In this document: positions 1 through 64,000 of the stretch, piece by piece
Layout of the letters: each line of letters opens with the position of its first letter
Position numbering within the stretch: the stretch's first letter is position 1
DNA from: Candidatus Omnitrophota bacterium
GTDB taxonomy: Bacteria > Omnitrophota > Gorgyraeia > Gygaellales > Profunditerraquicolaceae
Length of the DNA stretch: 64,000 nucleotides
Direction of reading: 5' to 3'
NCBI GenBank assembly: GCA_028715415.1
Contig: JAQURX010000001.1
Coordinates: 154,584 to 218,583 of the forward strand
Made by a program: the position numbers and the translations under genes
The notes under the pieces: generated by a model
What the model was told of the DNA's origin: nothing
The model's input: the letters and a program-made list of their open reading frames with translations, nothing else
Databases searched by the model: none

Positions 1-999
1 GGAAATCACTTGCATTTAGGAATTTTATTTTTTGTTAGTGGTATATTGTCCAGCATCTTAGTTTTAAACGCCCGTAAACGAAGCAGGGTCATTAAAGCGG
101 GTTTTGTTATCGGTATCACTCAGGGTGTATTATTATTTTTTGTAGATTCTTACTGGTCTTTGCCTCAGAAATATTATTTAGGAAGTTATCTGGGTATTAT
201 GGTTAACGGCCTAATTTCTAGTATTATAGTTTTGGGAGTGCTGCCTGTTTTTGAGTATCTTTTTAAAACTGCAACAAACATAAGCCTTTTGGAACTTGCG
301 GATTCAAACCATCCGCTTTTGCAGCGACTTATTATGGAAGCTCCCGGAACATATCATCATAGCCTTATTGTTGGGAATCTTTCGGAGAGCGCTTGCCATG
401 CAATCGGGGCAAATCCATTATTGGCAAGAATCGGCGCTTATTATCACGATATCGGTAAATTGCATAAGCCTGATTATTTCAGCGAGAATCAGAGCATAGA
501 TCATAGCAGGCACGATGAATTAGCTCCTTCAATGAGCAAGCTGGTGATTATGAACCATGTTAAAGAAGGGGTAGAATTAGCTAAGAAATACCATCTTAAT
601 CCGGTTTTATTGGATTTTATTCAGCAACACCATGGCAATAGCCTGGTTTATTATTTCTACAGGCGCGCTCTTGAGAATTTGGAAGAAAAAGACCAGGAAG
701 TGGAAGAAGAAGGTTTTCGTTATCCCGGCCCAAAACCGAATACCAAAGAAACAGCAGTTGTTTTATTGGCTGATTCAGTGGAGGCAGCAACACGCGCGAT
801 GAGGGATCCAAATCCGGCTAAGATTGAGGAAGTGGTGCATAAAATTATAAATAATAAGTTTATCGATGGACAGCTTGATGAGTGCGATTTAACACTAAAA
901 GATTTAGAAAAGATTTCAGCTGTATTTATCAGAATATTGGGCGGCATATATCATAGCCGTGTTTCCTATCCGGAAGAATCCAAAAGTGAATCTAGCTAA
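1..999 (+). CDS. 7TM receptor with intracellular HD hydrolase domain (PgpH/YqfF-like), C-terminal part; ORF is open to the window edge (5' truncated)
   Basis: Several hydrophobic helices followed by an HD motif (HHSLIVGN...YYHDIGK). Position upstream of ybeY matches the conserved phoH-yqfF-ybeY arrangement. Confidence 0.7.
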   Translation, partial: GNHLHLGILFFVSGILSSILVLNARKRSRVIKAGFVIGITQGVLLFFVDSYWSLPQKYYLGSYLGIMVNGLISSIIVLGVLPVFEYLFKTATNISLLELADSNHPLLQRLIMEAPGTYHHSLIVGNLSESACHAIGANPLLARIGAYYHDIGKLHKPDYFSENQSIDHSRHDELAPSMSKLVIMNHVKEGVELAKKYHLNPVLLDFIQQHHGNSLVYYFYRRALENLEEKDQEVEEEGFRYPGPKPNTKETAVVLLADSVEAATRAMRDPNPAKIEEVVHKIINNKFIDGQLDECDLTLKDLEKISAVFIRILGGIYHSRVSYPEESKSESS

Positions 1000-1477
1000 G
1001 AATCCAAGGCACATCAACAACAAAAAGCCTCCTAAAGTATTAACTATAATAATAAGAAATCTACAAAACAAAGTTTTAATTTCATCCCTTGGCATAAAAA
1101 AAGCCGTTCTTTCTACAATAACCTTGTTACAACCGGGAATAAAAGGTGAAATTTCTATTTGTTTTGTAAATGATGAAAAGATCAAGAAATTTAACCGTAA
1201 ATATATAGGCAGTAATTATCCTACGGATGTGATTGCTTTTGATATCTCAGAAGAGAAAAACGTTTTACTATCGGATATCCTAGTTTCTTCTGATGCAGCA
1301 ATCCGTAATGCAAAAACATATGAGACTTCGCCAAAATATGAGCTTTATCTTTATGTGGTCCATGGGGTGTTGCATCTTTTGGGTTTTGATGATAAGACCG
1401 TAAAGGAACGGGATTTAATGCAGAAGAAAGCTGAAACAATTCTACTAAGATTGGGTCTAAAGAATGTCAATACATAA
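959..1477 (+). CDS. ybeY: rRNA maturation endoribonuclease YbeY
   Basis: Conserved H-x3-H-x5-H zinc motif (VVHGVLHLLGFDD). Size is right after trimming the N-terminal overlap with the upstream gene; the true start is probably downstream of 959. Confidence 0.8.
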   Translation: MFPIRKNPKVNLAKNPRHINNKKPPKVLTIIIRNLQNKVLISSLGIKKAVLSTITLLQPGIKGEISICFVNDEKIKKFNRKYIGSNYPTDVIAFDISEEKNVLLSDILVSSDAAIRNAKTYETSPKYELYLYVVHGVLHLLGFDDKTVKERDLMQKKAETILLRLGLKNVNT

Positions 1478-2231
1478 GACTGAAGCTTTAGTTTTAAGAA
1501 AGCGAGATTTTCGGGAAACTTCAATAATCGCTGAGTTTTTTACAAGAGATTACGGAAAGATTAACGGTATCTTAAAAGGCATCAGAAATACCCCGGGTAA
1601 ATTTGCTAGCGACATTGAGCCGTTTTCTCACAATGAAATTATTTTTTATAAAAGCAGAAGTTCGTCATTGCATTTGGTCAGCCAAGCCGATAAAAAGAAC
1701 CATTTCGCCCCGATCAGGCAGCATATTGTAAAAACCGGGATGAGTGGTTTTATGATGGAGCTAATCGGCGCCGTAATGCAGGAAGAAGATAAGAATGAGG
1801 AAGTGTTTGATTTAGGGTTAAATTGCCTTAGCGAATTAAGCTTAACGAGCAACCCGGAAAAAGTAATGACTATTTTTAAGATTAAAATGTTATCGCTATC
1901 CGGTTTTAAGCCGCATTTTGATTCCTGCGTTTCATGTTCGCAGAAAGTATCCGGCCAGGCAAAGTTTAGCCTTATGTTAGGAGGGCTTTTGTGTCCCAAG
2001 TGCAGCCATAAAGATTCCTCGTGCCGTATGATTTTCCGGGGAACGATAGCTTCTATTTTACATATTGAAAGAAATGATTTCCGGAGTAATCTTAATCTAG
2101 GATTAAACCCGCAGATAAAAAAAGAATTGGATATGATATTGAATGCATTTTTAAATTTTCATCTTGAGCGGGAATTAAAATCGCAGAAGGTTTTAAATAA
2201 ACTGGAAAACTTCTCTTTGGCTGTTAAATAG
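1464..2231 (+). CDS. recO: DNA repair protein RecO
   Basis: N-terminal OB-fold signature (EALVLRKRDFRETS...GILKG). C-terminal Cys4 zinc finger (CVSC...CPKC). Confidence 0.8.
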   Translation: MSIHKTEALVLRKRDFRETSIIAEFFTRDYGKINGILKGIRNTPGKFASDIEPFSHNEIIFYKSRSSSLHLVSQADKKNHFAPIRQHIVKTGMSGFMMELIGAVMQEEDKNEEVFDLGLNCLSELSLTSNPEKVMTIFKIKMLSLSGFKPHFDSCVSCSQKVSGQAKFSLMLGGLLCPKCSHKDSSCRMIFRGTIASILHIERNDFRSNLNLGLNPQIKKELDMILNAFLNFHLERELKSQKVLNKLENFSLAVK

Positions 2232-2248
2232 CCGGATAGGGAGGAAAT

Positions 2249-3187
2249 ATGAAGATTGTTATTGTTGGCCCCGGAGCAATGGGTTGTTTGTTCGCAGCTT
2301 TTTTAGCCCAGAAGACTAAAGAGGAAATTTGGCTGCTTGATAAGAATAAAGAGCGGGCGCAGAGGATTAATCAAAGCGGTGTAATGGTTGAAGGGCTTTC
2401 AGGGAATTGGCAAATTAAGGTAAAGGCTACTGCTGACGCCAAAGAGATTGGTAAGGCTGATTTAGTAATGATTTGTGTCAAATCATATGATACAAAAGAA
2501 GCAATCACGGAAGCCAAGACGCTTTTTACCGATAAGACCGCCGTTGTTACTTTGCAAAATGGGATAGGAAATCTTGAGATTATTGGTGAGGTTGTTGGGG
2601 ATGCGGATATGGTGATTGCCGGTACGACAAATCTAGGCTCAACCTTGATAAGCGAAGGAAAGGTCAGGTTTGCCGGTAAAGGTGAGACGGCGATTGGTCG
2701 TCTTGATGGAAAAACTCCGGTTGAGATGCGTTTAATTCGTGAGATTTTTAATAAAATTGGTTTTGAAACTAAAATCTCCCGTGATATTAAAGGGCTCTTG
2801 TGGTCTAAGTTAATTATCAATGTTGGGATTAATCCACTTACTGCTGTTACGCGCCTTAATAACGGAGGGCTTATGGAATTTGAGGGAACGCGTAAAGTTT
2901 TAAGAGAGGCTGTTACTGAAGCGGTTCGCATCGCAAAGAGAAAAAGGATAAAGTTGATTTTTGATGACCCTTTGGCAAAGGTTGAAGCGGTTTGTGAGGC
3001 AACTGCAGCTAACGTATCAAGTATGCTTCAAGATGTTCTGCGTAAAAAACGCACGGAGATAGATTTCATTAATGGAGTCATTGTAAGGTTGGGCCAGGAA
3101 TTAGGCATCTCTGTCCCGGCAAATTCAATGTTGGTTGATTTAGTTAAGACTATTGAGGCAAGTTATAATTTTGCGGTAGAAAGATAG
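2249..3187 (+). CDS. panE: 2-dehydropantoate 2-reductase (ketopantoate reductase)
   Basis: N-terminal Rossmann motif (MKIVIVGPGAMG). ApbA/PanE-like length and C-terminal domain. Confidence 0.75.
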   Translation: MKIVIVGPGAMGCLFAAFLAQKTKEEIWLLDKNKERAQRINQSGVMVEGLSGNWQIKVKATADAKEIGKADLVMICVKSYDTKEAITEAKTLFTDKTAVVTLQNGIGNLEIIGEVVGDADMVIAGTTNLGSTLISEGKVRFAGKGETAIGRLDGKTPVEMRLIREIFNKIGFETKISRDIKGLLWSKLIINVGINPLTAVTRLNNGGLMEFEGTRKVLREAVTEAVRIAKRKRIKLIFDDPLAKVEAVCEATAANVSSMLQDVLRKKRTEIDFINGVIVRLGQELGISVPANSMLVDLVKTIEASYNFAVER

Positions 3188-3246
3188 TATATCAATAGTT
3201 TAATGAATCTGCCGTCTTTTCTCGTTCAAATTAGACTTTGCTTTAT

Positions 3247-3633
3247 GGTTTTCGCTTCCGTGCACTCAAAAATTTTTGCCGTCGGCTGCGGTTTATCCCC
3301 TTCGGGGATTTCGCCAGTAGGATTGTATAGGGGCTCAACGTCGTCGCTTCGGCTTAGCGTTCTTAAAAAAAAGCCGTCCTACGCTCCTCGTAAATCCTTT
3401 CCGACATTTGCCAAAAATTTTCTAATGTGCCTCCAGCAAAAACCATAAAGCTATAACAGTTTGCATAGTAATAAGCGTTTCAGCGGATGCCTTGGCTTGA
3501 TTCTCGCAGCATGTAGTTTGTGCGAGCGGCCATGGTTCACCCGCTATAAACTCCAGTGAGAGCGAGCGCAAACTCCAAGCGAGTCCCGCCACGGTGGGGC
3601 GGGACGAGCGGTGCTGCGAGAACAAGACAAGGC
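3247..3633 (+). repeat. Intergenic repeat element copy A; conserved core blocks interrupted by two insertions, including a GC-rich ~160 bp structured segment
   Basis: Shares ordered blocks with 60791..60990: tttttgccgt, cgtcgcttcggcttagcgttct, cgctcctcgtaaat, gccaaaaatNttctaatgtgcctNcagcaaaaacNataaa, gagaaacaagacaaggca. Confidence 0.6.
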
Positions 3634-3659
3634 AGACGCGAAAGTAATAGGTAAATTAA

Positions 3660-4496
3660 ATGTATTCCCCAAAAATAAGAAAACTACTCATAATATTCCT
3701 CATTATCGGTTGGGCGGGAACTGCTGTTTTTTTAAGTTCGCGTAAACCGGTTAAGCCTAAATCGTTGACTAGCCCGGATGTATCAATATCATCTATTAAT
3801 TCCAAGAGAACTGTTGAGCTGCTAAGTGAAGCTATTGCGTGCTTGAAGCTGCGTAAGGACAATGAAGGATTAGCGCTTTTTAATGAAGTCCTTGCAATGG
3901 ATCCTTTTAACCTGGATGCCCTTTGGGGAAAAGCAGAGATAATGAGAAGAAGGCATAAATATTCTGCTTCGGAGGAAATCCTAAAAAGGGTGATTGACGA
4001 GAATCCTACTCACGCTCCATCCTTAGTTACACTTGCTTATATAAAATATAGTGATAATAAAATAAACGAAGCTTTGGAATTAACTAATCAGGTGATTAAA
4101 AGAGGCAGTGATGATAAGGATGATATAGCGCTTGCTTATATGATGCTTGGCGCAATTAATAGCAAGCGATGTTCTGATGGATGGCTGTTCGGTAAGATTA
4201 AATATGGGACACAGATAAAACGGAATTTCGAAAAGGCTAAAGAAATTTCTCCTGACTTATCTGAAACGCATCTTTGTATGGGGACATTTTATTTAAAAGC
4301 GCCGGCTATCGCCGGAGGAGACCTTGATAAAGCAATTGAAGAACTTAATATCGCTTATAAAATGACTCCTGATTTTGCAACAGTCAATGTGCGGCTTGCC
4401 CAGGCATATAAGAAAAAGGGTGATTTGGATAAGTACAATTATTACCTAAAGCGGGCAAAGGAATTAGATCCTGAGAATGAGTTTTTAAATGAATAG
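3660..4496 (+). CDS. Membrane-anchored TPR-repeat protein
   Basis: N-terminal TM helix. Multiple TPR-like repeats (AxxxY/NP motifs). Confidence 0.55.
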   Translation: MYSPKIRKLLIIFLIIGWAGTAVFLSSRKPVKPKSLTSPDVSISSINSKRTVELLSEAIACLKLRKDNEGLALFNEVLAMDPFNLDALWGKAEIMRRRHKYSASEEILKRVIDENPTHAPSLVTLAYIKYSDNKINEALELTNQVIKRGSDDKDDIALAYMMLGAINSKRCSDGWLFGKIKYGTQIKRNFEKAKEISPDLSETHLCMGTFYLKAPAIAGGDLDKAIEELNIAYKMTPDFATVNVRLAQAYKKKGDLDKYNYYLKRAKELDPENEFLNE

Positions 4497-4505
4497 GGTA
4501 GATTA

Positions 4506-6212
4506 ATGCTTAATTTAGAGATTGCTCAGATTTTCCATGATATTGCCGATATTTTAGAGATTAAAGGAGAGAATGTTTTCCGTATTCGCGCCTATCAAAG
4601 AGCAGCGCAAACTATAGAAAGCATTCCCAATATAGAAAATTTTATCAAACAGGATAGGCTAACTGATATTGCTGGTATCGGGAAAGATCTTTCAGATCGG
4701 ATTAAAGAGTATGCTCAGACGGGTAAAATCAAGATGCTCGAGGATTTGAAAAAGAGCATTCCTGAAGGATTGCTTGATTTATTAAATATCCCTTCGGTAG
4801 GCCCTAAGACTGCAAAGCTCTTGTATGAGAAGTTAAAGATAAAAAGTATTTCTGATTTGGAAAATGCGATAAGAAAAGGGAGATTAAAGGGTATTTTTGG
4901 GATTAAAGATAAGACTGTTGAAAATATTGTTAAAGGAATTGAAATATTAAAAAGAGGCAGAGAAAGGTTAACGCTTGCCGAGGCAATGGTGGTTGGCAAT
5001 GAGTTTGTAAAGGAACTGAAAAACTTGTCGCAGGTTAAAAGCATATCAGTAGCCGGGTCTTTGCGCCGTAAAAAAGAAACAATCCGAGATATTGATATCC
5101 TTGTAATCTCAGATAATCCAAAGAAAGTTATGGATTCTTTTGTAAAGATCCCATCAGTCAGGGATATCCAGGCTTTTGGAGATACAAAGGCATCAATTCG
5201 CACTAAAGACGACGTGCAGGTAGATTGCCGGGTTGTTGAGAATAAATCTTTTGGCGCAGCCCTTTTATATTTTACCGGGTCAAAGAGCTTTAATATTAAG
5301 CTCCGCCAGTTGGCTATAAAAAAGGGTTTAAAGATAAATGAATATGGGGTATTTAAGAAAGATAAGTTTATAGGCGGGAAAACAGAAGAAGAGATCTTTA
5401 AACTTTTGGATTTATCATATATTGAGCCTGAATTAAGGGAGAATACAGGGGAAATTGAGTTTGCCCGCGAGAATAAGTTACCAAAACTAATTGAGCAAAA
5501 AGACATAAAAGGCGATTTGCACTCGCATTCAAGCTGGTCTGATGGATTAAATTCTATTGAAGAGATGGCGCAAGCTGCTAGAAAGCTCGGGTATTCTTAT
5601 ATGGCAATAACGGATCACTCTCAAAGTTTAAAGGTTGCCCGGGGGTTAAGTATCGCTGATGTAAAGAAGAAAAAAGAGGAAATTGAGAGAATAAATAAAA
5701 ATTTAAATGGTTTTAGAATTTTATTTGGCACAGAAGTTGATATTGATTCTCAGGGAAAGCTTGATTATCCCGATAGTATATTAAAAGAATTTGAAATAGT
5801 AATTGGAGCGATACATACGGGGTTTAAGCAAACACAAGCCCAGTTAACCAAAAGGATAGTGAGTGCTTGCAAAAATAAATATGTCCACATAATTGCGCAT
5901 CCTACCGGAAGGCTTTGGGGAGTGCGTGAAGCATATCCAATAGATTTAGAGGAGATATTGAAAGTAGCCAAACAGACAAATACTGCTTTGGAGATAAATG
6001 CTTTTCCTCAGCGCCTGGATTTGAATGATAGTGGTTGCCGGATGGCAAAAGAAATAGGGGTCAAAATCGCAATTGATACCGACTCTCATGCCTGCGATCA
6101 GCTTTCTGCGATGCAATTTGGCGTTGCCGTAGCAAGAAGAGCCTGGCTGTCTAAAGAGGATGTAGTAAATACTTTGCCGCTTGAAAAGCTGTTAAAGTTA
6201 GTAAAGAAATAG
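4506..6212 (+). CDS. DNA polymerase X family protein with C-terminal PHP phosphoesterase domain (PolX)
   Basis: Pol beta-like helix-hairpin-helix and nucleotidyltransferase motifs (GS..R.KETIRDIDIL). C-terminal PHP histidine motifs (HSHSSWSDG, ITDH). Confidence 0.85.
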   Translation: MLNLEIAQIFHDIADILEIKGENVFRIRAYQRAAQTIESIPNIENFIKQDRLTDIAGIGKDLSDRIKEYAQTGKIKMLEDLKKSIPEGLLDLLNIPSVGPKTAKLLYEKLKIKSISDLENAIRKGRLKGIFGIKDKTVENIVKGIEILKRGRERLTLAEAMVVGNEFVKELKNLSQVKSISVAGSLRRKKETIRDIDILVISDNPKKVMDSFVKIPSVRDIQAFGDTKASIRTKDDVQVDCRVVENKSFGAALLYFTGSKSFNIKLRQLAIKKGLKINEYGVFKKDKFIGGKTEEEIFKLLDLSYIEPELRENTGEIEFARENKLPKLIEQKDIKGDLHSHSSWSDGLNSIEEMAQAARKLGYSYMAITDHSQSLKVARGLSIADVKKKKEEIERINKNLNGFRILFGTEVDIDSQGKLDYPDSILKEFEIVIGAIHTGFKQTQAQLTKRIVSACKNKYVHIIAHPTGRLWGVREAYPIDLEEILKVAKQTNTALEINAFPQRLDLNDSGCRMAKEIGVKIAIDTDSHACDQLSAMQFGVAVARRAWLSKEDVVNTLPLEKLLKLVKK

Positions 6213-6219
6213 AATAGCT

Positions 6220-7176
6220 ATGGGGCATAAGATTCAAGAGCGCAAGGCACAAGTAAAACTTGTGTTTCTCGTTTTGTTCTTACTAGTTTTAAACGGTTGT
6301 CATAATAAGCCTCTTTACAAAGATACGCAGATAATGATGGGCACCTTCGTGGAGGTAGTTTCTCCTGAAAAAGATGCCTCTAGGGTTGTATTTGCGGAAA
6401 TAAAAAGAGTTGAAGATCTATTAAGTAAATATAAACCGAATAGCGAAGTATCGATTTTAAACAGAGCCTCTGAGCTGAAAGTAAGTCCAGAGACATTTTA
6501 TATACTTAAGAAATCCAAAGAATTCTATATTTTAAGTAATGGAGCTTTTGATATCACAACTGCTCCTCTTTCTGATTTATGGGGTTTTACTCATAAGAAA
6601 TACATCCTCCCGAAGAGGTTCCGGATTACAGATACTTTAAAATTAGTCGGATCAGATAAAATTGAATTGAATGATTCTGTTAATGTGGTAAAATTTAAAC
6701 TTTCAGGGATGAAAATTGATTTAGGCGGTATTGCCAAAGGCTATGCTTTGGATTGCGCTGTTAATAAGTTAAAAGAAGCAGGAATTAATAGTTGTTTAAT
6801 TAACATCGGCGGGCAAGTTTATTGTTTAGGAAAGAGATTTGGAAAGCCTTGGCGTATTGTTGTTCGCGATGATAAGAATAGTAAATCTTCTGAAATCCTA
6901 GAAATTGAAGATAAGTCTGTTGCTACTTCGGGTGATTATGAACAATTCTTTGAAGTTGGCAAGAAGCGATATTCGCATATATTTAATCCTAAGTCAGGTT
7001 ATCCGGCTGATTTAGGGGTTATTTCAGCAACAATTATTGCTCCTTCTGGGTTAACTGCTGATGCCTTGTCAACAGCGGTATTTGTTTTAGGAAAAGATAA
7101 AGGCCAGCTGTTAGTAAAAAAGTTTCCTGGAGTTTCAGCGAGGATTACAGAGAAAAACATAAATAAAAGAGAGTGA
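6220..7176 (+). CDS. apbE: FAD:protein FMN transferase (ApbE family) lipoprotein
   Basis: Lipobox LVLNGC. ApbE signature DLGGIAKGYA. The true start is probably a few codons downstream of 6220, after a REP-like hairpin. Confidence 0.75.
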   Translation: MGHKIQERKAQVKLVFLVLFLLVLNGCHNKPLYKDTQIMMGTFVEVVSPEKDASRVVFAEIKRVEDLLSKYKPNSEVSILNRASELKVSPETFYILKKSKEFYILSNGAFDITTAPLSDLWGFTHKKYILPKRFRITDTLKLVGSDKIELNDSVNVVKFKLSGMKIDLGGIAKGYALDCAVNKLKEAGINSCLINIGGQVYCLGKRFGKPWRIVVRDDKNSKSSEILEIEDKSVATSGDYEQFFEVGKKRYSHIFNPKSGYPADLGVISATIIAPSGLTADALSTAVFVLGKDKGQLLVKKFPGVSARITEKNINKRE

Positions 7177-7185
7177 GGAATTATT

Positions 7186-8157
7186 ATGTATGAGACATTT
7201 GTGTATCATCGTCAGAATGGGCTAAAGATGGATGTTAGCCGCGAAGAAATCAAGGACGCTGTTAAAGATGAAAATAGTTTTATTTGGGTTGATATGAAGG
7301 ATATTGACGATGAGGATATTGACATACTTACTGAGACTTTTAATCTCCACCCTCTTACCATAGAAGATTTTATTATGACCAATGCAAGGCCTAAGATTGA
7401 AAACTTTAAGGATTATTTCTTTCTTATCATGTTTTCTATGGAATCGCATGATAGAGCGCGCGGAAGAATTAATACTGCTGAATTGGATTGTTGCTTAGGG
7501 AAGAATTTCCTTGTTACGGTTCATAATAATGGTATTGTCCCATTGGCTACGATTAAAGACCGATTAAGAAAAAATTCTCCAATTATAAGAAATAACGGTG
7601 ATTTTTTTCTCTATGCGATATTAGATTGTATGGTTGATAGTTATTTCCCTATTGTAAACGAGTTTGATAATATGGTTGACGAAATGAGTGATGAATTATT
7701 TAAAGACCCAACCAATGAAACGCTTAGGAAAATTTACATGCTTAAAAATGAAATTATGTATTTACGCAGGACTATCGGCCCACAGGCTGATGTAATTAAT
7801 TTAATAACCCGTAGTGAATTCCCATTTATTTCTCCGGCAAGTGCTGTTTATTATAGGAATATTTATGATAATCTTGTGCGTCTTAATGATATTGTAGGAA
7901 CTTCAAGAGATGTTGTTACAGGAGCTATGGAAGCGTATGTTTCAGTAGTGTCCAACAGGCTAAATGAAATTATGAAGACTCTGACAGTTATTGCGACAAT
8001 TGCTATGCCTCTTACCCTTGTTGCAAGCATCTATGGGATGAATTTTAAGCATATGCCGGAGCTTTCTAGTAAATATGGGTATCCTATGGTAATCGGGATT
8101 ATGGTGCTAATAGGTGGGTCAATGATATTTTATTTTAAAAAGAGAAAATGGATTTAA
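7186..8157 (+). CDS. corA: Magnesium/cobalt transporter CorA
   Basis: C-terminal two TM helices with the YGMNF signature. Confidence 0.85.
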   Translation: MYETFVYHRQNGLKMDVSREEIKDAVKDENSFIWVDMKDIDDEDIDILTETFNLHPLTIEDFIMTNARPKIENFKDYFFLIMFSMESHDRARGRINTAELDCCLGKNFLVTVHNNGIVPLATIKDRLRKNSPIIRNNGDFFLYAILDCMVDSYFPIVNEFDNMVDEMSDELFKDPTNETLRKIYMLKNEIMYLRRTIGPQADVINLITRSEFPFISPASAVYYRNIYDNLVRLNDIVGTSRDVVTGAMEAYVSVVSNRLNEIMKTLTVIATIAMPLTLVASIYGMNFKHMPELSSKYGYPMVIGIMVLIGGSMIFYFKKRKWI

Positions 8158-8170
8158 AGAGGTAAAACTT

Positions 8171-9001
8171 ATGGAAAAAAAGATTTCGGTAAATGATATT
8201 TTATCGTTAAAAGGCAAGAGAAAAATTACTATGCTTACTGCTTATGATTATCCCTTAGCTTTATTGGAAGATAGGGCTGGGATTGATATTATTTTGGTTG
8301 GGGACTCAGTGGCAAATGTTGTTTTGGGCTTGGATTCAACTACTAAAGTTGGCATGAATGAAATGTTGCATCATGCTAAAGCTGTAACGCGTGCCGTAAA
8401 GCAATCTCTTGTTATAGGTGATATGCCGTTTGATTCTTATCAGGTAAATCCTCAGGAATCTATGAAGAATGCCGCTAGGTTTATAAATGAGGCAAAATGC
8501 GACGCCATAAAATTAGAATGGTTTGATAAATGTATTGAGGTTGCGCAGGGAATAGTTAAGTCAGGTATTCCTGTCATGGGCCATATTGGCTTAACTCCTC
8601 AGACTGTAGATAAAATAGGTGGTTTTAAAGTCCAAGGTAAAGATGCCGAGGCTGCCAAGAGATTGATTGAGCAGGCAGTGGGATTAGAAAAGGTAGGTTG
8701 TTTTTCTATCGTCCTTGAATGCGTTCCGGATAAGATTGCAGAGCTTATTACGAATAAGTTAAAAATACCCACAATCGGGATTGGCGCAGGCAAATATTGC
8801 GATGGTCAAGTTTTGGTAGTAAATGATCTTTTAGGATTGTTTGACCGCTTTACTCCTAAATTTGTCAAGAAGTACGTTAATCTTTCTCCCCTAATAACAG
8901 AAGCTTTTGAAACTTATAAGAGAGAAGTGTTGGAAGAAAAATTTCCCCAATCAGAGCACAGTTTTACCATTAAAGAGGAAGAATTAAAAAAAATTCAGTA
9001 G
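8171..9001 (+). CDS. panB: 3-methyl-2-oxobutanoate hydroxymethyltransferase
   Basis: PanB motifs (KITMLTAYDY, ILVGDS, GIGAG). Confidence 0.85.
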   Translation: MEKKISVNDILSLKGKRKITMLTAYDYPLALLEDRAGIDIILVGDSVANVVLGLDSTTKVGMNEMLHHAKAVTRAVKQSLVIGDMPFDSYQVNPQESMKNAARFINEAKCDAIKLEWFDKCIEVAQGIVKSGIPVMGHIGLTPQTVDKIGGFKVQGKDAEAAKRLIEQAVGLEKVGCFSIVLECVPDKIAELITNKLKIPTIGIGAGKYCDGQVLVVNDLLGLFDRFTPKFVKKYVNLSPLITEAFETYKREVLEEKFPQSEHSFTIKEEELKKIQ

Positions 9002-9015
9002 TGTTTGCTTGAGTT

Positions 9016-9735
9016 ATGAAAAAGAAAACAACATTTAAGGTTATCGTTGCTATTATCTTTATCGTTCTTGGCGTATTGTTTGTTGCAAGATTTGCTGGCC
9101 CGGAGGTGTTACGGGCCTATATTCGAAGCGGTATTGGGGATTGTGAACAAATCCCTATTTTATGCAGGGCTCCGGATGGCAATGTAATCCGCGGTTCCAT
9201 TAATAAGGAATACTATGATCAATTGCGTCCTTTTAGATTCGCCAAGATGGAAATCTTTGCGCCAAAGAATTTCAATGTTATACAAGAAAAGATTAAACGG
9301 CTTTCATATAAAAAGCATCCTCGTTGGCAAAAGTCAGCTTCAATTTATATTCTTCATGAAAATAAGGATTATTTTATAAATTTGTTTCCCCAGTTAAGAA
9401 AAGCAGGCATTAATAACGATCAAGTATATATTGAGAGGCTAATGAATGCTAAATTGCCTGAGGTGAATAATCTTGTAGATGCATTTTTTGTAATTATGAA
9501 AGGGATTTTCACCCCGGATGTCGGTAATCAGAAGACGGTGCTGATGAAGCGTTTCGTAATAGAAGATAAAAGAGGTTTTATTAATTATAATATAGGCCCG
9601 GTTAATAATTATTTTGATTGCAATTTCTTTGATGATAACGGAGCTTATTTTAAAGTTTACATAAAAGACATAGGTGCAAAGCTTGACCTGGAAAAGGTTT
9701 TGACAATAGTCTCCAGCGTAAGGGAAGCAGATTGA
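9016..9735 (+). CDS. Hypothetical membrane-anchored protein
   Basis: N-terminal TM/signal anchor. No recognisable motifs. Confidence 0.35.
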   Translation: MKKKTTFKVIVAIIFIVLGVLFVARFAGPEVLRAYIRSGIGDCEQIPILCRAPDGNVIRGSINKEYYDQLRPFRFAKMEIFAPKNFNVIQEKIKRLSYKKHPRWQKSASIYILHENKDYFINLFPQLRKAGINNDQVYIERLMNAKLPEVNNLVDAFFVIMKGIFTPDVGNQKTVLMKRFVIEDKRGFINYNIGPVNNYFDCNFFDDNGAYFKVYIKDIGAKLDLEKVLTIVSSVREAD

Positions 9736-9849
9736 ATTAGCTTGACTTTTTATTCAATCTGCGCTAATAATAATAATCTATTTATTCCGGTACAAATCAT
9801 TATGTAGTGGAAAGGGTTGGAGGTTTTTTGTTTCATGGAAGTTAATTTG

Positions 9850-11142
9850 ATGGATAAAATTGTATCTTTGTGTAAGCGCAGAGGTTTTATATTTCAATCA
9901 TCCGATATCTACGGTGGGCTTTCCAATACTTGGGATTATGGCCCTTATGGTGTCGAGTTAAAGAATAATCTTAAGCGTGCCTGGTGGCGTTCCTGTGTTT
10001 ACGAAAGAGATGATATCTTGGGAATGGATGCTGCGATTCTTATGCATCCAAAGGTCTGGGAAGCAAGTGGGCATGTGCAAAACTTTTTTGACTTAAAGAG
10101 TGATTGCAAAACCTGCAAAAAGCGTTTTAAAACCGAAGATTTAAAAGATAAGAAGAAATGCCCTGAGTGCGGCGGAGAATTGACTGATTCAAGGCCTTTT
10201 AATCTTATGTTTAAAACGCATCAGGGCCCTATAGAAGCTGACGAAAATCTAATTTATCTAAGGCCGGAAACAGCACAAGGTATGTTTGTTAATTTTTTAA
10301 ACATACTTGATTCAAGGCACCCAAAATTGCCTTTTGGTTTGGCTCAGATAGGTAAATCCTTCCGTAACGAAATTACCCCCGGGAACTTTACTTTCCGCAC
10401 GCGAGAATTTGAACAAATGGAGATAGAATATTTTGTTAAGCCAGAGGATGCCCAGAAGAAGTACGAGGAATGGATTGAGTATCGTTTTGCCTGGTATCTT
10501 GCTTTAGGGCTAGATAAGGAAAAGATTAGGCGCCGTCAGCATGGAAAGGATGAACTTGCGCATTATGCTTTGGCTTGTACAGACATAGAATATAGCTTTC
10601 CTTTTGGTTGGTCGGAATTGGAAGGGATTGCTAACCGGACTGATTTTGATTTAAAGCAGCATTCGCAGACAAGCGGTAAAGAATTAAAGTTTTTTGATGA
10701 TGCGGCAAAAGAAAAATACTATCCTTATATAATTGAGCCTTCTGGTGGAGTGGATAGGAGTGTTTTAGCCTTCTTAGTGGATTCTTTCCGCGAAGAAAAG
10801 GTTAAAGATGATACTAGAGTGGTGTTAAAACTTCATAAGGACCTTGCTCCTACAAAGATTGCAGTCTTGCCTTTGTTAAGAAATCGTCCTGAAATTGTAG
10901 AATTAGCAAGGAAGATATCTAAGGATTTGAAAAAGAGCTTTGTTACGGTGTATGATGATACTGGAGCAATCGGCAAGCTTTACAGAAGGCAAGATGAAGT
11001 AGGGACGCTTTATTGTGTAACAGTTGATGTACAATCTTTAGAAGATAAGCAGGTAACGGTTCGTGATCGTGATACGATGTTGCAAGAGCGTATTGGGGTT
11101 GATAAATTGAAAGAGTATCTGGGAGAGAAGTTAACTAACTAG
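9850..11142 (+). CDS. glyQS: Glycine--tRNA ligase, single-chain alpha2 (GlyQS) type
   Basis: Class II aaRS motifs and a GlyRS N-terminus (MDKIVSLCKRRGFIFQSSDIYGG). The start is taken at an internal Met of ORF 9817..11142. Confidence 0.8.
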   Translation: MDKIVSLCKRRGFIFQSSDIYGGLSNTWDYGPYGVELKNNLKRAWWRSCVYERDDILGMDAAILMHPKVWEASGHVQNFFDLKSDCKTCKKRFKTEDLKDKKKCPECGGELTDSRPFNLMFKTHQGPIEADENLIYLRPETAQGMFVNFLNILDSRHPKLPFGLAQIGKSFRNEITPGNFTFRTREFEQMEIEYFVKPEDAQKKYEEWIEYRFAWYLALGLDKEKIRRRQHGKDELAHYALACTDIEYSFPFGWSELEGIANRTDFDLKQHSQTSGKELKFFDDAAKEKYYPYIIEPSGGVDRSVLAFLVDSFREEKVKDDTRVVLKLHKDLAPTKIAVLPLLRNRPEIVELARKISKDLKKSFVTVYDDTGAIGKLYRRQDEVGTLYCVTVDVQSLEDKQVTVRDRDTMLQERIGVDKLKEYLGEKLTN

Positions 11143-11162
11143 CGAGGAGGGTTTTAAAAGAA

Positions 11163-13913
11163 ATGGCAACAAAAAATGTTTATTCTTTTGGAGGCGGCAA
11201 GGCTGATGGTAATGAGAGTATGAAAAATCTCTTGGGTGGCAAAGGCGCCAACCTTGCAGAGATGGCAGGAAATAAAGACTTGAAATTACCTGTTCCTCCG
11301 GGATTCTCAATTACTACTGAAGTTTGTGTTTTTTATTATAAAAATAAAAAGACTTATCCTAAGGGCTTAAAAGAAGAAGTTGAAAAAGCATTAGAGAAAG
11401 TTGAAAAATTAATGGGTAGAAAATTCGGCGACCCAGCAAACCCCTTGCTTGTTTCTGTTCGTTCCGGCGCAAGAAAATCAATGCCCGGTATGATGGAAAC
11501 GGTTTTAAATGTCGGGTTAACTGAAAAAACTATCCCTGGCTTAATAAAGCAGGCAGGTGGGAATGCGCGTTTTGTTTATGACGCTTACAGGCGTTTGATT
11601 ATGATGTATTCCGACGTAGTTATGGAAAAAGCTGCAGGTATCGAGCCAAAGGAAGAGCAGGGTATCCGTAAGCAATTAGAAAGGATTATGGATGCTGTAA
11701 AGAAAGAAAAAGGATATAAGAGCGATACCGATTTAACTGTGGATGACCTTAAAAAATTAACTGCTAACTTTAAGTTGAAAGTTAAAGAAGTTTTAGGTAA
11801 AGATTTTCCAGATGATCCTATGCAACAGCTTTGGGGTGGGATTGGCGCTGTATTTTCTTCTTGGAATGGCAAGCGTGCAATTAGTTACCGCCGCATTGAA
11901 AATATCCCCGATGAATGGGGAACAGCGGTTAATGTTCAGACCATGGTTTTTGGAAATATGGGAGATGATTCGGCAACGGGTGTTGCTTTTTCGCGAAATC
12001 CCGGCAACGGAGAGAATAACTTCTATGGAGAGTATTTAATTAATGCACAAGGTGAGGATGTGGTTGCCGGTATTCGTACGCCAGCGCCTCTTAATTCATA
12101 TTCTACTTCGGAACATAATAAGAATCTTTTGACTTTGGAAAAAGGCATGCCAAGCCTTTATAAGGAATTGGTAGGGTATCGTAACCGCCTTGAAAAGCAT
12201 TATCGCGATATGCAGGATATTGAATTTACCATTGAAAAAGGCAGGTTATTTATGTTGCAGTGCCGTGTAGGTAAGCGTAACGGCCCGGCAGCAGTGCGTA
12301 TGGCAGTTGATATGGTAAAGGAAAAGTTTATTACAAAAGAAGAAGCGATAACGAGAGTTACTCCTGCTCAGTTAGATGAATTATTGCATCCAATAATTGA
12401 TCCAAAAGCAGAGGCGGTTAACAAGCCAGTAGCAAAAGGTTTGCCTGCAGGCCCAGGTGGCGCATGCGGACAGATTGTTTTTAGCGCTGCGGAAGCTGTT
12501 GAGTGGAAGAAGCAAGGTAAAAAAGTAATTCTTTTGCGCGAAGAAACAAATCCTGAAGATGTTGACGGGATGCGCGCAGCTGAGGCAATTTTAACTGCCA
12601 GAGGCGGCATGACTTCCCACGCAGCGTTAGTTGCCCGTGGCTGGGGAAAATGCTGTATTGTTGGATGCGCAGGATTACATATTGATTATGAAAAAAGAGA
12701 GCTTCGTGTTGATAGTAAGGTTCTAAAGGAAGGCGAATGGTTGACTTTAAATGGCACAAAAGGGAATGTTTATGCTGGAAAACTTCCGATGATGGATGCT
12801 ACCGAAGAAAATGTGTTATTGACCACTTTCTTAAATATGTGTGGGCAAGTTAAGAAATTAGGAATTCGTACTAACGCAGAAACACCTGAAGACGCAATAA
12901 AAGCTCGTCAGTTTGGCGCTGAAGGTATCGGGTTGTTCAGGACTGAACATATGTTCTATGGCAAAGGTTCAGATGAACCACTTTTTGTTTTACGTAAGAT
13001 GATAGTTTCAAAGACTGAAGAAGAGAGGAAAAAGGCGGTTAGTGAGTTATTCCCTTATGTAAAAAAAGATATTAAGGGTACCTTAGAGGCAATGGACGGG
13101 TTTCCAGTAGTTATACGTTTACTGGATCCTCCATTACATGAGTTTGTTCCTCGCGAAGAAGCAAAGCTTCAGGAACTAGCCAAGGATTTAAATATTTCTA
13201 TGGAAGAGCTTTCTAAACGAGCAGATAATTTACATGAATCTAACCCGATGATGGGCCATCGCGGTGTTCGTTTAGGGGTTACTTACCCTGAAGTAAGCGC
13301 TATGCAGATTCAGGCGATCCTTGAGTCCGCAGCAGAGCTTATTAAAGAAGGCAAAAAGCCTTATCCGGAAATCATGATTCCGGTTGTCTGCGATGTAAAA
13401 GAGCTTGATGACCAGATGGCTATTGCCAAAAAAATATATGAAGATGTTTTAAAAAAATACGGACTTAAGCAGGTAAAGCATATGTTCGGTACAATGATAG
13501 AGATTCCTCGAGCTGCTTTAGTTGCGAATGAGTTAGCAGTCGTTGCTCAATTTTTCTCATTTGGTACTAATGATCTTACTCAGATGGGATTTGGTTTCTC
13601 AAGGGATGATATCGGCGGTTTCTTACCTGATTATTTGAAAAAAGGCATATTAGCCGACGATCCATTCCAAACTGTTGATCAGAAAGGTATTGGCGAGTTA
13701 ATCAAAATAGCAATTGAAAGAGGACGCAAGACACGTAAAGACCTTGAAATTGGTATCTGCGGCGAACATGGTGGAGACCCTCGTACGGTTGAATTTTGCC
13801 ATAATGTAGGGATGAATTATGTTAGTTGTTCACCGTTTAGAGTCCCAATTGCGAAGTTAGCAGCAGCACAGGCAGCGTTAAAGAATAAAACGAAAACGAA
13901 GAAGAAAAAATAA
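11163..13913 (+). CDS. ppdK: Pyruvate, phosphate dikinase
   Basis: 916 aa. PEP-utilising His domain (GGMTSHAALVARGWGKCCIVG). PPDK N-terminal ATP-grasp and C-terminal TIM barrel. Confidence 0.9.
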   Translation: MATKNVYSFGGGKADGNESMKNLLGGKGANLAEMAGNKDLKLPVPPGFSITTEVCVFYYKNKKTYPKGLKEEVEKALEKVEKLMGRKFGDPANPLLVSVRSGARKSMPGMMETVLNVGLTEKTIPGLIKQAGGNARFVYDAYRRLIMMYSDVVMEKAAGIEPKEEQGIRKQLERIMDAVKKEKGYKSDTDLTVDDLKKLTANFKLKVKEVLGKDFPDDPMQQLWGGIGAVFSSWNGKRAISYRRIENIPDEWGTAVNVQTMVFGNMGDDSATGVAFSRNPGNGENNFYGEYLINAQGEDVVAGIRTPAPLNSYSTSEHNKNLLTLEKGMPSLYKELVGYRNRLEKHYRDMQDIEFTIEKGRLFMLQCRVGKRNGPAAVRMAVDMVKEKFITKEEAITRVTPAQLDELLHPIIDPKAEAVNKPVAKGLPAGPGGACGQIVFSAAEAVEWKKQGKKVILLREETNPEDVDGMRAAEAILTARGGMTSHAALVARGWGKCCIVGCAGLHIDYEKRELRVDSKVLKEGEWLTLNGTKGNVYAGKLPMMDATEENVLLTTFLNMCGQVKKLGIRTNAETPEDAIKARQFGAEGIGLFRTEHMFYGKGSDEPLFVLRKMIVSKTEEERKKAVSELFPYVKKDIKGTLEAMDGFPVVIRLLDPPLHEFVPREEAKLQELAKDLNISMEELSKRADNLHESNPMMGHRGVRLGVTYPEVSAMQIQAILESAAELIKEGKKPYPEIMIPVVCDVKELDDQMAIAKKIYEDVLKKYGLKQVKHMFGTMIEIPRAALVANELAVVAQFFSFGTNDLTQMGFGFSRDDIGGFLPDYLKKGILADDPFQTVDQKGIGELIKIAIERGRKTRKDLEIGICGEHGGDPRTVEFCHNVGMNYVSCSPFRVPIAKLAAAQAALKNKTKTKKKK

Positions 13914-13920
13914 CCTTAAG

Positions 13921-13990
13921 TTTCATGTTGCAGGTTTCAGGTTTCAAGTCTTGCCTGAAACTTGCAACTTGAAACTTGTAACCTGAAATC
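13921..13990 (+). terminator. Palindromic REP-like element downstream of ppdK, a probable terminator hairpin (no strong U-tract)
   Basis: Imperfect inverted repeat gttgcaggtttcagg ... cctgaaacttgcaac. Related in sequence to the 15531 and 17994 elements. Confidence 0.45.
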
Positions 13991-13999
13991 CGTTAAACT

Positions 14000-14815
14000 A
14001 TGGAAGCCTTAAAAACTTATTTAAAAGATATTAGGAATATACCTTTATTATCTGCAAGCGAAGAAGTTGATTTGAGTAAAAAGATAAAAAAAGGCGATGA
14101 GCACGCTCGCAAAGCGATGATTCGTGCGAATCTTAGGCTTGTGATTAATATCGCTAAACGGTATATGCATTTGGGTATTCCTTTATTGGATTTAATTGAA
14201 GAAGGTAATTTGGGGTTAATGAAAGCGGTAGATAGGTTTGATGCTAAGAAAGGTTTTCGTTTTTCAACTTATGCTGCTTGGTGGATAAAGCAGGGGATTA
14301 CGCGTTCAATTGCCGAGCAAGGCAAGATGATTCGTGTCCCGGTTTATATGAATGATTTGATTGCTAAATGGCGTAAGAAAAAAGAACACCTTGCGCAAAA
14401 AAATAAAGCAATTCCAAGCGATGAAGAAATTGCAAAGCGTCTTAAGCTGTCAAAAGACAAAGTAGAGCAAATAAATTTCTGGATTGCAAGTACAACTTCT
14501 TCTCTGGATGCTCCTATTGGGGAAGATAATGAAAGCCAGGTTTCTGATTTAATTGAAGATACAGATGCTGTTGCCCCTGATGCTGGAATTGAAAAAATGT
14601 TTGATAAAGAAAGATTGAGCAGCATTTTAGAAATAATGTCTGAAAGAGAGCGAAGTGTTTTAGATATGCGTTTTGGTTTAATTGATAGTAAGCCTCATAC
14701 TTTAGCCGAAGTGGCTAAAAAACTCGGAGTTTCCCGCGAAAGAGTGCGGCAGATTGAAGAGTTGGCTTTGAAAAAATTAAGGAAATTTGTAAAAACGCAG
14801 GAGGCTCAGAAATAA
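14000..14815 (+). CDS. RNA polymerase sigma-70 family factor (group 2/3 type, no region 1.1)
   Basis: Region 2 (YAAWWIKQGITRSI) and region 4 HTH (LAEVAKKLGVSRERVRQIEELAL). Confidence 0.8.
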   Translation: MEALKTYLKDIRNIPLLSASEEVDLSKKIKKGDEHARKAMIRANLRLVINIAKRYMHLGIPLLDLIEEGNLGLMKAVDRFDAKKGFRFSTYAAWWIKQGITRSIAEQGKMIRVPVYMNDLIAKWRKKKEHLAQKNKAIPSDEEIAKRLKLSKDKVEQINFWIASTTSSLDAPIGEDNESQVSDLIEDTDAVAPDAGIEKMFDKERLSSILEIMSERERSVLDMRFGLIDSKPHTLAEVAKKLGVSRERVRQIEELALKKLRKFVKTQEAQK

Positions 14816-14837
14816 AAAAGCAGGAGGGAAGTGTTTA

Positions 14838-15371
14838 ATGAAGAATAAACTTAAATTGGAATCATTTATCAGAAATATCCCCGACTTTCCCAAACCGGGG
14901 ATTTTATTTCGCGATATTTCTACTTTGATTCAAAATAAAAAAGCTTTTAAGGAAGCCGTAGATAAAATGGCTGAGAAATATAAAGGTAAAAAAATTGATG
15001 CTGTTGTTGCGGTTGAGGCGCGAGGTTTTATACTTGGAGGTGCAATTGCGCATAAGCTTGGGGTTGGATTTATTCCCGTGCGGAAAAAAGGCAAGCTTCC
15101 CTGGAAAACAGATTCTGTTACTTACGATTTGGAGTATGGTACTGATACTTTGGAAATACATCAAGATGCCTTAAATCCTGGAGATAAAGTATTAATTGTA
15201 GATGATCTCTTGGCTACTGGAGGCACTGTAAAGGCAGTAACAGAATTAGTAGAGCAGAAAAGAGCAAAAATTTCAGGTATTGTGTTCTTGGTTGAGTTGT
15301 TTGATTTAGGCGGAAAGAATAAGCTAAAGAATTATCCGGTACATTCTTTGATAAAATTTCCCGGACATTAA
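14838..15371 (+). CDS. apt: Adenine phosphoribosyltransferase
   Basis: PRTase motif VLIVDDLLATGGT. 177 aa. Confidence 0.85.
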   Translation: MKNKLKLESFIRNIPDFPKPGILFRDISTLIQNKKAFKEAVDKMAEKYKGKKIDAVVAVEARGFILGGAIAHKLGVGFIPVRKKGKLPWKTDSVTYDLEYGTDTLEIHQDALNPGDKVLIVDDLLATGGTVKAVTELVEQKRAKISGIVFLVELFDLGGKNKLKNYPVHSLIKFPGH

Positions 15372-15379
15372 TTATATTT

Positions 15380-15453
15380 GCCCCTGTAGCTCATAAGGAT
15401 AGAGCAGCAGTTTCCTAAACTGCGTGCGGCAGGTTCGATTCCTGCCAGGGGCA
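15380..15453 (+). tRNA. tRNA-Arg (anticodon CCU)
   Basis: Manual cloverleaf: 7-bp acceptor GCCCCTG/CAGGGGC, D-stem GCTC/GAGC, anticodon stem GCAGT/ACTGC with loop TTCCTAA, T-arm GCAGG-TTCGATT-CCTGC, discriminator A. No encoded CCA. Confidence 0.8.
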
Positions 15454-15530
15454 CGTTTTATACAGCTGGCAGGCATTTCGCTAAACAAATATTTATGTGC
15501 TCAATTCCTGCCAGGGGCATGTATTATAAA

Positions 15531-15604
15531 GAGCACAAGACACAAGAGCACAAGTAAAACCTGCAACTTGAAGCCTGAAACTTGTGACTGGTGACTTGTG
15601 CCCC
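15531..15604 (+). repeat. REP-like palindromic element (cacaaga/cacaagt ... acttgtgac)
   Basis: Contains cacaagacacaagagcacaagtaaaacctgcaacttgaa...acttgtgac. An inverted copy lies at 17994..18053. Confidence 0.5.
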
Positions 15605-16274
15605 AATAGGATTTAACATGTATAACTTACATACACATTCATTATTAAGTGACGGAGATTTGCTTCCATCAGAAATAGCTGTTCGGTATGCTGCGTTAGG
15701 CTATAAAGCTATTGCCATTACCGACCATGTTGATTACAGTAATTTTGAATTTGTCATTAAATCAATTCTGCAGTTTACTAAACACTGGCCTAAGAAATCT
15801 CCAATTAAAGTTTTTCCCGGTGTTGAATTTACTCATTTGCCTTTAGACCAATTTAAGCCGTTAGTCCAGCTTGCAAGGAAAAAAGGAATTAAAATTATCG
15901 TTGCTCATGGTGAAACTTCGGCCGAACCCGTGATAAAGGGGACAAATATTGCTGCTTTAAAGGCTGGTATTGATATCTTAGCGCATCCGGGTTTAATTAC
16001 CAAAGATGAGGTAATGTTTGCTAGGAGTAAGAATATTTTTCTTGAGATTACTACGCGTAAGGGGCATAGCAACACTAATCAACACGTAGCTAAGCTTGCT
16101 TTAGAGTTAGGCGCAAAATTAATCCTTAATCACGATAGCCATCAGCCGCAAGATATTATCTCAATTGAGGAGACTAAGGAAGTCGGCCGTAGATTAGGGT
16201 TATCTAATACTCAAATCTCTAGTATATATAAGGATGTAGAGGGGTTTTTGAAAAAAGTTCTTGACAATAAATGA
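15591..16274 (+). CDS. PHP-domain metal-dependent phosphoesterase
   Basis: PHP histidine motifs (LHTHSLLSDG, ITDHVDY). The probable true start is the internal Met at MYNLHTHS. Confidence 0.6.
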   Translation: MTCAPIGFNMYNLHTHSLLSDGDLLPSEIAVRYAALGYKAIAITDHVDYSNFEFVIKSILQFTKHWPKKSPIKVFPGVEFTHLPLDQFKPLVQLARKKGIKIIVAHGETSAEPVIKGTNIAALKAGIDILAHPGLITKDEVMFARSKNIFLEITTRKGHSNTNQHVAKLALELGAKLILNHDSHQPQDIISIEETKEVGRRLGLSNTQISSIYKDVEGFLKKVLDNK

Positions 16275-16473
16275 GTTATGTGTTAAAAAAAATATAACTG
16301 TGGCCATACCACTGGAGATGGTTTTAATTATAGACGGAAAGGAGGTTGAAAAAAATCAAGTCTAAAGCCATAGAAAATCCAGTGATATACATATATAGTA
16401 ATTATCTAGGAATATTTTTTTAACGCCTAGTTGAATATATTTTTTCATATTTTCTTAAAGGAGGTTAAGCAAA

Positions 16474-17886
16474 ATGAGTAAACGCTTAATATTAATTCTG
16501 GCTCTCGTATTTGTGGTCGGCATTACTGCTGGCGCATATGCAGAGGTTCAGAATGTTAAAGTTAGCGGAGATATTACCGCATACGGTATTAGCCGCAACT
16601 TACAGACTAAAGGTAACAAAGATTTTCAAAATGAAAACGCAATGGCAACCATTACCCGCGTTAGAGTTGATGCTGACCTTACTGACAATGTAACTACCAC
16701 AGTAAGATTGCTCAATGAAAGATATTGGGGTAATGAAATTGATAACGTTGGTACAAACAACGCAAATACTGATGTAGCACTTGACTTAGCCTATGTAACT
16801 TTAAAGGAATTCCTTTATTCTCCTTTAACATTTACAGTAGGTCGTCAGGAATTGCATTTTGGTAATGATATGATCGTTGGCGATGTTGATACTAACAATA
16901 ATGCCTCAACTGCAAGCCCCTTTGGGCAAAACAGAAGAGATAAGGATTTAAGCGCACGTAAAGCATTTGATGCTATCCGCGCTACATTGAATTATGATCC
17001 TTTGGTTATTGATGGTATCGTAGCTCAGGTTAGAAATAATGATCTTTATACTGCTGATGATGTAATGCTTTATGGTGTCAATGCAAATTACAAAGCCGGT
17101 AACTTCAAAATGTTAAAGAACAACATTATTGAAGGTTATTGGTTCTTAAAGCAAACTGGAAGAGAGAATGGTAGATCTGTTACTGCTGCTACTACTGGTG
17201 TTTTTGGTAAAAAAGTAGAAGATACCGTGCACGTAATTGGTGCTCGTGTTTCTACTCAACCAATGGATAACATGACTTATCAGTTAGAAGGTGCATATCA
17301 GTTTGGTAGATATGTTCCTCAAGCTGCTGCTACGCCTCCTAATCATACCGTAGCACGCAAAGCATGGGCAATTGAAACTGCTTTGACCTATGATTGGAAA
17401 AAAGTAAAATACACCCCATCTACAAGCCTTTTGTATGCTTATTTCAGCGGGGATCATGAAAATAATACTTATACAACCGCCAGAGGAGCATATAGAGGTT
17501 GGGATCCAATGTACGAGAATCAGAAATACGGTGATATTGCTAATGCTCTGTTCAATCAGACAAATGCTCATATCATCGGTGGTGTTGCAACTGCCAAACC
17601 AATGGATGATATCACCTTAAAAGGTGAATATTATGCATTTATTTGGGCAAAGCCTTACCACGATGGAGCAACTATAACCGCAACAGCAAGAGATTCAGGT
17701 GCCAACCTTATAATGACTCAGAGACGTTTCGCAGGCCAGGAAATTGATTTAACCGCGACCTACGATTATACTGAAGATGTTCAGTTAGCGTTGATGGGTG
17801 GCATGTTCTTCCCTGGAGCTTCCTTTGCTAAAGGAAACGACAGCGCAGCTACTGAAGTAATCGGTTCCATGAAGGTTACATTCTAA
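16474..17886 (+). CDS. Putative outer-membrane beta-barrel protein/porin
   Basis: Signal peptide (ALVFVVGITAGAYA). Alternating beta-strand pattern. C-terminal aromatic residue (…KVTF). Strong RBS aaggagg upstream. Confidence 0.5.
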   Translation: MSKRLILILALVFVVGITAGAYAEVQNVKVSGDITAYGISRNLQTKGNKDFQNENAMATITRVRVDADLTDNVTTTVRLLNERYWGNEIDNVGTNNANTDVALDLAYVTLKEFLYSPLTFTVGRQELHFGNDMIVGDVDTNNNASTASPFGQNRRDKDLSARKAFDAIRATLNYDPLVIDGIVAQVRNNDLYTADDVMLYGVNANYKAGNFKMLKNNIIEGYWFLKQTGRENGRSVTAATTGVFGKKVEDTVHVIGARVSTQPMDNMTYQLEGAYQFGRYVPQAAATPPNHTVARKAWAIETALTYDWKKVKYTPSTSLLYAYFSGDHENNTYTTARGAYRGWDPMYENQKYGDIANALFNQTNAHIIGGVATAKPMDDITLKGEYYAFIWAKPYHDGATITATARDSGANLIMTQRRFAGQEIDLTATYDYTEDVQLALMGGMFFPGASFAKGNDSAATEVIGSMKVTF

Positions 17887-17910
17887 TAGTACTTATGTAG
17901 AAGTAACTTG

Positions 17911-17945
17911 CCCTCGGGAGAGCAATCTCCCGAGGGTTTTTTTTA
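17911..17945 (+). terminator. Rho-independent terminator
   Basis: GC hairpin ccctcgggag-agcaatc-tcccgaggg followed by T9. Confidence 0.8.
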
Positions 17946-17993
17946 AAAGATTTTTTAGGCCAAAGTCTAGTAAACCTCTTTAATAATACTATA

Positions 17994-18053
17994 GGGCACA
18001 AGCTATCAGTCACAAGTTTCAATTTTTACTTGTGTTCTTGTGTCTTGTGACTT
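17994..18053 (-). repeat. REP-like palindromic element (inverted copy of the 15531 element)
   Basis: gtcacaagt...acttgtgttcttgtgtcttgtgac. The reverse complement matches cacaagacacaagaNcacaagta at 15541. Confidence 0.5.
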
Positions 18054-18068
18054 AAATCTCTTAAATTT

Positions 18069-19619
18069 ATGCTAAATCTCGCCTTTATCTTCCATATGCA
18101 CCAGCCGTATTACAAGAACCTTTTAACGCAAGAGACAGATATGCCTTGGGTAAGGCTTCATGGCACGAAGGACTATCTGGATATGATACAGTTGCTTTCT
18201 AAATATCCCTTGATAAAACAAACGATTAATGTTGTTCCTTCCTTGATCGAACAGGTAGAGGATTATACAAACCGTACGATTAAAGACAAATTCTTAGAGC
18301 TTTCTTATAAACATGCCAAAGATTTATCTTTTGATGACAAGAAATTTATTCTGGAAAACTTCTTTTCTATAAATAAGGATAAAGTAATTGCGAATCACCC
18401 CCGTTATTATGAATTATATTTTAAGAATATAAGGCATTTAGAATTTAGTACTCAGGATTATTTGGATTTGCAGGTTTGGTTTAATCTCGCTTGGATTGAC
18501 CCAAGCTTTAGGCAAAGTTTCCCGGAATTGCGTGAAATAGTCAGTAAGGGGCGTTTTTTTACAGAAGAAGAGAAGCATGCTGTTTTAGACAGGCAGATTT
18601 ATATATTAGAAGACATTATCCCTACTTATAAAAAGTTTATTGAAAGCAAGCAGGCAGAGGTTACCGTTACTCCGTATTACCATCCAATATTGCCTTTACT
18701 TTTTAATACAAATATAGCTAAAGAAGCAAATCTTAAAACAATTTTACCTAAAGTGGAATTTTCTTTTCCGCAAGATGCAAGAGAGCAAATAGATAGTGCA
18801 GTAAGATTCTTTAAGTTACGCTTTGGAGAAAATCTACAAGGCATGTGGCCTTCAGAAGAAGCGGTAAGTGAGCATATATTGCCTTTTATGATTGATGCCG
18901 GAATCAAGTGGATAGTGGCAGATGAAGCGATACTCTTTAAATCTCTTCACAGAAAGAAAAGAGATACCGATATTTTGTATCAGCCGCATCTTTTAAAAAG
19001 AGAAGATGGCGAGCTTAATATTGTTTTTCGTGATAGATGCCTTTCAGATTTAATCGGTTTTGTCTATCAGGCTTGGAAACCGGTTGATGCTGTAAATGAT
19101 TTTATGAAACATATGGAGAATATCTCTGAAGCATTTAAGGGGCATGACATCTTAGTTAGCATTGCAATGGACGGAGAAAATGCTTGGGAATATTTTACTA
19201 ATGATGGGCATGATTTCTTAGAGTTATTATACCAGAGGTTGTCTGAATCAAAGTTTGTTAAGACTACCACAGTTTCGGAGTATTTAAAAACGCATAAGAC
19301 TGAACATGAAATAAAGCGCCTTGCCGCTGGCTCTTGGATTTACGGAGAATTTGGAAAATGGATAGGGAATCCTCATAAAGTGAAAGCATGGGAATATTTA
19401 GCTTTAGCAAGAAAAGAATTGCAAACCTTAATTGAGAATGGAACGGATATCCCTGATTTAGCATGGAAGCAGATGTATATTTGTGAAGGTAGTGATTGGT
19501 TTTGGTGGTACGGTGAAGACCCTTATGGCGGGTTTGACAGGTTATTCAGAGTACATTTATCTAATTTTTATAAGCTGATAGGGAAAAATATTCCTGATTA
19601 TTTGAACAATCCTATTTAA
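18069..19619 (+). CDS. Glycoside hydrolase family 57 (alpha-glucan-active)
   Basis: GH57 N-terminal signature (FHMHQPYY). Catalytic region with WxxDGENxWE-like motif (AMDGENAWEYF). Confidence 0.8.
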   Translation: MLNLAFIFHMHQPYYKNLLTQETDMPWVRLHGTKDYLDMIQLLSKYPLIKQTINVVPSLIEQVEDYTNRTIKDKFLELSYKHAKDLSFDDKKFILENFFSINKDKVIANHPRYYELYFKNIRHLEFSTQDYLDLQVWFNLAWIDPSFRQSFPELREIVSKGRFFTEEEKHAVLDRQIYILEDIIPTYKKFIESKQAEVTVTPYYHPILPLLFNTNIAKEANLKTILPKVEFSFPQDAREQIDSAVRFFKLRFGENLQGMWPSEEAVSEHILPFMIDAGIKWIVADEAILFKSLHRKKRDTDILYQPHLLKREDGELNIVFRDRCLSDLIGFVYQAWKPVDAVNDFMKHMENISEAFKGHDILVSIAMDGENAWEYFTNDGHDFLELLYQRLSESKFVKTTTVSEYLKTHKTEHEIKRLAAGSWIYGEFGKWIGNPHKVKAWEYLALARKELQTLIENGTDIPDLAWKQMYICEGSDWFWWYGEDPYGGFDRLFRVHLSNFYKLIGKNIPDYLNNPI

Positions 19620-19677
19620 TTGCTAAAGGCCAATAACTTATTGACATGCAAGGGCTTTTATGTTATAAATTTTAAAA

Positions 19678-20241
19678 ATGGACAAGAAAGAGATATACGA
19701 ACATTTAGCGAAAATCTATTTAGACGCCTCCGCAAAGAAGAAGAAAAAAATAAAAACCTTTCCAAAATTCTTTACGCATATAATTGTGGTGGTTGTCGTT
19801 ATTGTATTCGCTTCTAGTTTATTTTCCCTCAAGTTTTTCTTAAAAAAGAAACCAAATAAAACTGAAATTGCTTTAATTGTGCTTCCAGAAGCGACAAAAA
19901 TCAATTTCCATTTCAATCCGGCCAAGAAAGAAGTATTAAACATTAGTTTAAATAAGTTAAATTTATCACGTTATAATAGTTTAGTTTTTTCAGTTAAGAA
20001 TACAAATTATCGTGATAAGATTTCTCTTAGGGTTGAGTTTTCAAATTCATTTAAAGAAAAATCGGAAATTTATTTTAAAGAGATTCCTCATAAGTGGCAG
20101 GAATATAGGATTAATCTTGCTCAATTCAAAGGGGTGAATGATTGGACTGAGATGTCCGATTTATCTTTTTGTGTGGAAGAATGGAATGTTCTAGAAAAAA
20201 AAGGTGTTGTTTTTATAGATAATGTAAGATTCGTGAAATAA
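19678..20241 (+). CDS. Hypothetical membrane-anchored protein
   Basis: Single TM helix after a lysine-rich N-terminus. No recognisable motifs. Confidence 0.3.
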
Positions 20242-20260
20242 TAACAAGGGAGGGTTTGAT

Positions 20261-21355
20261 ATGCGCATTATTTCTGTTGCAAATCAAAAAGGTGGTTGTG
20301 GTAAGACTACCACGGCAATAAATTTAGCCGCTTCGTTATCAGCTAATAACAGAAAAGTTTTATTGGTGGACCTCGATCCTCAGGCGCATGCTACTTGTGG
20401 GCTTAATATTAAATTTTATTTAAGTATGTATAATGTTTTATCAAAGATTACCAATAAAAAAGCTAAGCTTGATGATATCATTCAAAAAGTTGATGATAAT
20501 TTTGATATAGCTCCTTCAAATATTGTCTTAAGTACGCTTGAGCAGGAATTAGCAGGCGAGATTGGAAGGGAGTTACGGCTTTGGGAGACTTTAAACAATC
20601 TTAAGACTGATTATGATTATATTATAATTGATTGCCCTCCAAACCTTGGAATCTTGACAATAAACGCAATTCGTGCATCAGGAGAGATAATCATACCGGT
20701 TGAGGCAAGTAGGTTCTCGTTAGAGGGAGTTGACCAGTTGGCTAGTATTGTTGATTTGGTCAGAGATAGGCTTTCTCATGAGGTAAAAACGAGGATTTTG
20801 GTAACTAATTTTGACTCAAGGCTGCGCCATTCGTTTACAATGCTTGATAAGATTAAGGTGGCATTTAAGGGTAAACTTTTTAGCAATATTGTCCATGTTA
20901 ACGTAAAATTAAAGGAAGCTCAAAATGACGGTGCCCATATTTTTAAATATGATAAATATTGCAGAGGCGCAAAAGATTATTTTAGCTTGGGCAGGGAAAT
21001 AATTACTCAAGAGAAAGCTACTAGTGTTTCTTTGGTGCTAGAAAAGAAAATGAACGAACTTTTAAAAGAAAATCTTCCAAGTTTGATTGAAGTCGGGTTT
21101 TCCGTGAATGCCCCAGAAGCAAAAGAAGTGCATATAGTTGGAGAATTCAATAATTGGAAAATTGATGAAGAAAGCAAGATGGTTAATGATGGCGGTGCTT
21201 GGAGAAAAAAGTTGAATTTGGGCAAAGGTAAATACCGTTATCGTTTTGTAGTTGATGGCGCTTGGATTGAAGATACCAGTAATCCACTAAAAGAGCTTAA
21301 CCCATACGGAACCGAAGATTCTTTGATTGAGGTTACGAATAATAATATTAAATAG
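20261..21355 (+). CDS. ParA/MinD-family ATPase fused to a C-terminal CBM48/AMPK-beta glycogen-binding domain
   Basis: Deviant Walker A ([16 protein letters not shown]). C-terminal ~90 aa match the CBM48 pattern ([10 protein letters not shown]...[17 protein letters not shown]). Confidence 0.75.
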
Positions 21356-21368
21356 AGTTTAGTCTTGC

Positions 21369-21701
21369 ATGGGTGATTCTGACAACCAGAGAGAAAAAGA
21401 TTTAAAAGAAGGAAGGTTTTTTGCTATTATCTCATACATGAGTTTTTTGTGTGTAATAAGCCTTCTATTAAAAAAAGAGAATAAATTTGTTCTTTTTCAT
21501 GCAAAACAAGGATTGGCGCTTTTTGTTCTTGAGGTGGCAAGCTTTATCCTTTCAGTTATACCTATTTTTAATTGGCTCATAGGTAGTATTGGCTTTGCAA
21601 TTTTTATGCTTATGTCCTTATGGGGGATTTATGGAGTTCTAAAGGGGCGCTGTAACCGCATAATTTTAGTCTCAAATATTGCAGAGAAAATTGTACTTTA
21701 G
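21369..21701 (+). CDS. Small integral membrane protein
   Basis: Three predicted TM helices. No recognisable motifs. Confidence 0.4.
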   Translation: MGDSDNQREKDLKEGRFFAIISYMSFLCVISLLLKKENKFVLFHAKQGLALFVLEVASFILSVIPIFNWLIGSIGFAIFMLMSLWGIYGVLKGRCNRIILVSNIAEKIVL

Positions 21702-21727
21702 GATAAGCGCTTTGCGGGAGGTGTGAA

Positions 21728-22123
21728 ATGGTAGTAAAAAAGAAAACAAAGAAAAAGGTTAAAATTACAAAAAGAAAAACATCTAAGGCAAAACTTGCTA
21801 AGAAAGTTGTTAAGAAGAAGCCTTCTGTTAAACCAAAGCTGAAGAAGTCAAAGGTTGTAATTAAAAAGAAGAATTCGCAAGGCAGCTTGATTGGCGTAAT
21901 AACGCATTATTTCCCGCATGTAAGGGCTGCAGTTGTTAAGATGAAGGCTCAGTTAGCTGCAGGAGATTCGATAAAAATAAAAGGGCATACTACAGATTTT
22001 ACGCAAGTAGCATCTTCTTTGCAGATAGATCGTTTACCAATTCAATTAGCTAAAAAAGGCGATGAAATAGGCCTTTTGGTTGAATCAAGAGTCAGAAGTG
22101 GAGATTTGGTTTATAAAGTTTAG
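21728..22123 (+). CDS. Lysine-rich histone H1-like protein with C-terminal beta-rich domain
   Basis: N-terminal ~60 aa of K/A/V repeats (KKKTKKKVKITKRK...). The C-terminal domain is not assigned. Confidence 0.4.
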   Translation: MVVKKKTKKKVKITKRKTSKAKLAKKVVKKKPSVKPKLKKSKVVIKKKNSQGSLIGVITHYFPHVRAAVVKMKAQLAAGDSIKIKGHTTDFTQVASSLQIDRLPIQLAKKGDEIGLLVESRVRSGDLVYKV

Positions 22124-22150
22124 CATTATTCTTAAAAGAGAGGGGGAAGA

Positions 22151-22333
22151 ATGAGACTTTCAGAGATTGAAAAGAAAGCAAGTAATTTAGGCATAAAAGA
22201 TTACCGTAAACTCTCCAAGAAAGATTTAATTAAAGCTATCCAGAAAAAAGAAGGAAATTTTGATTGTTTTGGTAGTGCTAAAAAAAGTTGCAGCCAGACA
22301 GCTTGCTGTTGGATTAGTGATTGCGTAAAATAA
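22151..22333 (+). CDS. Small protein with Rho-N/SAP-like N-terminal motif and Cys-rich tail
   Basis: LSEIEKKASNLGIKDYRKLSKKDLIKAIQ resembles the Rho_N helix-extended-helix motif. C-terminal CFGS...CSQTACCW..DC. Confidence 0.3.
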   Translation: MRLSEIEKKASNLGIKDYRKLSKKDLIKAIQKKEGNFDCFGSAKKSCSQTACCWISDCVK

Positions 22334-22360
22334 AGCTTAAGCGTAAAAAAAGGATAAATA

Positions 22361-22546
22361 ATGAAATATAGGTGTCAAATTTGCGAAAGAGATATTGATG
22401 ATTTTGTAAGCATTGCTCATGCAAAGGCAGAAGAGTATTTAATTGAGTTGATTAGGCGCGATCACCCTGAATGGAAAGAAACCGGTCAAAACTGCCACAA
22501 ATGCGTTGAGTATTACCGAAAGCTCGTTAAAGAAACTGAGATTTAA
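22361..22546 (+). CDS. Small zinc-ribbon protein
   Basis: CxxC...H..CxxC spacing (CQICE ... CHKCVEYY). Confidence 0.3.
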   Translation: MKYRCQICERDIDDFVSIAHAKAEEYLIELIRRDHPEWKETGQNCHKCVEYYRKLVKETEI

Positions 22547-22554
22547 TTTTTTTT

Positions 22555-22585
22555 AAGGCCTGATTTTTTTTCAGGCCTTTAAAAT
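22555..22585 (+). terminator. Hairpin terminator candidate
   Basis: aaggcctga-tttttttt-tcaggcctt stem-loop directly after the stop codon. Confidence 0.5.
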
Positions 22586-22665
22586 TGGCTATTTTTGGGT
22601 AAGTACTCATAATAACTAGGGCGTTAAATGTAAGTAGATTTAAGTAAAAGAAAGGTATTATAAGT

Positions 22666-23001
22666 ATGCAGCAGCGAGGAAGGCCTAAGAAGTATAGGAT
22701 AGTGAGATTGGACCCAAGAATAAGTCAATTTAGCCCAAGGGGCCGCCCGGGAAGGCCTGATGAGATTAACTTGACTATGGATGAGTTTGAGGCAATAAGG
22801 CTTGCTGATTATATGGGAATTAGCCAAAAAGAGGCGTCAAAGTCCATGAGAATATCCCAGCAGACCTTTAGCCGGGTATTAAAAAAAGCAAGGAAATTAG
22901 TCGCAAATTTTTTAATTAACGGCACTATAATTAAAATACAAGGCGGCCAATATGTAATTAGTTCCCGTGATGATTTACTCAAAGATTATGATTCAAGGTA
23001 A
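22666..23001 (+). CDS. DUF134/UPF0251 family predicted DNA-binding protein
   Basis: Family signature (RPKKYRIVRLDPRISQFSPRG...LTMDEFEAIRLADYMGISQKEASKSMRISQQTFSRVLKKARKLVA). Confidence 0.6.
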   Translation: MQQRGRPKKYRIVRLDPRISQFSPRGRPGRPDEINLTMDEFEAIRLADYMGISQKEASKSMRISQQTFSRVLKKARKLVANFLINGTIIKIQGGQYVISSRDDLLKDYDSR

Positions 23002-23083
23002 AGAAGCCCACCAAAAAGCCACCAAAGTAAGAAGTACTTAATCCTTAAATACCCGAATTGGTACCAGAAATGAATATAAAACA

Positions 23084-23111
23084 ACTTCCTATAATATATC
23101 TTATGTTAACT
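23084..23111 (+). other. Candidate dif site (XerC/XerD chromosome dimer resolution site)
   Basis: ACTTCCTATAA-TATATC-TTATGTTAACT. Closely matches the dif consensus (XerD arm TTATGTTAAAT in E. coli). From memory it is also very close to the Bacillus subtilis dif ACTTCCTAGAATATATATTATGTAAACT. It sits exactly where gene orientation switches from + to -. Confidence 0.65.
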
Positions 23112-23289
23112 TGAGTATAGGTGAAAGATTGAATTTAACCCTTTTGCTTATATGTGGTTATGGTAATCCGATTTTTAGCTGTGGAAAACCCGTTTTCCAT
23201 TTACTTATGCTTACTTATTATATTCTTGCCTTACATTCTACTGAAGAAACATGAAAATATATAATTAGATTTACTCTGGATTTGTGCTC

Positions 23290-24432
23290 TTACATTTTCC
23301 TGGTGAAAGCGGTTATTGCAGGATAGATTAAGTTATCGCCATAGCGGTTGTTTATCTTATCAACGGCTTTTATAAGCGCTTCCCTTCTTTGATCCTCTTT
23401 GAATAAAAAGGTATAATTCTGTTCTTGAAGCTTACTGCAATTTACCCCTATCGCTCTTATTTTTGGCTTATTTTGGGCTGTTTTATCCATGATTTTTAGG
23501 CATCTTTCGCAGATTACACATCCATCATTGGTAGCTTCTTGATAGGTTTTTTGGGCCCCAAAATTGCCTATTTCTGGGCCATTTAGCCAAAGATGCACAG
23601 TTGAGGCTGTTAGATTACTGCTTCTTAAGCGCTCTGCAACCATCTCGGATAAAAGCCTGATCCAAGCTTTTATAAATACCGGGTTTTGTGAGGCCATGGG
23701 AAACGTATATGAATGGCTTATTGATTTAGGTTTTGGCTCATTGCTTAAGTCAAAATGCCCATTTGAGTGCAGTGATCCGTAAATGTTAAGGCCGTATTGG
23801 CCCAATCTTTCTTTTAAGAAGCTTGGGTTTTTCTGGTATAAATCAAGGCAGGTTTTAATGCCTGATTCATATAATGCTTGCCCAATTTTTCCTCCCATTC
23901 CGCAGAGTTTATTAATTGTAGTTTTATCTAGGATAAGGTTTAAATTTTCTTCGGTTAGTATAGTTATGCCTTTTGGTTTTTTTATTTTTGAGGCAAGTTT
24001 TGCCAGTATCCAGTTTTTTGCTATACCTATTGAAGCTGTGATGTTAAAGTTCTTAAATATTTCTTCTTGAATTTCTTCGGCTACGGTTCTCAAATCAGGT
24101 GTGTTAGGGATGTCTATTTGAAATTCATCAATTGAGGCATAGTTAACTGCAAATCCATATTCTTTGAGTAATTCTAAAATTTGCGTGGATGTCCAGATAT
24201 ACTTTGACTGGTCTGCTGCTACAAATTCTAAGTTTGGGCATATTTTAAAAGCTTCAGCTGAGGTCATTCCTGAAGAAATTCCGTATGCTTTGGCTTCATA
24301 GCTTGCAGCGCAAACTACAGTATGCATTTTGTTTCCACGCGAACCTACAATCAGGGGTTTATTTTTTAATTTAGGATTAATTGCCTGCTCAATAGATGCA
24401 AAAAAAGCATCCATATCAATATGAATAATCAT
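23290..24432 (-). CDS. dinB: Y-family DNA polymerase IV
   Basis: N-terminal catalytic motif (MIIHIDMDAFFASIEQ). Y-family palm/fingers/little-finger length. Lies in an operon downstream of lexA. Confidence 0.85.
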   Translation of the reverse strand: MIIHIDMDAFFASIEQAINPKLKNKPLIVGSRGNKMHTVVCAASYEAKAYGISSGMTSAEAFKICPNLEFVAADQSKYIWTSTQILELLKEYGFAVNYASIDEFQIDIPNTPDLRTVAEEIQEEIFKNFNITASIGIAKNWILAKLASKIKKPKGITILTEENLNLILDKTTINKLCGMGGKIGQALYESGIKTCLDLYQKNPSFLKERLGQYGLNIYGSLHSNGHFDLSNEPKPKSISHSYTFPMASQNPVFIKAWIRLLSEMVAERLRSSNLTASTVHLWLNGPEIGNFGAQKTYQEATNDGCVICERCLKIMDKTAQNKPKIRAIGVNCSKLQEQNYTFLFKEDQRREALIKAVDKINNRYGDNLIYPAITAFTRKM

Positions 24433-24436
24433 GTTT

Positions 24437-24751
24437 TTAATGTAATATTTTATTAATTCGCCAGCCGAATGTGGTATTGTTGAAGGAAATTTGGTAGGTA
24501 TCTAGTGCTGTGGTTACGGAAAAATAAATTATTGTTTCTTTGCCGGATTTTTCCTGCCAGGTGAAATTAGTTTTTTCAATCTCATATTGTTTTTTGTTCC
24601 ATATGAATGTGTGCGGATAAATTTTAGCGTTTCTAAACCAGCTTAAGACTTCAATTTTTTCGTCTAAAGCATCTGTATTGGTATTGTAATCTGTTTGCGG
24701 GATATTTCTATCCCAGCGTGCCTTTGGGCTAAATCCGGATGGTATTTCCAT
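24437..24751 (-). CDS. Hypothetical protein cotranscribed with lexA and dinB
   Basis: Tight spacing of 12 bp and 5 bp to its neighbours. No recognisable motifs. Confidence 0.4.
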   Translation of the reverse strand: MEIPSGFSPKARWDRNIPQTDYNTNTDALDEKIEVLSWFRNAKIYPHTFIWNKKQYEIEKTNFTWQEKSGKETIIYFSVTTALDTYQISFNNTTFGWRINKILH

Positions 24752-24762
24752 GGGCGCAAGCT

Positions 24763-25356
24763 CTAGTATTTTCTTATTACGGTGATTAATTTCCCGATTA
24801 CAGTAAAATCTTTGCGTATGGGCTCGTAATTTTTGTTTGCAGGTTCCAGGTATATTCCTTTAGTATTATTAATAAGCCTTTTTAGGGTTACTTCATTGTT
24901 TTCTAAAAGTGCTGCGATAATATCTCCATTTTCAGCATCAGGTTTCTTTTTAATAATTGCAAAGTCTCCTTGGATTATTCCTGCATCAATCATGCTGTCG
25001 CCAGTTACTTTTAAGGCAAAAACATCATCATAACTTAAGCGTCCAAGAAATAAATCGTTTGGATCAATATAGCCTTGTATATCTTCGTAGGCTACGTTGG
25101 GTTTACCTGCAGCTATGGAGCCTAATATAGGAATTTTCCCAAAGTTGCTATTAGTTAATTCAATGCCGCGTGATTTAAGATTTGTGCGTTTAAGGTAGCC
25201 TTTGTTTTCCAAAACAGCTAAATAATCTCTTACTGTCCCGGTTGAAGAAAAATCTAAGGCTTTGGCAATTTCCCTTATTGTTGGCGGAAGGCGCTTCTGG
25301 ATTCTTTGTTGAATGAAGTTTAGGACTTTTTGTTGTTTAGGGGTAAGTTCTTCCAT
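24763..25356 (-). CDS. lexA: LexA repressor
   Basis: N-terminal winged HTH (MEELTPKQQKVLNFIQ). C-terminal S24 peptidase with Ser (GDSM) and Lys (IKKKP) and the Ala-Gly cleavage site (SIAAGKP). The start is set at an internal Met so that the upstream palindrome is intergenic. Confidence 0.85.
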   Translation of the reverse strand: MEELTPKQQKVLNFIQQRIQKRLPPTIREIAKALDFSSTGTVRDYLAVLENKGYLKRTNLKSRGIELTNSNFGKIPILGSIAAGKPNVAYEDIQGYIDPNDLFLGRLSYDDVFALKVTGDSMIDAGIIQGDFAIIKKKPDAENGDIIAALLENNEVTLKRLINNTKGIYLEPANKNYEPIRKDFTVIGKLITVIRKY

Positions 25357-25369
25357 GGGTAGGAATATA

Positions 25370-25385
25370 CCACACATTTGTGTGG
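25370..25385 (-). promoter_or_regulatory. Candidate LexA operator (perfect palindrome)
   Basis: CCACACATTTGTGTGG, 14-29 bp upstream of the proposed lexA start. Confidence 0.5.
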
Positions 25386-25435
25386 TCTGTCAAGGGTTTT
25401 CTTAAAATAATAACCCCTCTCCCCTGCCGTATTTT

Positions 25436-25936
25436 TTACTTGGATTTAGTTAAATCAATCATTTTTACCTTGCCATGAATGGTAGAGGAGGCCGGATATG
25501 TCAGGGTAGCTAGTTTTTCGGTAGCCCCCCTTATGCGTTCACAGTTATCTTTTATGGCTGTAAGCTTAGTTTTTATTTCTTCGGTAGTTTTATCTAAGTC
25601 AAGCTCTAAAAGTTCAAGGTTGCCTCTTATAACAAAAAGCGGGTTGTTAATTTCATGGCTTAATGCCAGGGTGGTCTGTACTACAGTAGTTAATTTATTC
25701 TTTTCTATCACATCTTGCATCATGGACCAGAATAGTTTTTTTCCAACAAAAATACCCAGCATAAAGATTATTACCGTAGTAAACATTATGTACCCAACTT
25801 CTCCGGAGAATATCTTAAATGATGCAACCTTATTTACAAGAAGATAAACACATACCAAGAGCGGTATTATGCCGGTTAGGCATATTGAAGTAGTAAATTC
25901 ATTTTTTTTCTTATTTATAAGTTCTTTTGTTTCCAT
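25436..25936 (-). CDS. Membrane protein with HisKA (DHp) domain only; no HATPase_c catalytic domain
   Basis: Two TM helices then an H-box (LSHEINNPLFVIRGNLELLE). The protein ends ~60 aa later. Confidence 0.5.
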   Translation of the reverse strand: METKELINKKKNEFTTSICLTGIIPLLVCVYLLVNKVASFKIFSGEVGYIMFTTVIIFMLGIFVGKKLFWSMMQDVIEKNKLTTVVQTTLALSHEINNPLFVIRGNLELLELDLDKTTEEIKTKLTAIKDNCERIRGATEKLATLTYPASSTIHGKVKMIDLTKSK

Positions 25937-25969
25937 TTAAAGCCTCCTGTGCAGGGGGGATAAGTGGTG

Positions 25970-26437
25970 TTATTTTTCCCAATTATTTACATCGTCTTCA
26001 TTGCCTTCAGTGGCATCTTTTCCTGATGAATATAAATCATAATCTTTTCTGTTGGTGCCCGGGCTTTTGTAATGATAAGGATTACCCCATGGGTCAAGCG
26101 GCTTTTTCTCTAAATATGGGCCTTTCCAGTTTTTTGCCGAAGAGGGCGCGGTTATAAGAGCTTCAAGCCCCTCTTCTGTGGTTGGGAAAGCGCCGTTATC
26201 TAGTTCATACATCTTAAGCGCAGTAGCTATGTTAAGCTCGACATCAGCTTTGGCAACTCCTTTTCTTGCTTCTTCGGATCTGCCTGTTAACCTCGGCACG
26301 ACCATTGCTGCTAAAACACCTATAATAATGACTACTAACATCAGCTCTACCAGGGTAAAAGCTTTTCTTTTTAACATTTTTTCCTCCATTGTCACTTTAG
26401 TATTCAATCCAATTCCTGATCTTTCCTTTATCATCAA
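25970..26437 (-). CDS. gspG: Type II secretion major pseudopilin GspG
   Basis: Prepilin N-terminus (MLKRKAFTLVELMLVVIIIGVLAAM) with Glu+5. GspG C-terminal pattern (WKGPYL...DPWGNPYHY). The probable true start is an internal Met (~26377). Confidence 0.8.
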   Translation of the reverse strand: MMIKERSGIGLNTKVTMEEKMLKRKAFTLVELMLVVIIIGVLAAMVVPRLTGRSEEARKGVAKADVELNIATALKMYELDNGAFPTTEEGLEALITAPSSAKNWKGPYLEKKPLDPWGNPYHYKSPGTNRKDYDLYSSGKDATEGNEDDVNNWEK

Positions 26438-27299
26438 GGGTTATCTCGTATTTCATTGTTGAGTTATCTAAGATCTTGCCATCTGCTTTAATGGTAAAAC
26501 TACTGGATTTTACATCGATAGTGCTGTTTCCAACCAAGCTTGCCAGTAGAAGTTCTTCTTCGGTTGAGAGACTGCTGAATGAATTTAATTTGCTAATTAC
26601 CTCAGAGGTGTTTTCAAAGAAATTGTCGTCTTTGGTTGCCTCTTTGTTATCTGGACCATTACGGAATTCAATTATTGTTTTAGCCAAGCTATCGCTTAGC
26701 CCTAAGGCTTTTAATGCTTCTGTGCCAGCAGTGTTGATGTTAACTTTTCCATTACCATATATTGTAATACTATTCTTACAGGAATCAAAAACTTTTTCCT
26801 CGAAATCTTCAATATTCAAAAGTTCTTCTTTCACTCTTAATGGCTGTTTTGACCTGTAGGCAATTATTGATTCAGCTAGCTTTTGGCTGGCCGCATCGGA
26901 TAAATCAGAGGTGTTTTGTAATAGCCTTTCAATTATGTTTTGGCTGGCAGAATTCATATTAATTTTGCTTTCTTCGTCAACCAATACATAAGTTAACTTT
27001 CCTTTGCCAATTGCTATCTCTTTTTCTTCTCTTAGATTGTACAGATTGTCGTAAGCATGCTGAGTTTTTTCACCTTTTGCTTCTTTGTGATTTGCCATGT
27101 AGACGCAAGCAGCAAGTGCAAGATGCCTCGGCAGTATCCTGCCTTCTGTGCGGCGCGCTAATCTGATCTGAGTTGATATTATGTTGTATAATCCGAGAGA
27201 TAGTATTAGAAAGAAAGCTAGTACCCAGATTGAGACAACAAGGATGCTTCCCGAATTATGATATCGGTATTGGGATTGTTTTGGTGAATTCTTTATCAT
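26397..27299 (-). CDS. gspK: Type II secretion minor pseudopilin GspK
   Basis: N-terminal hydrophobic helix. GspK hallmark YVLVDEESKINMNSAS. Helix-hairpin-helix VNINTAGTEALKALGL. Confidence 0.7.
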   Translation of the reverse strand: MIKNSPKQSQYRYHNSGSILVVSIWVLAFFLILSLGLYNIISTQIRLARRTEGRILPRHLALAACVYMANHKEAKGEKTQHAYDNLYNLREEKEIAIGKGKLTYVLVDEESKINMNSASQNIIERLLQNTSDLSDAASQKLAESIIAYRSKQPLRVKEELLNIEDFEEKVFDSCKNSITIYGNGKVNINTAGTEALKALGLSDSLAKTIIEFRNGPDNKEATKDDNFFENTSEVISKLNSFSSLSTEEELLLASLVGNSTIDVKSSSFTIKADGKILDNSTMKYEITLDDKGKIRNWIEY

Positions 27300-27825
27300 T
27301 GTATTTAGCGGTAATTTTTAGCGCAAGAAACATTCCATTTTCTGGCTTCCAGCTTTCTGACCAGATGAAGGTTTTTTTAGCCTTATCGTAGGATAAACAA
27401 CTTACTGAAAAGCTTGTCATGTCCATGATTTTTTCTTCCAAGCCTTCTTTCTCGCTATCCTTACTGATATCTTTTAAATCAATTTGGCTGCGCATTAGAG
27501 CTTTTGAATTTTCGTCAAATCTATATAATATTTTGACAATTTTATTATTTATAATTGAAGGGAATGAAAATCCGCTAATGCTTCCGGAGTCTTGAGTTTC
27601 AGGATTAACAGCAAAACCGATCTCTTTTATATCAACGCTTTGTTGTAATTCTTTTGATATCTTTTCAAAAACAAGGATTGCTTCATTATAGTCTTTACTT
27701 AAATCCTGCGCACGCCTCCATATTTTTACTCCTGAAACAAAACTTGTCGCAATGCCTGTTCCGATAATTGCGAAAATTACTGTTACAACTAAAGTTTCAA
27801 CGAGAGTGAAGCCTTTGTGCCTCAT
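27256..27825 (-). CDS. gspJ: Minor pseudopilin (GspJ-like)
   Basis: Prepilin N-terminus (MRHKGFTLVETLVVTVIFAIIG). Size and position between the GspI and GspK genes. Confidence 0.55.
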   Translation of the reverse strand: MRHKGFTLVETLVVTVIFAIIGTGIATSFVSGVKIWRRAQDLSKDYNEAILVFEKISKELQQSVDIKEIGFAVNPETQDSGSISGFSFPSIINNKIVKILYRFDENSKALMRSQIDLKDISKDSEKEGLEEKIMDMTSFSVSCLSYDKAKKTFIWSESWKPENGMFLALKITAKYNDKEFTKTIPIPIS

Positions 27826-27826
27826 A

Positions 27827-28228
27827 TTATTTGCTCGCTTTTTTGCTTAAAAGGTATGTTCCTAAAGAAGCATCCTTTTTATTATTTCCTTGTTCCCATG
27901 AAACGCTGATTTGAAAATCAGTTATATTTTCTTCCAGTTCTTGAGCATTCCAGTTTAAATCCCCAATGCCCTCGTCTTTTGCTTGCGTTTGTTTTTCCGT
28001 TAAGAGCCCAAGTATATCCTGGTCTGAGGAATCAAATCCGTCTTTTGCCTGAGACCTTTTTTCTACTTCCGAGAGGACATTGTCAATGAATTCTACTTTT
28101 TGAACAATGCTATTAGAATAATCAAGTGCGGAAACAGCGCTTAGTAATGAACGCGCAATTCCTACCAGGCCGATTGCCAATATGCAGGTCGCTACCATAA
28201 GCTCAACCAATGTAAAAGCTTTTTTCAT
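27827..28228 (-). CDS. gspI: Minor pseudopilin (GspI/GspH-like)
   Basis: Prepilin N-terminus (MKKAFTLVELMVATCILAIG). 133 aa. Confidence 0.55.
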   Translation of the reverse strand: MKKAFTLVELMVATCILAIGLVGIARSLLSAVSALDYSNSIVQKVEFIDNVLSEVEKRSQAKDGFDSSDQDILGLLTEKQTQAKDEGIGDLNWNAQELEENITDFQISVSWEQGNNKKDASLGTYLLSKKASK

Positions 28229-28234
28229 AAAATT

Positions 28235-28765
28235 TTAATTTGGAATAATCAGGCTAACGGTAATATCAATCCTTAGGGTTGTTGCTTGTTCGTCTCTTGA
28301 AGAAATCGACAATTTGTCGAGTTTTATAAGAAGATTGCTATTTTGAATTCTGTTCAGGAATCCGAGCAGTTGTTCAGTATTTCCTTCAAGCCGAAGGTCG
28401 GCGCTACATTTATTATATTCTGGATTCTGTTCAAATTTATCTTGTGGCGCAAGGTTTAAAACTGAGATTCCCGATTCTTGGGTTATTTTTTCAATTTCTC
28501 TTAATAATTTCGCGACTATATCCCTTTCCTGAGTTTCAAAAGTAAGATACTTGCTATATGTTTGGTATTCCTGGGCAATTTTGTCCTTATTTTTCTGTAT
28601 GCTTATTCCTTTTTTCGCTATCGCTTCTTCTAATTTAATTTTCTTATTTAATTCAGCAATCTTTGTTCGAAAGCCTGATAGGACGATTTTATCTATAAAA
28701 AAGAATGCCAATAGGCAAACAACGAAACCAAATATTATTTTCTCTCTTTTTTTAAATTTAATCAT
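28235..28765 (-). CDS. gspM: GspM/PilO-like inner-membrane assembly protein
   Basis: Short cytoplasmic N-terminus, one TM helix, a coiled coil and a periplasmic alpha/beta domain. Position after gspL. Confidence 0.45.
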   Translation of the reverse strand: MIKFKKREKIIFGFVVCLLAFFFIDKIVLSGFRTKIAELNKKIKLEEAIAKKGISIQKNKDKIAQEYQTYSKYLTFETQERDIVAKLLREIEKITQESGISVLNLAPQDKFEQNPEYNKCSADLRLEGNTEQLLGFLNRIQNSNLLIKLDKLSISSRDEQATTLRIDITVSLIIPN

Positions 28766-30183
28766 TTGTTAGGTAGTTTAAATGCAATTTCAAAATCCGT
28801 TATTTCTTTGTCTTTAACCCTTCTCTTCCTGGTGTATTTAGTCTGTACGTCGCTAAAATAATTTGATTTTTCCAGTAAGTTGATAAACCTGAACACGTCG
28901 GATAATTGGAACGCCTGTCCTCGTAGGGTTATTGTGTTTTTGTCATCAATCCCGATAAAATTAAGCGCGATTTCTTCGGGGACTACTTTTAGCAGTTGGT
29001 TCATTATGAATAACGGTTTCTTGCGTTCAGATAGATAATTTTTGATAACTTCTGTTTTTTTGGCTTGATTTATTAATTCCTTGGCTTCTTTGTCAATAAC
29101 TCCCAGAAGTACGTCTATTCTATTAAGATAAGTCTGTTGGTTATAGATTTTTCCTAAGAATATCGCGCACACTATGCTAAATAAGTAAATTAAACTTATG
29201 CCTAAAACAAGCATTTCTTTTGTTTTTTCTCTTAAGGTTTTCTTGATTTGAATCTCAGGGAGGATGAAGGTAAGCCCATGGATCCCCTTATCTATGCAAA
29301 CCTCTGATATGGAAGTCATAGATACATCTGTAGGAATTTCGATTTTCTTTGTTTTGGAGAGTTCTTCAAAGTAATGGACAGGCGAAGATTTTACCGGGAT
29401 ATCTATCTCTTTTTCAATTACTTTGTTCAGTTCATTAATTATACTTGCTCCGGTTAAGAATATTTTAGCCGGTTTCTTATTAGCCTCTTCATTATAGAAT
29501 ATAAGCAGCGATTGTTTAATCTCTCCTAAGAGTTTCATAAGCCCTATATCATCTTTTGCTGCGATTGGATTTGCTCCTACGGGTATATTTCTTGAGAAGA
29601 GTAAGCCTTGTTTCGAGAAAACCAGGAAATCTGTATATGCAGAATCAATATCAAGGATTGCGTAGAAGTCGGTTTGATTTATTTCTGCCTTGTGGTTATC
29701 TAAAATCCATTGCAAGCTTTGATAGGAACTAAGCGCTATATTATCAGTGAAAAGCCCAGCTTTATCTAATACATTGGTTTGGCGCCTTAAAGCGTCAATT
29801 TGGATTATTGCTAAAATCACCTTTGAGTAACCCATTTCATCAACGCCGGATAGTTTGTAAGAGAAAATTATTTCTTCTCTTTTGTAAGGGACGACTCTTG
29901 CGATATGCAGCTCTATCATCTGAGATATCTCTTGAGGGTTTTGAGAAGGTAAGTGTAAATTTCTCACGGTTACAAAATCGCGAGGAATAGCGATAGAGAC
30001 TGTGTTTGCTTTTATCTTTTCTTGCCTGATAATCCCTGAGATTCTGCTTGCTATCTGTTCGTCGGTAAGGGCACTTATAGATTCAACGATGCAGTTGGTA
30101 ACAGTGGTTTGAGTTGCCAATGATTTCGTAGCAATGATTTTAAGGTACTGTTTATTGATTTCTATTGCGACAGATGTGCTCAT
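28762..30183 (-). CDS. gspL: GspL-like protein: cytoplasmic actin-like (PilM-type) domain, TM helix, periplasmic PilN-like domain
   Basis: ~320 aa cytoplasmic domain, TM segment (LVLGISLIYLFSIVCAIFLG) and a periplasmic C-terminus. Overlaps the gspM start. Confidence 0.55.
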   Translation of the reverse strand: MSTSVAIEINKQYLKIIATKSLATQTTVTNCIVESISALTDEQIASRISGIIRQEKIKANTVSIAIPRDFVTVRNLHLPSQNPQEISQMIELHIARVVPYKREEIIFSYKLSGVDEMGYSKVILAIIQIDALRRQTNVLDKAGLFTDNIALSSYQSLQWILDNHKAEINQTDFYAILDIDSAYTDFLVFSKQGLLFSRNIPVGANPIAAKDDIGLMKLLGEIKQSLLIFYNEEANKKPAKIFLTGASIINELNKVIEKEIDIPVKSSPVHYFEELSKTKKIEIPTDVSMTSISEVCIDKGIHGLTFILPEIQIKKTLREKTKEMLVLGISLIYLFSIVCAIFLGKIYNQQTYLNRIDVLLGVIDKEAKELINQAKKTEVIKNYLSERKKPLFIMNQLLKVVPEEIALNFIGIDDKNTITLRGQAFQLSDVFRFINLLEKSNYFSDVQTKYTRKRRVKDKEITDFEIAFKLPNK

Positions 30184-30184
30184 A

Positions 30185-31414
30185 TTAGTGCACCATTTGC
30201 GTAATTTGGAATGTTGGAAGTAATATGGCTAAAACGATTGTCCCTAGGATAACCCCCATTACCAGAATCATTAAAGGCTCAATTAGAGAAGTAATAAGCG
30301 CGATATCGGCTTCAATTTCCCGATTATAGGAATTATAAATTTCATCAAGCACGTCACTTAGCGTCCCTGATTCTTCTCCTACTGCAATCATCTTTGTAAA
30401 GAATTTCGGTAAGCTGGTGTAGTTCTCGGCACTTTTAGAAATCGTTTGTCCGGAAGCCACCTCTTTACAGACTTTTTTAAGCTCATCCTTTAAGGCTGGG
30501 TCTGAAATTGTAGGGATTGATACTTCTAATGATTTAAGTGCAGGGACTCCGCTTTTAATTAATAATCCGAAAGCACGCGAAAAATATGCAAGGTCTTGGT
30601 TCCTGCTTAATCTTTTAATGATAGGTAACTTAGTCCTTATCTTTACTAATATGTTAATAAAAGTAGAAGTTCCTTTTTTAAAATAGATATACAATATTAC
30701 AGCGGCTATTATGCCGGCAATAATATACCAGGTTTTATTAGAGAAGGCGCTTATTTGAAGGATTATTTTTGTAATGAGCGGCAGGTCTTTCCCAAGCCCT
30801 TCAAAAAGCGGTTTAAGTTTTGGTATGACAAAGTTTATAAGGATAAATATACTGGAAAGCCCAACCAGCATTAATAGTATTGGATACGCTAAAGCTACTC
30901 TTATTTTAGTCCTTAGGTTGTCCTCTCTTGTTAGAAAATCGCTTATCTGTTCAAGGGCGAAATCAAGCTTTCCACTTGCCTCCCCTGCTCTTATTAGATT
31001 GATAAAAAGAGTTGAAAATATATTGGGGAATTTTGCAAGTGAATCGGAGAAAGTTTTGCCTTCTTTTGTTGCGTTATAGATTTCATGGATTACTTCTCTA
31101 AAACGTTGGTTGTCGGCTTGCTCATAAATAATCCTTAAGCTGGAAAGTAACTCAACACGGGCTCTTATCAGGGTAGTTAGCTTCAGGGTAAATTGCAGGA
31201 TTTCTTTAGAAGAAATTTTCTTGTTGATGATGACTTTCGCTTTTTTTGTTTTTGAAGTTCCTGCATCAGCTGCTGTAGTATGTTCTGAAATTGAAATAGG
31301 GAAAAGCCCTTGGGAGGTTAATTTATTTACGGCATCATCCCTGTTTATTGCTTCAATATGTCCATCAACAGTTTGATGCAATCCCTTTTTTGCTTTATAG
31401 ATAAATTTTGGCAT
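30185..31414 (-). CDS. gspF: Type II secretion inner-membrane platform protein GspF
   Basis: Two GspF/PilC repeats and three TM segments. 409 aa. Confidence 0.85.
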   Translation of the reverse strand: MPKFIYKAKKGLHQTVDGHIEAINRDDAVNKLTSQGLFPISISEHTTAADAGTSKTKKAKVIINKKISSKEILQFTLKLTTLIRARVELLSSLRIIYEQADNQRFREVIHEIYNATKEGKTFSDSLAKFPNIFSTLFINLIRAGEASGKLDFALEQISDFLTREDNLRTKIRVALAYPILLMLVGLSSIFILINFVIPKLKPLFEGLGKDLPLITKIILQISAFSNKTWYIIAGIIAAVILYIYFKKGTSTFINILVKIRTKLPIIKRLSRNQDLAYFSRAFGLLIKSGVPALKSLEVSIPTISDPALKDELKKVCKEVASGQTISKSAENYTSLPKFFTKMIAVGEESGTLSDVLDEIYNSYNREIEADIALITSLIEPLMILVMGVILGTIVLAILLPTFQITQMVH

Positions 31415-31418
31415 TATT

Positions 31419-35373
<3,955 letters not shown>

Positions 35374-35382
35374 TTATTTTTT

Positions 35383-36867
35383 TTAAGTGTTTTTATTTAA
35401 CAATTCCGTTTTTACAGCTTTAAAGAAATCGGCGATCTTTTTATCCAGCTCCATTTTTATTTCAGGGGTAAGCTGTTTTTTATCTTTAATTTGTTTAATA
35501 AGTTCCGGACTTTCTTTGTATAAATATGGACAGAAGCCTTCTATATACTTTTTCAAGAACTCAACAGGAACTGCTTCTAGGATTTTTCTTTTAAAAGCGT
35601 AAAAAAGCACAATCTCTTCTTCTAACGGGATAGGATTGTTATTAGACTGCATTAATATCTGCCGCAGGGTTTCTCCGCGTTGTAGTTTCTCCGAAGCTTC
35701 TTTAGAAAGCCGGGTTCTAAGTTTTGTTAAGCGCAGCATTTCTCTGTATTGGGTATACTCAAGCCTAAGCCCGCTTCCAAGCTCTTTAATCGCTGGATAC
35801 TGGACTTTGCTTCCAATACGGGAAACTGAAAGCCCGACGTCAATTGCGGGCTTAAATCCTTCCCGGAATAGCGGGGTGCTGATATAAATTTGGCCATCAG
35901 TAATTGAGATAAGATTAGTCTGAATGTACCCGGTAATATCTCCTTGTAATGTTTCAGCAATAGGCAGGAATGTCATTGAGCCGCCACCTAATTCTTTTCT
36001 CAGCTTGGCCGCTCGTTCAAGAAGCTGGGAATGCAGATAGAAAATATCTCCCGGGTAAGCTTCTCTTCCGGGTGAGCGCTCAAGGAGTAATGACATTTGC
36101 CGATAGATCCATGCATGTTTTGTTAGATCATCAAATACAACGAGTACACTTTTTCCCGCATACATAAAGTATTCTCCCAAGGCGGATGCAACGTATGGGG
36201 CAAGGTATTGTTCGGCTGCAGGAGTGTCTGCGGAAGCAGAAACGACAATCGTATATTTTAAAGCGTCTTTATCCAAGAGAGAGTAAATAACTTTTTTTAA
36301 CGCTGTCTCCGGACCGCCTATCCAGCAATAAATACAAATAACATCTTTATCTTTCTGGTTGATGATAGAGTCTATCCCAATGCTTGATTTACCGCTTTGT
36401 CTATCCCCGATAATAAGCTCTCTTTGGCCTTTTCCAACAGGGATGATGAAATCAACAATTTTAACTCCGGTAAGCATAGATTCGGTAACCGGTTCTCTTT
36501 CCATTACTCCGGGAGCTTGCCTAAAAACAGGGTAAAAATCGCTTGCTGCAATTTCACCTTTATTATCTATCGGTTCGCAAAGGCTGTTAACAATCCTTCC
36601 GATAAACTTTTCTCCAACAGGGACATTAATGATCTCGGCAAGCGAGCTAACAATTTCTCCTACTGAAACTTTGTTTTCTTGCCCAAAAATAATTACATTA
36701 ACATCTTCTTGGGTAAAGCCGATAACCATTCCTTTGATGCCTTGGGGGAATTGAATTAATTGACCGTAGACGCAGGAGGGTAAACCATCAATCTTTATGA
36801 TGCCGTTTTTTACTTCTTTGACTGTTCCTACCTCTTTTATGTCTAATGTTGGTATGTTTATACTCAT
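35383..36867 (-). CDS. atpA: F1 ATP synthase alpha subunit
   Basis: P-loop GDRQSGKS. 494 aa. Confidence 0.9.
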   Translation of the reverse strand: MSINIPTLDIKEVGTVKEVKNGIIKIDGLPSCVYGQLIQFPQGIKGMVIGFTQEDVNVIIFGQENKVSVGEIVSSLAEIINVPVGEKFIGRIVNSLCEPIDNKGEIAASDFYPVFRQAPGVMEREPVTESMLTGVKIVDFIIPVGKGQRELIIGDRQSGKSSIGIDSIINQKDKDVICIYCWIGGPETALKKVIYSLLDKDALKYTIVVSASADTPAAEQYLAPYVASALGEYFMYAGKSVLVVFDDLTKHAWIYRQMSLLLERSPGREAYPGDIFYLHSQLLERAAKLRKELGGGSMTFLPIAETLQGDITGYIQTNLISITDGQIYISTPLFREGFKPAIDVGLSVSRIGSKVQYPAIKELGSGLRLEYTQYREMLRLTKLRTRLSKEASEKLQRGETLRQILMQSNNNPIPLEEEIVLFYAFKRKILEAVPVEFLKKYIEGFCPYLYKESPELIKQIKDKKQLTPEIKMELDKKIADFFKAVKTELLNKNT

Positions 36868-36877
36868 AATTAGAGGT

Positions 36878-37597
36878 TTAACAGCCTTTTAGGTATGGTA
36901 TTGTTTTTTGTAATTTGTTCTTAAGGCTGCCATCAATAATGAATTCGCCTATCTGGATGATAATCCCTGCAATCAAATCAGGATTTATACTTTCTTCCAT
37001 GGTAATGTCCTGGCCTAATTTAATTGAGAGGGTATTTTTTAAACGCGATATTTCCTTTTCGTTTAATTTAAAACATGAAACGATTTTAATTTTATTTGAT
37101 TTTACGGTTATTCTTGTTTTGTCAAGGTTTTCTACTTCTTGGATAAGTTCATCAATTAGCTGATATTGCAATTGCTCATTATTTTTTCCGGTAAAAGCAA
37201 GCTTTAACATTTCCATTGAAAGCTCTAAGGCCTTGTTCTTTACGTCGGAAGCTATATTTTTGCGGATTCGTTCTATCTCATCATTCCCTTGAGTAAGTAA
37301 CTTTTGTTTTTCAAGCTTTGCATCTTCTTCTGCTTTCTGGCGCAAAGAATCACAAAGCAACCTTGCTTCATCAACGATTTTTTTGGAATCAGCCCTTGCT
37401 TTATCAAATTCCGCTAATTTTAATTTTCTTGCTTCTTCAAGTTCTTTTTTTACTTGAGCTTCTCTTGCCGATAGCTCAGCCTGTAGTTCTTTAAGCCGGG
37501 TTTCCGCGTAGCCAAGATGTTTTTTATAGAGGATCCTAAGTAAGAATAGCAATCCGAAAACAGCAGCTACTTGCAGGATAATTAATTGGATAATCAT
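36878..37597 (-). CDS. atpF: Fused Fo b / F1 delta (OSCP) subunit
   Basis: N-terminal TM helix and long coiled coil (b-like). C-terminal delta signature (INPDLIAGIIIQIGEFIIDGSLKNKL). Confidence 0.65.
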   Translation of the reverse strand: MIIQLIILQVAAVFGLLFLLRILYKKHLGYAETRLKELQAELSAREAQVKKELEEARKLKLAEFDKARADSKKIVDEARLLCDSLRQKAEEDAKLEKQKLLTQGNDEIERIRKNIASDVKNKALELSMEMLKLAFTGKNNEQLQYQLIDELIQEVENLDKTRITVKSNKIKIVSCFKLNEKEISRLKNTLSIKLGQDITMEESINPDLIAGIIIQIGEFIIDGSLKNKLQKTIPYLKGC

Positions 37598-37599
37598 AG

Positions 37600-37821
37600 T
37601 TATTTAAATAGGTTAAAAACAACCAAAAGTGCAATAATAGCAATTGCTTCAGCAAAAATAAACGCGATAATCATTGAGATGAGGATTTTTGGGGCTGCTG
37701 AGGGGTTTCTCCCTACAGCTTTTACTGCAGCATAACCGATAATGCCAATTACAGCCGCGGGCCCAAGTGTGCTTAAAAACATGATTAAGGCAATCGTGAA
37801 ATTACGCATATTCCTCCACAA
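37600..37821 (-). CDS. atpE: Fo ATP synthase c subunit
   Basis: Two-helix hairpin with the conserved carboxylate (FIFAEAIAII) and GxGxGxG-like N-helix packing. Confidence 0.8.
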   Translation of the reverse strand: MWRNMRNFTIALIMFLSTLGPAAVIGIIGYAAVKAVGRNPSAAPKILISMIIAFIFAEAIAIIALLVVFNLFK

Positions 37822-38047
37822 GTATTGTTAAATCGTTTCTTGACATTTTAGCAACGCCATATTTTATCATTATACGATTTTCTTTAAGAGGATCTAGTCT
37901 TAGCGTAACAAACCCGCTTCTTAGACGGCATAAAAAAGGCTGATGGAAATCTAAAACTGTAAGCTCTCCGTCTTCTCCGGGCAAGACAGCTTCTTTTATA
38001 TTTCCCTCAAAAATGATTTTTCTTGTATCCATTAACGAAACATTCAT
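37802..38047 (-). CDS. atpC: F1 epsilon subunit, N-terminal beta-sandwich only (no C-terminal helical hairpin)
   Basis: AVLPGEDGELTVLDFHQPFLCRLRSGFVTL matches the epsilon beta-sandwich motifs. 81 aa. It is the first gene of the operon. Confidence 0.6.
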   Translation of the reverse strand: MNVSLMDTRKIIFEGNIKEAVLPGEDGELTVLDFHQPFLCRLRSGFVTLRLDPLKENRIMIKYGVAKMSRNDLTILVEEYA

Positions 38048-38101
38048 TTTTTATATTATAATATTGTTTGTTGGGCGAGTAAAGATAAATTTATAAATCT
38101 A

Positions 38102-38938
38102 TTAATGCCAGAGGGTAGCAGATAAATAGTCTTTCCAGGTAGAATTGAATTCTTCTAAAGATTTAAAGCCATAGGTTTTCTTGAATGCGCTAAACCAGTC
38201 TTGGTTAATCCCTAATTCTCTTAGCGCCCGGCAGCAATCGCCAAATTTATCTTTTCCGTATACTTTGATGAGAAAGTCTATAATGCTAGTTGATTCGGCA
38301 TAAAAAATATCCGGCATTAAAACTCCTCCGCGGGACATTTTCCCAAGGTCTTCCAAAGGCAAAAATCCGGTTTTGTTGATAAGCCATTTTGCGACAAGAA
38401 GCCTGTCTGGTCTATTTTTCTTTTCTAAAAAACAGGCAACTCCCTCGTCGAGCCAAAGGGGTATTTTCTTTTTGTATCCGACAAATTCACGGAAAATGAT
38501 ATGGCCTAATTCGTGAGGCAGGATTGTATCAAGGAAATCTTGCATATTCATATAGGAATAAATTTCACGTTTCGTTGCGTGCACTCCACCGGTGGACCAT
38601 TCCGGGTAATTCGTTTCATTTTGATAGGTTTCCTTATCTTTGTATAAATAAATCTTAGCGCGGCTATCCCAAGTCCAAAATTTACTGTAACGGATGAACC
38701 CTAGTTCTTCAGCGATATTTTTATAATAGTTTTCGGCGTGGTCAAGAATTTCATTAACATATGTTAATGAAGCATTCTGAAAGTATAAAACAAAATGTTC
38801 GCTTTTTTTGGTTTCCCAAAAAGAGGTTTTGATTTCAGCCTGGCAGGTGGAGTAAGAGATGAGAAAAATTATAGTCATTGCGAGAAGTGAGCGAAGCGAA
38901 CGACGAAGTAATCTAAGACTATAATCTATGGATTTCAC
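38102..38938 (-). CDS. Secreted putative HExxH zinc metallopeptidase-like protein
   Basis: Signal peptide. HELGH motif with a downstream E (WLDEG). Confidence 0.45.
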   Translation of the reverse strand: MKSIDYSLRLLRRSLRSLLAMTIIFLISYSTCQAEIKTSFWETKKSEHFVLYFQNASLTYVNEILDHAENYYKNIAEELGFIRYSKFWTWDSRAKIYLYKDKETYQNETNYPEWSTGGVHATKREIYSYMNMQDFLDTILPHELGHIIFREFVGYKKKIPLWLDEGVACFLEKKNRPDRLLVAKWLINKTGFLPLEDLGKMSRGGVLMPDIFYAESTSIIDFLIKVYGKDKFGDCCRALRELGINQDWFSAFKKTYGFKSLEEFNSTWKDYLSATLWH

Positions 38939-38960
38939 TTTTGGTTGGCTAAAAGAGAAT

Positions 38961-39788
38961 TTATGATTTTGGTTCTTCTTTTGGCTTCTCTTCTTCGTTT
39001 AATATCTTATCAATATCTTTCGCTTCAAATTCCTTCTCTCCCTCTTCTTCTTTCTCGAGGGGCTCTCCAGGAGTTTCCTCTCCTTCTTTGGCAGGTTTAA
39101 AGAAAGTATCTTCTTCTTTAATGGTTTTGATTTGTTTCTGCCAGATCATGTAGAAGCTCCCTCCTAGGATGCCTAAGAATAAAACAATAATAATAATAAT
39201 TTTCCAAACTGTAGATGAAGGAAAGAGCTTAACTTGATTCATGAAGCTGCGCGCTAAGACTAAGTCGGATTTTACCGAATCAAGGATTTTTAAGTTTTCT
39301 CTAAAGTCTGAGATATGGCGTTCAGGATTAGCTGGAGAGCTTAGTTGGTTTTCCTGGACTTGGTTTAATTTTGATTCAATGTTGTTTTTTAGGAAAGAGA
39401 TTCTATCGGAAAATTCAGTATTTTTTAGTAAATCATAAAGTTTGTTAATTTCTGTCTTTAGAGGGGTAATTTCAGTTTCGGGAATAGTCCAGATGTCGCG
39501 GATTTCAATATCCCTTTCAACAATTTCTCCCGGTTTTAATTCATATTCACCATAGATGTAGTAGGAGCCTTGTTGAGTGTCGTAGGCAATCTCAAGGTCT
39601 CCTTTATCAACTACGTTCTCAGGCTTAGCTTCTTTGGGCAGGTATGCTTTTACAGGGACTCTTTGGACTTGTTCTTTGGATGGGTTAACAGCGATTACCT
39701 TTAAAACGATGTTGGCATAAGCTTGGGTAGAAAGTGAAATAAAAAGGCATAAAAAAACTCCTACCATATAAAATTTAAATCTTCTCAT
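38961..39788 (-). CDS. Bitopic membrane protein: signal peptide, ~185-aa periplasmic domain, TM helix, acidic E/K-rich cytoplasmic tail
   Basis: Starts 12 bp after the giant-gene stop. TM segment VWKIIIIIVLFLGILGGSFYMIW. Tail EEGEKEFEAKD...EEPKS. Confidence 0.4.
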   Translation of the reverse strand: MRRFKFYMVGVFLCLFISLSTQAYANIVLKVIAVNPSKEQVQRVPVKAYLPKEAKPENVVDKGDLEIAYDTQQGSYYIYGEYELKPGEIVERDIEIRDIWTIPETEITPLKTEINKLYDLLKNTEFSDRISFLKNNIESKLNQVQENQLSSPANPERHISDFRENLKILDSVKSDLVLARSFMNQVKLFPSSTVWKIIIIIVLFLGILGGSFYMIWQKQIKTIKEEDTFFKPAKEGEETPGEPLEKEEEGEKEFEAKDIDKILNEEEKPKEEPKS

Positions 39789-39799
39789 TTTGCTCCTCT

Positions 39800-42700
39800 T
39801 TATTTATACTCATACCAAGTCTGCGTGACTGGTTTATTGGCAATATTATCCACCATTTTCTTATTTAATTCAAGCGTTGCTTTTAATTCTTGAGACTTAT
39901 TCTTTAAATAATCAATATCATTCTTTTTCTCAGCAGTGACCTGATATAGTTTTTCTAGATTAACTCCTGCATCTCCGGAAATCTGCTTGATTTCTTTTGA
40001 TACGCTCTTTAACTGGCTGTAAATTGAGTCTAACACGTTAGCAGATGCAGCTGCATCTTTAACATCTTTTACTAGGCTCTTGCCTAATTGTGAGAGCGCT
40101 GTTTCAATTAAGGAGAACTGAGTTTTTAAGTTGTCTGCAACATCTCTTAAGGTTGAGATGCTTGAAGTAGCCCCCATGACCGATGCAACGTTTCCGGCTA
40201 TTTGTTCAAGGTCAGCTTTGATTACTGAGATGATCATAGCATCCACCGTTCCGTAAGTAGCCTCAGAGCAAACTATTGTAAAGTCTCCTTTGCCCCATCC
40301 ACCATCGAATAAGACAGGGAACTCGTATATAGCTACTTCAGAAGTAGAACTGCTAGTTATCGGTTTCATATTTCCGGTTAAAACTAATTTGTTTTCTGCA
40401 TCATAGACTTGAATAGTTGGCTGAACGCCGGTATATGAACGGAAGCGGATAACCAAATCTTTTGTTGAACGAATAGTGTTATCTCTATTAAGAATTTCAG
40501 ATTTTTTAATTGTAGTTACTTCTTTTTGAATCGTTTGTACTGCTGGAACGATTGTGCTCGTAGTCGTAGATAATATCTGTGAAGTATCACTCTTGACAGA
40601 GGCAACTTGAGTATCTATTTTATCTTCAATTGACTTCTTAGCTTTACCTACTTTATCCGCAATGTCATCAACCTTTGTTTCAATTGTTGTTGCTGACTGT
40701 TGTAAGCTTGTTAGTTGTGAAGTTTGCTGTGCTTGTTCAACAGCCTGTGAAATATCTATTGAGGCTCCTGAAGTATATTGTCCTGCACTGTAGTTAATAA
40801 TTGCTTTTACGAAATAATGTTTTCCTGTGGCTAAACCGGTAGCTTGCCAATTAAACCAGAATATGCCTTTATTGTCACGATAATATAAGCTTCCCATTCC
40901 AGGTTCAGTAGTAGATAATGTTTTTACTAAGGTTCCATTATCATAGATTTCCAAGGTAGCTGATTTGAGGTCGTTTAAAATTTGTTGTTTGATTGTATCA
41001 CTGTCAGAATCAGATGGCCCCATTAATTTTCCTCTTCTCTCTAACCATGTGGAAGCTCTTAGTGTGTCTGTAGCTGGATTATAGCTGGTTGATAATAAAA
41101 CGTGCCATTCAACCTGAGCGCTTATTTCATTTTCAAGAAGAACTGTTTGTATTGTATCACCATCAGCGCGCCAATCAGCTGCGCGTGCAATGTAGCCTTT
41201 TTTGGACCATCTGGTAATATAATTTCCAGCTGGGTAGTCCCTAGTTTGAGGTGAAGATAAAAGAACAGCGTTAATGTTCGTAATATCAACTAACCATCCG
41301 GTTTGGTCTTCTTTTACTCCTAATTCGTCCAAATGTCCATGTGTATCGTAGTCAACAACGTCCCAAGTGATATGGTAATAGTCTGCTTTGAATTCAGGAG
41401 ATTCAATAAAAACTGTAGGATCATTTGCATTGGTTATTTTAAATCTACAGTGTTCACTCCTTGGTTCCGGAATTGTCATATTGCATTGGCCTGCTGTAGC
41501 GCCAGTATTATTGATTGTTACGGTTTTAGTATTATCCCATGAGGTACCATTAAAATATTCAAATATAACCTGTGAGATACTGCCTTTTGTAGTCCAAGTA
41601 AACGTCTCTGTTTTTCCTACGATCTTTCTCTTTTGAGCTTCGGTATCTAAGTTAGTGATTACGAAAGCACCTTTAAACCTTATATCATTTGTTGAGCTAG
41701 CAGTAATATCGGCCCTTTCGTTGTTATTTTGGTCAATCATTGTTACTTTGATGCGTATTTTGCGGCTAATTAATACATCATTTGGAATCGTCCAAGAGAA
41801 ACTATTAGTTTGGTTAGGTGCACAGTCAATAGTAGCAATAGGATATGTGATTGCAGGAGTATCTGATTCAAAATATGAAAGGCGTACTTTATTCAAGGAT
41901 AAGCCTTTTGTTCTCCACTGAATAGGAAGTATTTCTCCAACCTCATATTCTGTTTTTGCTTCTGTTCCTAAAGGAGCAATTAGTTCAAGAGCTGGCTTAG
42001 GAAGAATAATTACGCTCTTTAGTTCAGACTTGACCTTTAAGTTTAGAGGGCCATAATTTGATAAGCCGTCCTTAGCTATTAGCTGAATTGGAATTTCTGG
42101 TTGGCCTTGTCTGCCTAATAAAGAGAATAAATCAGGTATTCCTGTTCCTCCAGGTCCGGCCCATGTGTATGAACCCATACCAGCCACATTGTCATTAGGT
42201 AAACCAAAGGCAATAGAAGTAAATGAGCCGTCCGGCGGGGTCGCTGAAGTATCAACGGTATATTGCAAAGCAATACTGTCAGGGTTGATGTAACCTTCAG
42301 TAGTCCATGTTATTGTTGGCTTCTCTCCAACTGCCCAATATACTCCTGTGCCAGAAGGATATGTAAGATTTATAAGCGGAATACCTATTTCAAAGATTTC
42401 TTCGTTGCTTGTTTCCCCAAAGGCGTTAGGTTCATCGGATTTCCACTTAACGTTATCAGTTATCAAGATTTTACAATTATTAGATGGAATGGTATTCTTC
42501 TGAATATCCCAAAGGAAAGTCCCTGTGTTGCTTAAATGAAGAGCAACAGGTGAACCGTCTTTATTAAGAATATCTTCATAAGGCCCTCCATTAACTGAAT
42601 ATTGAATTCTTAAGTCGTTGTGTGTAACTCCTCCATTATCATGCCAAAGAATAGGGTATTGTTTTCCTATGCGTAGGCAGTTTGTGCCTCTTTGTACATG

Positions 42701-45700
42701 GTTTGGTGAGTCTATGAATAACTGTGGTTTAGGAAGCACAATAAATGGTTGTTCAGTGTCTCCAAATACTTTGTAGTTTGTGCCTGCTCCTAATCCCCAA
42801 TAAATATCGTTAACTCTTACTTTTACTAACCCTTGAGCTTCAAGTGGCAAAGTCCAATTTATCGAGGTAGTTGTTGGCCCCCAATATTCAGGATGACCTG
42901 GATCATATGGGACTGGTGGATTAATAGTTTGACTAGTTATAAAATTATCTTTTGACCATTGGACTATGAAAGGTCCTCTTAATTTACCAAGCGAAGTCCA
43001 ATTGATAGTTCTAGTTTCTGTTACTGTCCATGGCTGGTTGCCATCAATTCTGGAGACTGTTATTACAGGGTATAGGATAGAGAATAGCTTTGATTCTCTT
43101 TTGTATTCCGTTGGTATGCTTGGCAATTCTATAGGCCTTTTAATTACTATATAGGCGGTTCCTGGAGAATAGGTGTCACCTACTGTCCAGTCAAAAGAAC
43201 CTTCAGAATTCAATGGCCCGCCAGTATCAATGTTATGCCAATTTGTTCCATCAGTATAAGTTAGCACAACTCCATCTGGAATGTAACCTGCTGTAGTCCA
43301 TTGAATTGTGTAAGTATCACCCATGTATAGAGTTTCAGAAGCAGCATCCGGATTCGGTTTAATAAAAACAAGCACAGGCTTACCAACTCTGAAATTAATT
43401 TCTTTAGATGCGCCTGAACCTCCATCTGCTATTGGGTCATAAATTCTGATAGTTGCTTTATCATTTTGATCATCAGGATCGTTAGGTAAAGCATCAGTTG
43501 GGACCATCCAGTCAAAACTCCCCTGGTCTGTATCTAGAATGCTGGAGCTTGTAATGGGGTTGTGAATAGCAGTGAATTCGTTGTTCGTTCTATTTCTCCA
43601 TTCAAAAACCAGTTTCTTAATTGCTTTTTGTGCTCCTCCAGTTGTTTGCCAAGATATTGGATGGCCTGTTGTTCCGACGACCCATGAGTCGTTTGTAGTC
43701 GGAGAAACAATAGTTATCGTTGGTTTTGTAATTGTAAAGTTGCTATTTGATGGATCGGATACATCCTCGGGTAGCCAAGAAGTATCAACAATTTTTAGTT
43801 TAACTTGCTGCAAGGAGTTTTGTCCTTCAGGAACGATATCTCTTGGAACTTGCCATGGAAGCGTGCATTGTGAATAACCAACCTCATCTACTTTTACAAT
43901 ATCCCCATTATTAAGGTTAGTTATTTTTATCCATGAGCCTGCGGCTCCACCGTTAGTTGAGTAATAGAATTCCAAAGAGTCATTTTTGATGGCTCCGATA
44001 TTGCGCCATACAATATTATGGGTTCCATGAGCATACCAAGTTTCTGTGCCATTTGGAACTTGTAAAGCTATGTGTGGAGTACCGAAGCTTAGTTTTCCGG
44101 ATAAACCAGATACTTTTGGTGTAGAAGTAGGAGAATCTTTAATTTCGACTTTTATATAGGCATTAAAAGTTTGTGTTGTTGGAATTTGGAGATATGTTGA
44201 ACCAGTATTATCTATTGCTGCTAGAGGACAAGTCCAAGGCCCATTCTCTCCGGCTGTTGAATAATAAATGTATGTTTTACCTGAATAATCAGGCCCGGGT
44301 GTACCTCCAATCTTAATAAAGTTATTACCGAAAGTTTCCCATTTGATTTCATATATTTTACCCATAGTTAAGGTTGCGCCGTCAGTTTGGTCAGGCGGGC
44401 TAATGATGTTTAATTTTGGCAGATTAAGGATTTCAAATGGCCCTACAGAAGTTTGAGGCTTTCCTTGTAGGGTGGTTGTGCTCCCGTTTTCTCCTTCATC
44501 TGTTATTCTTAACCAAACATTTTCACCAACAGCTTCAAGAGGAATATTTGTCCATGTATATTTTCGCTCTACATTTGAAACATCGCTATCGATAGTTGTC
44601 CAGGTGCCGTTAATTCCATTAGTTGAATCAATAGAATAGTCAATTTTTAGATAGTTACTTATTGTTCCGCTTGTGCTCCATTCAATAATATTGGTGTCTC
44701 CCTTAACCCATTTTGTAATAAAAGGAGATGGTGAGCTTATGCTTATTGTAGGTTTGTTTACATAGAAATCAATAGATTCTCCGGTACAAGGATTACTTTC
44801 AATTGTTCTTGCCCCATTTTGAGCAACTCTATTAGACAATGCCGTGCCAATAACCTGAACTCTGACAGGTAAGTCTATTCTTGGAGGAATTGCATCTAAA
44901 GGAACAGTCCATGTATAGCTTCCAATCGTAGAAGAATTTGGAGTAGGTCCGACAGTACCTATAGGAATAGGAGTAGGAGTAATATCTCCATAAGAGGTTT
45001 CTTCAGCTGCGTTATATTTTAGATATTTTAGAGTAACATTAGGCCCAAACATTTTTTGGTTCGTTGCCCAGTTAATTACTAATGGCTCTCCTGCTCTTAT
45101 TGCTGTTAAGCCTTGCGGAAGAGTTACGGTAATATTAGGGGCTGGAACAATGGCAAATGATCCGTTTAGGGTATCAATTATGGTTGCTCCTACGCTATCC
45201 CAATATTTCCCCGCGTCTACAGGTGAGAATATTTTAATCTGGCATTCATTGGATATTGTTGCAGGTATAGCCCAGCTTTTGTTTCCGCTGGCAGCGTCTA
45301 AGTTTGCACCAATAAATGTCCAGGTAGAAAAGACGTTTTGAGCGTTTTTATATCTATAATATATTGAAAGAGGATGTATTTCTTTTCCCGGAGGTAAAGG
45401 CGGTAATCCATAAACATCCCAGAGAATGAAGTTTTCTTTCCCTGCTTCCCAGATATCGCCGTTTATCGGAGAGGTTAATTTTAATGACAGGACTCTTAAG
45501 TCTGTTGGAGAATCCGCGACAATGTGGTCAAAATCATTAGAAGTTATTCTTATGCGAGATTGCTCTGAAAGAATTAAAGGAATAGTTGTCGCATCCGAAG
45601 GCACTGTCCATGTCAATAAACCATTGTTGGGTGCGTTTTCGGCGATTGTATAGTAATCATTTTTATCTAGACGATGAAGTTGAATTTTAACCGTGTTAGT

Positions 45701-48700
45701 TGCTCCATTAATTCCATCAGAATTCCAGGTTAGATCATAAGTAGAGCCAATATTTAAAATAGATACAGCTGCTCCGGTAGAGTTTAATTTTACAGCATTA
45801 ACTGTAAGATAAGGGTTCACATATTCAATAACTAAGTTATTTAATACAGGTTTTTCCTGGCCGTCAGAATACAGTATTGCTTTGTATTGAAGGTATCTGG
45901 TGTTATGCGCTTCTGTATGGGCTGAATTAATAATTGTATAATAATCCGGTAGCTTAGAGTATGCTGGGTTAACTGGGGTAGAGCCGGTTTGATCGGTATA
46001 GAAGGTTAAGTCTCCTCCGAGAGTTACACTAGCTGAAGCTAATCTTGGAGTAGCTTTTCCGTCTCTAGAATGTAAAAATGCGCGGTAATAAAAATCTCCG
46101 GAATTAAAACCCGCAATATCTCGTTGGAATACGGTTAATCTTGCAGGAGTGATTTCTGTGGCGAGATTGGCTTGGGCATATCCGCCAGTTGTGGCTAATT
46201 GCCAAGCTGCCCCTGTCCAGTAATACCACTGCCATCCGTCGCGGGAAATCTGGTATTTAATTTCAAGTTCATCGCCTGTTCCCGAAGGTATGTCTTTTAC
46301 CGGATTAAACGAATCAATCTTGACTCCCTTATTTAAGTTGAAATCATAATTGTAGTATACGCCCATTACCGGTTGAATGCATGGGTTATCAGTGGAATAT
46401 CCATAGTTAACATTTGAGTAGTCTTGTTCGCTCATATAGGTTAAAGATTGGATTATGTCTGTAGCAGTTCCAAAGTTATAATTACTTCTGACTTCCTCTT
46501 GTGTTAAAGCTCTGTTATAAAAACGAACTTCATCAAGCCTTCCGTTTAAATAGCCCCACGAACTGCCAAAAGTATTACCAGAAGTGTAGCCGTTAGCAAA
46601 GCCCAGGCCTAGAGGAGCATTAGTATTTAATGCGTATTTTGCTCCAGATCTTGAATTAACCAGTCTGCCGTCTAAATACATTTTAGAATTGCGTTGGAAA
46701 GCCTGGGCTGTGTTTCCGTTATAAATCACTGACAAATGGTGCCAAGTGTTTAAGGAAGGCAAAGTTGTGCTAATCGTGTATTCAGTGCCATCTTTACAAC
46801 CTAAGTAGAAATATAAATAGCCATATGCGCTTCTTACAAAGAATCCCCAGTATCTGCCGTTTAAGTCGTTATAATAATCGGCTTTTCCAATTAGAACTCC
46901 CGGTTTATTGCTTTTTAACAAGAACCATAAATCAACTGTAAAGTCTGTGTTAAAGTTTTGTTCACTGTTTGGAGGAGATACTATTGAACCGAAGTTATCT
47001 GCTTGGGGTATTGAGCCATACGTATTGATTCCATTAAGGTTTAAACAGTTGCCAACCTTGCCCGGCAGCCATGAGCCATTTACTATTCCTTCGGTTGAGC
47101 CGGTGTATATTTTACCGTTATTTAGAGTATCTTCAGAAGAATCTTTTACTAATGTTGAATTCCCCTGTCCGTCTTCAAAAGACCAATATCCAATTAAATT
47201 AGTAGCATTAATAAAGTTATTCAATGAAAAATTAGGTGAAGCAGCGCTAAGGTTACCATAATAAAGATATATTCGTTGTGTATTCTTAAAAGAAAGCAAA
47301 TAAGGTATTTTGAGATAGAAAGAAGCGGTTTTATTTACGGAATCAAAACTGATAACCTTATATTTAAGTTCTTGATATCCGTCAGAAAATCTTAAGTCTG
47401 CTCCATCCGGGCGAGCCTGATTATTAGTAACGCGTTGCCAAAAAGTCGGATTGCTTGAAAGGTCCATTTTCACTAATCCTACCCAATCTTTTCTATCCTG
47501 TAAACATGAATATGAGATTTCAATCGGTTGCCTGTATGACCAGCCGCTGGTAAATAAGGAAATCTGATTAGAGTTTGTATCTACTGTGGAAGTAGGGTTT
47601 GGTGAAACATATTTATGGAATTCTTTGTGAGCTTGAATTTCAATTTGAGTTAAGGCTTTATCGTAAAGCCGAACTTCATCCATTATACCGTTAAAACAGA
47701 GGTTGCCCGCCGTATCTGCGCTTAGCCAGAAATTGGTACTATTTGAAATATCTCCTAATGGGTTGCTGCCGCTTACTAAATTAAATGCAGCTCCGTTTGG
47801 CAAGCCATCAACGAAAAATCTTCCTGTATTAGTGCTGCCATCTCTTGTGATTACCAATGCGATGTGATGCATATTGCCATCATTTATGTTGTTTGGGCCG
47901 ATAGATGAGATTATATTAGTTCCGTCATACATTTTAAGTGCGGGCCTACCTTGTTCAACACCAAATACAAATCCTTTGGTTGAATCGTATTTTCTTGCAA
48001 TTGTTCCATATAATGCAGAGGTTTGGATCCAAGCTTCAAGGCTAAAGCTTTGGTTAAAATCAAAGTCTTCCCAATCGCGGTTTAGAATTGTTCCATACCC
48101 TTCGCAATCAACATATTGATTTATCCCATTAAAGCTTAAGGCTTTTCCAATTTTTCCCGTAACCCAAGGAGAGTTATTATATAATCTTCCAGAATTCTTC
48201 CCTGTTACATCTATGATTGTATTTCCCGCACCTTCTTCAAAATCCCAATAAGCAATTAAATTAGCGCTATCTTTGTGAACATCCATTGTGCGGCTAAAGT
48301 TGCTTTCTGCGTCTATAATTTTATTTCCATAATACATTTTTATGTTGGTTATGCCTGTAGGCAGCGTCGGCATATTTACCCAGATTACTGCGTTATTGGA
48401 AGGGTGCCTATATCCTCCATATGTAAATGATTCAATGTAATATTCTAATCTTTCTCCGTTTGCATCAACAAACTTGATGTCATCTCCTTTGATCTGAGCG
48501 TAATCCCAGTAATTATACAAAGAACTGTTGATATTTACACGGACTTGATAACTATCCAGTTCATCTCCTGTATTATTTATCTGAATATTCTTCCAGTAAA
48601 AAGCAGGTTTTGTTATTACTGCTCCTCCAGTTGGGGCCAGATTGATGTTTTTGTCCATTGCATAGTCAACTACATTAGTAAAATCGTAATTAAATATTTG

Positions 48701-51700
48701 GCTGGTTAGTGATGGTCCTTTCCATTCTCCCCAGCTTATGCCATCAGTAGAAGATCTTAATTGGAATCTAACATCGGTTCCGGGCAATAAGCTTTCGCCC
48801 CAGTTTACCTTTAAGGCTCTGCTATTATCTGAGCCTAAGTTATAAGTGTTTGAAGTAATCTCTTGTTGGGCAACCGGGTATCGTGTGTAGTCTAGTTCAA
48901 GTTTGTGCAAGATTGGTACTTCGGTACTGTTGTTGCTGCTAAAGTTGAATTTATATTGGACGTATTTATCTTTTGATTTTGCAGAAGCAGCGCTATTTAT
49001 ATTAGCTGTATATTTAGTCATGCCATCAACTACTTGGGGTGCCGAAATCTGCCTAAGGTCTATAGTTTTACTCCAGGCAGTCGCGTTACTCATGTTAGAT
49101 TTATCGCTTGTCCTTATGGATGGGCTTATTGATTGCAGGCCATTTGTAAACCATCTAAATTGCCCCCAGTCCGCATGTTTTCCAATTTCTTTTACGCTTG
49201 ATATATAATCACCAAATGAAAAGGCGTATAGTTTTAAGAAATCATATCTGCTTTGCCCTCTTAATGCATAGAAATATTTTCCTCCAGGGCAGGCCAGGGT
49301 TCCGGGAGCTTTTATTCCAACCGGTAAATTAGAGAATTCTGACCAGGTATTATTCACGAAATCGTATCTTAATACAACAGAAGAAGAATAATCTTGGTTA
49401 TAGTTTGTGCCTTGTAAGACATAAAAGTAATTTCCAAATCCCGGATAAATTAATTTACTGTTGTTATTATAAAATACCGCAGGAGCAAGTGCGAATTCTC
49501 CCCAGGCAGCGGGCCCGGCAAGATTATCTTTTGTAGTGTCAAATTTATATATCGTTGGAGAATTTGCGCCTCGCATTACCCATATGTAATTACCAGAGCC
49601 CGGATAAACCATACTAGCTCCCCAGCCTATTGTATCTGGGGTTGTGCTAAATAATGTCTGCCAGCTGTCATTTATCAAGTTGTATTTTAATACCGTTGTA
49701 TTACCGCTGGGCAATGCATAAATAGAGTCGTCTTTCCATACTAAGGAAGCGCCATAACTCCATGATACCGGAGAAGATCTTTTGCTTTCCCATGTATTAT
49801 CTGCTATTGAATAACGGTAAAAACCAGTTGAACTGACTCCTTGTGCAACATATATATAAGCGTTTCCTTGGAATTCTGCTATTGTCATAACAGGTGACCA
49901 GTTGCTTAAGTCAAAATTCGGGGTTTCCAAATTATCCCATATATCCGTTTCTGTATTATAGCGTAAAAGTTTTGTTCCCGAGCCTGTATAGTTTAATACA
50001 AAGACGTATCCTTTGTAACCAATTGCAGCGCTTCTGTAGCTTAATAGTTCTGGAATCCCTTGAGGTTCGTTCCATTTGTTATCATTTGGAGAATAGCAGT
50101 AAAAACGGTCATATTGAGGATTGTAAACATAAAGCATTTCTTTTGTTCCTCCCTGTCCGTCATCTACTGTTGCTGATACGATTGAATGGGCTGAACCATT
50201 AGAGTCAGTATTGTTAAAGGGTAGTTTAGCTATGTTTTCCCATTGTTTTGAAGTGTCTGCTTCATTAAAGTTATAACGCATTAAATAAGACGCAGGGTCT
50301 CTTGGGATACAATAAAGATATCGTCCATCATCTGGCGATGTTGAGTAAAAGAGAACTGCGCCAGTGTTTGCTACCACAGCTTCATTGTCTACGGAAATCA
50401 TACTCTGGGAAGAAATGTTTGAAGTTGGGTTAGGCATACTCATTTCAAAGAAATTTGTGTCAGTTTTATCTGGGTTAACGAAGAAGAGCCTTGGTAAACC
50501 ATCTTTGTTAAGGCCATATGTTAAAACATTGCTTCTGTAGAAATTTTGAGTAAAAGGTAAGGTCATGATTTCAGACCAGTTTCCGGAAACAGTATCAAAT
50601 TCGTAGAATTTATTTCTATTTGTTTTAAAGTTGCCCACTCCGGCAAAGAACAATGATTTTCTTTCGGGGCAATATATAATTTGAGTTCCAAGGGCAAAAG
50701 TTTCCGGGCAGCTGTTTGCAGTAAGGCTCCATGTTTTAGTGTTTAAATTATATTTATATAATTTATTTGTGATCCTGCCTCCAGTTGCATAGATTGTGCC
50801 TAAATCTCCTTGTGTACTGCTTGGTACATACTCTATTTTGGAGCCATTAATTTTAAAAGGAGTGCGGATAATATCTGCCCAGCGCCCCTTAGCAACAGAA
50901 TACACCCAAATTATATCTGTAAGAGTATTAGTTGCGTAAGGGCCATAACAAACATAAATATTTTTTTGGCTATCAATTGCTGTATTCCCCGTGCGATATC
51001 CTCCCATAGGTGTATAATCCATTAATGGGTCGCTCCATGCAGAAGCGAATAGATCACCGGAATTTACAAAATCAAAATCAAACTTATAGAATGATGGGTC
51101 TGGGTATGGAAGTGTATACAAACCTTTGTAATCACCTGTTGCTACATGGCAAAGTCCCATGCGATATTGGGAAAATGGAGTAGCCCCGGCAGAGGTCTTG
51201 ATTAGTTCGTTCCATGTTCCTTGAATGTCCCCAAGAGAGCCGGCTTCCAGGCAATATCTAGCCCAGGTAAAGCCGTGTTGTTCGTCGGCATGTCCGGAGA
51301 AAGCATAGATGTATTTTCCTTTGGTTCCTAAATCAACGTAGGTTAAACTGTTTCCTCCTGAGTAACAGGCCAAATAAACCGGAGAATCTGCCAATCTCTC
51401 CCAAGTATTAGTGGTAATGTCATATCTATAGAGTATGTAACTATCTCCATTTGTAGCGTAAATATATTGTCCACTACCCGGGTAAACTAAGTTTGTCCCC
51501 GGGGTAAAATACGGCCAAGTTGTTGGAGGGCTCGCCGGTGCTAAGTTAACCCATCCATTAGTAGTATCAAAGCGATAAAAGTCTCTTGTTCGGGAATTAG
51601 AGCTCCATTGAGTGCTCCAGTTTGTACCTCGGGTTGCATATATATAAGGAATATCCATATTTGGTGTGCCTACAGATGCAGGAACGCCAACAATACAAGA

Positions 51701-53341
51701 ACCCGCTTCTTCATAAAATATATCAGGATCTATGCCATCGCTTGCAGAATAATTAGGCCTTTGTGCTTCAGGAAAATTGGCTAAAGTATTCCATACGTCA
51801 GATCCCGGTGTTTGTCCGATTGCATAACGATAAAAACCATTTGAACTATTTCCCGGGAAAAGATAAATATAATCAGTGTTGTTATCTCTTAAATAAGCCA
51901 TTTTATTGCCTGATTCGGCTACTGTAGCAGGAGTAGAGGCCAAATTTTCCCATTTATTATTAGACAGGCTGTAGCGATAAAATTTACGTTGATTTCCGGA
52001 TGGGGCATAATAAATATAGTCGCCAAAACCCGGGTAAAACATGTTTAGGTTTCTTGAATCTGTTTTATATGGTGGCGCGCAGAGCGTATTCCATCTACCC
52101 GTTGCAGTATTAAAACTCCATGGTTTTATATAGTTATAACCGGAAAAGAAAAAAGCATCTCCTGTTGAGTCGGATTGATTTGAGGTATCCGCATAGTACA
52201 TGATTGCTTTATAATTGCTTTTATCTGCAGGAAGCTCTGGAAGCTGTTCCCAATCAGCAGAGCTGTTTGTGTAATCCAGCCTGTAGAAGGTTCTGTAATT
52301 CGTGACATTGTAATCATAACCACCGTCCCCTCTGAGGGTAGCAGTTCTATAGGCGCTGTTAACATAGATATATTTTCCTCTGCCGGGATAATAGAAACCA
52401 GAGTAGCTTGATATTACGTTGTCAAAAGTGTTATTTTGATAAGGCAGCGTCTTTCCTGTTCCCCATGAGTTATCTACTAAATTAAATTTATATATAGATT
52501 TATTTGCGTTTCCTGGAGTGCAGTAAATATACTGGCTTCCTTGAGGATATAATAATGTTCCTCCGTAATTTACATTAAGATCAAGTGAGGTTGAGGTGGA
52601 CCAGTTAGTGCCTCCTACTGAGAGGTCGTATTTCATAAATTTAATGGTTTCTCCACCTATAGTTGCAAATAGCTTAGGAGTGGGATTGAATTGGTTTTGT
52701 TCAACATAAACAATACTCGCCCCCCAGCCGGCAGGCGCTAATAATTTTGCTAACAATACCCACTCGCCTAAGGGGTGTTCGCCATTTGGTAGTGTATAGG
52801 TATATGTTTCAAATGTACCACCTCCGCGGATGGCAAAAATTTTAGTTCCATCAGTGGCCATACTTACTCCAAGCCCCGCAGCAGCTGGTAAAGGCTCAAG
52901 CATCTCCCATTTCCCGTTAACAATATTGTATCTGCCAAAGTATCTACCATCACTTTCTCCGAATATGCAATATACGTATTCGTTAAGTTTTACATAAGCT
53001 GAATACAGCCCCGGTTGAGGTAAAGAATGAAGTGCTGACCAGTCTCCAAGATTCGTAAATGCATCTTTAGTCTCAATTTTAAGCTTTAAACCGGTTGCGC
53101 CATTCTTTTCAACGTTATTAAGAGTTCCATTAAAATCAGCAGAGCTCGTATCGGTTTTAGTAAATGTGTCAGCTAAAAGGGAAACATTGTTTCCTGTTGA
53201 GATATTGCTGGTTTTAGAAGAATAGCTTCCAGCAGGCCAGGATGATTGTGTTACAGTGGCAGCTTTGACATCTGAGAAAATACCGATTTGGCCAAAAATC
53301 AAAGCTTCTGCAAGAATTATTCTTAAGATTTTATTGAACAT
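39800..53341 (-). CDS. Giant secreted multidomain protein (4,513 aa): signal peptide, about 25 Kelch-like beta-propeller blades, 2 LamG/ConA-like domains, about 16 tandem Ig-like beta-sandwich repeats, coiled-coil C-terminus
   Basis: Single uninterrupted ORF with RBS GGAGG. Signal peptide MFNKILRIILAEALIFGQIGIFSDVKA. Recurring xYIYaxxGxxxxxFYRYdxxxNtW blade pattern. LamG signatures (AYWDFEEG...MDEVRLYDKALT and GYWSFEDG...LDEVRFYNRALT). Repeats ending ...s(F/Y)(T/D)W(T/M)VP.DA. Confidence 0.9.
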   Translation of the reverse strand: MFNKILRIILAEALIFGQIGIFSDVKAATVTQSSWPAGSYSSKTSNISTGNNVSLLADTFTKTDTSSADFNGTLNNVEKNGATGLKLKIETKDAFTNLGDWSALHSLPQPGLYSAYVKLNEYVYCIFGESDGRYFGRYNIVNGKWEMLEPLPAAAGLGVSMATDGTKIFAIRGGGTFETYTYTLPNGEHPLGEWVLLAKLLAPAGWGASIVYVEQNQFNPTPKLFATIGGETIKFMKYDLSVGGTNWSTSTSLDLNVNYGGTLLYPQGSQYIYCTPGNANKSIYKFNLVDNSWGTGKTLPYQNNTFDNVISSYSGFYYPGRGKYIYVNSAYRTATLRGDGGYDYNVTNYRTFYRLDYTNSSADWEQLPELPADKSNYKAIMYYADTSNQSDSTGDAFFFSGYNYIKPWSFNTATGRWNTLCAPPYKTDSRNLNMFYPGFGDYIYYAPSGNQRKFYRYSLSNNKWENLASTPATVAESGNKMAYLRDNNTDYIYLFPGNSSNGFYRYAIGQTPGSDVWNTLANFPEAQRPNYSASDGIDPDIFYEEAGSCIVGVPASVGTPNMDIPYIYATRGTNWSTQWSSNSRTRDFYRFDTTNGWVNLAPASPPTTWPYFTPGTNLVYPGSGQYIYATNGDSYILYRYDITTNTWERLADSPVYLACYSGGNSLTYVDLGTKGKYIYAFSGHADEQHGFTWARYCLEAGSLGDIQGTWNELIKTSAGATPFSQYRMGLCHVATGDYKGLYTLPYPDPSFYKFDFDFVNSGDLFASAWSDPLMDYTPMGGYRTGNTAIDSQKNIYVCYGPYATNTLTDIIWVYSVAKGRWADIIRTPFKINGSKIEYVPSSTQGDLGTIYATGGRITNKLYKYNLNTKTWSLTANSCPETFALGTQIIYCPERKSLFFAGVGNFKTNRNKFYEFDTVSGNWSEIMTLPFTQNFYRSNVLTYGLNKDGLPRLFFVNPDKTDTNFFEMSMPNPTSNISSQSMISVDNEAVVANTGAVLFYSTSPDDGRYLYCIPRDPASYLMRYNFNEADTSKQWENIAKLPFNNTDSNGSAHSIVSATVDDGQGGTKEMLYVYNPQYDRFYCYSPNDNKWNEPQGIPELLSYRSAAIGYKGYVFVLNYTGSGTKLLRYNTETDIWDNLETPNFDLSNWSPVMTIAEFQGNAYIYVAQGVSSTGFYRYSIADNTWESKRSSPVSWSYGASLVWKDDSIYALPSGNTTVLKYNLINDSWQTLFSTTPDTIGWGASMVYPGSGNYIWVMRGANSPTIYKFDTTKDNLAGPAAWGEFALAPAVFYNNNSKLIYPGFGNYFYVLQGTNYNQDYSSSVVLRYDFVNNTWSEFSNLPVGIKAPGTLACPGGKYFYALRGQSRYDFLKLYAFSFGDYISSVKEIGKHADWGQFRWFTNGLQSISPSIRTSDKSNMSNATAWSKTIDLRQISAPQVVDGMTKYTANINSAASAKSKDKYVQYKFNFSSNNSTEVPILHKLELDYTRYPVAQQEITSNTYNLGSDNSRALKVNWGESLLPGTDVRFQLRSSTDGISWGEWKGPSLTSQIFNYDFTNVVDYAMDKNINLAPTGGAVITKPAFYWKNIQINNTGDELDSYQVRVNINSSLYNYWDYAQIKGDDIKFVDANGERLEYYIESFTYGGYRHPSNNAVIWVNMPTLPTGITNIKMYYGNKIIDAESNFSRTMDVHKDSANLIAYWDFEEGAGNTIIDVTGKNSGRLYNNSPWVTGKIGKALSFNGINQYVDCEGYGTILNRDWEDFDFNQSFSLEAWIQTSALYGTIARKYDSTKGFVFGVEQGRPALKMYDGTNIISSIGPNNINDGNMHHIALVITRDGSTNTGRFFVDGLPNGAAFNLVSGSNPLGDISNSTNFWLSADTAGNLCFNGIMDEVRLYDKALTQIEIQAHKEFHKYVSPNPTSTVDTNSNQISLFTSGWSYRQPIEISYSCLQDRKDWVGLVKMDLSSNPTFWQRVTNNQARPDGADLRFSDGYQELKYKVISFDSVNKTASFYLKIPYLLSFKNTQRIYLYYGNLSAASPNFSLNNFINATNLIGYWSFEDGQGNSTLVKDSSEDTLNNGKIYTGSTEGIVNGSWLPGKVGNCLNLNGINTYGSIPQADNFGSIVSPPNSEQNFNTDFTVDLWFLLKSNKPGVLIGKADYYNDLNGRYWGFFVRSAYGYLYFYLGCKDGTEYTISTTLPSLNTWHHLSVIYNGNTAQAFQRNSKMYLDGRLVNSRSGAKYALNTNAPLGLGFANGYTSGNTFGSSWGYLNGRLDEVRFYNRALTQEEVRSNYNFGTATDIIQSLTYMSEQDYSNVNYGYSTDNPCIQPVMGVYYNYDFNLNKGVKIDSFNPVKDIPSGTGDELEIKYQISRDGWQWYYWTGAAWQLATTGGYAQANLATEITPARLTVFQRDIAGFNSGDFYYRAFLHSRDGKATPRLASASVTLGGDLTFYTDQTGSTPVNPAYSKLPDYYTIINSAHTEAHNTRYLQYKAILYSDGQEKPVLNNLVIEYVNPYLTVNAVKLNSTGAAVSILNIGSTYDLTWNSDGINGATNTVKIQLHRLDKNDYYTIAENAPNNGLLTWTVPSDATTIPLILSEQSRIRITSNDFDHIVADSPTDLRVLSLKLTSPINGDIWEAGKENFILWDVYGLPPLPPGKEIHPLSIYYRYKNAQNVFSTWTFIGANLDAASGNKSWAIPATISNECQIKIFSPVDAGKYWDSVGATIIDTLNGSFAIVPAPNITVTLPQGLTAIRAGEPLVINWATNQKMFGPNVTLKYLKYNAAEETSYGDITPTPIPIGTVGPTPNSSTIGSYTWTVPLDAIPPRIDLPVRVQVIGTALSNRVAQNGARTIESNPCTGESIDFYVNKPTISISSPSPFITKWVKGDTNIIEWSTSGTISNYLKIDYSIDSTNGINGTWTTIDSDVSNVERKYTWTNIPLEAVGENVWLRITDEGENGSTTTLQGKPQTSVGPFEILNLPKLNIISPPDQTDGATLTMGKIYEIKWETFGNNFIKIGGTPGPDYSGKTYIYYSTAGENGPWTCPLAAIDNTGSTYLQIPTTQTFNAYIKVEIKDSPTSTPKVSGLSGKLSFGTPHIALQVPNGTETWYAHGTHNIVWRNIGAIKNDSLEFYYSTNGGAAGSWIKITNLNNGDIVKVDEVGYSQCTLPWQVPRDIVPEGQNSLQQVKLKIVDTSWLPEDVSDPSNSNFTITKPTITIVSPTTNDSWVVGTTGHPISWQTTGGAQKAIKKLVFEWRNRTNNEFTAIHNPITSSSILDTDQGSFDWMVPTDALPNDPDDQNDKATIRIYDPIADGGSGASKEINFRVGKPVLVFIKPNPDAASETLYMGDTYTIQWTTAGYIPDGVVLTYTDGTNWHNIDTGGPLNSEGSFDWTVGDTYSPGTAYIVIKRPIELPSIPTEYKRESKLFSILYPVITVSRIDGNQPWTVTETRTINWTSLGKLRGPFIVQWSKDNFITSQTINPPVPYDPGHPEYWGPTTTSINWTLPLEAQGLVKVRVNDIYWGLGAGTNYKVFGDTEQPFIVLPKPQLFIDSPNHVQRGTNCLRIGKQYPILWHDNGGVTHNDLRIQYSVNGGPYEDILNKDGSPVALHLSNTGTFLWDIQKNTIPSNNCKILITDNVKWKSDEPNAFGETSNEEIFEIGIPLINLTYPSGTGVYWAVGEKPTITWTTEGYINPDSIALQYTVDTSATPPDGSFTSIAFGLPNDNVAGMGSYTWAGPGGTGIPDLFSLLGRQGQPEIPIQLIAKDGLSNYGPLNLKVKSELKSVIILPKPALELIAPLGTEAKTEYEVGEILPIQWRTKGLSLNKVRLSYFESDTPAITYPIATIDCAPNQTNSFSWTIPNDVLISRKIRIKVTMIDQNNNERADITASSTNDIRFKGAFVITNLDTEAQKRKIVGKTETFTWTTKGSISQVIFEYFNGTSWDNTKTVTINNTGATAGQCNMTIPEPRSEHCRFKITNANDPTVFIESPEFKADYYHITWDVVDYDTHGHLDELGVKEDQTGWLVDITNINAVLLSSPQTRDYPAGNYITRWSKKGYIARAADWRADGDTIQTVLLENEISAQVEWHVLLSTSYNPATDTLRASTWLERRGKLMGPSDSDSDTIKQQILNDLKSATLEIYDNGTLVKTLSTTEPGMGSLYYRDNKGIFWFNWQATGLATGKHYFVKAIINYSAGQYTSGASIDISQAVEQAQQTSQLTSLQQSATTIETKVDDIADKVGKAKKSIEDKIDTQVASVKSDTSQILSTTTSTIVPAVQTIQKEVTTIKKSEILNRDNTIRSTKDLVIRFRSYTGVQPTIQVYDAENKLVLTGNMKPITSSSTSEVAIYEFPVLFDGGWGKGDFTIVCSEATYGTVDAMIISVIKADLEQIAGNVASVMGATSSISTLRDVADNLKTQFSLIETALSQLGKSLVKDVKDAAASANVLDSIYSQLKSVSKEIKQISGDAGVNLEKLYQVTAEKKNDIDYLKNKSQELKATLELNKKMVDNIANKPVTQTWYEYK

Positions 53342-53390
53342 TTAATAGGTCCTCCCTACTACTGTTAATATATAGGTAAATAGCACGCTA

Positions 53391-54398
53391 TTATTTATTT
53401 GGCACATTAAGTTTTTCCTCAAGCTGTTTTGTTTTTTCTTTTTCAATCGCAAGCCTTCTTTGCATGGCTTCCAAAGAAACTTTATCAGCGCGGTATTTCT
53501 CATCCAAATTCTTTATTATAACTGAGTTTTCATGTGCTAGTTTAAGGTTAATTTCACCTTGTTTCTTAAGCATCTCTTTTTGAAGATTTCTTTTAAGATT
53601 AAAAGTGACTTGAGAAAAGTATACAGATATAAAGATCAGTGCTATTACTGATAAAGCCCCAGTAACAAGAAAGAACCTTTTTTTTCTTTTAAATTCCGCA
53701 TCAGGTATAGAGCTATCAATTTCAGATTTATATTTTTCAACTTCAAGTTCAACTTTTTCTATAAAACCGTTTGTGCCAAGTACTGTCTTTTTATTGAGCT
53801 CTTTATTAATAAAACCACTTCTATCTAAAGAAAATTCTTTGATAAATTCTTGATGATCTTTATTTTTTAGATATTTTTTAGTTTCTTCAATTTCACTTGA
53901 GATATTAATGTCTAAACTTGGTTTACCTAAATAATTAGCGAAACTACAATAAGGATAAAGTTCCGGCTCTTTAACAATATTTAGGATTTTAGGATTAAGA
54001 TGAATATAGGAAGCAACCTCTAAAAGATGAGTTTCTTTTTCAACTAAAACCAGTTTAAACCTTTCTTGGAAAAGATGGCCTTTTCTTTCATATTTTGAAT
54101 TGAAATATTTTGTATAGTTTGCATTTAGGTCATGCATAATATCAGAAATTGTTAGTCCAGCTTTTAATTCAATCAATAAATGTAGATGGCTTGGGATCAG
54201 GCAGAAGGCGAATAATTTAAAACCATATTGTTCTTTATATTTCTTTAATAATTCAGCGTAGGTTTTATAATCTTGGACATCTCTAAAAATTTCTTCATTA
54301 TTATCACCGCGGCTTGTTACGTAGTATAGTGCGCCTTCAATAAATTTTTTAGGGACTTTAATCATTTTAAGCCACCTTTTCTTTTTAATGCGTTGCAT
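53391..54398 (-). CDS. IS200/RAYT-like Y1 HuH transposase-domain protein fused to a TM helix and C-terminal coiled coil
   Basis: N-terminal ~140 aa with Y1 motifs (YYVTSRG...FAFCLIPSHLHLLIEL and catalytic-Tyr region GHLFQERF...VASYIHLNPK). Then TM FFLVTGALSVIALIFISVYF and a coiled coil. Confidence 0.6.
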   Translation of the reverse strand: MQRIKKKRWLKMIKVPKKFIEGALYYVTSRGDNNEEIFRDVQDYKTYAELLKKYKEQYGFKLFAFCLIPSHLHLLIELKAGLTISDIMHDLNANYTKYFNSKYERKGHLFQERFKLVLVEKETHLLEVASYIHLNPKILNIVKEPELYPYCSFANYLGKPSLDINISSEIEETKKYLKNKDHQEFIKEFSLDRSGFINKELNKKTVLGTNGFIEKVELEVEKYKSEIDSSIPDAEFKRKKRFFLVTGALSVIALIFISVYFSQVTFNLKRNLQKEMLKKQGEINLKLAHENSVIIKNLDEKYRADKVSLEAMQRRLAIEKEKTKQLEEKLNVPNK

Positions 54399-54444
54399 TT
54401 TTATTGCAACGTTGGTTTATTGCGTGGTACTTTGCAATAATTTT

Positions 54445-54475
54445 AAAAAAAAATCCCAGGCATTTTACCTGGGAT
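54445..54475 (-). terminator. Intrinsic terminator forming the expression platform of the c-di-GMP riboswitch
   Basis: On the minus strand: AATCCCAGG-UAAAAUG-CCUGGGAUU followed by U9. Lies between the aptamer and the start codon at 54398. Confidence 0.75.
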
Positions 54476-54495
54476 TGGTTGTCTTAAGTTTCAAT

Positions 54496-54583
54496 CTTCG
54501 GTAATCTGCCTGTCCCGGAATTTTCCCGGGATGCACGACTTTGCGTCCCTTGATTACTCAAGGTTTGCCTTTTCGGATAAAGA
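54496..54583 (-). promoter_or_regulatory. Cyclic-di-GMP-I (GEMM) riboswitch aptamer
   Basis: Minus-strand RNA CCGAAAAGGCAAACC-UUGAGUAAUCAA-GGGACGCAAAGUC...CCCGGGAAAAUUCCGGGA-CAGGCAGAUUACCGAAG. Carries the two GEMM-I signature blocks (GGCAAACC and GGGACGCAAAG) flanking a GNRA-loop P2 hairpin, a P3 hairpin and the 3' UUACCGA.G element, as in V. cholerae Vc2. Confidence 0.8.
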
Positions 54584-54601
54584 GCATTAATTTCTACATT
54601 A

Positions 54602-54630
54602 AGTATACCATACGCTTGATTTCTTTTCAA
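54602..54630 (-). promoter_or_regulatory. Sigma-70-type promoter for the riboswitch-led transcript
   Basis: Minus strand TTGAAA-17 bp-TATACT, ~15 bp upstream of the aptamer. Confidence 0.55.
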
Positions 54631-54659
54631 GGTGCGTGGCATTTTATCTTTTTGAGGGG

Positions 54660-54986
54660 TTAATTTGCTTTTTTTTGTTGTATGATTTTAGCTTTTTCTG
54701 TTAGCTCTTCCATACGTTTTTTTTCAATTTCCAGCTCTTTATATGTATTTTCTAAAGAAGGTTTACTATTATTGTATTTTTCCGATAATTTCTTGGTTAA
54801 GATCTCTTTTTCTTGATTAAGCGCTACTTTGAAGTCATTCTCTATTATTAAGCTAGCTGACTTGATTTCCACCTTGATACGCGCCATTTCAATAACAAAA
54901 ATAGCTACAATTATTAGAAATACAACGAATAAAATCAGATAAAAATAGTGCAGAAACTTTAGCTTTGGCATATTTAGATTGGACAT
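54660..54986 (-). CDS. Small TM plus coiled-coil protein, paralogous to the C-terminal module of the 53391..54398 fusion
   Basis: TM helix. LSEKYNNSKPSLE...LEIEKKRMEELTEKA aligns with LDEKYRADKVSLE...LAIEKEKTKQLEEKL of the Y1 fusion protein. Confidence 0.4.
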   Translation of the reverse strand: MSNLNMPKLKFLHYFYLILFVVFLIIVAIFVIEMARIKVEIKSASLIIENDFKVALNQEKEILTKKLSEKYNNSKPSLENTYKELEIEKKRMEELTEKAKIIQQKKAN

Positions 54987-55017
54987 TTTAATCTCAATTG
55001 GAACCAGATTGGACGTT

Positions 55018-55746
55018 TTAGTTGGATTTTATAATGCTTATCGTGTTCTTTACTTCTTCTGCATCATCCGCATCCGGCTTTAATTCAAGGTATTTCTCGT
55101 AATTAAAAACAGCGTTCGCGTTGTCTGTTTTTATGTCTTTGTAAAGAACAGCTAAGTTGTAATAAGCATCAGCGTTCTTTTCATCAAAAGTAAGAGATTT
55201 CCGGTATTCTTCAATAGCCTCATCATTCATCCCAGCTTTTGAATAGCTTATAGCTAGATTGTAATGGAATAAAGCTCTTTCTTTTTTTAGCGTAGTTTCA
55301 AGGTCTTTTAATTTGTTTTCAAGCGATTTCTTTTCATCAGATAATTTTCTCTGAAGCACAGCCTGGTCTTTGGTTAACTTTTTTTCATCTTGAGCTAACT
55401 GAGTTTTTTGCCGTTCTAATTCAGCTTCTTTATTTTCTAAAACTTTTTGGGCATCATCCAATTTTTTTTGCAGAGCTTCCTTTTCTTTTTGAAAATCGTT
55501 ATTTAATTTTACATAATTTAATGTGTCGGCTTGCAGTTTCTCGTTTTCTTTTGTGGTAGCCTCTTTTTCAGTTTCAACGCGCTGTTTTTCTTCGTTAACT
55601 TTTACAAGAAGTTGTTTTGTTTGATCTAATTGCCCTTTGAGTGATTTACTATTTAAGAGTAATGCTATGCTTGAGGCAATGGCAATAATGCTTAGCCCAA
55701 TTAGAGAAAAAATGAATGGTTTCGTGCGGATTAATTTATCAAACAT
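55018..55746 (-). CDS. Membrane-anchored coiled-coil/TPR protein
   Basis: N-terminal TM helix, ~130 aa coiled coil and C-terminal TPRs (AISYSKAGMNDEAIEEYRKSL...AYYNLAVLYKD). Confidence 0.5.
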   Translation of the reverse strand: MFDKLIRTKPFIFSLIGLSIIAIASSIALLLNSKSLKGQLDQTKQLLVKVNEEKQRVETEKEATTKENEKLQADTLNYVKLNNDFQKEKEALQKKLDDAQKVLENKEAELERQKTQLAQDEKKLTKDQAVLQRKLSDEKKSLENKLKDLETTLKKERALFHYNLAISYSKAGMNDEAIEEYRKSLTFDEKNADAYYNLAVLYKDIKTDNANAVFNYEKYLELKPDADDAEEVKNTISIIKSN

Positions 55747-56411
55747 TATTTTATTCTTTCTAGTTCTTTAATTCTTTGTTTTGCTTGTTCTGCTCTTGTC
55801 CCTTTGGGTGATATTCCAAGAGATTGCTTGTAATAATTAATAGCTTTGGTTCTTTCATTTTTGTCTATTGAACAGATCATTCCTAGTAAATAAGAGCTTT
55901 CAGCGTCATCAGGAACGTATTGTAAGGCTTCTTCAAAAGCTTTTTTAGCTTGGTCAAAATTGACCGCAAGGGTTTCGCTCAGTCCAAGGTTATAATAAAG
56001 CAGGTTTAAAGTAGCCTTGTCATTCTTTAACTCTTTAGCTTTTGATATTCTTTCCTTAAGTAGCCGGTTAGCTTTAGCCACTTGATCTTTAAGGATATAT
56101 TGCCACTCTAAATAATTAGCTACTCTTCTTTTTATTTGGTAGCTTTCTTCAAACAGTTTCTGCTCAATAGATTGAGATTTTATCAATGAATTTACTTGGT
56201 TTTGCAGAATGGAAGCGGAATTTTTTAGTTTTTGATTTTGTATAAATACGCTAATAAAAAGCATGCTAGATATTGCCAAAGCGACCCAGCTAATTACAAA
56301 TAAAACTAAAATTATTGTAAGCACTTTTTTGGAGTTTTTCTTCTCTGCCATATAAATTCTCCTTAAATATTTACCTGAATGGCTCTTGTAATATAGGATT
56401 GCTTGATTCAA
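55746..56411 (-). CDS. Membrane-anchored TPR protein
   Basis: TM helix then TPR repeats (YYNLGLSE...AKKAFEEALQYVPDD, YLLGMICS...AINYYKQSL). Confidence 0.5.
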   Translation of the reverse strand: MNQAILYYKSHSGKYLRRIYMAEKKNSKKVLTIILVLFVISWVALAISSMLFISVFIQNQKLKNSASILQNQVNSLIKSQSIEQKLFEESYQIKRRVANYLEWQYILKDQVAKANRLLKERISKAKELKNDKATLNLLYYNLGLSETLAVNFDQAKKAFEEALQYVPDDAESSYLLGMICSIDKNERTKAINYYKQSLGISPKGTRAEQAKQRIKELERIK

Positions 56412-57174
56412 GCATATTTATCAGGTATTCAATGTCTTTCCTGTTAGGTGCATCAGGCTTAATCCATAAGTATTGTTTAAAATGATAGATCGCTTTAGAG
56501 TTGTTATTTAGTGAATGTTTGTATAATAATCCTAAATCGTAGTGGACTTGCGCGTTTTTACGGTTGATTTTTAATGATTTAGTGTAGGCGGTTATTGCAT
56601 CTTCATAGAGTTTAGCTTGAACATAAGCAGTCCCTAATTTTTCATATAATTGAGCCATTTCAAGGTCTCTTTTGTTAGATAATGTATAAACTTTATCTTG
56701 TAACTTTTCTATTGATTCTTTTGACTTTTCTCTTTCTTTCTCTAGAGTTTTCTTTAAAATCAGCCGTTCGTCATTCATATTTTTGGAAAGTTTCTCAAAA
56801 TTAGTCAGTTCCGCCTGCTTTTGCTTAAGTTCATCGGTTTTTAGGTTCAATTCTTTGATTATCTCCTCAAGTTGATTCCTTAAGCGTTCTTCATTTGTTT
56901 GTATTGATTTAATTTTGCTTTCCGCTTTTATACCAGGATTATCAACTTTTACCTGAGTTGGTTGTTGCGGTAGTTTGTTTTCTTTTACGGATATTTTAAC
57001 TTTATCTTTATTCTTATCTTTTATAACATCATTTATAAGGTTGATGGTATCTTTTTGGGATACGGGATTAATCTGTTGAGATTCTTTGGCTTGGGCAAAA
57101 GCAACTCTTTGAAGTCCTAAGGCTATCAATATTGCTAATATTGTGACCCAGGCTTTCTTTTCGTTTTCTCTCAT
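56371..57174 (-). CDS. Secreted/periplasmic coiled-coil/TPR protein
   Basis: Signal peptide, coiled coil and TPRs (LYEKLGTAYVQAKLYEDAITAYTKSL...VHYDLGLLYKH). Confidence 0.5.
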   Translation of the reverse strand: MRENEKKAWVTILAILIALGLQRVAFAQAKESQQINPVSQKDTINLINDVIKDKNKDKVKISVKENKLPQQPTQVKVDNPGIKAESKIKSIQTNEERLRNQLEEIIKELNLKTDELKQKQAELTNFEKLSKNMNDERLILKKTLEKEREKSKESIEKLQDKVYTLSNKRDLEMAQLYEKLGTAYVQAKLYEDAITAYTKSLKINRKNAQVHYDLGLLYKHSLNNNSKAIYHFKQYLWIKPDAPNRKDIEYLINMLESSNPILQEPFR

Positions 57175-57188
57175 TTTCCCTTTCCTTA

Positions 57189-59108
57189 TTAAAATTCTTT
57201 AATTCCTTTAAGTTTCTCTTGCACTTCAGTTTGTTTCGTATCCGGTTTAATTGAACTACCGGAAGTTTTTGGAGTTTGCAATGCTTCTAAGACGGCCTCT
57301 TCTTTCTTTGGCGACATCTTAATTTCTCCAACCTTTCTTTCAATAATATCCTCTTTAGTATCTTCTGCGACGATATCATAGGGAATCATTCTTTCAGGTT
57401 CGGTGCCTTGGAATAAATTCTCTCCGGAGATTAGATGTGGAGTAAGAAATACTATTAATTCTGTTCTCTTTTTTTGCTGGGCGTCAGAGCCAAAAGCAGC
57501 TCCAATAAGCGGTATTTTTGAAAACCACGGAAGTCCTACCCTATCTCTTCTGCTTTCATTTTTCATTAAGCCTGCAATCATAATCATGGTACCGTCTTTT
57601 ACTTTTACTACAGTTTCAGCTTCAGAAGTTTCTACGATTGGGATAGTGCTTTTTAGCGCAGTAGTAATTGTTTCCCTGACTGAACTGACTTCGGGTTTGA
57701 TTTTCATTGTAATATAGCCATCTTTATTAATCGTAGGAACAACGCTCAATTTAACACCGACGTCTATGAATTGGACGTTTTCTGAGGTGATTGTAGTAAC
57801 GTCAGATTGGCTTTGGGATTGTGAAATATAGGCTTCGCGGGAGCCAACCATAATTTTTGCCTCTTGGTTATTAATTGCAGCAATGCGGGGCCTGGAAAGT
57901 ATTTTTGTGGCTCCTATTGTATTAAGGAATTGCAGTGTGGTTGTGAATCTGTCTGCGGCAAGCGTTCCGAAAGTAAAGGTATAATTTGCAGCTGTTAATA
58001 ATGGCGAAGGTGTAAATGAAGGCGAAGCAGGAAGCGTACCTTTTAAGTCAATGCCGTGTATATTTTTATCTTGAATTAGTTTTTCCCAGCTGATTCCTCT
58101 TTGGTATTCATCTTTTAAGGTGATTTGCACGATTTCCGCTTCAATAAATACCTGTCGGGATTCTTCATCAATAGCCTTAACCATGCGCTTTAATTTCTTC
58201 ATTTTATCCGGCAGGTCACTAATGATAAGTTTTCCTGAGCGTTCATCAACAAAAACTTCACCCGGGCCGGTAGTTATTGCGCTTGCTATTTGAGTTTTTA
58301 TATCAGCGGGTTTTGCGTATTTAATATCAAATATTTCGGTTTGAGGAGATCGATCCAGGTCTTTGACAGTTTTCTCCATCTGATCTAATTTTTCTGGGAT
58401 ATCCAACATAATTATTGTGCCGGTTGCTTCGTCAACGATAATCTTACCAATGTCAGATTTAATTTGGCCAAGCGCATTAAATATGGTTGCCGGCTTTGCA
58501 AAATTCAATTTAAGGCTTCTGTATTTTCTTTTTTCATTGTATTTTTTTCCATATAGTCGTTCGTATTCGGAGGAAGTCATTATGTTTATTATTTCATTAT
58601 TTCTATCCGCGGCTAAATCTTGGCTTACTAAGACTACGTCAAGAGCGTCTTCAAAAGAAAGGTTATTTAAGAAGATGTTTACTCTCCCAGCGACACTCTT
58701 AGTTGGGACAATTGTGACTCCCATTTTTAAAGAAAGAATCCTAAAAAGCTCGTTGATATCAATCCCTTTTAAGTCAAGAGAGAGTCTTTCTTCTCCATCA
58801 ACTTTTACGCCTTTTGTAATTTCTTCTTCTGAAGCGACTTTGGTAGTACTAGAAGAAGAAATTGGCAGCAAAGCTGGATTTGTTGAAGGGTTATCAGTAG
58901 GATCCCTGGTGTCTTTTTGTTGTTCACTCGTTTGAGGAATTGGAGAGTTGTTGGGGAGAGGTGTATTTGCTGTAGGATTGCTTGGTTGCTGTGTACTGCC
59001 AGATTGAGCCTGTTGTGCATTATCCTGAGTAAAAGCATTTTTTAAAGAAATTAAGCCCAGTAATAAAATGAAAATTAATACAGTAGTTTTTTTATTAAAT
59101 AAGTTCAT
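57189..59108 (-). CDS. gspD: Secretin (GspD/PilQ family) with N-terminal Ser/Pro/Thr-rich linker and a ~90-aa C-terminal extension
   Basis: Signal peptide, N0/N1-like domains and the secretin core (LSRPRIAAINNQEAKI..., VVKVKDGTMIMIAGL, PLIGAAFGS). Confidence 0.85.
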   Translation of the reverse strand: MNLFNKKTTVLIFILLLGLISLKNAFTQDNAQQAQSGSTQQPSNPTANTPLPNNSPIPQTSEQQKDTRDPTDNPSTNPALLPISSSSTTKVASEEEITKGVKVDGEERLSLDLKGIDINELFRILSLKMGVTIVPTKSVAGRVNIFLNNLSFEDALDVVLVSQDLAADRNNEIINIMTSSEYERLYGKKYNEKRKYRSLKLNFAKPATIFNALGQIKSDIGKIIVDEATGTIIMLDIPEKLDQMEKTVKDLDRSPQTEIFDIKYAKPADIKTQIASAITTGPGEVFVDERSGKLIISDLPDKMKKLKRMVKAIDEESRQVFIEAEIVQITLKDEYQRGISWEKLIQDKNIHGIDLKGTLPASPSFTPSPLLTAANYTFTFGTLAADRFTTTLQFLNTIGATKILSRPRIAAINNQEAKIMVGSREAYISQSQSQSDVTTITSENVQFIDVGVKLSVVPTINKDGYITMKIKPEVSSVRETITTALKSTIPIVETSEAETVVKVKDGTMIMIAGLMKNESRRDRVGLPWFSKIPLIGAAFGSDAQQKKRTELIVFLTPHLISGENLFQGTEPERMIPYDIVAEDTKEDIIERKVGEIKMSPKKEEAVLEALQTPKTSGSSIKPDTKQTEVQEKLKGIKEF

Positions 59109-59112
59109 ATGT

Positions 59113-59760
59113 TTATCTTAACTCCCATTCTAACTGGTCTTTTCCTAAAATAACCTTTTCCTTAAGAATCTTTTTTATAAAAAGTTGCTTAAGCTGGTCT
59201 CCTGTGCTTAAAAGGTATGTTTTTTGGTCTTTAGAATCTTCAATCATTGCTTGAGGTTTATCTGACCAAAGAATTCCTACCAATTTAAGGCTACTTACTA
59301 TTTCTCCCATTTCAGGAGCAATTTTTGGAGGAGTGCCTACAGGAGCAGAAGGCGTATAAGTAAAAATGTTGTGTTTTTTTGCCAAGGCAATCGTGTCTGT
59401 TATGTTTGCTTCTTGTTTTTTAAGCATATCATCTTTTGTTTCGTAAATCGCTGCTTCTGCTTTTACTTGCTCAAGCCTCTTTTTTGAATTCGCCCCAAGC
59501 TTTATGAAATCCAGAATAAAGAATATTGTCAGGATACCGCAGAAAACAATAATTATCTTATTCGCAGTCCTTAAGTTAATAAATTGAGATAGGTTTTTGT
59601 TGCCTTGAAGCGTTTTTAATCCGGCAACAAAGTCTTTTAAGTTAAATTGTTTCTTTGCTCGTTCAGGTGGCACCTCCATGTTCTTTTCTGTCGATTGAGG
59701 ATTTTCAATTATTTTTAAAAGTTTTTCTTCGGGTGTTGAATTGTCTTTTTCTATTGGCAT
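59113..59760 (-). CDS. GspC/PilP-like inner-membrane secretin-associated protein (putative)
   Basis: Cytoplasmic N-terminus, one TM helix and a periplasmic beta-rich C-terminal domain. Immediately upstream of the secretin gene. Confidence 0.4.
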   Translation of the reverse strand: MPIEKDNSTPEEKLLKIIENPQSTEKNMEVPPERAKKQFNLKDFVAGLKTLQGNKNLSQFINLRTANKIIIVFCGILTIFFILDFIKLGANSKKRLEQVKAEAAIYETKDDMLKKQEANITDTIALAKKHNIFTYTPSAPVGTPPKIAPEMGEIVSSLKLVGILWSDKPQAMIEDSKDQKTYLLSTGDQLKQLFIKKILKEKVILGKDQLEWELR

Positions 59761-59763
59761 TTT

Positions 59764-60594
59764 TTAAGCGGTTACTTTAACTTCTTTTGAAATTAAATCC
59801 TGGATTATCCCTGCATCAACTACCGGCTTATTTTCCATGACAAGAGTTTTAAGCGCGTTGTGACAAAGCATTCCGATTCTGCGCGGGTAACCTTGGGTAT
59901 AAGAAAATATTTCTGAAATTGCCTCATCAGTAAACAAAGGAACTGGCTGAGTGTCCCCTGCTGCTTTAAGGCGAAACTCAATCATCTCTTTTGTTTCTTC
60001 TTCATCAAGTGGATTTAAAACATATTTAAGGCTTATGCGGTCCCAGAGATTTTTTATTGAGCGGATACTGGGAAGTAATTCCATTTGAGCAAGTAAAACT
60101 ACTTGGAGTAATTTGTATTCATTGGTTTCATAATTTAAAAGGACTCTCAGCGCTTCTAATGAAACGGTATTTAATTTCTGCGCTTCATCAATTAATAAGA
60201 CAACTGTCTTTTTTTCTTCAACGCCTTTTTGGAAAAGATATTTTTTGATTGCTTCCTTGTAATCAAGGATTGTGGGATTTGGTGAAAGGATGTCAATCTT
60301 GAAAGTCCTGATTAATGAATCAAGGAAAATTTGTTCAGTGTCAAATGTTGGATCAAGCACCATGTGAAAGATTATGTCTTCTCTTTCTTTTAACATTTGA
60401 AATACTTTTCTTGAAAGCGTAGTCTTGCCGGTTCCTACATCACCTAAGATAACATTAAGCCCGCGCTTTAAACGTATCTCAATCATGAGGCGCATCAATG
60501 CGGCTTTATGTTCTTTTGATTCATAAAAGAAATTTGGGTCCGGGCTTGTGGAGAAGGGTTCTTTATCTAATCCGAGTATTTTAAAGTAGCTCAT
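59764..60594 (-). CDS. gspA: ExeA/GspA-like AAA ATPase
   Basis: N-terminus FKILGLDKEPFSTSPDPNFFY. Walker A GDVGTGKTT. Walker B LLIDEAQ. Confidence 0.75.
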   Translation of the reverse strand: MSYFKILGLDKEPFSTSPDPNFFYESKEHKAALMRLMIEIRLKRGLNVILGDVGTGKTTLSRKVFQMLKEREDIIFHMVLDPTFDTEQIFLDSLIRTFKIDILSPNPTILDYKEAIKKYLFQKGVEEKKTVVLLIDEAQKLNTVSLEALRVLLNYETNEYKLLQVVLLAQMELLPSIRSIKNLWDRISLKYVLNPLDEEETKEMIEFRLKAAGDTQPVPLFTDEAISEIFSYTQGYPRRIGMLCHNALKTLVMENKPVVDAGIIQDLISKEVKVTA

Positions 60595-60790
60595 CTTTTG
60601 AAGAAGAAACCTTTATTTGGGTAAGATTTATTTTATGTCGCATTCTCTTTATTCGTAAAGTATTACGACACTTCTAAACTTGAATTAATTATAGTAAAAA
60701 GAATCACAATTAGCAAGAAGTTTTATTAATAATTTAATTTATATTATATTCTATTTGTCGTTTACTAAATTAGTCTCTTGTTCTATAGTT

Positions 60791-60990
60791 TTTGCTTCAG
60801 GCACTGAATATTTTTGCCGTGCGCTGCGATTTACCACGTCGCTTCGGCTTAGCGTTCTCTTGGGAGCCGTCCTTCGCTCCTCGTAAATTCTTGCGCACTA
60901 ATGTTAATAGCTGTGCCAAAAATCTTCTAATGTGCCTTCAGCAAAAACTATAAAACAAACACAGCTTTTAAGTGAGAAACAAGACAAGGC
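60791..60990 (+). repeat. Intergenic repeat element copy B (compact copy)
   Basis: Same ordered conserved blocks as 3247..3633, without the two insertions. Confidence 0.6.
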
Positions 60991-61053
60991 ATCAAGAGAA
61001 AAATTAACATTTTCTAATTAGATGCTAATAATATCGTAACCTATTGAAATTAT

Positions 61054-61521
61054 TTATCTTTTGCGCCTGAATATGGAGAGAATTAGGAAGATGACAAGGT
61101 AGCTTGCTATGCCAAGGACTAGAGCAATTACGACGTAACCTACTATTACAGGAAGGCCAATCTTTAATAGAGATATTTTAAACAAGTTTGCCCAGTGGAA
61201 GTCTTTTAAAAAGATAAACCACTCTTCTTTTATTTTGTGCCATTCAGTATTAAAAATAAATGAACCTACTTTTATTGCAGACAAAAAAGTTACGAAGCTT
61301 AGCCAGGTATTTGTAAGCAGGCTTCCAATTAATGCACTTGCCCTGTTTGCTTTTAATGCTAATGCTAAAAAAATTGCAGCAACAGGCCCTGTGCCTGGAA
61401 GGATTCCCGCGAAGATTCCAATTCCAAACCCAAGCGCTATTCTTTGAGGCGTATCATTAATTAAAAATAATTTTTCATAAACTTTTTTAAAGAAAACTTT
61501 TATTTTATTTTTTTCTGGCAT
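61054..61521 (-). CDS. DUF2062-like small membrane protein
   Basis: IALGFGIGIFAGILPGTGPVAAIFLALALKANRASALIGSLLTN matches the DUF2062 core. Confidence 0.45.
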   Translation of the reverse strand: MPEKNKIKVFFKKVYEKLFLINDTPQRIALGFGIGIFAGILPGTGPVAAIFLALALKANRASALIGSLLTNTWLSFVTFLSAIKVGSFIFNTEWHKIKEEWFIFLKDFHWANLFKISLLKIGLPVIVGYVVIALVLGIASYLVIFLILSIFRRKR

Positions 61522-61530
61522 CTTCTTCCT

Positions 61531-62499
61531 TTAAGGTTTTTTATTGTTAAGAGTTTTTGGTTTGATATTTACTCCGGCAAGACTTTCTAACCCATGGGAA
61601 TCTTGGGTCCAGCCATTATGTAAGCCGTATCTCTCCATTGAAATTTCAGCTTCTTTATATTCTTCTAAAGTTATCTTCCGGGAAATCTCCTTAAATTCAT
61701 TTGATTTGTAATAAGGCGTATATTGGCTCATGAGGCTTATGTAAGTTTCGGGAGAAATTTCACTTGCGATAAATTTCATAATATCTTCTGTCCCGGAAAT
61801 ATTATTAGGCAGGACTAAATGCCGGATAATTAATCCCCTCTCCATTATTCCATCTTGGTTAAATTTTGCAACACCTACTTGGTTGTGCATTTCTTTTATT
61901 GCTTCCTGATTATGCTTTGGATATTCTGGTGCGTTAGAATATTTAAGAGACATTTGAGGATCATGATAGCGCATGTCCGCAAGATAAATATCAATAATTC
62001 CATTAAGCGCTTTTATTGTTTTAACAGATTCATATCCGCTAGTGTTGTAAACAATCGGTAATTTTAGTCCCTTATCTATCGCAATTATGAGTGACTTTAG
62101 AATTTGTGGAAGAATATGTGTGGGGGTTACTAGATTAATGTTGTGGCAATTTAATTCTTGTAAATGGAGCATGATTTGCGCTAGGTCTTCAAAATTTGTT
62201 TCTTTTCCTTGTTCTGATTGGCTAAATTTATAATTTTGGCAATACACGCAATTCATATTGCATCCGGAAAAAAAGATTGTTCCTGAGCCATTTGTCCCTG
62301 AGATTGGCGGCTCTTCCCCGTGATGAGCCATAAAGCTGTATACTCTTGGGAAAATCCCGGTTTTACAAAATCCAGTTTCATTTTTTAAACGATTAACTTT
62401 ACATTTGCGCGGGCAGATACTGCAGGATTTTAATGAGTTAAAAAGCTTGTCAGTTATATTTTGCAATAAACCGTTATCAAACGCTGATTTGGCCAGCAT
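61531..62499 (-). CDS. Radical SAM protein (PflX/pyruvate-formate-lyase-activase-like family)
   Basis: CxxxCxxC cluster (CNMNCVYC) preceded by an N-terminal CSICPRKC motif typical of PflX-like enzymes. Confidence 0.65.
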   Translation of the reverse strand: MLAKSAFDNGLLQNITDKLFNSLKSCSICPRKCKVNRLKNETGFCKTGIFPRVYSFMAHHGEEPPISGTNGSGTIFFSGCNMNCVYCQNYKFSQSEQGKETNFEDLAQIMLHLQELNCHNINLVTPTHILPQILKSLIIAIDKGLKLPIVYNTSGYESVKTIKALNGIIDIYLADMRYHDPQMSLKYSNAPEYPKHNQEAIKEMHNQVGVAKFNQDGIMERGLIIRHLVLPNNISGTEDIMKFIASEISPETYISLMSQYTPYYKSNEFKEISRKITLEEYKEAEISMERYGLHNGWTQDSHGLESLAGVNIKPKTLNNKKP

Positions 62500-63001
62500 A
62501 AATTTCCCTTATTTGATTAAAGATATTAATGTATTCTTTTGTTCTGTAGTCTGCATAAGTCCATTTTAAAGGGATAAAAGAGCCATTCTTATAGGAGAGA
62601 GTTATTTCTGCAAAGATCCCCTTTGATAAGTAGATGCGGTGGGCATAATCTTTTGTGGTGGCTAAAACAAGCTTAGGCAGGTCAAGGTATCCGGGGTCAA
62701 TATTAATTAACCGTTTGTTTTTTTCAGAGAGTTTCTCTTCTATTGTATTAGTGTAGATTTTTATCTGAGGCAGCTCATTAGGAAGGATTAATTTTTTAAA
62801 ACTGACAAACTTTCTGTTTAGGGGTTTTCCGAATTCTTCTTCATAATAATTTGTATAGTTGAAAGGCAAGACTTTACTTTCAAAATCAATCCTGCCGAAT
62901 TTCTTCTCTAAGATCTTTTCAGCCTTTGTTAGCTGCGATAGGTCTTTAAAGATGAAACCGGATATTAATTTTACCGGCGTAATTTTTTTAATTTCACCCA
63001 T
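62477..63001 (-). CDS. Hypothetical protein (possibly DUF4416 family)
   Basis: No catalytic motifs. Overlaps the radical SAM gene start by 23 bp. Confidence 0.35.
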   Translation of the reverse strand: MGEIKKITPVKLISGFIFKDLSQLTKAEKILEKKFGRIDFESKVLPFNYTNYYEEEFGKPLNRKFVSFKKLILPNELPQIKIYTNTIEEKLSEKNKRLINIDPGYLDLPKLVLATTKDYAHRIYLSKGIFAEITLSYKNGSFIPLKWTYADYRTKEYINIFNQIREIYAGQISV

Positions 63002-63073
63002 ACGAAAAAACGGGGCCAGAATTATTTTTTATTTAGAATAATTCTGGCCCCATATCCTATGTTCTTCACACTG

Positions 63074-63436
63074 TTAATTACTTGGAATGAATTGATTGAT
63101 ATACTGCGAAATCTTCTTTTTTTGTGCTTCTTTTATTTCGTTAAAAAATATTGCTATGTTAAATCCGCCGGTTGAGTTATCCTCGGTTCTTACTAAAACA
63201 CCTTTGCATTCAACCGAATAGCTCTTACTGCCTTTACCAGTTGAGACTGGGAGCGTTAGTTTAATAGCCACTTTAGTAAATGGAGGAATATATTTATTAA
63301 TATGGCAATATGCGCCTACACAGCTGACATTTTGAGTGTCAGTTGTAAAATCATAGCCATTAACCGCTAGATTAATCGGCAAGCGGTGCGATAAACGAGG
63401 ATGTTCCCTTCGTTCTGATTTTCTTATCTTTGTCAT
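63074..63436 (-). CDS. PilZ-domain c-di-GMP-binding protein
   Basis: RxxxR (RREHPR) and (D/N)xSxxG (NVSCVG) motifs. The start is taken at internal Met MTKIRKSERR to avoid overlap with the upstream zinc-ribbon ORF. Confidence 0.55.
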   Translation of the reverse strand: MTKIRKSERREHPRLSHRLPINLAVNGYDFTTDTQNVSCVGAYCHINKYIPPFTKVAIKLTLPVSTGKGSKSYSVECKGVLVRTEDNSTGGFNIAIFFNEIKEAQKKKISQYINQFIPSN

Positions 63437-63438
63437 TT

Positions 63439-63624
63439 TTATTTCTTCTCTTCTTTTCCTTTTTTCAGGAAAGCGCTCCAGCATTTTTTGCTGCAGTAGT
63501 ATTTGCCGTTACGATAATATCTTTTTGTTTTTTTAATCGGTTTGTTGCAGCTTAAGCAATTAGTCTGCTTCTCTGCTTTTGGTTTTTCTTCTTGTGCTGG
63601 TGCGTTAGTTGGTGTTTCAGCCAT
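63439..63624 (-). CDS. Small Cys-rich zinc-ribbon protein
   Basis: CLSC...C..KC spacing. Lysine-rich. Confidence 0.35.
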   Translation of the reverse strand: MAETPTNAPAQEEKPKAEKQTNCLSCNKPIKKTKRYYRNGKYYCSKKCWSAFLKKGKEEKK

Positions 63625-63642
63625 TTCTTTGTTTTCCTTTCG

Positions 63643-63987
63643 TTAGATTTTGCCTAATTTTAGGTTTATGTATTCCGATAAATAATTCTTCTCAGCTGGG
63701 TCAATCTCAATAAATTCTATACCCAGCCTGTTTCTGTTTGAATGAGGCATAGGGGAAGAAAAAACTACACGACCCACAGGTCTTAATATTTTAGCAGCAA
63801 TTTCAATTTCTAACATTATCAGGTTTGAAGGAGCGATAAACAAATTGTTAATAAAACCAATTCCTCCAAGGCTGATATTGTCGCTTATGGCGTTATCAAA
63901 ATGTGTTGAACCGCGGATTTGATAGCGTAAAGGAGCGTGTAAACCAATCCTCTGGAACCGTCTTTTTTCCTCTTTTTGCTTCTCCAT
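63643..63987 (-). CDS. PilZ-domain c-di-GMP-binding protein
   Basis: RxxxR (RRFQR) and DNISLGG motifs. Confidence 0.6.
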   Translation of the reverse strand: MEKQKEEKRRFQRIGLHAPLRYQIRGSTHFDNAISDNISLGGIGFINNLFIAPSNLIMLEIEIAAKILRPVGRVVFSSPMPHSNRNRLGIEFIEIDPAEKNYLSEYINLKLGKI

Positions 63988-64000
63988 GCAACTATTATAT

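Follow-up and report, generated by a model that had tools for sequence, protein, structure and literature searches.

A previously undescribed family of structured intergenic repeats in Omnitrophota, most likely structure-dependent mobile or repeat elements

The window, a stretch of 64,000 nt that was analysed in full, contains two intergenic regions that resemble each other. Region A lies between panE and the genes TPR, polX and apbE, while region B is flanked on one side by a secretin gene, an unnamed gene and an AAA_22 (GspA/ExeA-like) gene, and on the other by DUF2062, radical SAM and DUF4416 genes, all of them on the minus strand. The TPR and GspA-like proteins of the window are 100% identical to proteins of a 'Candidatus Omnitrophica bacterium' MAG, the PanE of the window being absent from the records, and homologues of the two came overwhelmingly from Omnitrophota, an uncultured phylum whose bacteria are ultra-small and probably depend on a host, and of whose non-coding repertoire, to my knowledge, nothing is known. 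The initial annotation had described five ordered sequence blocks shared by the two regions on the plus strand, and direct reading of both regions confirmed this. Block 2, CGTCGCTTCGGCTTAGCGTTCT (22 nt, 3342-3363 and 60837-60858, + strand), and block 4 (34 nt, 3410-3443 and 60915-60948, + strand) showed zero mismatches between the copies except at two N positions, and 100 dinucleotide-preserving shuffles produced 0 matches to either. The third block forms part of a 28-nt repeat (3372-3399 and 60865-60892) with 93% identity. Block 5, GAGAAACAAGACAAGGCA, is exact in copy B (60974-60991, + strand) and lacks one A in copy A (3618-3634, + strand); taken alone, it exceeded chance only marginally.

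The regions had also been described as one ~200-bp unit present in two copies, of which the copy number in the window stood while the unit itself resolved into two modules, termed E1 and E2, plus shared arms. A full-model covariance search with filters off found exactly two copies of E1 in the window, at 143 and 126 bits, with the next-best match (19 bits) being the reverse strand of copy B. E1 copy A spans 3240-3451 on the + strand (cmsearch, 126.1 bits, E=8.6e-31), and copy B spans 60780-60956 on the + strand (143.1 bits, E=2.4e-35) and corresponds to inverted repeat I8. The two are 77% identical across 169 model positions, and in the pairwise alignment two large insertions made up the main difference of copy A from copy B: copy A is longer because of a 43-nt insertion at ~3297-3339, which is lineage-specific and private to this copy, and because a separate complete E2 (3478-3637) follows its E1. 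Both copies had been called GC-rich, which held up: GC content is 0.467 in E1-A, 0.441 in E1-B and 0.594 in E2-A, against 0.372 for the window. Relative to shuffled controls, the minimum free energy z-score was -3.8 for copy B and -5.8 for 3235-3650.

Folded as a single strand, E1 (~170 bases) is a long hairpin with interruptions (P1-P1b-P2-P3-P4) around an asymmetric centre of conserved sequence. On the + strand of copy A, P1 pairs 3240-3256 with 3435-3451, P1b 3260-3265 with 3427-3431, P2 3267-3280 with 3410-3422, P3 3281-3286 with 3400-3405, and P4 3290-3296 with 3390-3396. The corresponding helices of copy B, also on the + strand, are 60780-60795/60941-60956 (P1), 60799-60804/60932-60937 (P1b), 60806-60818/60915-60927 (P2), 60819-60824/60893-60898 (P3), and 60828-60834/60883-60889 (P4). 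On inspection by eye, three helices already differed between A and B by compensatory change. Within the centre, a candidate helix P6 (3346-3352/3378-3384 in copy A, 60841-60847/60871-60877 in copy B, + strand) would pair GCU-N-CGG with CCU-N-CGC; it is supported by a switch between A-U and U-A (13 and 9 sequences) and by a single double change from G-C to A-U, and counts as tentative because it holds two invariant pyrimidine mismatches. Optional hairpins of variable length occur in the family at two fixed positions (in copy B at ~60899-60914, + strand), and many of the unpaired nucleotides and internal loops are conserved.

The helices are maintained through compensatory changes. In an alignment guided by a covariance model built from 31 copies, standard pairs occupied 95.5% of 1471 cells over 46 modelled pairs, compared with 32-49% in a control in which the partners were slid by 1-3 columns, and none of 500 shuffles reached the observed pairing values. 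Both sides had changed in 28 of the 46 pairs. P1, P1b, P2 and P3 all covary, and the outer helix P1, which is the most variable region of E1, showed both-side changes in 15/15 pairs; P4 is invariant, and 31 of the 33 sequences have a G.U pair there. The model-guided alignment was needed, as RNAalifold on the raw MAFFT alignment recovered the fold only in part because P1 and P2 were misaligned there. A protein-coding E1 was discarded given that substitutions in the helices follow the compensatory pattern, and an 81-aa ORF across the arm-like sequence U1 and E1 (3203-3448) was dismissed as a gene since in locus L024 the frame stops after 12 codons.

E1 had been taken for a two-copy element and turned out instead to be an Omnitrophota family, with 38 copies (35 distinct) matched by the covariance model in metagenome and MAG loci; it is widespread in uncultured Omnitrophota. 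An exact-pattern scan of genome contigs yielded a single MAG contig, L001, labelled uncultured Planctomycetales. Searching metagenome contigs with a 20-mer from the E1 centre gave 32 loci, 31 of which held the whole element; L030 was discarded as a chance match to the 20-mer. There were 36 model matches in the window and L001-L033, including a second divergent copy on L025, and one further E1 was found in L043, which had been retrieved on other grounds. The similarity thus clearly withstands alignment and is conserved in relatives. The centre block is invariant in the metagenome copies because these were retrieved with the exact 20-mer located there, and the copies found by the model alone (the second copy of L025, and L043) vary in this block. 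Copies on the same contig or in the same genome have a lineage-specific centre in common and differ in their stems (A and B of the window, a and b of L010). An anti-Shine-Dalgarno or sRNA function suggested by the centre motif CGCUCCUCG was dropped because the model-found copies change the motif and its invariance elsewhere stems from the retrieval pattern.

E2-A occupies 3478-3637 on the + strand (nhmmer against the E2 profile, E=1.1e-37) and is made up of a core, with hairpins and conserved GAGCG motifs, between a 5' arm TTTCAGCGGATGCCTTGGCTTGATTCTCGC and a 3' arm GCGAGAACAAGACAAGGCAGACGCGAAAG. Block 5 is contained in this 3' arm: it is present in both regions, as had been claimed, but lies outside E1 and belongs to the second module. 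Nine full copies of E2 were found in the loci; their arms, TTTAGCGGGTGGCTTGGCT... and ...AGACAAGACAGGACCCGCTAAA, are conserved, mutually complementary and surround the core, and alignments and alifold gave 37-40 predicted pairs with compensatory changes in 15-19 of them. Region B carries an E2-type 3' arm remnant of ~25 nt, GTGAGAAACAAGACAAGGCATCAAG (60971-60995, + strand), without the E2 core, and nhmmer with the E2 profile found no E2 at this position.

Arm-like sequences also accompany E1. A fuzzy motif scan located U1-A, TTAATGAATCTGCCGTCTTTTCTCGTTCA, 5' of E1-A (3200-3228, + strand), which is complementary to E2-type 3' arms, and a degenerate counterpart U1-B, TCTATTTGTCGTTTACTAAATTAGTC, lies 5' of E1-B (~60750-60775, + strand) and aligns with U1-A pairwise, such that U1 precedes both E1 copies of the window. 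The U1-A module is found upstream of E1 in L004, L009, L014 and L024 too, and about one-third of E1 copies have arm-like flanks, U1 upstream and D1 downstream. The same arms enclose an E3 core in L024 and L043, an E4 core in L058 and L027, and almost nothing in the mini hairpins of L042 and L043. E1 travels with conserved inverted arms (U1/D1, E2 arms) that enclose E2, E3 or E4 cores, E1, or nothing.

The order of the modules is fixed. E2 lies 3' of E1 and in the same orientation in 10/10 contigs that hold both; the two are adjacent in five (the window, L004, L014, L019, L029), and L024 has the same layout with an E3 core within E2-type arms. In L022, L016, L021, L015 and L043, accessory-type genes stand between them, encoding proteins without a family match, two DUF5677 proteins and one SEC-C-motif protein. 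The modules are arranged as 5'-[arm-E1-arm]...[E2]-3', either adjacent or bracketing 1-2 horizontally mobile accessory genes. In L043, TPR and polX, both core genes, also fall between E1 and E2, which means that this order does not always denote a cassette.

Among 31 copies whose surroundings were compared, E1 sits in short spacers between genes that are co-directional with each other, usually 1-50 nt from the gene ends, and many copies lie 1-40 nt from the flanking coding sequences. Both flanking genes are co-oriented with E1 at 14 copies, both are antisense at 8 and divergent at 0, with at least one antisense gene at 11; sense and antisense orientations overall stand at ~20 to 9. The initial annotation had argued against cis-regulation from the differing orientation of the two window copies, and the family at large bears this argument out. 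The neighbours are unrelated housekeeping genes (cysS, metG, tmk-holB, folD, asd, rpsI/rplM, murJ). In two organisms (L003 and L028), E1 lies antisense and directly upstream of tmk in the same orientation, with different genes further upstream and helices that have diverged by compensation. L012 has a sense copy inside a tRNA cluster, beside a group I intron. No transposase, integrase, HUH enzyme or reverse transcriptase appeared among the top 25 Pfam families of the 106 ORFs within 3.5 kb of E1 (loci of ~0.5 Mb in total).

Orthologous sites revealed turnover. The synteny recO-panE-TPR-polX-apbE is conserved in distant Omnitrophota, and the panE-TPR spacer within it varies: in the window it measures 472 nt and holds U1, E1 and E2, in L045 (0 nt) and L047 (36 nt) it is empty, in L041/L042 its 215 nt contain arm fragments only, and in L043 it houses E1, a mini arm hairpin, two genes without family match and an E3 module. 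Neither E1 nor E2 occurred in 100 kb of gspA-homologue loci. The family is thus both multicopy and variably present at an orthologous site, as is generally expected of mobile repeats. Copy A would be a passenger-less U1-E1-E2 composite that inserted between panE and the TPR gene, and copy B an arm-E1-arm-remnant unit between the DUF2062 gene and the gspA-like operon's promoter region. No consistent direct repeat that could represent a target-site duplication was seen at the boundaries of E1 or the composites, where flanks are AT-rich and the exact ends uncertain.

In L010 and L025 an inverted pair of E1 copies brackets a single gene. These passengers had no Pfam or PADLOC match, and the idea that they are known defence genes was dropped for this reason. 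The L025 passenger belongs to a family with 1785 homologues in many phyla at 50-70% identity, which indicates that it is prone to horizontal transfer. Its homologue in L058/L059 is 65% identical, stands in a different gene context and again has modules on both sides, U1-core-D1 upstream and E2 downstream; homologues in L055-L057 are without such flanking modules.

Which strand is folded was addressed by comparing wobble pairs. E2 shows 16 G.U against 6 A.C cells; in E1 the two are balanced (17 vs 13) apart from the invariant G.U of P4. The E2 excess and the P4 pair favour the folding of one strand over an inverted repeat in duplex form. In 30/32 copies, however, E1 was more stable as its reverse complement, by ~6 kcal/mol, which contradicts the G.U evidence; folding energy was consequently abandoned as a means of assigning the strand. 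Consensus scans, for which it should be kept in mind that Omnitrophota promoters are unknown, found no terminator-like site at either window copy, and the sole + strand promoter-like site near copy B would place the start inside P1. TTGCGC-N17-TCTAAT was rejected as an E1 promoter, as optional hairpins insert between the hexamers and the scans were negative, and an intrinsic terminator at E1 was rejected because the polarity of U-tract and A-tract is wrong and none was called.

The Infernal search of Rfam 15 that had been proposed as a check gave no E1 or E2 match at gathering thresholds (window and 14 loci, both strands). At E<=10 the two window regions gave only chance matches to eukaryotic miRNAs and lncRNAs of <=16 bits, and at E<=0.5 five module-rich loci gave only RsmY, at 21.8 bits versus a gathering score of 57. 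A tRNA or tmRNA identity was dismissed, as ARAGORN reported only a tRNA-Arg at 15380. The E1 20-mer was absent from IMG/VR, a phage link through a 17-mer of the E2 arm was discarded because it had chance matches only, inside viral coding sequences, and blastn against plasmids, phages and 5,426 E. coli genomes found no match. A full-text literature search found no account of such elements in Omnitrophota; in PMC10066038, RNA motifs appear in the Rfam annotation step only. The E1 family is previously undescribed, and modules E1, E2, E3 and E4 are without a match in Rfam.

Taken together, the evidence makes a mobile or repeat element that depends on its structure the most likely identity of E1, rather than a gene switch. 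More specifically, I tentatively favour, at a confidence just short of even, that these are modular ends of non-autonomous mobile or recombining cassettes, in which the fold of a single strand is under selection. The E1, E2 and arm modules would then be the ends or frames of small cassettes whose propagation would depend on the fold of one strand, either as single-stranded DNA during transfer or replication or as an RNA intermediate, and would not rely on a sequence-specific terminal inverted repeat; once inserted, the modules would be passively co-transcribed as large intercistronic hairpins. Several observations count against this reading. No mobility enzyme was among the commonest Pfam families of the 106 neighbouring ORFs, neither a target-site duplication nor a precise empty/filled junction was defined, and the L043 segment between E1 and E2 holds TPR and polX. 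Moreover, the retention of E1 beside tmk resembles long-term selection rather than selfish turnover, and a common centre combined with differing stems within one genome is also what co-evolution with a trans-acting partner would leave; both patterns fit purifying selection or such co-evolution at least as well.

The strongest rival, which I consider a serious if somewhat less probable possibility, is that E1, and separately E2, are functional structured non-coding RNAs under selection that became multicopy by duplication and not by selfish mobility. They could be RNP scaffolds, ribozymes or elements of mRNA processing or stability, either released from operon transcripts or working within them. 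Strong covariation together with conserved unpaired nucleotides, internal loops and optional hairpins at fixed positions speaks for this rival, as do a centre that is conserved while the stems diverge even on one contig (L010 a/b, window A/B), the E1 kept beside tmk in two organisms, the sense bias, the E2 excess of G.U over A.C and the invariant G.U in P4; the L012 copy could, in addition, be freed by tRNA processing. Against it, ~30% of copies are antisense to both flanks with a start codon only 8-35 nt away, which leaves no space for a promoter of E1's own, and no promoter or terminator signal was found around the window copies. The more stable reverse complement, the patchy occurrence with an empty orthologous site, and the linkage to accessory genes and other repeat modules are likewise unfavourable, and the invariance of the centre is in part an artefact of retrieval with an exact 20-mer, given the variation in the second L025 copy and L043. 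The initial annotation had preferred a mobile, MITE-like or RNA family over a regulatory element, and this broad preference fits better, though neither of its concrete forms, a stand-alone sRNA gene or a classical MITE, was upheld. A stand-alone sRNA gene is unlikely, since E1 occupies co-directional spacers in either orientation and consensus scans gave no support for an independent promoter or terminator.

A related proposal, less likely but with an appreciable remaining probability, is that E1, E2, E3 and E4 are domains of a new, Omnitrophota-specific class of large, modular and complex-folded non-coding RNAs whose function would reside in the RNA, for instance in ribozyme activity, or in serving as the RNA component of a mobility or defence system, RNA-guided or RNA-templated, that would accompany horizontally acquired genes. 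Arm-bounded composites do reach ~450-600 nt. Orphan structured motifs were also the form in which HEARO/omega-RNAs, bridge RNAs and retron ncRNAs initially came to notice.

It is improbable that E1 represents a classical MITE, derived by deletion from a DDE-type IS and moved in trans by a transposase that acts on conserved terminal inverted repeats and leaves target-site duplications. The family is indeed intergenic and non-coding, occurs in multiple copies, is built overall as an inverted repeat and shows presence/absence polymorphism, and the E2/U1/D1 arms are sequence-conserved around unrelated cores much as in families sharing terminal repeats. Such conserved terminal repeats are, however, a property of the arm frame and not of E1, whose termini are its least conserved and covarying part around a conserved centre, the opposite of a transposase-bound repeat. 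The internal helices P2 and P3 also covary, which would be needless for an element recognised as a duplex, and neither a target-site duplication in the flanks nor a transposase among the commonest families of the 106 neighbouring ORFs was seen.

Finally, a cis-regulatory leader (riboswitch, attenuator or thermometer) for the downstream gene, to which several sense copies 46-54 nt upstream of a start codon and a pyrimidine-rich centre that could in principle pair with Shine-Dalgarno sequences might point, is rejected, the statistics on orientation and context having in effect refuted it already: downstream of E1 stand unrelated genes (asd, tmk, ribF, etfB, TPR, gspA-like and genes without family match), ~30% of copies are antisense to the operon, a convergent gene follows some copies (as at window copy B), and the CUCCUC motif is lost, reading CGCUCGUCG in the second L025 copy and CGCUCGGCG in L043.

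Returning to the favoured reading as ends of mobile cassettes, E1 and E2 behave most like ERIC/IRU, BOX/BIME and REPIN/PATE repeats, and their architecture resembles that of integron attC sites. ERIC/IRU elements are imperfect palindromes of 100-200 nt that are multicopy and intergenic, lie inside or beside transcription units in either orientation, have size variants through insertions at fixed internal sites, and are predicted to fold into a long hairpin in co-transcribed RNA. E1 is similarly a spacer-confined imperfect palindrome in either orientation with internal insertion variants, but shares no sequence similarity with them: E. coli genomes carry ERIC and REP, and blastn against the 5,426 E. 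coli genomes was blank. E1 differs further in its asymmetric, conserved multi-helix centre, its strong covariation and its fixed-order links to other modules. Pneumococcal BOX and E. coli BIME elements combine a small set of modules in varied intergenic arrangements with stable predicted RNA structures, and the E1, E2 and arm modules are likewise variously combined between genes with stable predicted RNA folds; E1 and E2 are, however, far larger (~170 nt each), have complex covarying folds and belong to an unrelated taxon, the Omnitrophota.

REPIN-RAYT systems and IS200/IS605 PATEs are structure-dependent single-stranded DNA elements moved by Y1/HUH transposases. E1 and E2 would resemble them in being non-autonomous, in showing no classical signature of terminal repeats and target duplication, and in that hairpins of one DNA strand would matter, hence helices can covary. 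A REP measures 20-40 nt and has a variable loop between conserved ends, whereas the ~170-nt E1 is the reverse. An IS200/IS605 PATE has distinct end hairpins, inserts 3' of a fixed tetra- or pentanucleotide and coexists with TnpA (Y1) in the genome; the fixed order of E1 then E2 (10/10) resembles such a left-end/right-end pair. Y1_Tnp genes do occur in Omnitrophota (L052-L054), where they are flanked by a different palindrome, GGGACA...TGTCCC; these loci held no E1 or E2, and no linkage of E1 to a Y1 gene was found.

With attC the family has in common a fold-defined single-strand site with paired ends, unpaired bulges and a variable terminal structure, and a position bordering promoterless accessory genes. 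The R''/R' core sites (RYYYAAC...GTTRRRY) are nevertheless absent from the ends of E1, which read TTTTAGG...CCTAAAA or variants, and of the arms (TTTAGCGGG...CCCGCTAAA), and E1, which is ~170 nt long and has a conserved centre, is found in housekeeping operons as single copies or inverted pairs, not as one-orientation arrays beside intI. MITEs such as Correia elements are comparable in being small, non-coding and multicopy, with the arms acting as common terminal inverted repeats and inverted E1 pairs (L010, L025) flanking, and probably mobilising, passenger genes; they differ in that E1 has unconserved termini and covarying internal helices, and that neither a target-site duplication nor, in the ~0.5 Mb of loci, a parent IS was found. 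E1 and E2 fail defining tests of the known systems, with no sequence homology, conserved termini, R''/R' core sites or linked Y1 transposase, and are therefore filed as a new structured intergenic repeat or non-autonomous element.

For the Omnitrophota, at least two new covariation-supported modules (E1 and E2) have thereby been defined and two more cores glimpsed, all within a common arm frame. If they are cassette ends, they would show how these bacteria slot foreign genes into tight housekeeping operons, by a structure-recognised single-strand mobility system distinct from integrons, REPINs and IS200/IS605. Should they function as RNAs instead, they may be new large ribozymes or RNP scaffolds. 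Either way, the covariance model allows annotators to avoid spurious spacer ORFs such as the 81-aa frame in region A.

Two further cores were found within arm-like sequences of the kind that accompany E1, the ~170-nt structured intergenic element. The third structured module, E3, carries the motif series CUCAAGACCGUUUCCGAACGAG...UAAGGCGCGCAGGAGC...CCGAAUGCGACGAGC...GGGAUUGAG and occurs in the metagenome loci L024 (about 660-870, minus strand), where it is enclosed by arms of the type found in the second module, E2, and L043 (9810-9990, plus strand), where a TPR gene lies directly downstream; neither copy had a match in Rfam. In both L058 (2277-2560) and L027 (about 3700-3925), each on the plus strand, U1 and D1, the arm-like sequences otherwise lying 5' and 3' of E1, delimit a fourth core, E4. 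E1 is itself placed between the E4 core and D1 in L027, in the manner of an optional domain or a nested insertion.

In L049, L050, and L052, which come from relatives, a small MerR-family gene lies immediately 5' of the gspA-like gene and overlaps it; this gene is absent upstream of the gspA-like gene in the window (60595-60780), where the enlarged spacer holds E1 instead. The minus strand of L012 (1503-2481) carries a group I intron (110 bits), what looks like a tRNA 3' exon, E1 in the same orientation, and two tRNA genes, in this order, so that E1 lies inside a tRNA cluster. Inverted E1 copies in L025 flank a gene for a 261-aa protein (6842-7627, plus strand), which had no match in Pfam or PADLOC. 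Its 1785 homologues, at 50-70% identity, include proteins from Firestonebacteria, Peptococcaceae, Abyssobacteria, Brocadiales, and Bacteroidetes, and the gene is widely transferred.

Omnitrophota Y1_Tnp genes (IS200/IS605 TnpA- or RAYT-like) occur in L052 (8985-9760) and in the equivalent region of L053 and L054, with GGGACACTTCTC...GAGAAGTGTCCC-type palindromes on both sides. Related GGGACTGTCCC pairs occur just 5' of E1 in L043 (8183-8236) and in L022. The Y1_Tnp genes and their palindromes may constitute a separate REP/RAYT-like system.

Within the window, the 3' end of tRNA-Arg(CCU) (15380-15454) is duplicated 66 nt downstream (15435-15465 versus 15501-15531, 87% identical), a repeat that looks like an att-site duplication. 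It adjoins an interval, 15534-18049, in which 37-nt and 28-nt inverted repeats, 89% complementary, border a 2.4-kb segment; degenerate ACTTG/AACTTG runs make up both arms and also 13953-13993. This arrangement may represent a small integrated element. A c-di-GMP-I riboswitch aptamer was detected on the minus strand at 54497-54579, where its 66 bits exceeded the gathering score of 35, and a further one in L013 (511-647).

Open reading frames also run across the elements: a mechanically called ORF of 81 aa (3203-3448, plus strand) spans U1 and E1 in the window, and the E1 copies in L010 and L025 are overlapped by ORFs of 53-107 aa. Gene callers are likely to produce spurious protein annotations across such elements.

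What the first reader, a model, noticed from the sequence alone, without database searches (positions are those of the whole stretch)
18069..21355. ParA/MinD-type ATPase carrying a C-terminal CBM48 glycogen-binding domain, next to a GH57 alpha-glucan enzyme
The 364-aa protein has a deviant Walker A (KGGCGKTT), typical of ParA-like positioning ATPases. Its last ~90 aa match the AMPK-beta/CBM48 glycogen-binding fold ([10 protein letters not shown]...[10 protein letters not shown]). ParA-like ATPases position cargo such as carboxysomes (McdA), chemoreceptor arrays and plasmids. A CBM48 adaptor domain together with a GH57 neighbour suggests a system that spatially organises or partitions glycogen-type granules. 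I am not aware that this architecture has been characterised.
Basis: inference. Interest (0 to 1): 0.6.

Follow-up and report, generated by a model that had tools for sequence, protein, structure and literature searches.

The report
Glycogen-binding ParA positioning ATPase family
This gene encodes a ParA-type "cargo-positioning" ATPase permanently fused to a glycogen-binding module; it belongs to a large, apparently undescribed family found in at least three bacterial phyla and may be a dedicated system for placing or partitioning glycogen stores in the cell.

Summary
The 364-aa ORF at 20261-21355 is a complete Soj-type ParA ATPase joined by a helical stalk to an AMPK-beta-type CBM48. The residues that bind glycogen in AMPK are conserved. 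It is not an artefact: 128 of the 150 best 50%-identity cluster representatives share the architecture. Named members come from Omnitrophota, Planctomycetota (Phycisphaerae) and Nitrospirota.

In Omnitrophota the gene lies in an apparent five-gene operon: a GH57 amylopullulanase-like enzyme, a membrane-anchored protein with a CBM-like jelly-roll domain (adjacent in 69/69 loci), the fusion, a small membrane protein, and a poly-lysine-tailed protein (60/61). In other lineages GH57 is absent. There the downstream gene often encodes a P-loop-less ParA-fold protein that starts with a ParB-like "LGRGLEDxSHLFLS" peptide.

The ATPase keeps its catalytic motifs, two Soj DNA-binding residues and most of the ParB-peptide pocket. 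My best reading (confidence about 0.5) is a ParA system that tethers or positions glycogen granules through a built-in cargo adaptor. No paper describing it was found. Glycogen binding, the matrix and the Omnitrophota partner are all untested.

The parts
17910..17937 (+). Intrinsic-terminator-like hairpin (12-bp stem, 8 G-C pairs, then a T-run) after the porin gene; likely upstream boundary of the operon
   Evidence: consensus scan only
18069..19619 (+). GH57 enzyme of 516 aa with no signal peptide; amylopullulanase-like, with motifs HMHQP, WPSEEA, DGENAW and EGSDW intact
   Evidence: Pfam PF03065 1.4e-58. Best solved relatives are Aquifex aeolicus AaApu entries such as 8zyi, at about 3e-80 to 4e-81. 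AaApu hydrolyses glycogen, and its motifs and catalytic dyad are given in PMC12106739. The gene lies directly upstream of TM190 in 39 of 44 assessable Omnitrophota loci.
19678..20241 (+). 'TM190': 187-aa single-pass membrane protein. It has an invariant N-terminal helix (res 1-19), a Lys-rich stretch, a TM helix (res 30-55) and a C-terminal jelly-roll beta-sandwich resembling CBM11/30/28. Candidate partner of the ATPase.
   Evidence: Adjacent upstream in 69/69 loci. Conservation. AF2 model pLDDT 84.8. Foldseek against PDB: CBM11 6r31 at 3.9e-7, plus CBM30 and CBM28. The family has 917 clusters, every named member among the 120 listed is Omnitrophota, and none has a Pfam domain.
20261..21355 (+). 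ParA-CBM48 fusion protein (364 aa), the subject of the finding
20261..21016 (+). Soj-type ParA ATPase domain (res 1-252): Walker A K10/K15, D37/D39, Walker B D124; DNA-patch residues R187 and K216; hydrophobic partner-peptide pocket L129/I131/I134/L166/L171
   Evidence: (closest solved structure is M. xanthus ParA 8ray, 1.1e-52)
20963..21073 (+). Long C-terminal helix (res 235-271) that acts as the stalk or linker to the CBM; in other lineages it is replaced by disordered linkers of up to about 360 aa
   Evidence: AF2 model, pLDDT 93.3 overall and 72-84 in this segment; linker survey
21086..21346 (+). CBM48 / AMPK-beta-type glycogen-binding beta-sandwich (res 276-362)
21369..21701 (+). 110-aa small membrane protein; a homologue carries a weak PF09685 MamF_MmsF/DUF4870 hit; optional member of the block
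   Evidence: Present in 34/61 loci. Weak Pfam hit on the homologue. No Pfam hit for the window copy.
21728..22123 (+). 131-aa protein with a ~50-aa poly-Lys N-terminal tail and a conserved small beta-barrel ('translation elongation factor-like protein' in NCBI naming); second candidate partner or a nucleoid-binding factor
   Evidence: Downstream in 60/61 loci. Alignment. Weak EF-Tu domain-2 similarity. Family names.

Best explanation
This is a ParA/MinD-type positioning system whose ATPase carries its own cargo adaptor. Shown by sequence or model: the N-terminal domain is an intact Soj-type ATPase, and the C-terminal CBM48 keeps the residues that bind glycogen in AMPK beta. The two are joined by a stalk or a flexible linker. 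Inferred: the ATP-bound dimer binds the nucleoid through a conserved basic patch and presents two CBM48 modules. Together these grip the multivalent surface of glycogen particles by avidity. Granules would therefore be tethered to, spread over and inherited with the nucleoid. Inferred: a cognate partner protein docks a short N-terminal peptide into the conserved pocket at the dimer edge and triggers ATP hydrolysis. That releases the tether and makes the system dynamic. In many lineages the partner is a P-loop-less ParA-fold protein with a ParB-like LG(R/K)GL peptide. In Omnitrophota, including this window, the partner is probably the membrane-anchored TM190 or the poly-Lys protein. There the genes appear to be co-transcribed with a glycogen-degrading GH57 enzyme.
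For: Domain identities pass curated cut-offs, and the model is confident, with pLDDT 93.3. Catalytic residues are invariant in 89 diverse members. The AMPK-equivalent sugar-binding residues are invariant or at least 90% conserved in sequences sharing only 26-40% identity (mutational data in PMC6274970). Linkers vary from about 7 to about 360 aa and are often acidic and disordered, as expected for a tether. The equivalents of B. subtilis Soj R189 and R218 (the latter also M. xanthus ParA R238) are conserved: R187 in 81/89 and K216 as K/R in 68/89 (PMC6393308, PMC12462528). Four of the six ParB-pocket residues are almost always hydrophobic and a fifth is hydrophobic in just over half. In about 21 loci with GC from 0.34 to 0.72, the next gene starts with K-x-LG(R/K)GLE(D/E)(I/V)SH(L/F)FLS. 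Of 22 motif matches in 387,161 ORF residues, 21 are in that position. The motif resembles the ParB ParA-binding motif LGRGLxxLI (PMC12462528, PMC11229316). That partner is a degenerate ParA fold (hhalign 96.8%, E 2.2e-10). In Omnitrophota the block GH57-TM190-fusion-polyK is more conserved than the flanking synteny. Gaps are short and a terminator lies upstream. The GH57 is closest to an enzyme that hydrolyses glycogen. Omnitrophota MAGs are reported to encode glycogen synthesis (PMC8542988).
Against: There is no experimental evidence for glycogen binding, DNA binding or positioning. Outside Omnitrophota no glycogen gene is linked to the fusion. The Phycisphaerae members have no conserved neighbour at all. 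A ParA that is covalently attached to its cargo differs from all characterised systems, where the activator sits on the cargo, so the Brownian-ratchet logic may not carry over. The Omnitrophota partner is not identified: a profile of the LGRGL-type peptides does not detect the TM190 N-terminus (best 1.6 bits). TM190 is a membrane protein whose folded domain is probably periplasmic, which fits a membrane-linked role better than a nucleoid one. One of the Soj DNA-patch positions (R215 equivalent) is not basic. The hydrophobic 'pocket' residues could be conserved for structural reasons. Whether these genomes also carry a canonical parAB was not determined.
Confidence: 0.5

Rival explanations
1. 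Glycogen is the landmark or matrix rather than the cargo. The ATPase dimer accumulates on glycogen through two CBM48 modules, much as MinD needs dimerisation to hold the membrane. It then positions the protein that carries the activating peptide. In Omnitrophota that would be the membrane protein TM190 with its periplasmic CBM-like domain, so an envelope structure would be placed relative to the carbon store (a BcsQ-like role).
For: In known systems the peptide-bearing partner marks the cargo (PMC10241942). TM190 is adjacent in 69/69 loci, its only cytoplasmic part is an invariant 19-residue helix plus a Lys-rich stretch, and its folded domain is CBM-like. An alginate-export-type porin is usually nearby, in 26/36 loci.
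Against: There is no glycosyltransferase, synthase or secretion ATPase in the block. The porin is separated by a strong terminator and is less conserved than the core. TM190 is restricted to Omnitrophota, whereas the fusion is much wider. The Soj DNA-binding residues are retained, which would not be needed if glycogen were the matrix. The TM190 topology is inferred only from the positive-inside rule.
Confidence: 0.17
2. It is the cell's chromosome-segregation or replication-control Soj, and the CBM48 is a regulatory sensor of carbon reserve. By analogy with AMPK, glycogen binding would modulate the ATPase and so couple the chromosome cycle to energy stores.
For: The ParA domain is closest to chromosomal ParAs: M. 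xanthus 8ray at 1.1e-52, T. thermophilus Soj, H. pylori Soj. The DNA-patch residues and the ParB-peptide pocket are kept. The partner peptides resemble ParB's. In AMPK, glycogen binding to the CBM inhibits the kinase (PMC6274970). No second Soj was seen in the 64-kb window.
Against: No parB/ParBc gene was seen next to the fusion in any locus whose gene content was listed, and none is among the 25 most frequent Pfam families in 148 neighbouring ORFs. Where a partner is identifiable it is a pseudo-ParA, not a parS-binding CTPase. Canonical Soj sequences form a separate clade in a weak NJ tree. Only a small part of each genome was visible, so a separate parAB is not excluded.
Confidence: 0.15
3. 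The C-terminal beta-sandwich no longer binds carbohydrate. It serves as a protein-protein interaction module, for example recruiting GH57 or other enzymes, or the partner.
For: E-set/CBM48 folds are used for protein contacts in some proteins. AMPK beta residues 68-123 are reported to bind the debranching enzyme independently of glycogen (PMC6274970). No glycogen genes are linked to the fusion outside Omnitrophota.
Against: The residues whose mutation abolishes or weakens glycogen binding in AMPK are the most conserved positions of the domain across very divergent members. That pattern is hard to explain without a sugar ligand.
Confidence: 0.08
4. The fusion is an assembly, frameshift or gene-calling artefact.
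For: None found.
Against: It is a single uninterrupted ORF. Hundreds of independent full-length homologues come from NCBI, JGI, ENA and Logan assemblies. The AF2 model is confident across the junction.
Confidence: 0.01

Closest known systems
Chromosomal ParABS (Soj/ParA with Spo0J/ParB), e.g. M. xanthus ParA (PDB 8RAY), T. thermophilus Soj, H. pylori Soj
   Same: Closest sequence relatives of the ATPase domain. Same deviant Walker A with the signature lysine, the same conserved DNA-binding arginine/lysine positions and the same hydrophobic ParB-peptide pocket. Partners in many lineages start with an LG(R/K)GL peptide like ParB's (PMC12462528, PMC11229316).
   Different: No ParB or parS partner gene is adjacent. 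Where recognisable, the partner is a P-loop-less ParA-fold protein, or in Omnitrophota a membrane protein or a poly-Lys protein. The ATPase carries a C-terminal CBM48 that no characterised ParA has.
McdA/McdB carboxysome positioning and other 'orphan' ParA/MinD cargo systems (PMC10241942)
   Same: A ParA-family ATPase dedicated to a non-DNA, cytoplasmic, particulate cargo. A small partner with a charged N-terminal peptide is encoded next door.
   Different: In those systems the cargo is linked through the partner protein only. Here a cargo-binding-type domain is fused to the ATPase itself. The inferred cargo is a storage polysaccharide, for which no ParA system was found in the literature searched. 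Not linked to carboxysome genes.
AMPK beta-subunit carbohydrate-binding module (CBM48; PDB 2F15, 1Z0M)
   Same: Best structural and sequence match of residues 276-362 (E 5.4e-9). Glycogen-contact residues are conserved. In both cases the module attaches a nucleotide-dependent regulatory enzyme to glycogen.
   Different: Attached to a P-loop ATPase instead of a kinase scaffold. Bacterial. N150 of AMPK beta1 is Asp in the window protein.
MinD (membrane binding that depends on dimerisation)
   Same: A C-terminal, individually weak binding element that would become effective only in the ATP dimer through two copies. This is a mechanistic analogy only.
   Different: MinD uses an amphipathic helix and the membrane. 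Here the element is a folded CBM, presumably binding a polysaccharide surface. No MinE or MinC.
BcsQ (ParA/MinD-family protein of cellulose secretion)
   Same: A ParA/MinD-family protein working with polysaccharide-related membrane components. Weak Pfam/NCBIfam hits to BcsQ models.
   Different: Scores are far below the family cut-off (61.5 against 157.85 bits). There is no cellulose synthase or other synthase in the locus.

Membership tests
ParA/MinD (deviant Walker A) ATPases | Deviant Walker A xKGGxxK[T/S] with the signature lysine, plus Walker A' and Walker B aspartates | tested here: met
   [10 protein letters not shown] is present. K10, G11, G12, K15, D37, D39 and D124 are invariant in 89 sequences. 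Pfam AAA_31 5.1e-55 and CbiA 1.2e-17.
ParA/MinD (deviant Walker A) ATPases | ATP-dependent sandwich dimerisation and partner-stimulated ATP hydrolysis | not testable with these tools
ParA/MinD (deviant Walker A) ATPases | Cognate partner encoded nearby that has a charged N-terminal ATPase-interacting peptide | tested here: inconclusive
   Met in about 21 loci of other lineages, which carry the LG(R/K)GL...SHLFLS peptide. For this window there are only candidates: the TM190 N-terminal helix plus Lys-rich stretch, and the poly-Lys tail. A profile of the peptide does not detect TM190.
Chromosomal ParABS (Soj-Spo0J) | parA adjacent to parB (ParBc/HTH CTPase), with parS sites | tested here: not met
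   No ParBc gene appears in the annotated neighbourhoods. None is among the 25 most frequent families of 148 neighbours, and none is in the window (by inspection). parS sites were not searched for.
Chromosomal ParABS (Soj-Spo0J) | Non-specific DNA-binding basic patch (B. subtilis Soj R189, R215, R218) | tested here: inconclusive
   The R189 equivalent is R187 (81/89). The R218 equivalent is K216 (K/R in 68/89). The R215 equivalent is Val and is not basic in most members. Actual DNA binding is not testable here.
CBM48 / AMPK1_CBM glycogen-binding modules | Profile match above the curated threshold and a beta-sandwich fold | tested here: met
   PF16561 47.4 bits (cut-off 26.8). PF02922 31.3 bits (cut-off 22.4). 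AMPK beta2 CBM at 5.4e-9. AF2 gives a beta-sandwich at res 276-359 with pLDDT of about 91-97.
CBM48 / AMPK1_CBM glycogen-binding modules | Sugar-contact residues (AMPK beta1 W100, K126, W133, G147) | tested here: met
   W299 is invariant. Position 328 is R in the window and K or R in the consensus. W335 and G350 are at least 90% conserved. Residue roles are from PMC6274970.
CBM48 / AMPK1_CBM glycogen-binding modules | Demonstrated binding to glycogen or malto-oligosaccharides | not testable with these tools
   Requires biochemistry.
GH57 amylopullulanase-like enzymes (the neighbour) | Five GH57 conserved regions with a catalytic Glu/Asp dyad | tested here: met
   HMHQP, WPSEEA, DGENAW and EGSDW were read in the sequence and match AaApu 11-HMHQP, 253-WPPEAS, 352-DGENCW and 442-LVAEGSDW. 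E of about 3e-80 to AaApu structures. The second region (GKGSV in AaApu) was not checked. Substrate specificity is not testable here.
McdA/McdB carboxysome system | Linkage to carboxysome genes and a McdB-type partner | tested here: not met
   No carboxysome genes are in the window or in related loci. McdA structures match only weakly (1e-14).

The most novel reading that the evidence does not exclude
ParA-CBM48 and its cognate partners form a previously unrecognised, multi-phylum system that actively positions or partitions glycogen granules. It would be the first ParA-type system for a storage polysaccharide. It would also be the first in which the cargo- or matrix-binding module is built into the ATPase, and the first in which the activator is a catalytically dead ParA paralogue that borrowed ParB's ParA-binding peptide.
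Probability: 0.4. Interest if true: 0.8.

Novelty: new variant of a known kind. Interest (0 to 1): 0.66.

Why it matters
Whether glycogen is placed in the bacterial cell and shared between daughters by a dedicated mechanism appears to be unsettled; my searches found no ParA-type system for any storage polysaccharide. This family offers a directly testable candidate. It has a clear handle (two tryptophans in the CBM), a defined activating peptide and members in several phyla. It would extend the ParA/MinD principle to a new class of cargo and show a new design, with the adaptor fused to the motor and a pseudo-ATPase as activator. That design is also of interest for synthetic 'positioning tags'. 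It would add a cell-biological feature to Omnitrophota, a poorly understood phylum of very small cells. If the AMPK-like sensing reading is right instead, it would link the chromosome cycle to carbon reserves.

Tried and rejected
- **TM190 as carrier of the LGRGL-type peptide.** By eye its N-terminus ([18 protein letters not shown]) looked like the partner motif. An HMM built from 20 class-B peptides does not retrieve TM190 above background (best 1.6 bits, 1 of the top 100 hits). The idea is kept only as an inference from position, conservation and charge.
- **A 'second ParA' about 5 kb downstream in several Omnitrophota loci.** It is a BY-kinase in an EPS locus and is unrelated.
- **Glycogen genes near non-Omnitrophota fusions.** None among the 25 most frequent of 110 Pfam families in 148 neighbouring ORFs.
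- **A separate canonical Soj/parAB in the same genomes.** The closest non-fusion ParAs were uninformative, so this is unresolved.
- **Single origin of the fusion.** The NJ tree is star-like and only weakly supportive.
- **Small neighbouring proteins.** Pfam and NCBIfam gave nothing significant for them.
- **Artefact hypothesis.** Rejected.
Full report
**Observation**

The window region holds five same-strand ORFs with short gaps (gaps):

| Gene | Coordinates | Size | Gap to next gene |
|---|---|---|---|
| GH57 | 18069-19619 | 516 aa | 58 nt |
| TM190 | 19678-20241 | 187 aa | 19 nt |
| ParA-CBM48 | 20261-21355 | 364 aa | 13 nt |
| small membrane protein | 21369-21701 | 110 aa | 26 nt |
| poly-Lys protein | 21728-22123 | 131 aa | 542 nt (to DUF134) |

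A strong terminator-like hairpin (17910-17937) follows the upstream porin gene. No convincing terminator lies inside the block. This fits a five-gene operon.

The 364-aa protein matches AAA_31 (5.1e-55) and CbiA at its N-terminus. Residues 278-362 match AMPK1_CBM (2.3e-12) and CBM_48 (2.6e-7), all above the curated cut-offs.

**Is the fusion real, and how widespread is it?**

The best 120 clusters (90% clustering) are 70-77% identical and cover 98-100% of the length. All carry PF16561, and every named one is Omnitrophota.

An exhaustive search of 1.84 billion 50%-identity representatives gave 59,425 hits. Of the best 150, 128 are ParA followed by CBM48, at 33-55% identity, with linkers from about 7 to about 360 residues. 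The long linkers are disordered and often acidic.

A metagenome scan with non-Omnitrophota CBMs gave 52 further fusion loci with GC from 0.34 to 0.71. Named members outside Omnitrophota are Nitrospirota, Sedimentisphaerales, Phycisphaerales and 'Planctomycetes bacterium'. The fusion is therefore an old, multi-phylum family.

**Anatomy of the fusion protein**

The AF2 model (pLDDT 93.3) shows a ParA fold, a long helix at 235-271, and a beta-sandwich at 276-359.

- The closest solved structure is the chromosomal ParA of M. xanthus (8ray, 1.1e-52), followed by T. thermophilus and H. pylori Soj.
- K10, K15, D37, D39 and D124 are invariant in 89 family members.
- The equivalents of the DNA-binding residues B. 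subtilis Soj R189 and R218 are R187 (81/89) and K216 (K/R in 68/89). The R215 equivalent is not basic (residue roles from PMC6393308).
- Of the six residues of the M. xanthus ParA pocket that receives ParB's N-terminal motif, four (L129, I131, I134, L166) are almost always hydrophobic. A fifth (L171) is hydrophobic in just over half of the sequences. V116 is Gln here (PMC12462528).
- In the CBM, the residues whose mutation abolishes or weakens glycogen binding in AMPK beta1 (W100, K126, W133, G147; PMC6274970) correspond to W299 (invariant), R/K328, W335 and G350 (both at least 90%).

**Context in Omnitrophota**

Counts are over 80 loci, using only those with enough flanking sequence:

| Neighbour | Loci with it |
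|---|---|
| TM190 directly upstream | 69/69 |
| Poly-Lys protein downstream | 60/61 |
| GH57 directly upstream of TM190 | 39/44 (one more at 7 kb) |
| Small membrane protein | 34/61 |
| Porin | 26/36 |
| PHP | 18/31 |
| DUF134 | 31/53 |
| DinB | 13/43 |

The core is held together beyond the background synteny, although GH57's margin over the porin is modest. A more distant member (46% identity) keeps porin-GH57-TM190-fusion-membrane protein while its flanks differ.

The GH57 is closest to Aquifex aeolicus AaApu (about 3e-80). AaApu is a catalytic-domain-only amylopullulanase that hydrolyses glycogen, and the signature motifs are intact in the window protein.

TM190 belongs to a family in which every named member is Omnitrophota; it has no Pfam domain. 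Its model (pLDDT 84.8) shows an invariant N-terminal helix, a Lys-rich stretch, a TM helix and a jelly-roll that matches CBM11, CBM30 and CBM28. By the positive-inside rule the jelly-roll is probably periplasmic; this is an inference.

The poly-Lys protein combines a ~50-residue Lys-rich tail with a barrel that NCBI names 'translation elongation factor-like protein'.

**Context elsewhere**

In about 21 loci of diverse GC content, the gene directly downstream begins with K-x-LG(R/K)GLE(D/E)(I/V)SH(L/F)FLS. A regular expression for the motif matched 22 times in 387,161 ORF residues, and 21 of those are in exactly that position. The expression was derived from the same data, so only its specificity is informative.

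The motif resembles ParB's ParA-binding motif: LGRGLxxLI in M. xanthus and MAKNKVLGRG in H. pylori (PMC12462528, PMC11229316). Without the peptide, the partners still cluster together. They align to the ParA domain at 96.8% probability (E 2.2e-10) but lack a P-loop. They are pseudo-ParA proteins.

The Phycisphaerae fusions have no conserved neighbour. Among 148 neighbouring ORFs of non-Omnitrophota fusions, none of the 25 most frequent Pfam families is a glycogen-metabolism family.

**Interpretation**

The ATPase appears fully competent, and the CBM appears to be a genuine alpha-glucan binder on a tether. The cytoplasm's main alpha-glucan is glycogen, and Omnitrophota MAGs are reported to make it (PMC8542988). 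I therefore favour a system that tethers or positions glycogen granules, with partner-triggered release.

The main uncertainties are these:
- which element is cargo and which is matrix;
- the identity of the Omnitrophota partner, given that my TM190-motif idea failed its test;
- whether this ParA coexists with a canonical parAB.

**Novelty**

Nine full-text searches found no description of a ParA-CBM48 protein or of a ParA system for glycogen. The survey paper on ParA/MinD cargos does not mention glycogen. I rate it a new variant of a known kind.

Noticed in passing
window 54497-54579 (-), with genes 53391-54398 (-) and 39800-53341 (-): A c-di-GMP-I riboswitch (Rfam RF01051, 66 bits) sits directly upstream of an IS200-like Y1 transposase-family gene. 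That gene is followed by a giant 4,513-aa gene with Kelch, Laminin_G_3 and DUF2341 domains. A second-messenger riboswitch in front of a giant surface-protein-like gene is unusual.
   Followed up: partly
L088:12154-12987, L090:2057-3010, L092:600-1589, L143:1937-2911 and about 17 other loci: A family of P-loop-less ParA/MinD-fold proteins that start with a ParB-like LG(R/K)GL...SHLFLS peptide, always encoded directly after a ParA-CBM48 gene. No Pfam or NCBIfam model covers them.
   Followed up: yes
P0122 (1812 aa), P0195, P0243, P0250, P0256: The closest relatives of this CBM outside the fusions are proteins with 6 to 18 tandem CBM48 repeats. They could be large multivalent glycogen-binding scaffolds.
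   Followed up: no
window 23290-25377 (-): A LexA / 104-aa unknown / DinB-type (IMS) polymerase cassette lies just downstream of the operon. It is conserved in a minority of related loci (DinB in 13/43).
   Followed up: no
window 22124-22665: A 542-nt gap with no ORF of 80 aa or more and no Rfam hit lies between the poly-Lys gene and the DUF134 regulator-like gene. Its content was not examined.
   Followed up: no
Phycisphaerae fusions such as P0228, P0233, P0235, P0201 (linker regions): The long linkers of this clade share a short helix motif (roughly A-x-x-L-L-A-T-[ST]-x-x-L-x-G) just after the ParA domain. It may be an extra interaction site.
   Followed up: no
L013:10137-14195 and five other Omnitrophota loci: An EPS export locus (Wza-like, chain-length regulator, BY-kinase) lies about 2-6 kb downstream of the operon in some genomes. 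The BY-kinase was first mistaken for a second ParA.
   Followed up: yes
window 25970-37597 (-): By eye, a pseudopilin / type II secretion or type IV pilus-like cluster is followed by ATP-synthase-like genes. Not profiled.
   Followed up: no

Follow-up and report, generated by a model that had tools for sequence, protein, structure and literature searches.

The site described here lies in a convergent intergenic gap of 288 bp (23002..23289) that is bounded by open reading frame (ORF) stops on both sides. All coordinates refer to the window, by which we mean the whole 64-kb stretch of DNA that was analysed. On the left, the gap is preceded by a plus-strand gene for a DUF134 (UPF0251) HTH protein (22666..23001; Pfam PF02001, E = 1.9e-27). 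On the right, it is adjoined by the stop of the minus-strand dinB gene (23290..24432), which encodes DNA polymerase IV and forms an operon with a 104-aa ORF and lexA (23290..25377, minus strand).

All 22 non-shadow long ORFs to the left of the site are encoded on the plus strand and all 32 to its right on the minus strand, opposite-strand ORFs having been left out of these counts as shadows inside Pfam-supported genes. The site is therefore located at a convergent gene-orientation switch, as is expected of a dif of the terminus region. The genes on the left encode YbeY, RecO, PanE, PolX, ApbE, CorA, PanB, a class II aminoacyl-tRNA synthetase and PPDK, as well as a sigma-70 factor, tRNA-Arg, GH57 and a ParA-like ATPase. 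On the right, dinB, the 104-aa ORF and lexA are followed by type IV pilus/type II secretion genes and genes for the alpha, gamma and beta subunits of the F1 ATPase, and this side also encodes a 4513-aa Kelch/LamG protein, a secretin, a radical SAM protein, DUF4416 and PilZ proteins. The context of the site is thus one of chromosomal housekeeping genes. Pfam searches found no xerC, xerD or ftsK gene in the 64-kb window, and a tblastn search with E. coli XerD gave no match there. With the same query, more than 30 loci of uncultured Bacilli yield an XerD-like gene within a few kb of dif, so the search itself works.

Sequence of the dif-like site

Within the gap, the plus-strand 28-mer ACTTCCTATAATATATCTTATGTTAACT (23084..23111) has an 11-6-11 layout, composed of an XerC-type arm, ACTTCCTATAA (23084..23094), a central crossover region, TATATC (23095..23100), and an XerD-type arm, TTATGTTAACT (23101..23111). 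Published dif sites of B. subtilis and E. coli, taken from Kono et al. 2011 (PMC3025954, BMC Genomics 12:19), served as references. When the B. subtilis dif, the CodV/RipX site (ACTTCCTAGAATATATATTATGTAAACT), is used as a query on the window, it returns 23084..23111 with exactly three mismatches (25/28), where no such match is expected from 100 shuffles. The two sites share the length of 28 bp and the 11-6-11 architecture, each arm is identical at 10/11 positions (the XerC-type arm when compared with ACTTCCTAGAA), and in both the inner parts of the arms form a palindrome of four Watson-Crick pairs, positions 8-11 pairing with positions 18-21. They differ by the substitutions G9T, A17C and A24T in the site reported here.

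Similarity to the E. coli dif of the XerCD-FtsK system (GGTGCGCATAATGTATATTATGTTAAAT) is less even. The architecture is the same and the XerD arm differs from its E. coli counterpart, TTATGTTAAAT, by one base (10/11), but the XerC arm matches at only 6/11 positions and the centre at 4/6, for an overall identity of 20/28. The 28-mer has a single match in the 64-kb window at up to three mismatches, and none in 100 dinucleotide-preserving shuffles. An earlier note on this DNA had placed a 28-mer of 11-6-11 XerC/XerD architecture at this position, with an XerD arm 10/11 identical to that of E. coli and about 25/28 identity to the B. subtilis dif; the site is found there, on the plus strand, and the latter figure is exact when set against the published sequence. 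The second dif-like 28-mer for which the note proposed a search is absent from the window. Its label "Bacillus-type" holds for the sequence but not for the organism, a relative of the Omnitrophota whose genes on either side of the site align, among the matches listed below, with Omnitrophota metagenome-assembled genomes (MAGs) only.

Conservation of the site in other genomes

One genome per GTDB species was scanned with the pattern ACTTCCTATAA-N6-TTATGTTAACT, which selects for the arms by design. The same 22 arm bases were recovered in at least 120 stretches, every one from a different assembly and once in each. The matches listed include many Candidatus Omnitrophota MAGs, Bacillaceae, uncultured Bacilli, Izemoplasmatales and some MAGs labelled Planctomycetales or Muribaculaceae, and in an Alkalihalobacillus contig of 3.8 Mb the site lies at 49% of the length. 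In the complete Omnitrophota chromosome OY759724.1 (3,360,633 bp) it falls within the block 3,224,001-3,232,000. Among these listed matches, the window aligns across the genes flanking the site to the left and right (64-72% nucleotide identity) with Omnitrophota MAGs only. In the indexed collections, the exact DinB protein of the window occurs only in a Logan contig of 2,995 bp; the organism is present in the reads of SRR22315506.

An independent sample was obtained from metagenome loci retrieved by the DinB protein alone, and not by the arms. It comprised nine loci at 50-66% DinB identity, two of which end at the gene, leaving seven that are informative. The site is present in all seven, 190-210 nt past the DinB stop and with 22/22 arm bases, while the central hexamers are of four kinds (TATATC, TATATA, TGTATC and TGTACC). 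In the alignment of the gap, 25 of the 28 site columns are invariant and the adjoining DNA is mostly scrambled; both arms are invariant across the alignments, and the central region is the sole variable part of the site among relatives. Purifying selection has thus acted on the arms at an orthologous locus and left the centre freer, and this combination of invariant arms and a less constrained crossover region is the pattern that would be expected of an Xer core.

The presence of a Firmicutes-type dif in an Omnitrophota organism agrees with the cross-phylum finding of Kono et al. 2011 (PMC3025954), in which many non-Firmicutes phyla were best seeded with a dif profile of the Firmicutes type. 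That survey did not cover the Omnitrophota, and its prediction failed in Planctomycetes (PMC3025954).

Gene orientation and nucleotide skew around the site

When loci from Omnitrophota and Bacilli with at least 2 kb on both flanks are oriented on dif, genes lie on the plus strand to the left and on the minus strand to the right in almost every locus. The composition of the window does not follow this orientation. Raw GC skew of the plus strand runs at about +0.2 as far as 23 kb and at about 0 thereafter, without becoming negative, and the cumulative curve flattens at 23 kb but still rises slowly to 64 kb, with no maximum at the site. At third codon positions, the plus-strand GC skew (GC3 skew) is +0.25 +/- 0.03 on the left, where it is positive in 21 of 22 genes, and +0.15 +/- 0.03 on the right, where it is positive in 28 of 32 genes (p = 8e-6 vs 0). 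The corresponding AT3 skew is -0.14 on the left and -0.13 on the right. The sign of the skew at third positions is shared by fourfold-degenerate sites, by intergenic DNA and even by codon positions 1 and 2, and GC3 skew is uniform along the 41 kb on the right, including four 3-kb pieces of the giant ORF. On either side of dif the plus strand is enriched in G and T at weakly selected sites, a leading-strand signature. Raw skew falls at 23 kb because the purine excess of coding strands (codon positions 1 and 2) switches sides there.

For the coding strand, the GC3 skew of the genes on the left is +0.23, vs -0.21 for those on the right (Mann-Whitney p = 1.6e-8). These opposite values argue against forks meeting at dif, since converging forks would give leading-strand genes, and therefore equal skew, on both sides. 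A recent inversion is ruled out as the source of the asymmetry, because coding-strand skew is invariant under gene inversion. The closest relatives (L147, L148 and L154; DinB 60-66% identical) have the same skew pattern over +/-10 kb, and two further loci (L150 and L152) show its mirror image, in which the genes on the right look "leading" and those on the left are neutral. Unlike the Omnitrophota site, the Bacillaceae control loci (L002, L019 and L107) have a third-position skew that flips sign at dif; many MAGs of uncultured Bacilli are without a skew flip within a few kb of dif.

The earlier note had proposed a candidate replication terminus here, at a strand switch where 23 kb of plus-strand genes meet more than 40 kb of minus-strand genes, and had expected a GC-skew extremum at about 23.1 kb. 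The orientation switch is there in full within the 64-kb window, but the compositional switch is not: third-position skew is positive on both sides, the cumulative curve has no maximum, and within the window dif does not coincide with a skew shift point. The compositional switch must lie more than 41 kb to the right of dif or elsewhere outside the window. According to Kono et al. 2011 (PMC3025954), dif lies close to, and not at, the GC-skew shift point, with offsets that span 0-1.39% of the genome at 1 sigma and reach 3% in outliers. A distance of 41 kb in a genome of 1.5-3.4 Mb corresponds to 1.2-2.7%, which is at the upper end of the known offsets and not outside them. Because published offsets reach 3% of the genome, the missing skew switch at the site does not exclude it from being a dif.

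Most likely, then, the site marks the gene-orientation switch, that is, the long-term terminus region, and present fork convergence is displaced from dif. We lean slightly towards placing the present convergence point more than 41 kb to the right of dif, with the fork of the leftward replichore running through dif. The fork trajectories that we infer in this way around dif would be expected with unequal replichores and no fork trap. Under displaced convergence, the F1 ATPase genes on the right would be transcribed against the direction of replication, an unusual arrangement for genes of this kind. Owing to this difficulty we retain, as unlikely but worth keeping in view, the alternative that the site is both dif and the true point of fork convergence, the skew flip being missing because of, for example, a lineage-specific, un-ameliorated replichore rearrangement or a bias unrelated to replication. 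Under this alternative the highly expressed F1 ATPase genes would be co-oriented with the fork arriving from the right, and it would suit both the finding that almost all related loci have genes converging on the site (across 23 + 41 kb or more in the window) and the fall of raw GC skew by about 0.2 at 23 kb. Yet the coding-strand GC3 skew, which is inversion-proof, differs in sign between the two sides and is even along 41 kb; positions 1 and 2, fourfold-degenerate sites and intergenic DNA agree with it in sign; and its recurrence in relatives at 60-66% DinB identity means that the pattern is old. Displaced convergence accordingly remains the reading that we prefer.

Short oriented motifs were also searched. 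Sites consisting of the XerD arm only (XDS-like) number 4 in the window vs 2.6 expected, which is no enrichment, and the KOPS/SRS search found GGGNAGGG twice in the window, below chance. Over 443 kb of pooled Omnitrophota flanks, GGGNAGGG is polarised 38:5 toward dif and GAAGAAG 149:27. This polarity is uninformative, because any purine-rich word points likewise where coding strands converge.

DUF134 and a conserved non-coding module flank the site

The most constant neighbour of dif is the one on its left: about 41 Omnitrophota loci have a DUF134 homologue that terminates immediately before dif, with amino acid identities as low as 43%. The neighbour on the right varies, being the dinB-lexA operon in one subclade vs DUF2062, radical SAM, DUF4416 or PilZ genes elsewhere. 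Between lexA/HisKA and DUF2062, the window contains about 36.7 kb of genes additional to those of locus L092, comprising the pilus/secretion genes, the F1 ATPase and the giant protein. This block is not a recent import, since its skew equals that of its neighbours.

On the XerD-arm side of dif, about 130 nt of the gap (23154..23282, plus strand) form a conserved non-coding module. An nhmmer profile of 139 columns matches only beside dif and in one orientation, at 31 loci in 1.8 Mb of retrieved sequence, 12 of which were not part of profile building. The alignment of relatives resolves the module into plus-strand blocks: a GTTA block about 47 nt past dif (23156-23160), a T run followed by CTGTGGAAAAGC at about 60-78 nt (23170-23189), TTTACTTATGCTTACTTATT at about 88-105 nt (23200..23219; consensus TTTACTTAAACTTACCGC), a TTGACATT block at about 120 nt (23229-23237) and, at about 155-175 nt, a GGATTTTTTGCCTCTAATCG block (23274-23289). 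TTTACTTATGCTTACTTATT contains two direct CTTAC-type repeats about 10 bp apart, or one helical turn, and ACTTAC is found in 24 of 47 loci vs 2.0 expected. The plus-strand sequence TGTGGAAAA (23180..23188), 69 nt past dif, is the reverse complement of the DnaA-box-like TTTTCCACA and forms the 5' arm of a local hairpin (23181..23200; dG -5.9 in the window). The motif TGTGRAWAA occurs 67-70 nt past dif in 26 of 47 Omnitrophota loci vs 1 of 71 other loci.

The module tracks dif and not DinB: L111, L047, L080 and L039 all carry it with DUF2062 or radical SAM as the right neighbour, and the DinB-bearing locus L092 lacks it. A conserved small ORF in the gap is ruled out by 1-nt indels between relatives. 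Scans of the window's gap for sigma-70 promoters and intrinsic terminators gave results at or below chance, and the TTGACA-like block of the module comes without a conserved -10. In several relatives, plus-strand hairpins followed by T runs are found about 60 and 160 nt past dif, so the DUF134 operon may be transcribed through dif.

Alternative readings of the site

Attachment sites of IMEX elements (CTX-phi attP, difA/difB of the gonococcal genetic island) use dif-like cores, and the same two arms as those reported here are found in 24 IMG/VR contigs, often at contig ends and with very diverse centres. The site could accordingly be taken for the attachment or resolution site of an Xer-exploiting mobile element (an IMEX, a prophage or a plasmid with a cer/psi-like site) and not for a site of host dimer resolution, a reading to which the about 36.7 kb of extra DNA to its right relative to L092 and the conserved flank of about 130 nt, loosely like the accessory sequences of plasmid sites, would lend themselves. 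We regard it as very improbable. An IMEX or prophage attachment site needs two dif-like sites and mobile-element genes, whereas the window contains no second such site (the next best has 6/22 arm mismatches, which is chance level) and, by Pfam, no phage, integrase or plasmid genes in its 64 kb. The extra block is parted from dif by the dinB-lexA operon and has the skew of its neighbours, and the viral contigs share only a 28-30-mer with the window. Moreover, the site keeps an orthologous position between housekeeping genes, with conserved synteny, in dozens of species.

The plasmid sites ColE1 cer and pSC101 psi consist of an Xer core and about 150-180 bp of one-sided conserved DNA needed for function, these accessory sequences sitting on the XerC side. 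Conserved DNA likewise flanks the Xer core on one side here, but the site is chromosomal and the module is on the XerD-arm side, so a plasmid multimer-resolution site of the cer/psi type is rejected. A role of the module in recombination, suggested by this likeness to cer and psi, would be pure conjecture.

We give just as little credence to the idea that the 28-mer and the module are a single element unrelated to recombination, such as a small RNA, a 3' UTR or a regulatory region of the DUF134 operon, with an incidental likeness to dif. The gap is conserved well past the 28-mer, a TATAAT hexamer lies inside dif, and the plus-strand hairpins and T runs of several relatives would fit a transcript that enters from the DUF134 side and runs through dif. 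However, the same 22 arm bases occur in unrelated phyla without the module and without DUF134; there the site is a single-copy feature of convergent gaps, with an XerD-like gene a few kb off in many uncultured Bacilli. RNAalifold, run on both strands with the whole module and with its first 66 nt, gave no consensus RNA structure, and single-sequence folds disagree. A search of the window and 13 relatives found no Rfam family at E <= 1 or at the gathering score, and an incidental identity of 25/28 to a validated dif is not credible. Finally, an oriC is rejected on account of the convergent genes, the lack of a sign change in skew and the absence of a DnaA-box cluster (one box in the gap; 3 in the window vs 7.2 expected).

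Discussion

The 28-mer at 23084..23111 is very probably the chromosomal dif of a bacterium related to the Omnitrophota, because it is nearly identical to validated sites, unique in the window, kept at an orthologous position, with arms that do not vary and a centre that does, and placed between convergent genes. It has four of the features that define a chromosomal XerC/XerD dif: the architecture, a sequence like that of validated sites, arms held by purifying selection at the orthologous locus, and the position at a convergent switch. Like the B. subtilis dif, it lies in a convergent gap of the terminus region, and within the window it is the only such site. Unlike the B. subtilis site, it belongs to a host from the Omnitrophota and not the Bacillota, and it is linked to a DUF134 gene and a conserved downstream module.

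From homology with the B. subtilis CodV/RipX-dif and E. coli XerCD-dif systems, we infer Xer binding, recombination and FtsK dependence at this site. The recombinases would be a tyrosine pair of the XerC/XerD type, with genes outside the window, that occupies the two 11-bp arms; strand exchange across the 6-bp centre would then resolve dimeric chromosomes when the cell divides, presumably with FtsK in control. By analogy with E. coli, too, resolving dimers near the terminus is the role to be expected.

More tentatively, and with considerable doubt, the DUF134 gene, dif and the module of about 130 nt, with its DnaA-box-like TGTGGAWAA 67-70 nt past dif and two CTTAC repeats about 10 bp apart, might form a terminus unit of the Omnitrophota. 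The module would then be a putative accessory or regulatory element of chromosomal Xer recombination or of terminus organisation, for example a platform for the DUF134 HTH protein or for DnaA. Gene orientation would be anchored on dif across the phylum, and the point of fork convergence would drift to either side by lineage.

Nearly every bacterial chromosome has a dif site, and convergent genes at dif are ordinary. The core finding is in itself ordinary; our search of the accessible literature found no paper joining the Omnitrophota with a dif site, and a search for DUF134 gave nothing relevant. The finding extends the Firmicutes-type dif consensus, unchanged, into the Omnitrophota. In a phylum known only from metagenome bins, in which origin and terminus are otherwise unmarked, dif provides a landmark of the terminus region that serves assembly checking, replichore analysis and growth-rate (peak-to-trough) estimates. 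The mismatch between the switch in gene orientation and the skew at synonymous sites is a clean, small example of how dif and fork convergence can uncouple, and the linkage of DUF134, dif and the module offers a testable lead on accessory factors at chromosomal dif sites.

A non-coding module and a DUF134 gene accompany dif in Omnitrophota

On the XerD-arm side of dif (the 28-bp Xer site at 23084..23111), directly after the site, lies a conserved non-coding module of ~130 nt (23154-23282), with blocks at 23156-23160, 23170-23189, 23200-23219, 23229-23237, and 23274-23289. The module was matched in 31 Omnitrophota loci, exclusively beside dif within the 1.8 Mb of sequence covered. It contains a DnaA-box-like TGTGGAWAA at a fixed distance of 67–70 nt after dif, together with two CTTAC repeats spaced ~10 bp apart. 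Comparison of the module to Rfam matched no family, and a search for a consensus RNA structure found none.

The other side of the site is marked by a gene. In the window, the DUF134 (UPF0251, HTH) gene occupies 22666-23001, and comparison across the fetched loci L009-L154 placed the end of a DUF134 gene directly upstream of dif in ~41 Omnitrophota loci, among the matches listed. These homologues share amino acid identity as low as 43%. The neighbouring gene on the opposite side of dif differs between loci. The DUF134-dif linkage is much deeper than ordinary synteny among these Omnitrophota MAGs.

Dif surroundings in other lineages and in viral contigs

Eight Bacillaceae loci (L002, L006, L019, L026, L075, L094, L107, and L108) carry a conserved hairpin ~20–60 nt to the left of dif, on the XerC-arm side, with a GTCTCA/TGAGAC-type stem and AAGTTTACTTA in the loop; the loop core, TTTACTTA, is similar to the Omnitrophota CTTAC-repeat block. 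In Izemoplasmatales and similar loci (L024, L030, L046, L067, L087, L089, L098, and L099), the words TGTGGATAA/TGTGGAAAA occur 36 nt ahead of dif, 39 nt beyond it, or at both positions, and there contribute the arms of small GTGGA...TCCAC hairpins with a terminator-like appearance. In >30 loci among L004-L119, from uncultured Bacilli, Erysipelotrichaceae, and Acholeplasmatales, a XerD-like gene with 35–42% identity to E. coli XerD lies no more than a few kb from dif; across the Omnitrophota loci, the flanks that were fetched contain no XerD-like gene.

Both dif arms of the window were also recovered unchanged from 24 viral or proviral IMG/VR contigs (L122-L145), where the central hexamers are very diverse and the arms frequently lie ≤100 nt from the contig end. 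These contigs have no relation to the window and count as candidates for Xer-exploiting elements or host-junction fragments. Assemblies end within dif or ~100 nt from it at nine loci (L001, L016, L023, L025, L044, L045, L076, L146, and L151), including the Logan contig L001, which corresponds to window 23090-26084 and whose first base falls 6 nt into dif. Such breaks may result from a 28-mer and module common to co-occurring species, or from low coverage at the terminus.

Gene content flanking the site

To the left of dif, a plus-strand gene (20261-21355) encodes a fusion of a ParA/MinD-type ATPase with a glycogen-binding CBM48/AMPK1_CBM domain at the C-terminus and adjoins a GH57 glycoside hydrolase gene, a pair kept on this side of dif across many Omnitrophota loci. 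To the right, all on the minus strand (31419-37597), F1 ATPase genes (b/delta-like subunit, alpha, gamma, and beta) lead straight into T2SS-E/PilB, T2SS-F/PilC, and PilM/N genes, the junction being a 4-nt overlap; neither an F0 a or F0 c gene nor an epsilon gene turned up in the Pfam scans. Further along, a c-di-GMP-I riboswitch (54497-54579, minus strand; 66 bits vs. a gathering score of 35) precedes the gene for a 335-aa protein that includes an IS200-like Y1 transposase domain (53391-54398, minus strand), and next comes a giant 4513-aa Kelch/LamG/DUF2341 ORF (39800-53341, minus strand). Two PilZ-domain proteins are encoded at 63.1–64.0 kb.

Much of this right flank is extra relative to L092, a dif locus with DinB, in which the gene order (2508-5947) passes from dinB and a 104-aa ORF straight to DUF2062, radical SAM, DUF4416, and PilZ genes. 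Between dinB/104-aa ORF and the DUF2062 side, the window holds ~36.7 kb of additional DNA (24.4–61.0 kb) encoding lexA, HisKA, type IV pilus/T2SS genes, F1 ATPase, the 4513-aa protein, TPR proteins, and a secretin. The difference is a lineage-specific gain or loss adjoining the terminus.

Follow-up and report, generated by a model that had tools for sequence, protein, structure and literature searches.

A probable gene complex of Omnitrophota combining a type-IV-filament machine, a giant protein and a divergent rotary ATPase

Introduction

The pairing of rotary ATPase genes with pilus genes was published in 2023 (PMC10066038), and loci of the kind described here have been typed in print with TXSScan as T4aP. 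A survey from 2026 found the alpha and beta subunits of the ATPase in 125 of 176 complete Omnitrophota genomes and reported no complete F1Fo. An earlier note, made from a single stretch of DNA, had called the organisation of one such locus highly non-canonical. This description is true, but the ATPase/pilus pairing itself was already known; what the present locus adds is a set of undescribed features. The stretch in question, referred to below as the window, comprises 64,000 nucleotides of contig JAQURX010000001.1 from a Candidatus Omnitrophota bacterium.

Results and Discussion

Gene order in the window and in related genomes

The locus consists of 26 co-oriented genes, all on the minus strand, running from 60594 to 25970. 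Intergenic gaps are at most 54 bp, with the exception of one large gap of 261 bp that holds a riboswitch and a terminator. The gene coordinates and the split into two gsp blocks reported earlier are correct, and the 4-bp overlap claimed for atpD and gspE is seen at 33089-33092.

Synteny was compared across 75 species-level loci recovered from a genome collection. In 49 of 52 loci GspE comes next after the ATPase genes, ordered eps-c-b/delta-alpha-gamma-beta, and this adjacency persists down to 31% gamma identity, with the genes overlapping or near-abutting. Of 36 loci, 26 have the giant gene immediately 5' of the ATPase and 25 have its 275-aa partner (u275) there; 10, V. archaeovorus among them, have neither in this place. 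The secretin block stands 5' of the giant gene on six independent contigs and was not found within 10 kb in L094. The whole order (AAA_22, GspC-like, secretin, TPR, Y1, giant, u275, pepMA, atp, gsp) is present on three single contigs (k141_502126, JGI1356J14229_10000297 and Ga0265297_10000068). Named homologues of gamma, secretin and u275 are all from Omnitrophota. The layout is not a product of chance, since dozens of species-level genomes share this order. This outcome favours one functional unit, as the earlier note had suggested; its account of the atp genes as an F-ATPase operon, of the giant protein as the candidate substrate and of the gene set as T2SS-like calls for revision. We consider it likely that the region is one conserved Omnitrophota gene complex, made up of a filament machine, a giant adhesin-like protein with its anchor and a dedicated protease, and a divergent rotary ATPase.

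Alternatively, the layout could be peculiar to this MAG, either a local accident or a product of misassembly, with an IS200-like mobile insertion having split an ordinary gsp operon. The presence of a Y1_Tnp (IS200-like) gene at the head of the inserted block, and the differing position of the secretin block between genomes, would fit such an event. However, the identical order on many independent contigs from many species contradicts it, the secretin-to-giant junction is reproduced in an independent Logan assembly, and the Y1-like gene, whose product is membrane-anchored, belongs to the conserved content of the locus and has lost its HUH motif in some orthologues. An accident of this sort is extremely improbable.

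The secretin block

59764..60594, minus strand: AAA_22 ATPase of the ExeA/GspA/MshM kind, 276 aa (Pfam AAA_22, 62.9 bits)
59113..59760, minus strand: GspC-like bitopic protein, 215 aa, with one TM segment and a C-terminal HR-like domain
57189..59108, minus strand: secretin, 639 aa (Pfam Secretin 155 bits, Secretin_N 73 bits)
56371-57174, minus strand: TPR protein, N-terminal TM and C-terminal TPR repeats (Pfam TPR families)
55746-56411, minus strand: TPR protein, N-terminal TM and C-terminal TPR repeats (Pfam TPR families)
55018-55746, minus strand: TPR protein, N-terminal TM and C-terminal TPR repeats (Pfam TPR families)
54660..54986, minus strand: TM/coiled-coil protein, 108 aa, last gene of the upstream block (no family match)

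The AAA_22 ATPase has no peptidoglycan-binding domain, and its best NCBIfam match, the XrtA/PEP-CTERM-associated ATPase, scores 182 bits (cut-off 324.5). The gene directly after GspK in V. archaeovorus-type loci shares 70-78% identity with it, and in eight loci AAA_22 directly follows the GspE-to-GspK/PilMN pseudopilin block. Because the AAA_22 gene of the secretin block adjoins GspK in other genomes, the two gsp blocks are expected to serve one machine.

The 215-aa protein, with its TM segment at about residues 63-81, has no Pfam or NCBIfam match. A profile built from five orthologues matches the GspC HR domain in the PDB (3oss_C, E=0.0014; 7oio_A, E=0.0043) and also PilP (E=1.4), and the earlier GspC-like call therefore holds. 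An Omnitrophica MAG at NCBI encodes a protein 100% identical to the secretin, which scores 231 bits against PilQ, 221 against GspD and 189 against MshL in NCBIfam, each below its cut-off. Each of the three TPR proteins carries one N-terminal hydrophobic segment; in related loci one to three TPR genes follow the secretin, and a 94-95-aa ORF occupies the position of the 108-aa protein in L007 and L008.

The downstream gsp block and the type of machine

31419..33092, minus strand: GspE/PilB/MshE-type assembly ATPase (Pfam T2SSE 428.6 bits, MshEN 51.7 bits)
30185..31414, minus strand: GspF/PilC platform protein (Pfam T2SSF 193 bits; TIGR02120 337 bits, cut-off 424)
28762..30183, minus strand: PilM-PilN fusion with GspL-like architecture (Pfam PilM_2 residues 20-205, PilN 393-470)
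28235..28765, minus strand: PilO/GspM-like protein (Pfam PilO 34.5 bits, T2SSM_b 29.8 bits)
27827-28228, minus strand: minor pseudopilin (N_methyl motif)
27256-27825, minus strand: minor pseudopilin (N_methyl motif)
26397..27299, minus strand: GspK-like minor pseudopilin with an HHH_3 insert (Pfam HHH_3 54.6 bits)
25970..26437, minus strand: major pseudopilin GspG, likely start 26377 (TIGR01710 153.5 bits, cut-off 88.85)

GspG (Pfam T2SSG 118 bits; leader KRKA|FTLVE) is the only secretion or pilus component that passes a T2SS- or T4P-specific NCBIfam cut-off; the secretin, E, F, M and K all fall below. GspE scores about 582 bits against both the PilB and the GspE equivalogs, under the cut-off in each case. 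The PilO/GspM-like protein reaches 29.5 bits against NCBIfam GspM (cut-off 60), and the GspK-like protein reaches 21 bits against T2SSK (cut-off 24.2) and 38 against NCBIfam GspK (cut-off 130). The two minor pseudopilins have the leaders MKKA|FTLVE and HKG|FTLVE, with a weak GspJ match, and the PilM-PilN fusion has one TM segment at about residue 321. In terms of its predicted components, the machine is a T2SS/MSHA-like hybrid of the type-IV-filament kind. The gene set had previously been described as T2SS-like, and gsp-type components are indeed present, but the hybrid character calls for a revision of that description.

A related possibility is that the genes build an MSHA-like type IVa pilus rather than a secretion system, with a true fibre on the cell surface that serves adhesion or twitching and with the giant protein as an independent, co-regulated adhesin. 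This is consistent with the T4aP typing in print, with the Pfam matches to PilM_2, PilN and PilO, with the frequent naming of the secretin as MshL in sources, and with T4a pili reportedly expressed by V. archaeovorus; the AAA_22 (MshM-like), TPR (MshN-like) and MshEN-type ATPase genes also fit the msh gene set. However, the major subunit, at 155 aa, scores above the equivalog cut-off for GspG, the locus includes GspK-like and GspC-HR-like proteins, one gene joins PilM to PilN in the manner of GspL, and neither PilT nor a PilA-type pilin is found in the locus. In most species the giant, anchor and protease genes are nested inside the operon, which also argues against an independent adhesin. A pilus of this type is possible, though we regard it as unlikely, and the hybrid machine is the reading followed below.

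As stated previously, the window has no prepilin peptidase: Peptidase_A24 was absent from the window ORFs scanned (nearly all ORFs of 100 aa or more), and a six-frame scan of the window showed no GxGDxK motif of the prepilin-peptidase type. The peptidase gene lies elsewhere; in L021 it is 6 kb upstream, between aroE and aroC.

The rotary ATPase

37802..38047, minus strand: F-type epsilon, 81 aa (Pfam ATP-synt_DE_N, residues 1-79)
37600..37821, minus strand: F-type c subunit (NCBIfam c models 25-28 bits, below cut-offs)
36878..37597, minus strand: fused b-delta peripheral stalk subunit, 239 aa (Pfam ATP-synt_B 29.1 bits, OSCP 50.4 bits)
35383..36867, minus strand: F1 alpha (TIGR00962 577 bits, cut-off 484)
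34489..35373, minus strand: divergent F1 gamma (Pfam ATP-synt 102.5 bits; TIGR01146 80 bits, cut-off 194)
33089..34492, minus strand: F1 beta (TIGR01039 555.6 bits, cut-off 462.85)

The six atp genes were taken earlier for an F-ATPase operon. All six are present, but the complex they encode is not a normal one, as it has a fused b-delta, a truncated epsilon and no a subunit. No a subunit gene (atpB) was found in approximately 1.3 Mb of loci plus the window, with 75 or more loci covered to within 10 kb; a gene for it, or for a V-type I subunit, may lie elsewhere in the genome. Epsilon matches positions 2-80 of the 130 in TIGR01216 (57.6 bits, cut-off 67.25) and consists of the N-terminal beta-sandwich only, and its orthologues are 78-83 aa long. 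Since the inhibitory C-terminal domain is missing, the ATPase most likely runs as an ATP-hydrolysing motor. The b-delta subunit has one N-terminal TM segment and a weak full-length match to the N-ATPase b subunit (TIGR03321, 39 bits). The c subunit likely starts at 37809, giving 69 aa, and its RNP loop and helix-2 Glu (FAEAIA) are conserved in 60 of 61 loci. We know of no way of working for an F-type complex that keeps the c-ring carboxylate but has no a subunit.

These genes could instead encode an ordinary ATP synthase or, if the cell is a fermenter, an ATPase that generates PMF, with the a subunit encoded elsewhere. The adjacency of gspE would then reflect operon history, or the fact that a membrane potential is needed for T2SS-type export as well. 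Alpha and beta do score above the atpA and atpD equivalog cut-offs, and the closest PDB match of beta is canonical F1 beta, at 486 bits as compared to 338 bits for the G1-ATPase beta of M. mobile. The catalytic residues are conserved along with the c-ring Glu: the alpha P-loop GDRQxGK[TS] and Arg finger LSVSR[IV]G in most loci (Arg finger in 59 of 68 alpha HSPs), and the beta P-loop and GER..E motif in 68 of 68. The 2026 survey, with no complete F1Fo reported, implies that many genomes could have no rotary ATPase besides this one. Against an ordinary synthase stand the missing a subunit, an epsilon without its regulatory domain, a gene order that differs from that of housekeeping F-ATPases, and the conserved GspE adjacency even at low gamma identity. 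Gamma, whose best PDB gamma match is only 59 bits, is far under its NCBIfam family cut-off, as are delta, c and epsilon. In addition, a published alpha tree sets a 'respiratory' clade apart from the present one, and V-type ATP synthases have been reported for some Omnitrophota. An ordinary synthase therefore appears quite unlikely.

The giant protein and its neighbors

53391..54398, minus strand: Y1_Tnp (RAYT)-like protein, 335 aa (Pfam Y1_Tnp 56 bits)
39800..53341, minus strand: giant protein, 4513 aa, with a signal peptide (Pfam domains and sequence)
38961..39788, minus strand: 275-aa anchor module, u275 (AF2 model, pLDDT 84)
38102..38938, minus strand: Peptidase_MA_2 exported zinc metalloprotease-like protein (Pfam 54.8 bits, HELGH motif)

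The giant protein is adhesin-like in its make-up, with Kelch propellers, two DUF2341+Laminin_G_3 units, many Ig-like repeats and a C-terminal coiled coil. Its orthologues at the same position range from 4054 to 4995 aa. The u275 protein has a signal peptide, a beta-sandwich, a three-helix bundle, a TM helix and an acidic cytoplasmic tail, the fold and tail being taken from the AF2 model, which gave no fold match in structure comparison. Its family numbers 946 representatives and has no Pfam model. In at least 16 representatives of at least 1000 aa, the u275 domain is C-terminal and the match begins after the signal peptide. The relative P0373 is collinear with the window giant at 34% identity and lies in the same gene context, and its giant-like part runs on into mature u275. 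Because u275 is fused to the C-terminus of the giant in many relatives, the giant would be tethered to the inner membrane and is probably not a freely released substrate. The earlier note had named it the obvious candidate substrate; the synteny agrees with a link between it and the gsp genes, and the fusion makes free release improbable.

The Peptidase_MA_2 protein has an N-terminal signal-like segment in addition to its HExxH motif, and its gene was found by tblastn in 18 of 36 loci. The Y1-like protein combines the Y1 domain with one TM segment and a coiled coil. It scores 77.3 bits against NCBIfam REP_Tyr_transpos (cut-off 80) and, aligned with E. coli TnpA-REP (4er8), keeps both the HUH motif and the Tyr; the orthologues of L008 and L079 have lost the HUH motif. 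The gene immediately precedes the giant gene in L007, L008, L086, L090 and L094; in L079 and L088 it also lies upstream, but farther away.

From the observed gene content, conserved order and motifs, fusion and riboswitches, we infer the following way of working. The giant protein would be exported by Sec and kept tethered to the inner membrane by u275, a separate polypeptide here and fused in many relatives. The pseudopilus machine would then push or thread it through the secretin for display on the cell surface, where it could serve attachment to other cells. The MA-family protease may trim or release it.

Links to c-di-GMP

54602..54630, minus strand: predicted promoter-like site just upstream of the riboswitch (consensus scan)
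54497..54579, minus strand: c-di-GMP-I (GEMM-I) riboswitch aptamer (Rfam RF01051 66.1 bits, gathering score 35)
54452..54476, minus strand: intrinsic terminator with an 11-bp stem and U run, riboswitch expression platform (terminator scan)

Judged from sequence, c-di-GMP is linked to the unit at several levels, namely a riboswitch, a predicted site on GspE and, in relatives, an RR-GGDEF cyclase gene. The riboswitch and terminator stand ahead of the Y1-like/giant/ATPase/gsp transcription unit. The predicted promoter-like site has TTGAAA, a 17-nt spacer and TG-TATACT, with 10 of 12 matches and an extended -10 TG. In 9 of 12 loci a GEMM-I clan riboswitch precedes the long Y1 gene, and none was found in the other three; aptamers of the clan occupy the same position in L007, L085, L087, L089, L090, L092, L093 and L094. 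A terminator stem and U-run follow the aptamer in 8 of 8 RF01051 leaders examined (the window and seven others). In the window leader, CAGGCA can pair alternatively with UGCCUG, and a clear alternative fold was seen only in the window and L092 among these leaders.

The MshEN c-di-GMP motif of GspE scores 64.1 bits against NF053729 (cut-off 38), and 62 loci preserve the tandem motif. The present window lacks the RR-GGDEF gene; in 38 of 48 loci, V. archaeovorus LiM included, this gene stands immediately 5' of epsilon.

Organization of the locus

The T2SS-like, atp and giant-protein genes that the earlier note had listed were all found where it had placed them, and all lie on the minus strand. 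Its description of co-oriented genes with short gaps was borne out as well: from the Y1_Tnp-like gene through GspG no intergenic gap exceeds 54 bp, and beta (atpD) overlaps gspE by 4 bp.

Features of the locus in gene order (window coordinates)
59764-60594, minus strand: AAA_22 ATPase, upstream block
59113-59760, minus strand: 215-aa bitopic GspC-like protein, upstream block
57189-59108, minus strand: secretin, upstream block
After the secretin, minus strand: three TPR proteins, each with an N-terminal TM segment, followed by a 108-aa TM protein
After the gene for the 108-aa TM protein: 261-bp gap with a promoter-like site, a c-di-GMP-I aptamer and an intrinsic terminator
Upstream of the aptamer within this gap, minus strand: promoter-like site (predicted)
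54497-54579, minus strand: c-di-GMP-I (GEMM-I) aptamer, Rfam score 66.1 bits against a gathering score of 35
54476-54452, minus strand: strong intrinsic terminator, 20 nt downstream of the aptamer
53391-54398, minus strand: Y1_Tnp (RAYT-like) protein, encoded between riboswitch and giant gene; carries an added TM helix and, C-terminally, a coiled coil
39800-53341, minus strand: 4513-aa giant protein
38961-39788, minus strand: 275-aa protein (u275)
After the 275-aa gene: Peptidase_MA_2 protein
After Peptidase_MA_2: epsilon, c, b-delta, alpha, gamma and beta
After beta: GspE, GspF, PilM-PilN fusion, PilO/GspM, two minor pseudopilins, GspK-like protein and GspG

Conservation in related loci

A one-genome-per-species scan yielded 75 related loci (given L numbers here, as are those from metagenome scans), onto which the window proteins were mapped by tblastn. 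GspE followed the epsilon-c-b/delta-alpha-gamma-beta cluster in 49 of the 52 loci with sufficient downstream DNA. The earlier note had proposed checking the place of the giant gene in relatives. Among 36 loci with at least 3.5 kb of upstream DNA, 26 had the giant gene ahead of the ATPase, and 25 had the 275-aa gene there. On single long contigs from three further organisms the order was complete from AAA_22 to GspG. The synteny expected of a super-operon or regulon, as which the set had been suggested to function, is therefore present in related genomes as a conserved order, from which we infer joint function. For gamma, the secretin and the 275-aa protein, every homologue with a name comes from Candidatus Omnitrophota, and the window secretin matches a protein of an NCBI MAG at full identity. 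The same module is also present in a few loci whose labels are Rokubacteria, Binatia or Ratteibacteria.

A second group of loci, including that of V. archaeovorus LiM (L032), has no giant gene upstream. Here the AAA_22 gene (70-78% identical to that of the window) lies directly 3' of GspK, or of PilMN in one locus (L080). The two gsp blocks of the window are therefore one machine with a relocated secretin module. One locus (L094) has no secretin block within 10 kb.

Several variants of the arrangement were observed. AAA_22 is the last gene of the locus in L029, L030, L035, L044, L056, L066 and L069. Its identity between the window and V. archaeovorus-type loci stands against only about 40% for gamma, and by this comparison its conservation is unusually strong for an accessory ATPase. 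A degenerate locus on a complete chromosome (L021, 7341-9933, CP070797.1) lacks epsilon, c and b-delta; its alpha gene has lost the N-terminal half, carries a fused PAS domain and is preceded by a stand-alone receiver domain, and its gamma, beta and gsp genes are intact. In PVC group bacterium Gpa_23 (L042, 10856-14227), PilM-N and PilO come 35 bp after beta, and GspE and GspF are missing; the same MAG holds a second, complete copy of the locus (L076). In L007 (features at 7267-9045 and 13889-16692), the upstream block contains a second secretin gene, and a MacB/FtsX-type ABC transporter set is inserted between the TPR genes and the riboswitch.

The Y1-like protein

Orthologues of the Y1-like protein were located in four related loci (L007 17380-18333, L008 13444-14403, L079 13379-14305, L094 8966-9985). 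The gene is a conserved member of the locus, and the coiled coil of its products carries an invariant DEKYRAD motif. The HUH motif reads HLH in the window, NQIN in L008 and DKVY in L079. From these residues the protein looks like a domesticated transposase fold that would be non-catalytic in some lineages. An IS200 insertion was considered as the cause of the split between the gsp blocks and was rejected, since the Y1-like gene belongs to the conserved set of the locus and its product is membrane-anchored.

The T2SS-like machine

Family models were used to assess the T2SS-like components. GspG was assigned as a T2SS major pseudopilin (TIGR01710, 153.5 bits against a cut-off of 88.85). GspD (220.6 vs 351 bits), GspE (581.3 vs 630) and GspF (337.2 vs 424) all scored below the T2SS equivalog cut-offs and matched their Pfam domain families. 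Scores for GspM (29.5 vs 60), GspK (38 vs 130) and GspJ (21 vs 65) were also below their cut-offs. The locus also encodes a PilM-PilN fusion and a PilO/T2SSM_b protein. The GspC-like protein matched no Pfam or NCBIfam model; a profile built from five orthologues matched the GspC HR domain (3oss_C, E=0.0014; 7oio_A, E=0.0043), so that the earlier designation as GspC-like stands, weakly.

Scans with family models did not find GspH in the locus. As had been reported, no prepilin peptidase (GspO/PilD) is present in the window. One was found elsewhere in a related genome, that of L021, 6 kb upstream of the locus between aroE and aroC. Neither PilT nor a PilA-type major pilin, both of which define a type IVa pilus, was found among the locus genes.

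The giant protein, its predicted anchor and the protease

The 4513-aa protein consists, in order, of a Sec-type signal peptide, Kelch propellers, two DUF2341+Laminin_G_3 units, a long run of Ig-like domains and a C-terminal coiled coil. No DNA tandem repeats were found in its gene. The AF2 model of u275 (pLDDT 84) displays a signal peptide, a beta-sandwich, a three-helix bundle, a TM helix and a disordered acidic tail. No Pfam model covers u275, sequence and profile searches of the PDB were empty, and the best Foldseek match to a PDB structure was no better than E=0.06 with TM <0.25. A profile search of 1.84 billion representatives recovered a family of 946 members (clustered at 50%). The u275 anchor module belongs to a large family to which no Pfam model and no PDB fold corresponds.

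The relationship between the two proteins is indicated by natural fusions. In at least 16 proteins of at least 1000 aa the u275 domain is C-terminal, and the match begins right after the signal-peptide positions. One family representative, P0373 (4564 aa), is collinear with the window giant at 34% identity. In it, the homologue of the giant's last residues runs directly into mature u275 (48% identity from residue 24). The gene context of P0373 is that of the window: Y1, giant::u275, Peptidase_MA_2, atp genes and gspE/F/L. The giant and u275 are thus a Rosetta-stone pair predicted to act together, and the giant is predicted to be tethered to the inner membrane via the C-terminal TM helix.

These observations bear on the earlier proposal that the giant is the obvious substrate of the secretion system. 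Fusion to the u275 membrane anchor in relatives, with its TM tether, counts against a freely released T2SS substrate, and the proposal needs to be revised. The same evidence favors a fibre that would be displayed through the envelope. The adjacent exported metalloprotease (Peptidase_MA_2) may be a candidate trimming or release factor for the giant.

Members of the u275 family (P0361-P0509) include stand-alone and giant-fused forms as well as many proteins of 420-690 aa with two or three tandem copies.

The rotary ATPase

The atp cluster had been described as an F-ATPase operon. The atp genes are present; the description did not hold for the subunit composition, since no a subunit was found, epsilon comprises its N-terminal part only, and b and delta are fused.

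The catalytic subunits resemble those of canonical enzymes. Alpha passes the atpA equivalog (TIGR00962, 577 bits, cut-off 484) and beta the atpD equivalog (TIGR01039, 555.6 bits, cut-off 462.85). Both scored lower with N-ATPase and Mycoplasma family models, below the cut-offs of those families. The closest PDB match to beta is canonical F1 beta (486 bits, compared with 338 bits for the M. mobile G1-ATPase beta). The P-loop and GER..E motif of beta are kept in all 68 loci, and the P-loop and Arg finger of alpha in most (Arg finger in 59 of 68 alpha HSPs). Motifs and scores therefore agree with a canonical F1Fo alpha3beta3 head with P-loop, catalytic Glu and Arg finger. Gamma is divergent (80 bits against a cut-off of 194; best PDB gamma 59 bits only) and is 40% identical to V. 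archaeovorus gamma. The c subunit scores below family cut-offs, and its RNP loop and helix-2 Glu are kept in 60 of 61 loci.

The remaining subunits depart from the canonical arrangement. Epsilon is not full-length: it has 81 aa and only the N-terminal beta-sandwich (profile positions 2-80 of 130). In place of separate b and delta subunits there is one fused protein of 239 aa. The epsilon C-terminal domain of bacterial F-ATPases inhibits ATP hydrolysis, and its absence fits a complex that would run as an ATPase.

In canonical F1Fo, subunit a provides the ion path and the stator Arg. No a subunit (atpB) was found in the atp cluster, the window or about 85 related loci (about 1.3 Mb). Loci and window were searched by tblastn with an approximate E. 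coli AtpB sequence and were also scanned for the stator-Arg motif. No a subunit emerged from Pfam scans of the flanks, and the polytopic ORFs picked up in a search for a-subunit candidates were GspF and unrelated transporters only. Of the two polytopic candidates in L021, one was a prepilin peptidase and the other a TPR protein, and both were rejected. Among the rows covered in published KO tables, one genome has entries for F-type alpha and beta as well as for V-type I and K, with K02108 not listed, which serves as a lead only; the supplement of a 2026 preprint contains no ATPase KOs.

One possible role for such a complex is that of an ATP-driven rotary motor rather than an ion pump. The c-ring or b-delta stalk of the a-less complex would then be mechanically coupled to the T2SS-like assembly platform or to the inner-membrane anchor of the giant, and F1 rotation would move or tension a giant fibre threaded through the secretin. 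We regard this role as improbable. If true, a diderm would have its own counterpart to the gliding motor of Mycoplasma mobile, and the F1Fo architecture would have a third use. A rotor ring and catalytic residues that are kept with no visible stator channel present a real bioenergetics puzzle. The most valuable question raised by the locus is what lets an F-type complex work when its rotor carboxylate is conserved and no a subunit is visible.

Predicted links to c-di-GMP

The locus displays four independent predicted links to c-di-GMP: the riboswitch, the MshEN motif of GspE, an RR-GGDEF gene and PilZ genes. A riboswitch of the GEMM-I clan precedes the long Y1-like gene in 9 of 12 loci, and a terminator was present in all 8 RF01051 leaders examined. 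A metagenome scan with Y1-like peptide patterns was unspecific and contributed 9 loci only, enough for the riboswitch test.

Folding of the window leader gave an alternative structure of -47.0 kcal/mol, compared with -43.8 kcal/mol for aptamer plus terminator, and the alternative abolishes the terminator. This model suggests that the window riboswitch may be an OFF switch. Most orthologous leaders keep the terminator in either fold and do not show the OFF-switch design; for this reason we make no commitment on polarity.

Sequence differences were also observed within the aptamer (L092 1775-1860, L093 656-732, L094 8805-8883). Two orthologous riboswitches carry GAGCAAAC at the place where the others carry GGCAAAC. 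The GAGCAAAC change falls at what we take to be the G20 position, where G-to-A presumably shifts GEMM-I towards 3'3'-cGAMP. The L094 riboswitch matches the variant family c-di-GMP-I-UAU (RF03168, 67.7 bits). Together, the GAGCAAAC change and this match suggest that the ligand may differ between lineages.

The N-terminus of GspE matched NF053729, a tandem MshEN motif and predicted c-di-GMP site, at 64.1 bits against a cut-off of 38. The tandem motif is visible in the GspE sequence and is kept in 62 loci. In 38 of 48 loci, among them that of V. archaeovorus, a response-regulator gene with a GGDEF domain (RR-GGDEF) directly precedes epsilon; the window has none. Two PilZ-domain genes (63074-63484 and 63643-63987, both minus strand) follow DUF2062, radical-SAM and DUF4416 genes in the window. 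They lie upstream of the locus, and related loci do not share them ahead of the secretin block.

Comparison with known systems

The Omnitrophota are ultra-small bacteria that have not been cultured and are believed to attach to other cells or prey on them. The locus is one of the phylum's most conserved candidate attachment machines, and we infer its functions throughout.

Two published accounts concern loci in the same phylum. A non-respiratory 'symbiotic' F-type ATPase beside T4aP clusters was described in Omnitrophota by Seymour et al. 2023 (Nat Microbiol, PMC10066038), with ATPase and T4aP genes co-located within 10 kb on 57 of 66 contigs and host-cell attachment proposed. Those loci have the same pairing of an ATPase with PilB/C/M/N/O/Q-type genes, and V. 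archaeovorus LiM, named there, is L032. In both the window and L032, F-type alpha and beta lie within 10 kb of a T4aP-type set, as in the published definition. That study places alpha with Mycoplasma type-2/3 ATPases, whereas for window alpha and beta the canonical atpA and atpD models gave the highest scores. In its main text no mention was found of the a-less make-up (c and b-delta present, short epsilon) or the secretin block.

T2SS-like loci adjoining giant genes of >25 kb were reported in Omnitrophota by West-Roberts et al. 2023 (preprint, 10.1101/2023.11.21.568195). These likewise have conserved gspD/E/F-type genes beside very large genes. They differ in that the giants are much larger, with many TM segments and SecA-DEAD domains, and the locus contains rcpC and a rotamase; the text does not mention an ATP synthase. 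In the main texts of both studies no mention was found of the subunit make-up, a 4-5 kaa protein with anchor and protease, or c-di-GMP control. In the 2026 preprint, whose text was checked for mentions of ATP synthase, c-di-GMP and secretin, the ATPase is not connected with any secretion or pilus locus. The window therefore belongs to a type of locus already in the literature, and several of its features are undescribed. A loose published remark on an ATPase beside pilus genes becomes a defined parts list: a filament machine with an outer-membrane channel, a half-megadalton adhesin-like protein with a dedicated anchor and protease, several predicted c-di-GMP inputs and a rotary ATPase.

The locus resembles the classical T2SS (Gsp/Pul/Eps) of Proteobacteria in its GspG, which exceeds the equivalog cut-off, in GspE, GspF, the GspL-like PilM-PilN fusion, GspM-like and GspK-like proteins, minor pseudopilins and secretin, and in its GspC-HR-like protein and ExeA/GspA-like AAA ATPase. 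However, most window components fall below family cut-offs, GspH and GspO are absent from the locus, the genes are split around unrelated ones, and the assembly ATPase has an MshE-type c-di-GMP motif. The candidate cargo also differs, being about 490 kDa and membrane-tethered. Similarity to the Vibrio MSHA pilus, whose c-di-GMP receptor is MshE, extends to the MshEN site that the assembly ATPase carries and to proteins resembling MshL (the secretin), MshM (AAA_22) and MshN (TPR). In contrast to MSHA, the major subunit is GspG-like rather than MshA-like, no mshI/J/K-type set was recognized, and the operon also contains a rotary ATPase and a giant protein.

In the gliding of Mycoplasma mobile, an F1-like G1-ATPase works with the giant surface proteins Gli349 and Gli521. 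In both systems an F1-type alpha/beta ATPase is encoded or works together with membrane-anchored surface proteins of several thousand residues, and movement or attachment on host surfaces has been proposed for both. However, window alpha (426 vs 600 bits) and beta (419 vs 850 bits) fall below the MMOB1660/MMOB1670 cut-offs, and scores with the MSC_0619/MSC_0618 families are likewise below cut-off (331 vs 520 and 405 vs 570 bits). The window complex also keeps a c-ring and b-delta stalk, and the organism is a diderm with a secretin.

Pseudomonas LapA is exported by type I secretion and held by an N-terminal retention module, with LapG as a cysteine protease and LapD as a c-di-GMP receptor. The likeness to the window would be one of logic only, by analogy: a giant repeat-rich adhesin, an envelope anchor, a dedicated periplasmic protease and a c-di-GMP signal. 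None of the LapA-type I/retention module, LapG or LapD families occurs at the window locus.

Genes downstream of GspG

Downstream of GspG, a 166-aa ORF (25436-25936, minus strand) encodes two TM segments with HisKA as its sole domain. At the same position L001 has a full 672-aa dCache-HAMP-HisKA-HATPase kinase, and from its domain content the window ORF looks like a truncated copy of such a kinase. At 23290-25377 (minus strand), genes for LexA, a 104-aa product and a Y-family (IMS) polymerase make up an SOS-type cassette. The region's best promoter-like site lies at 25393-25364, with TTGACA, an 18-nt spacer and TATATT (11 of 12 matches).
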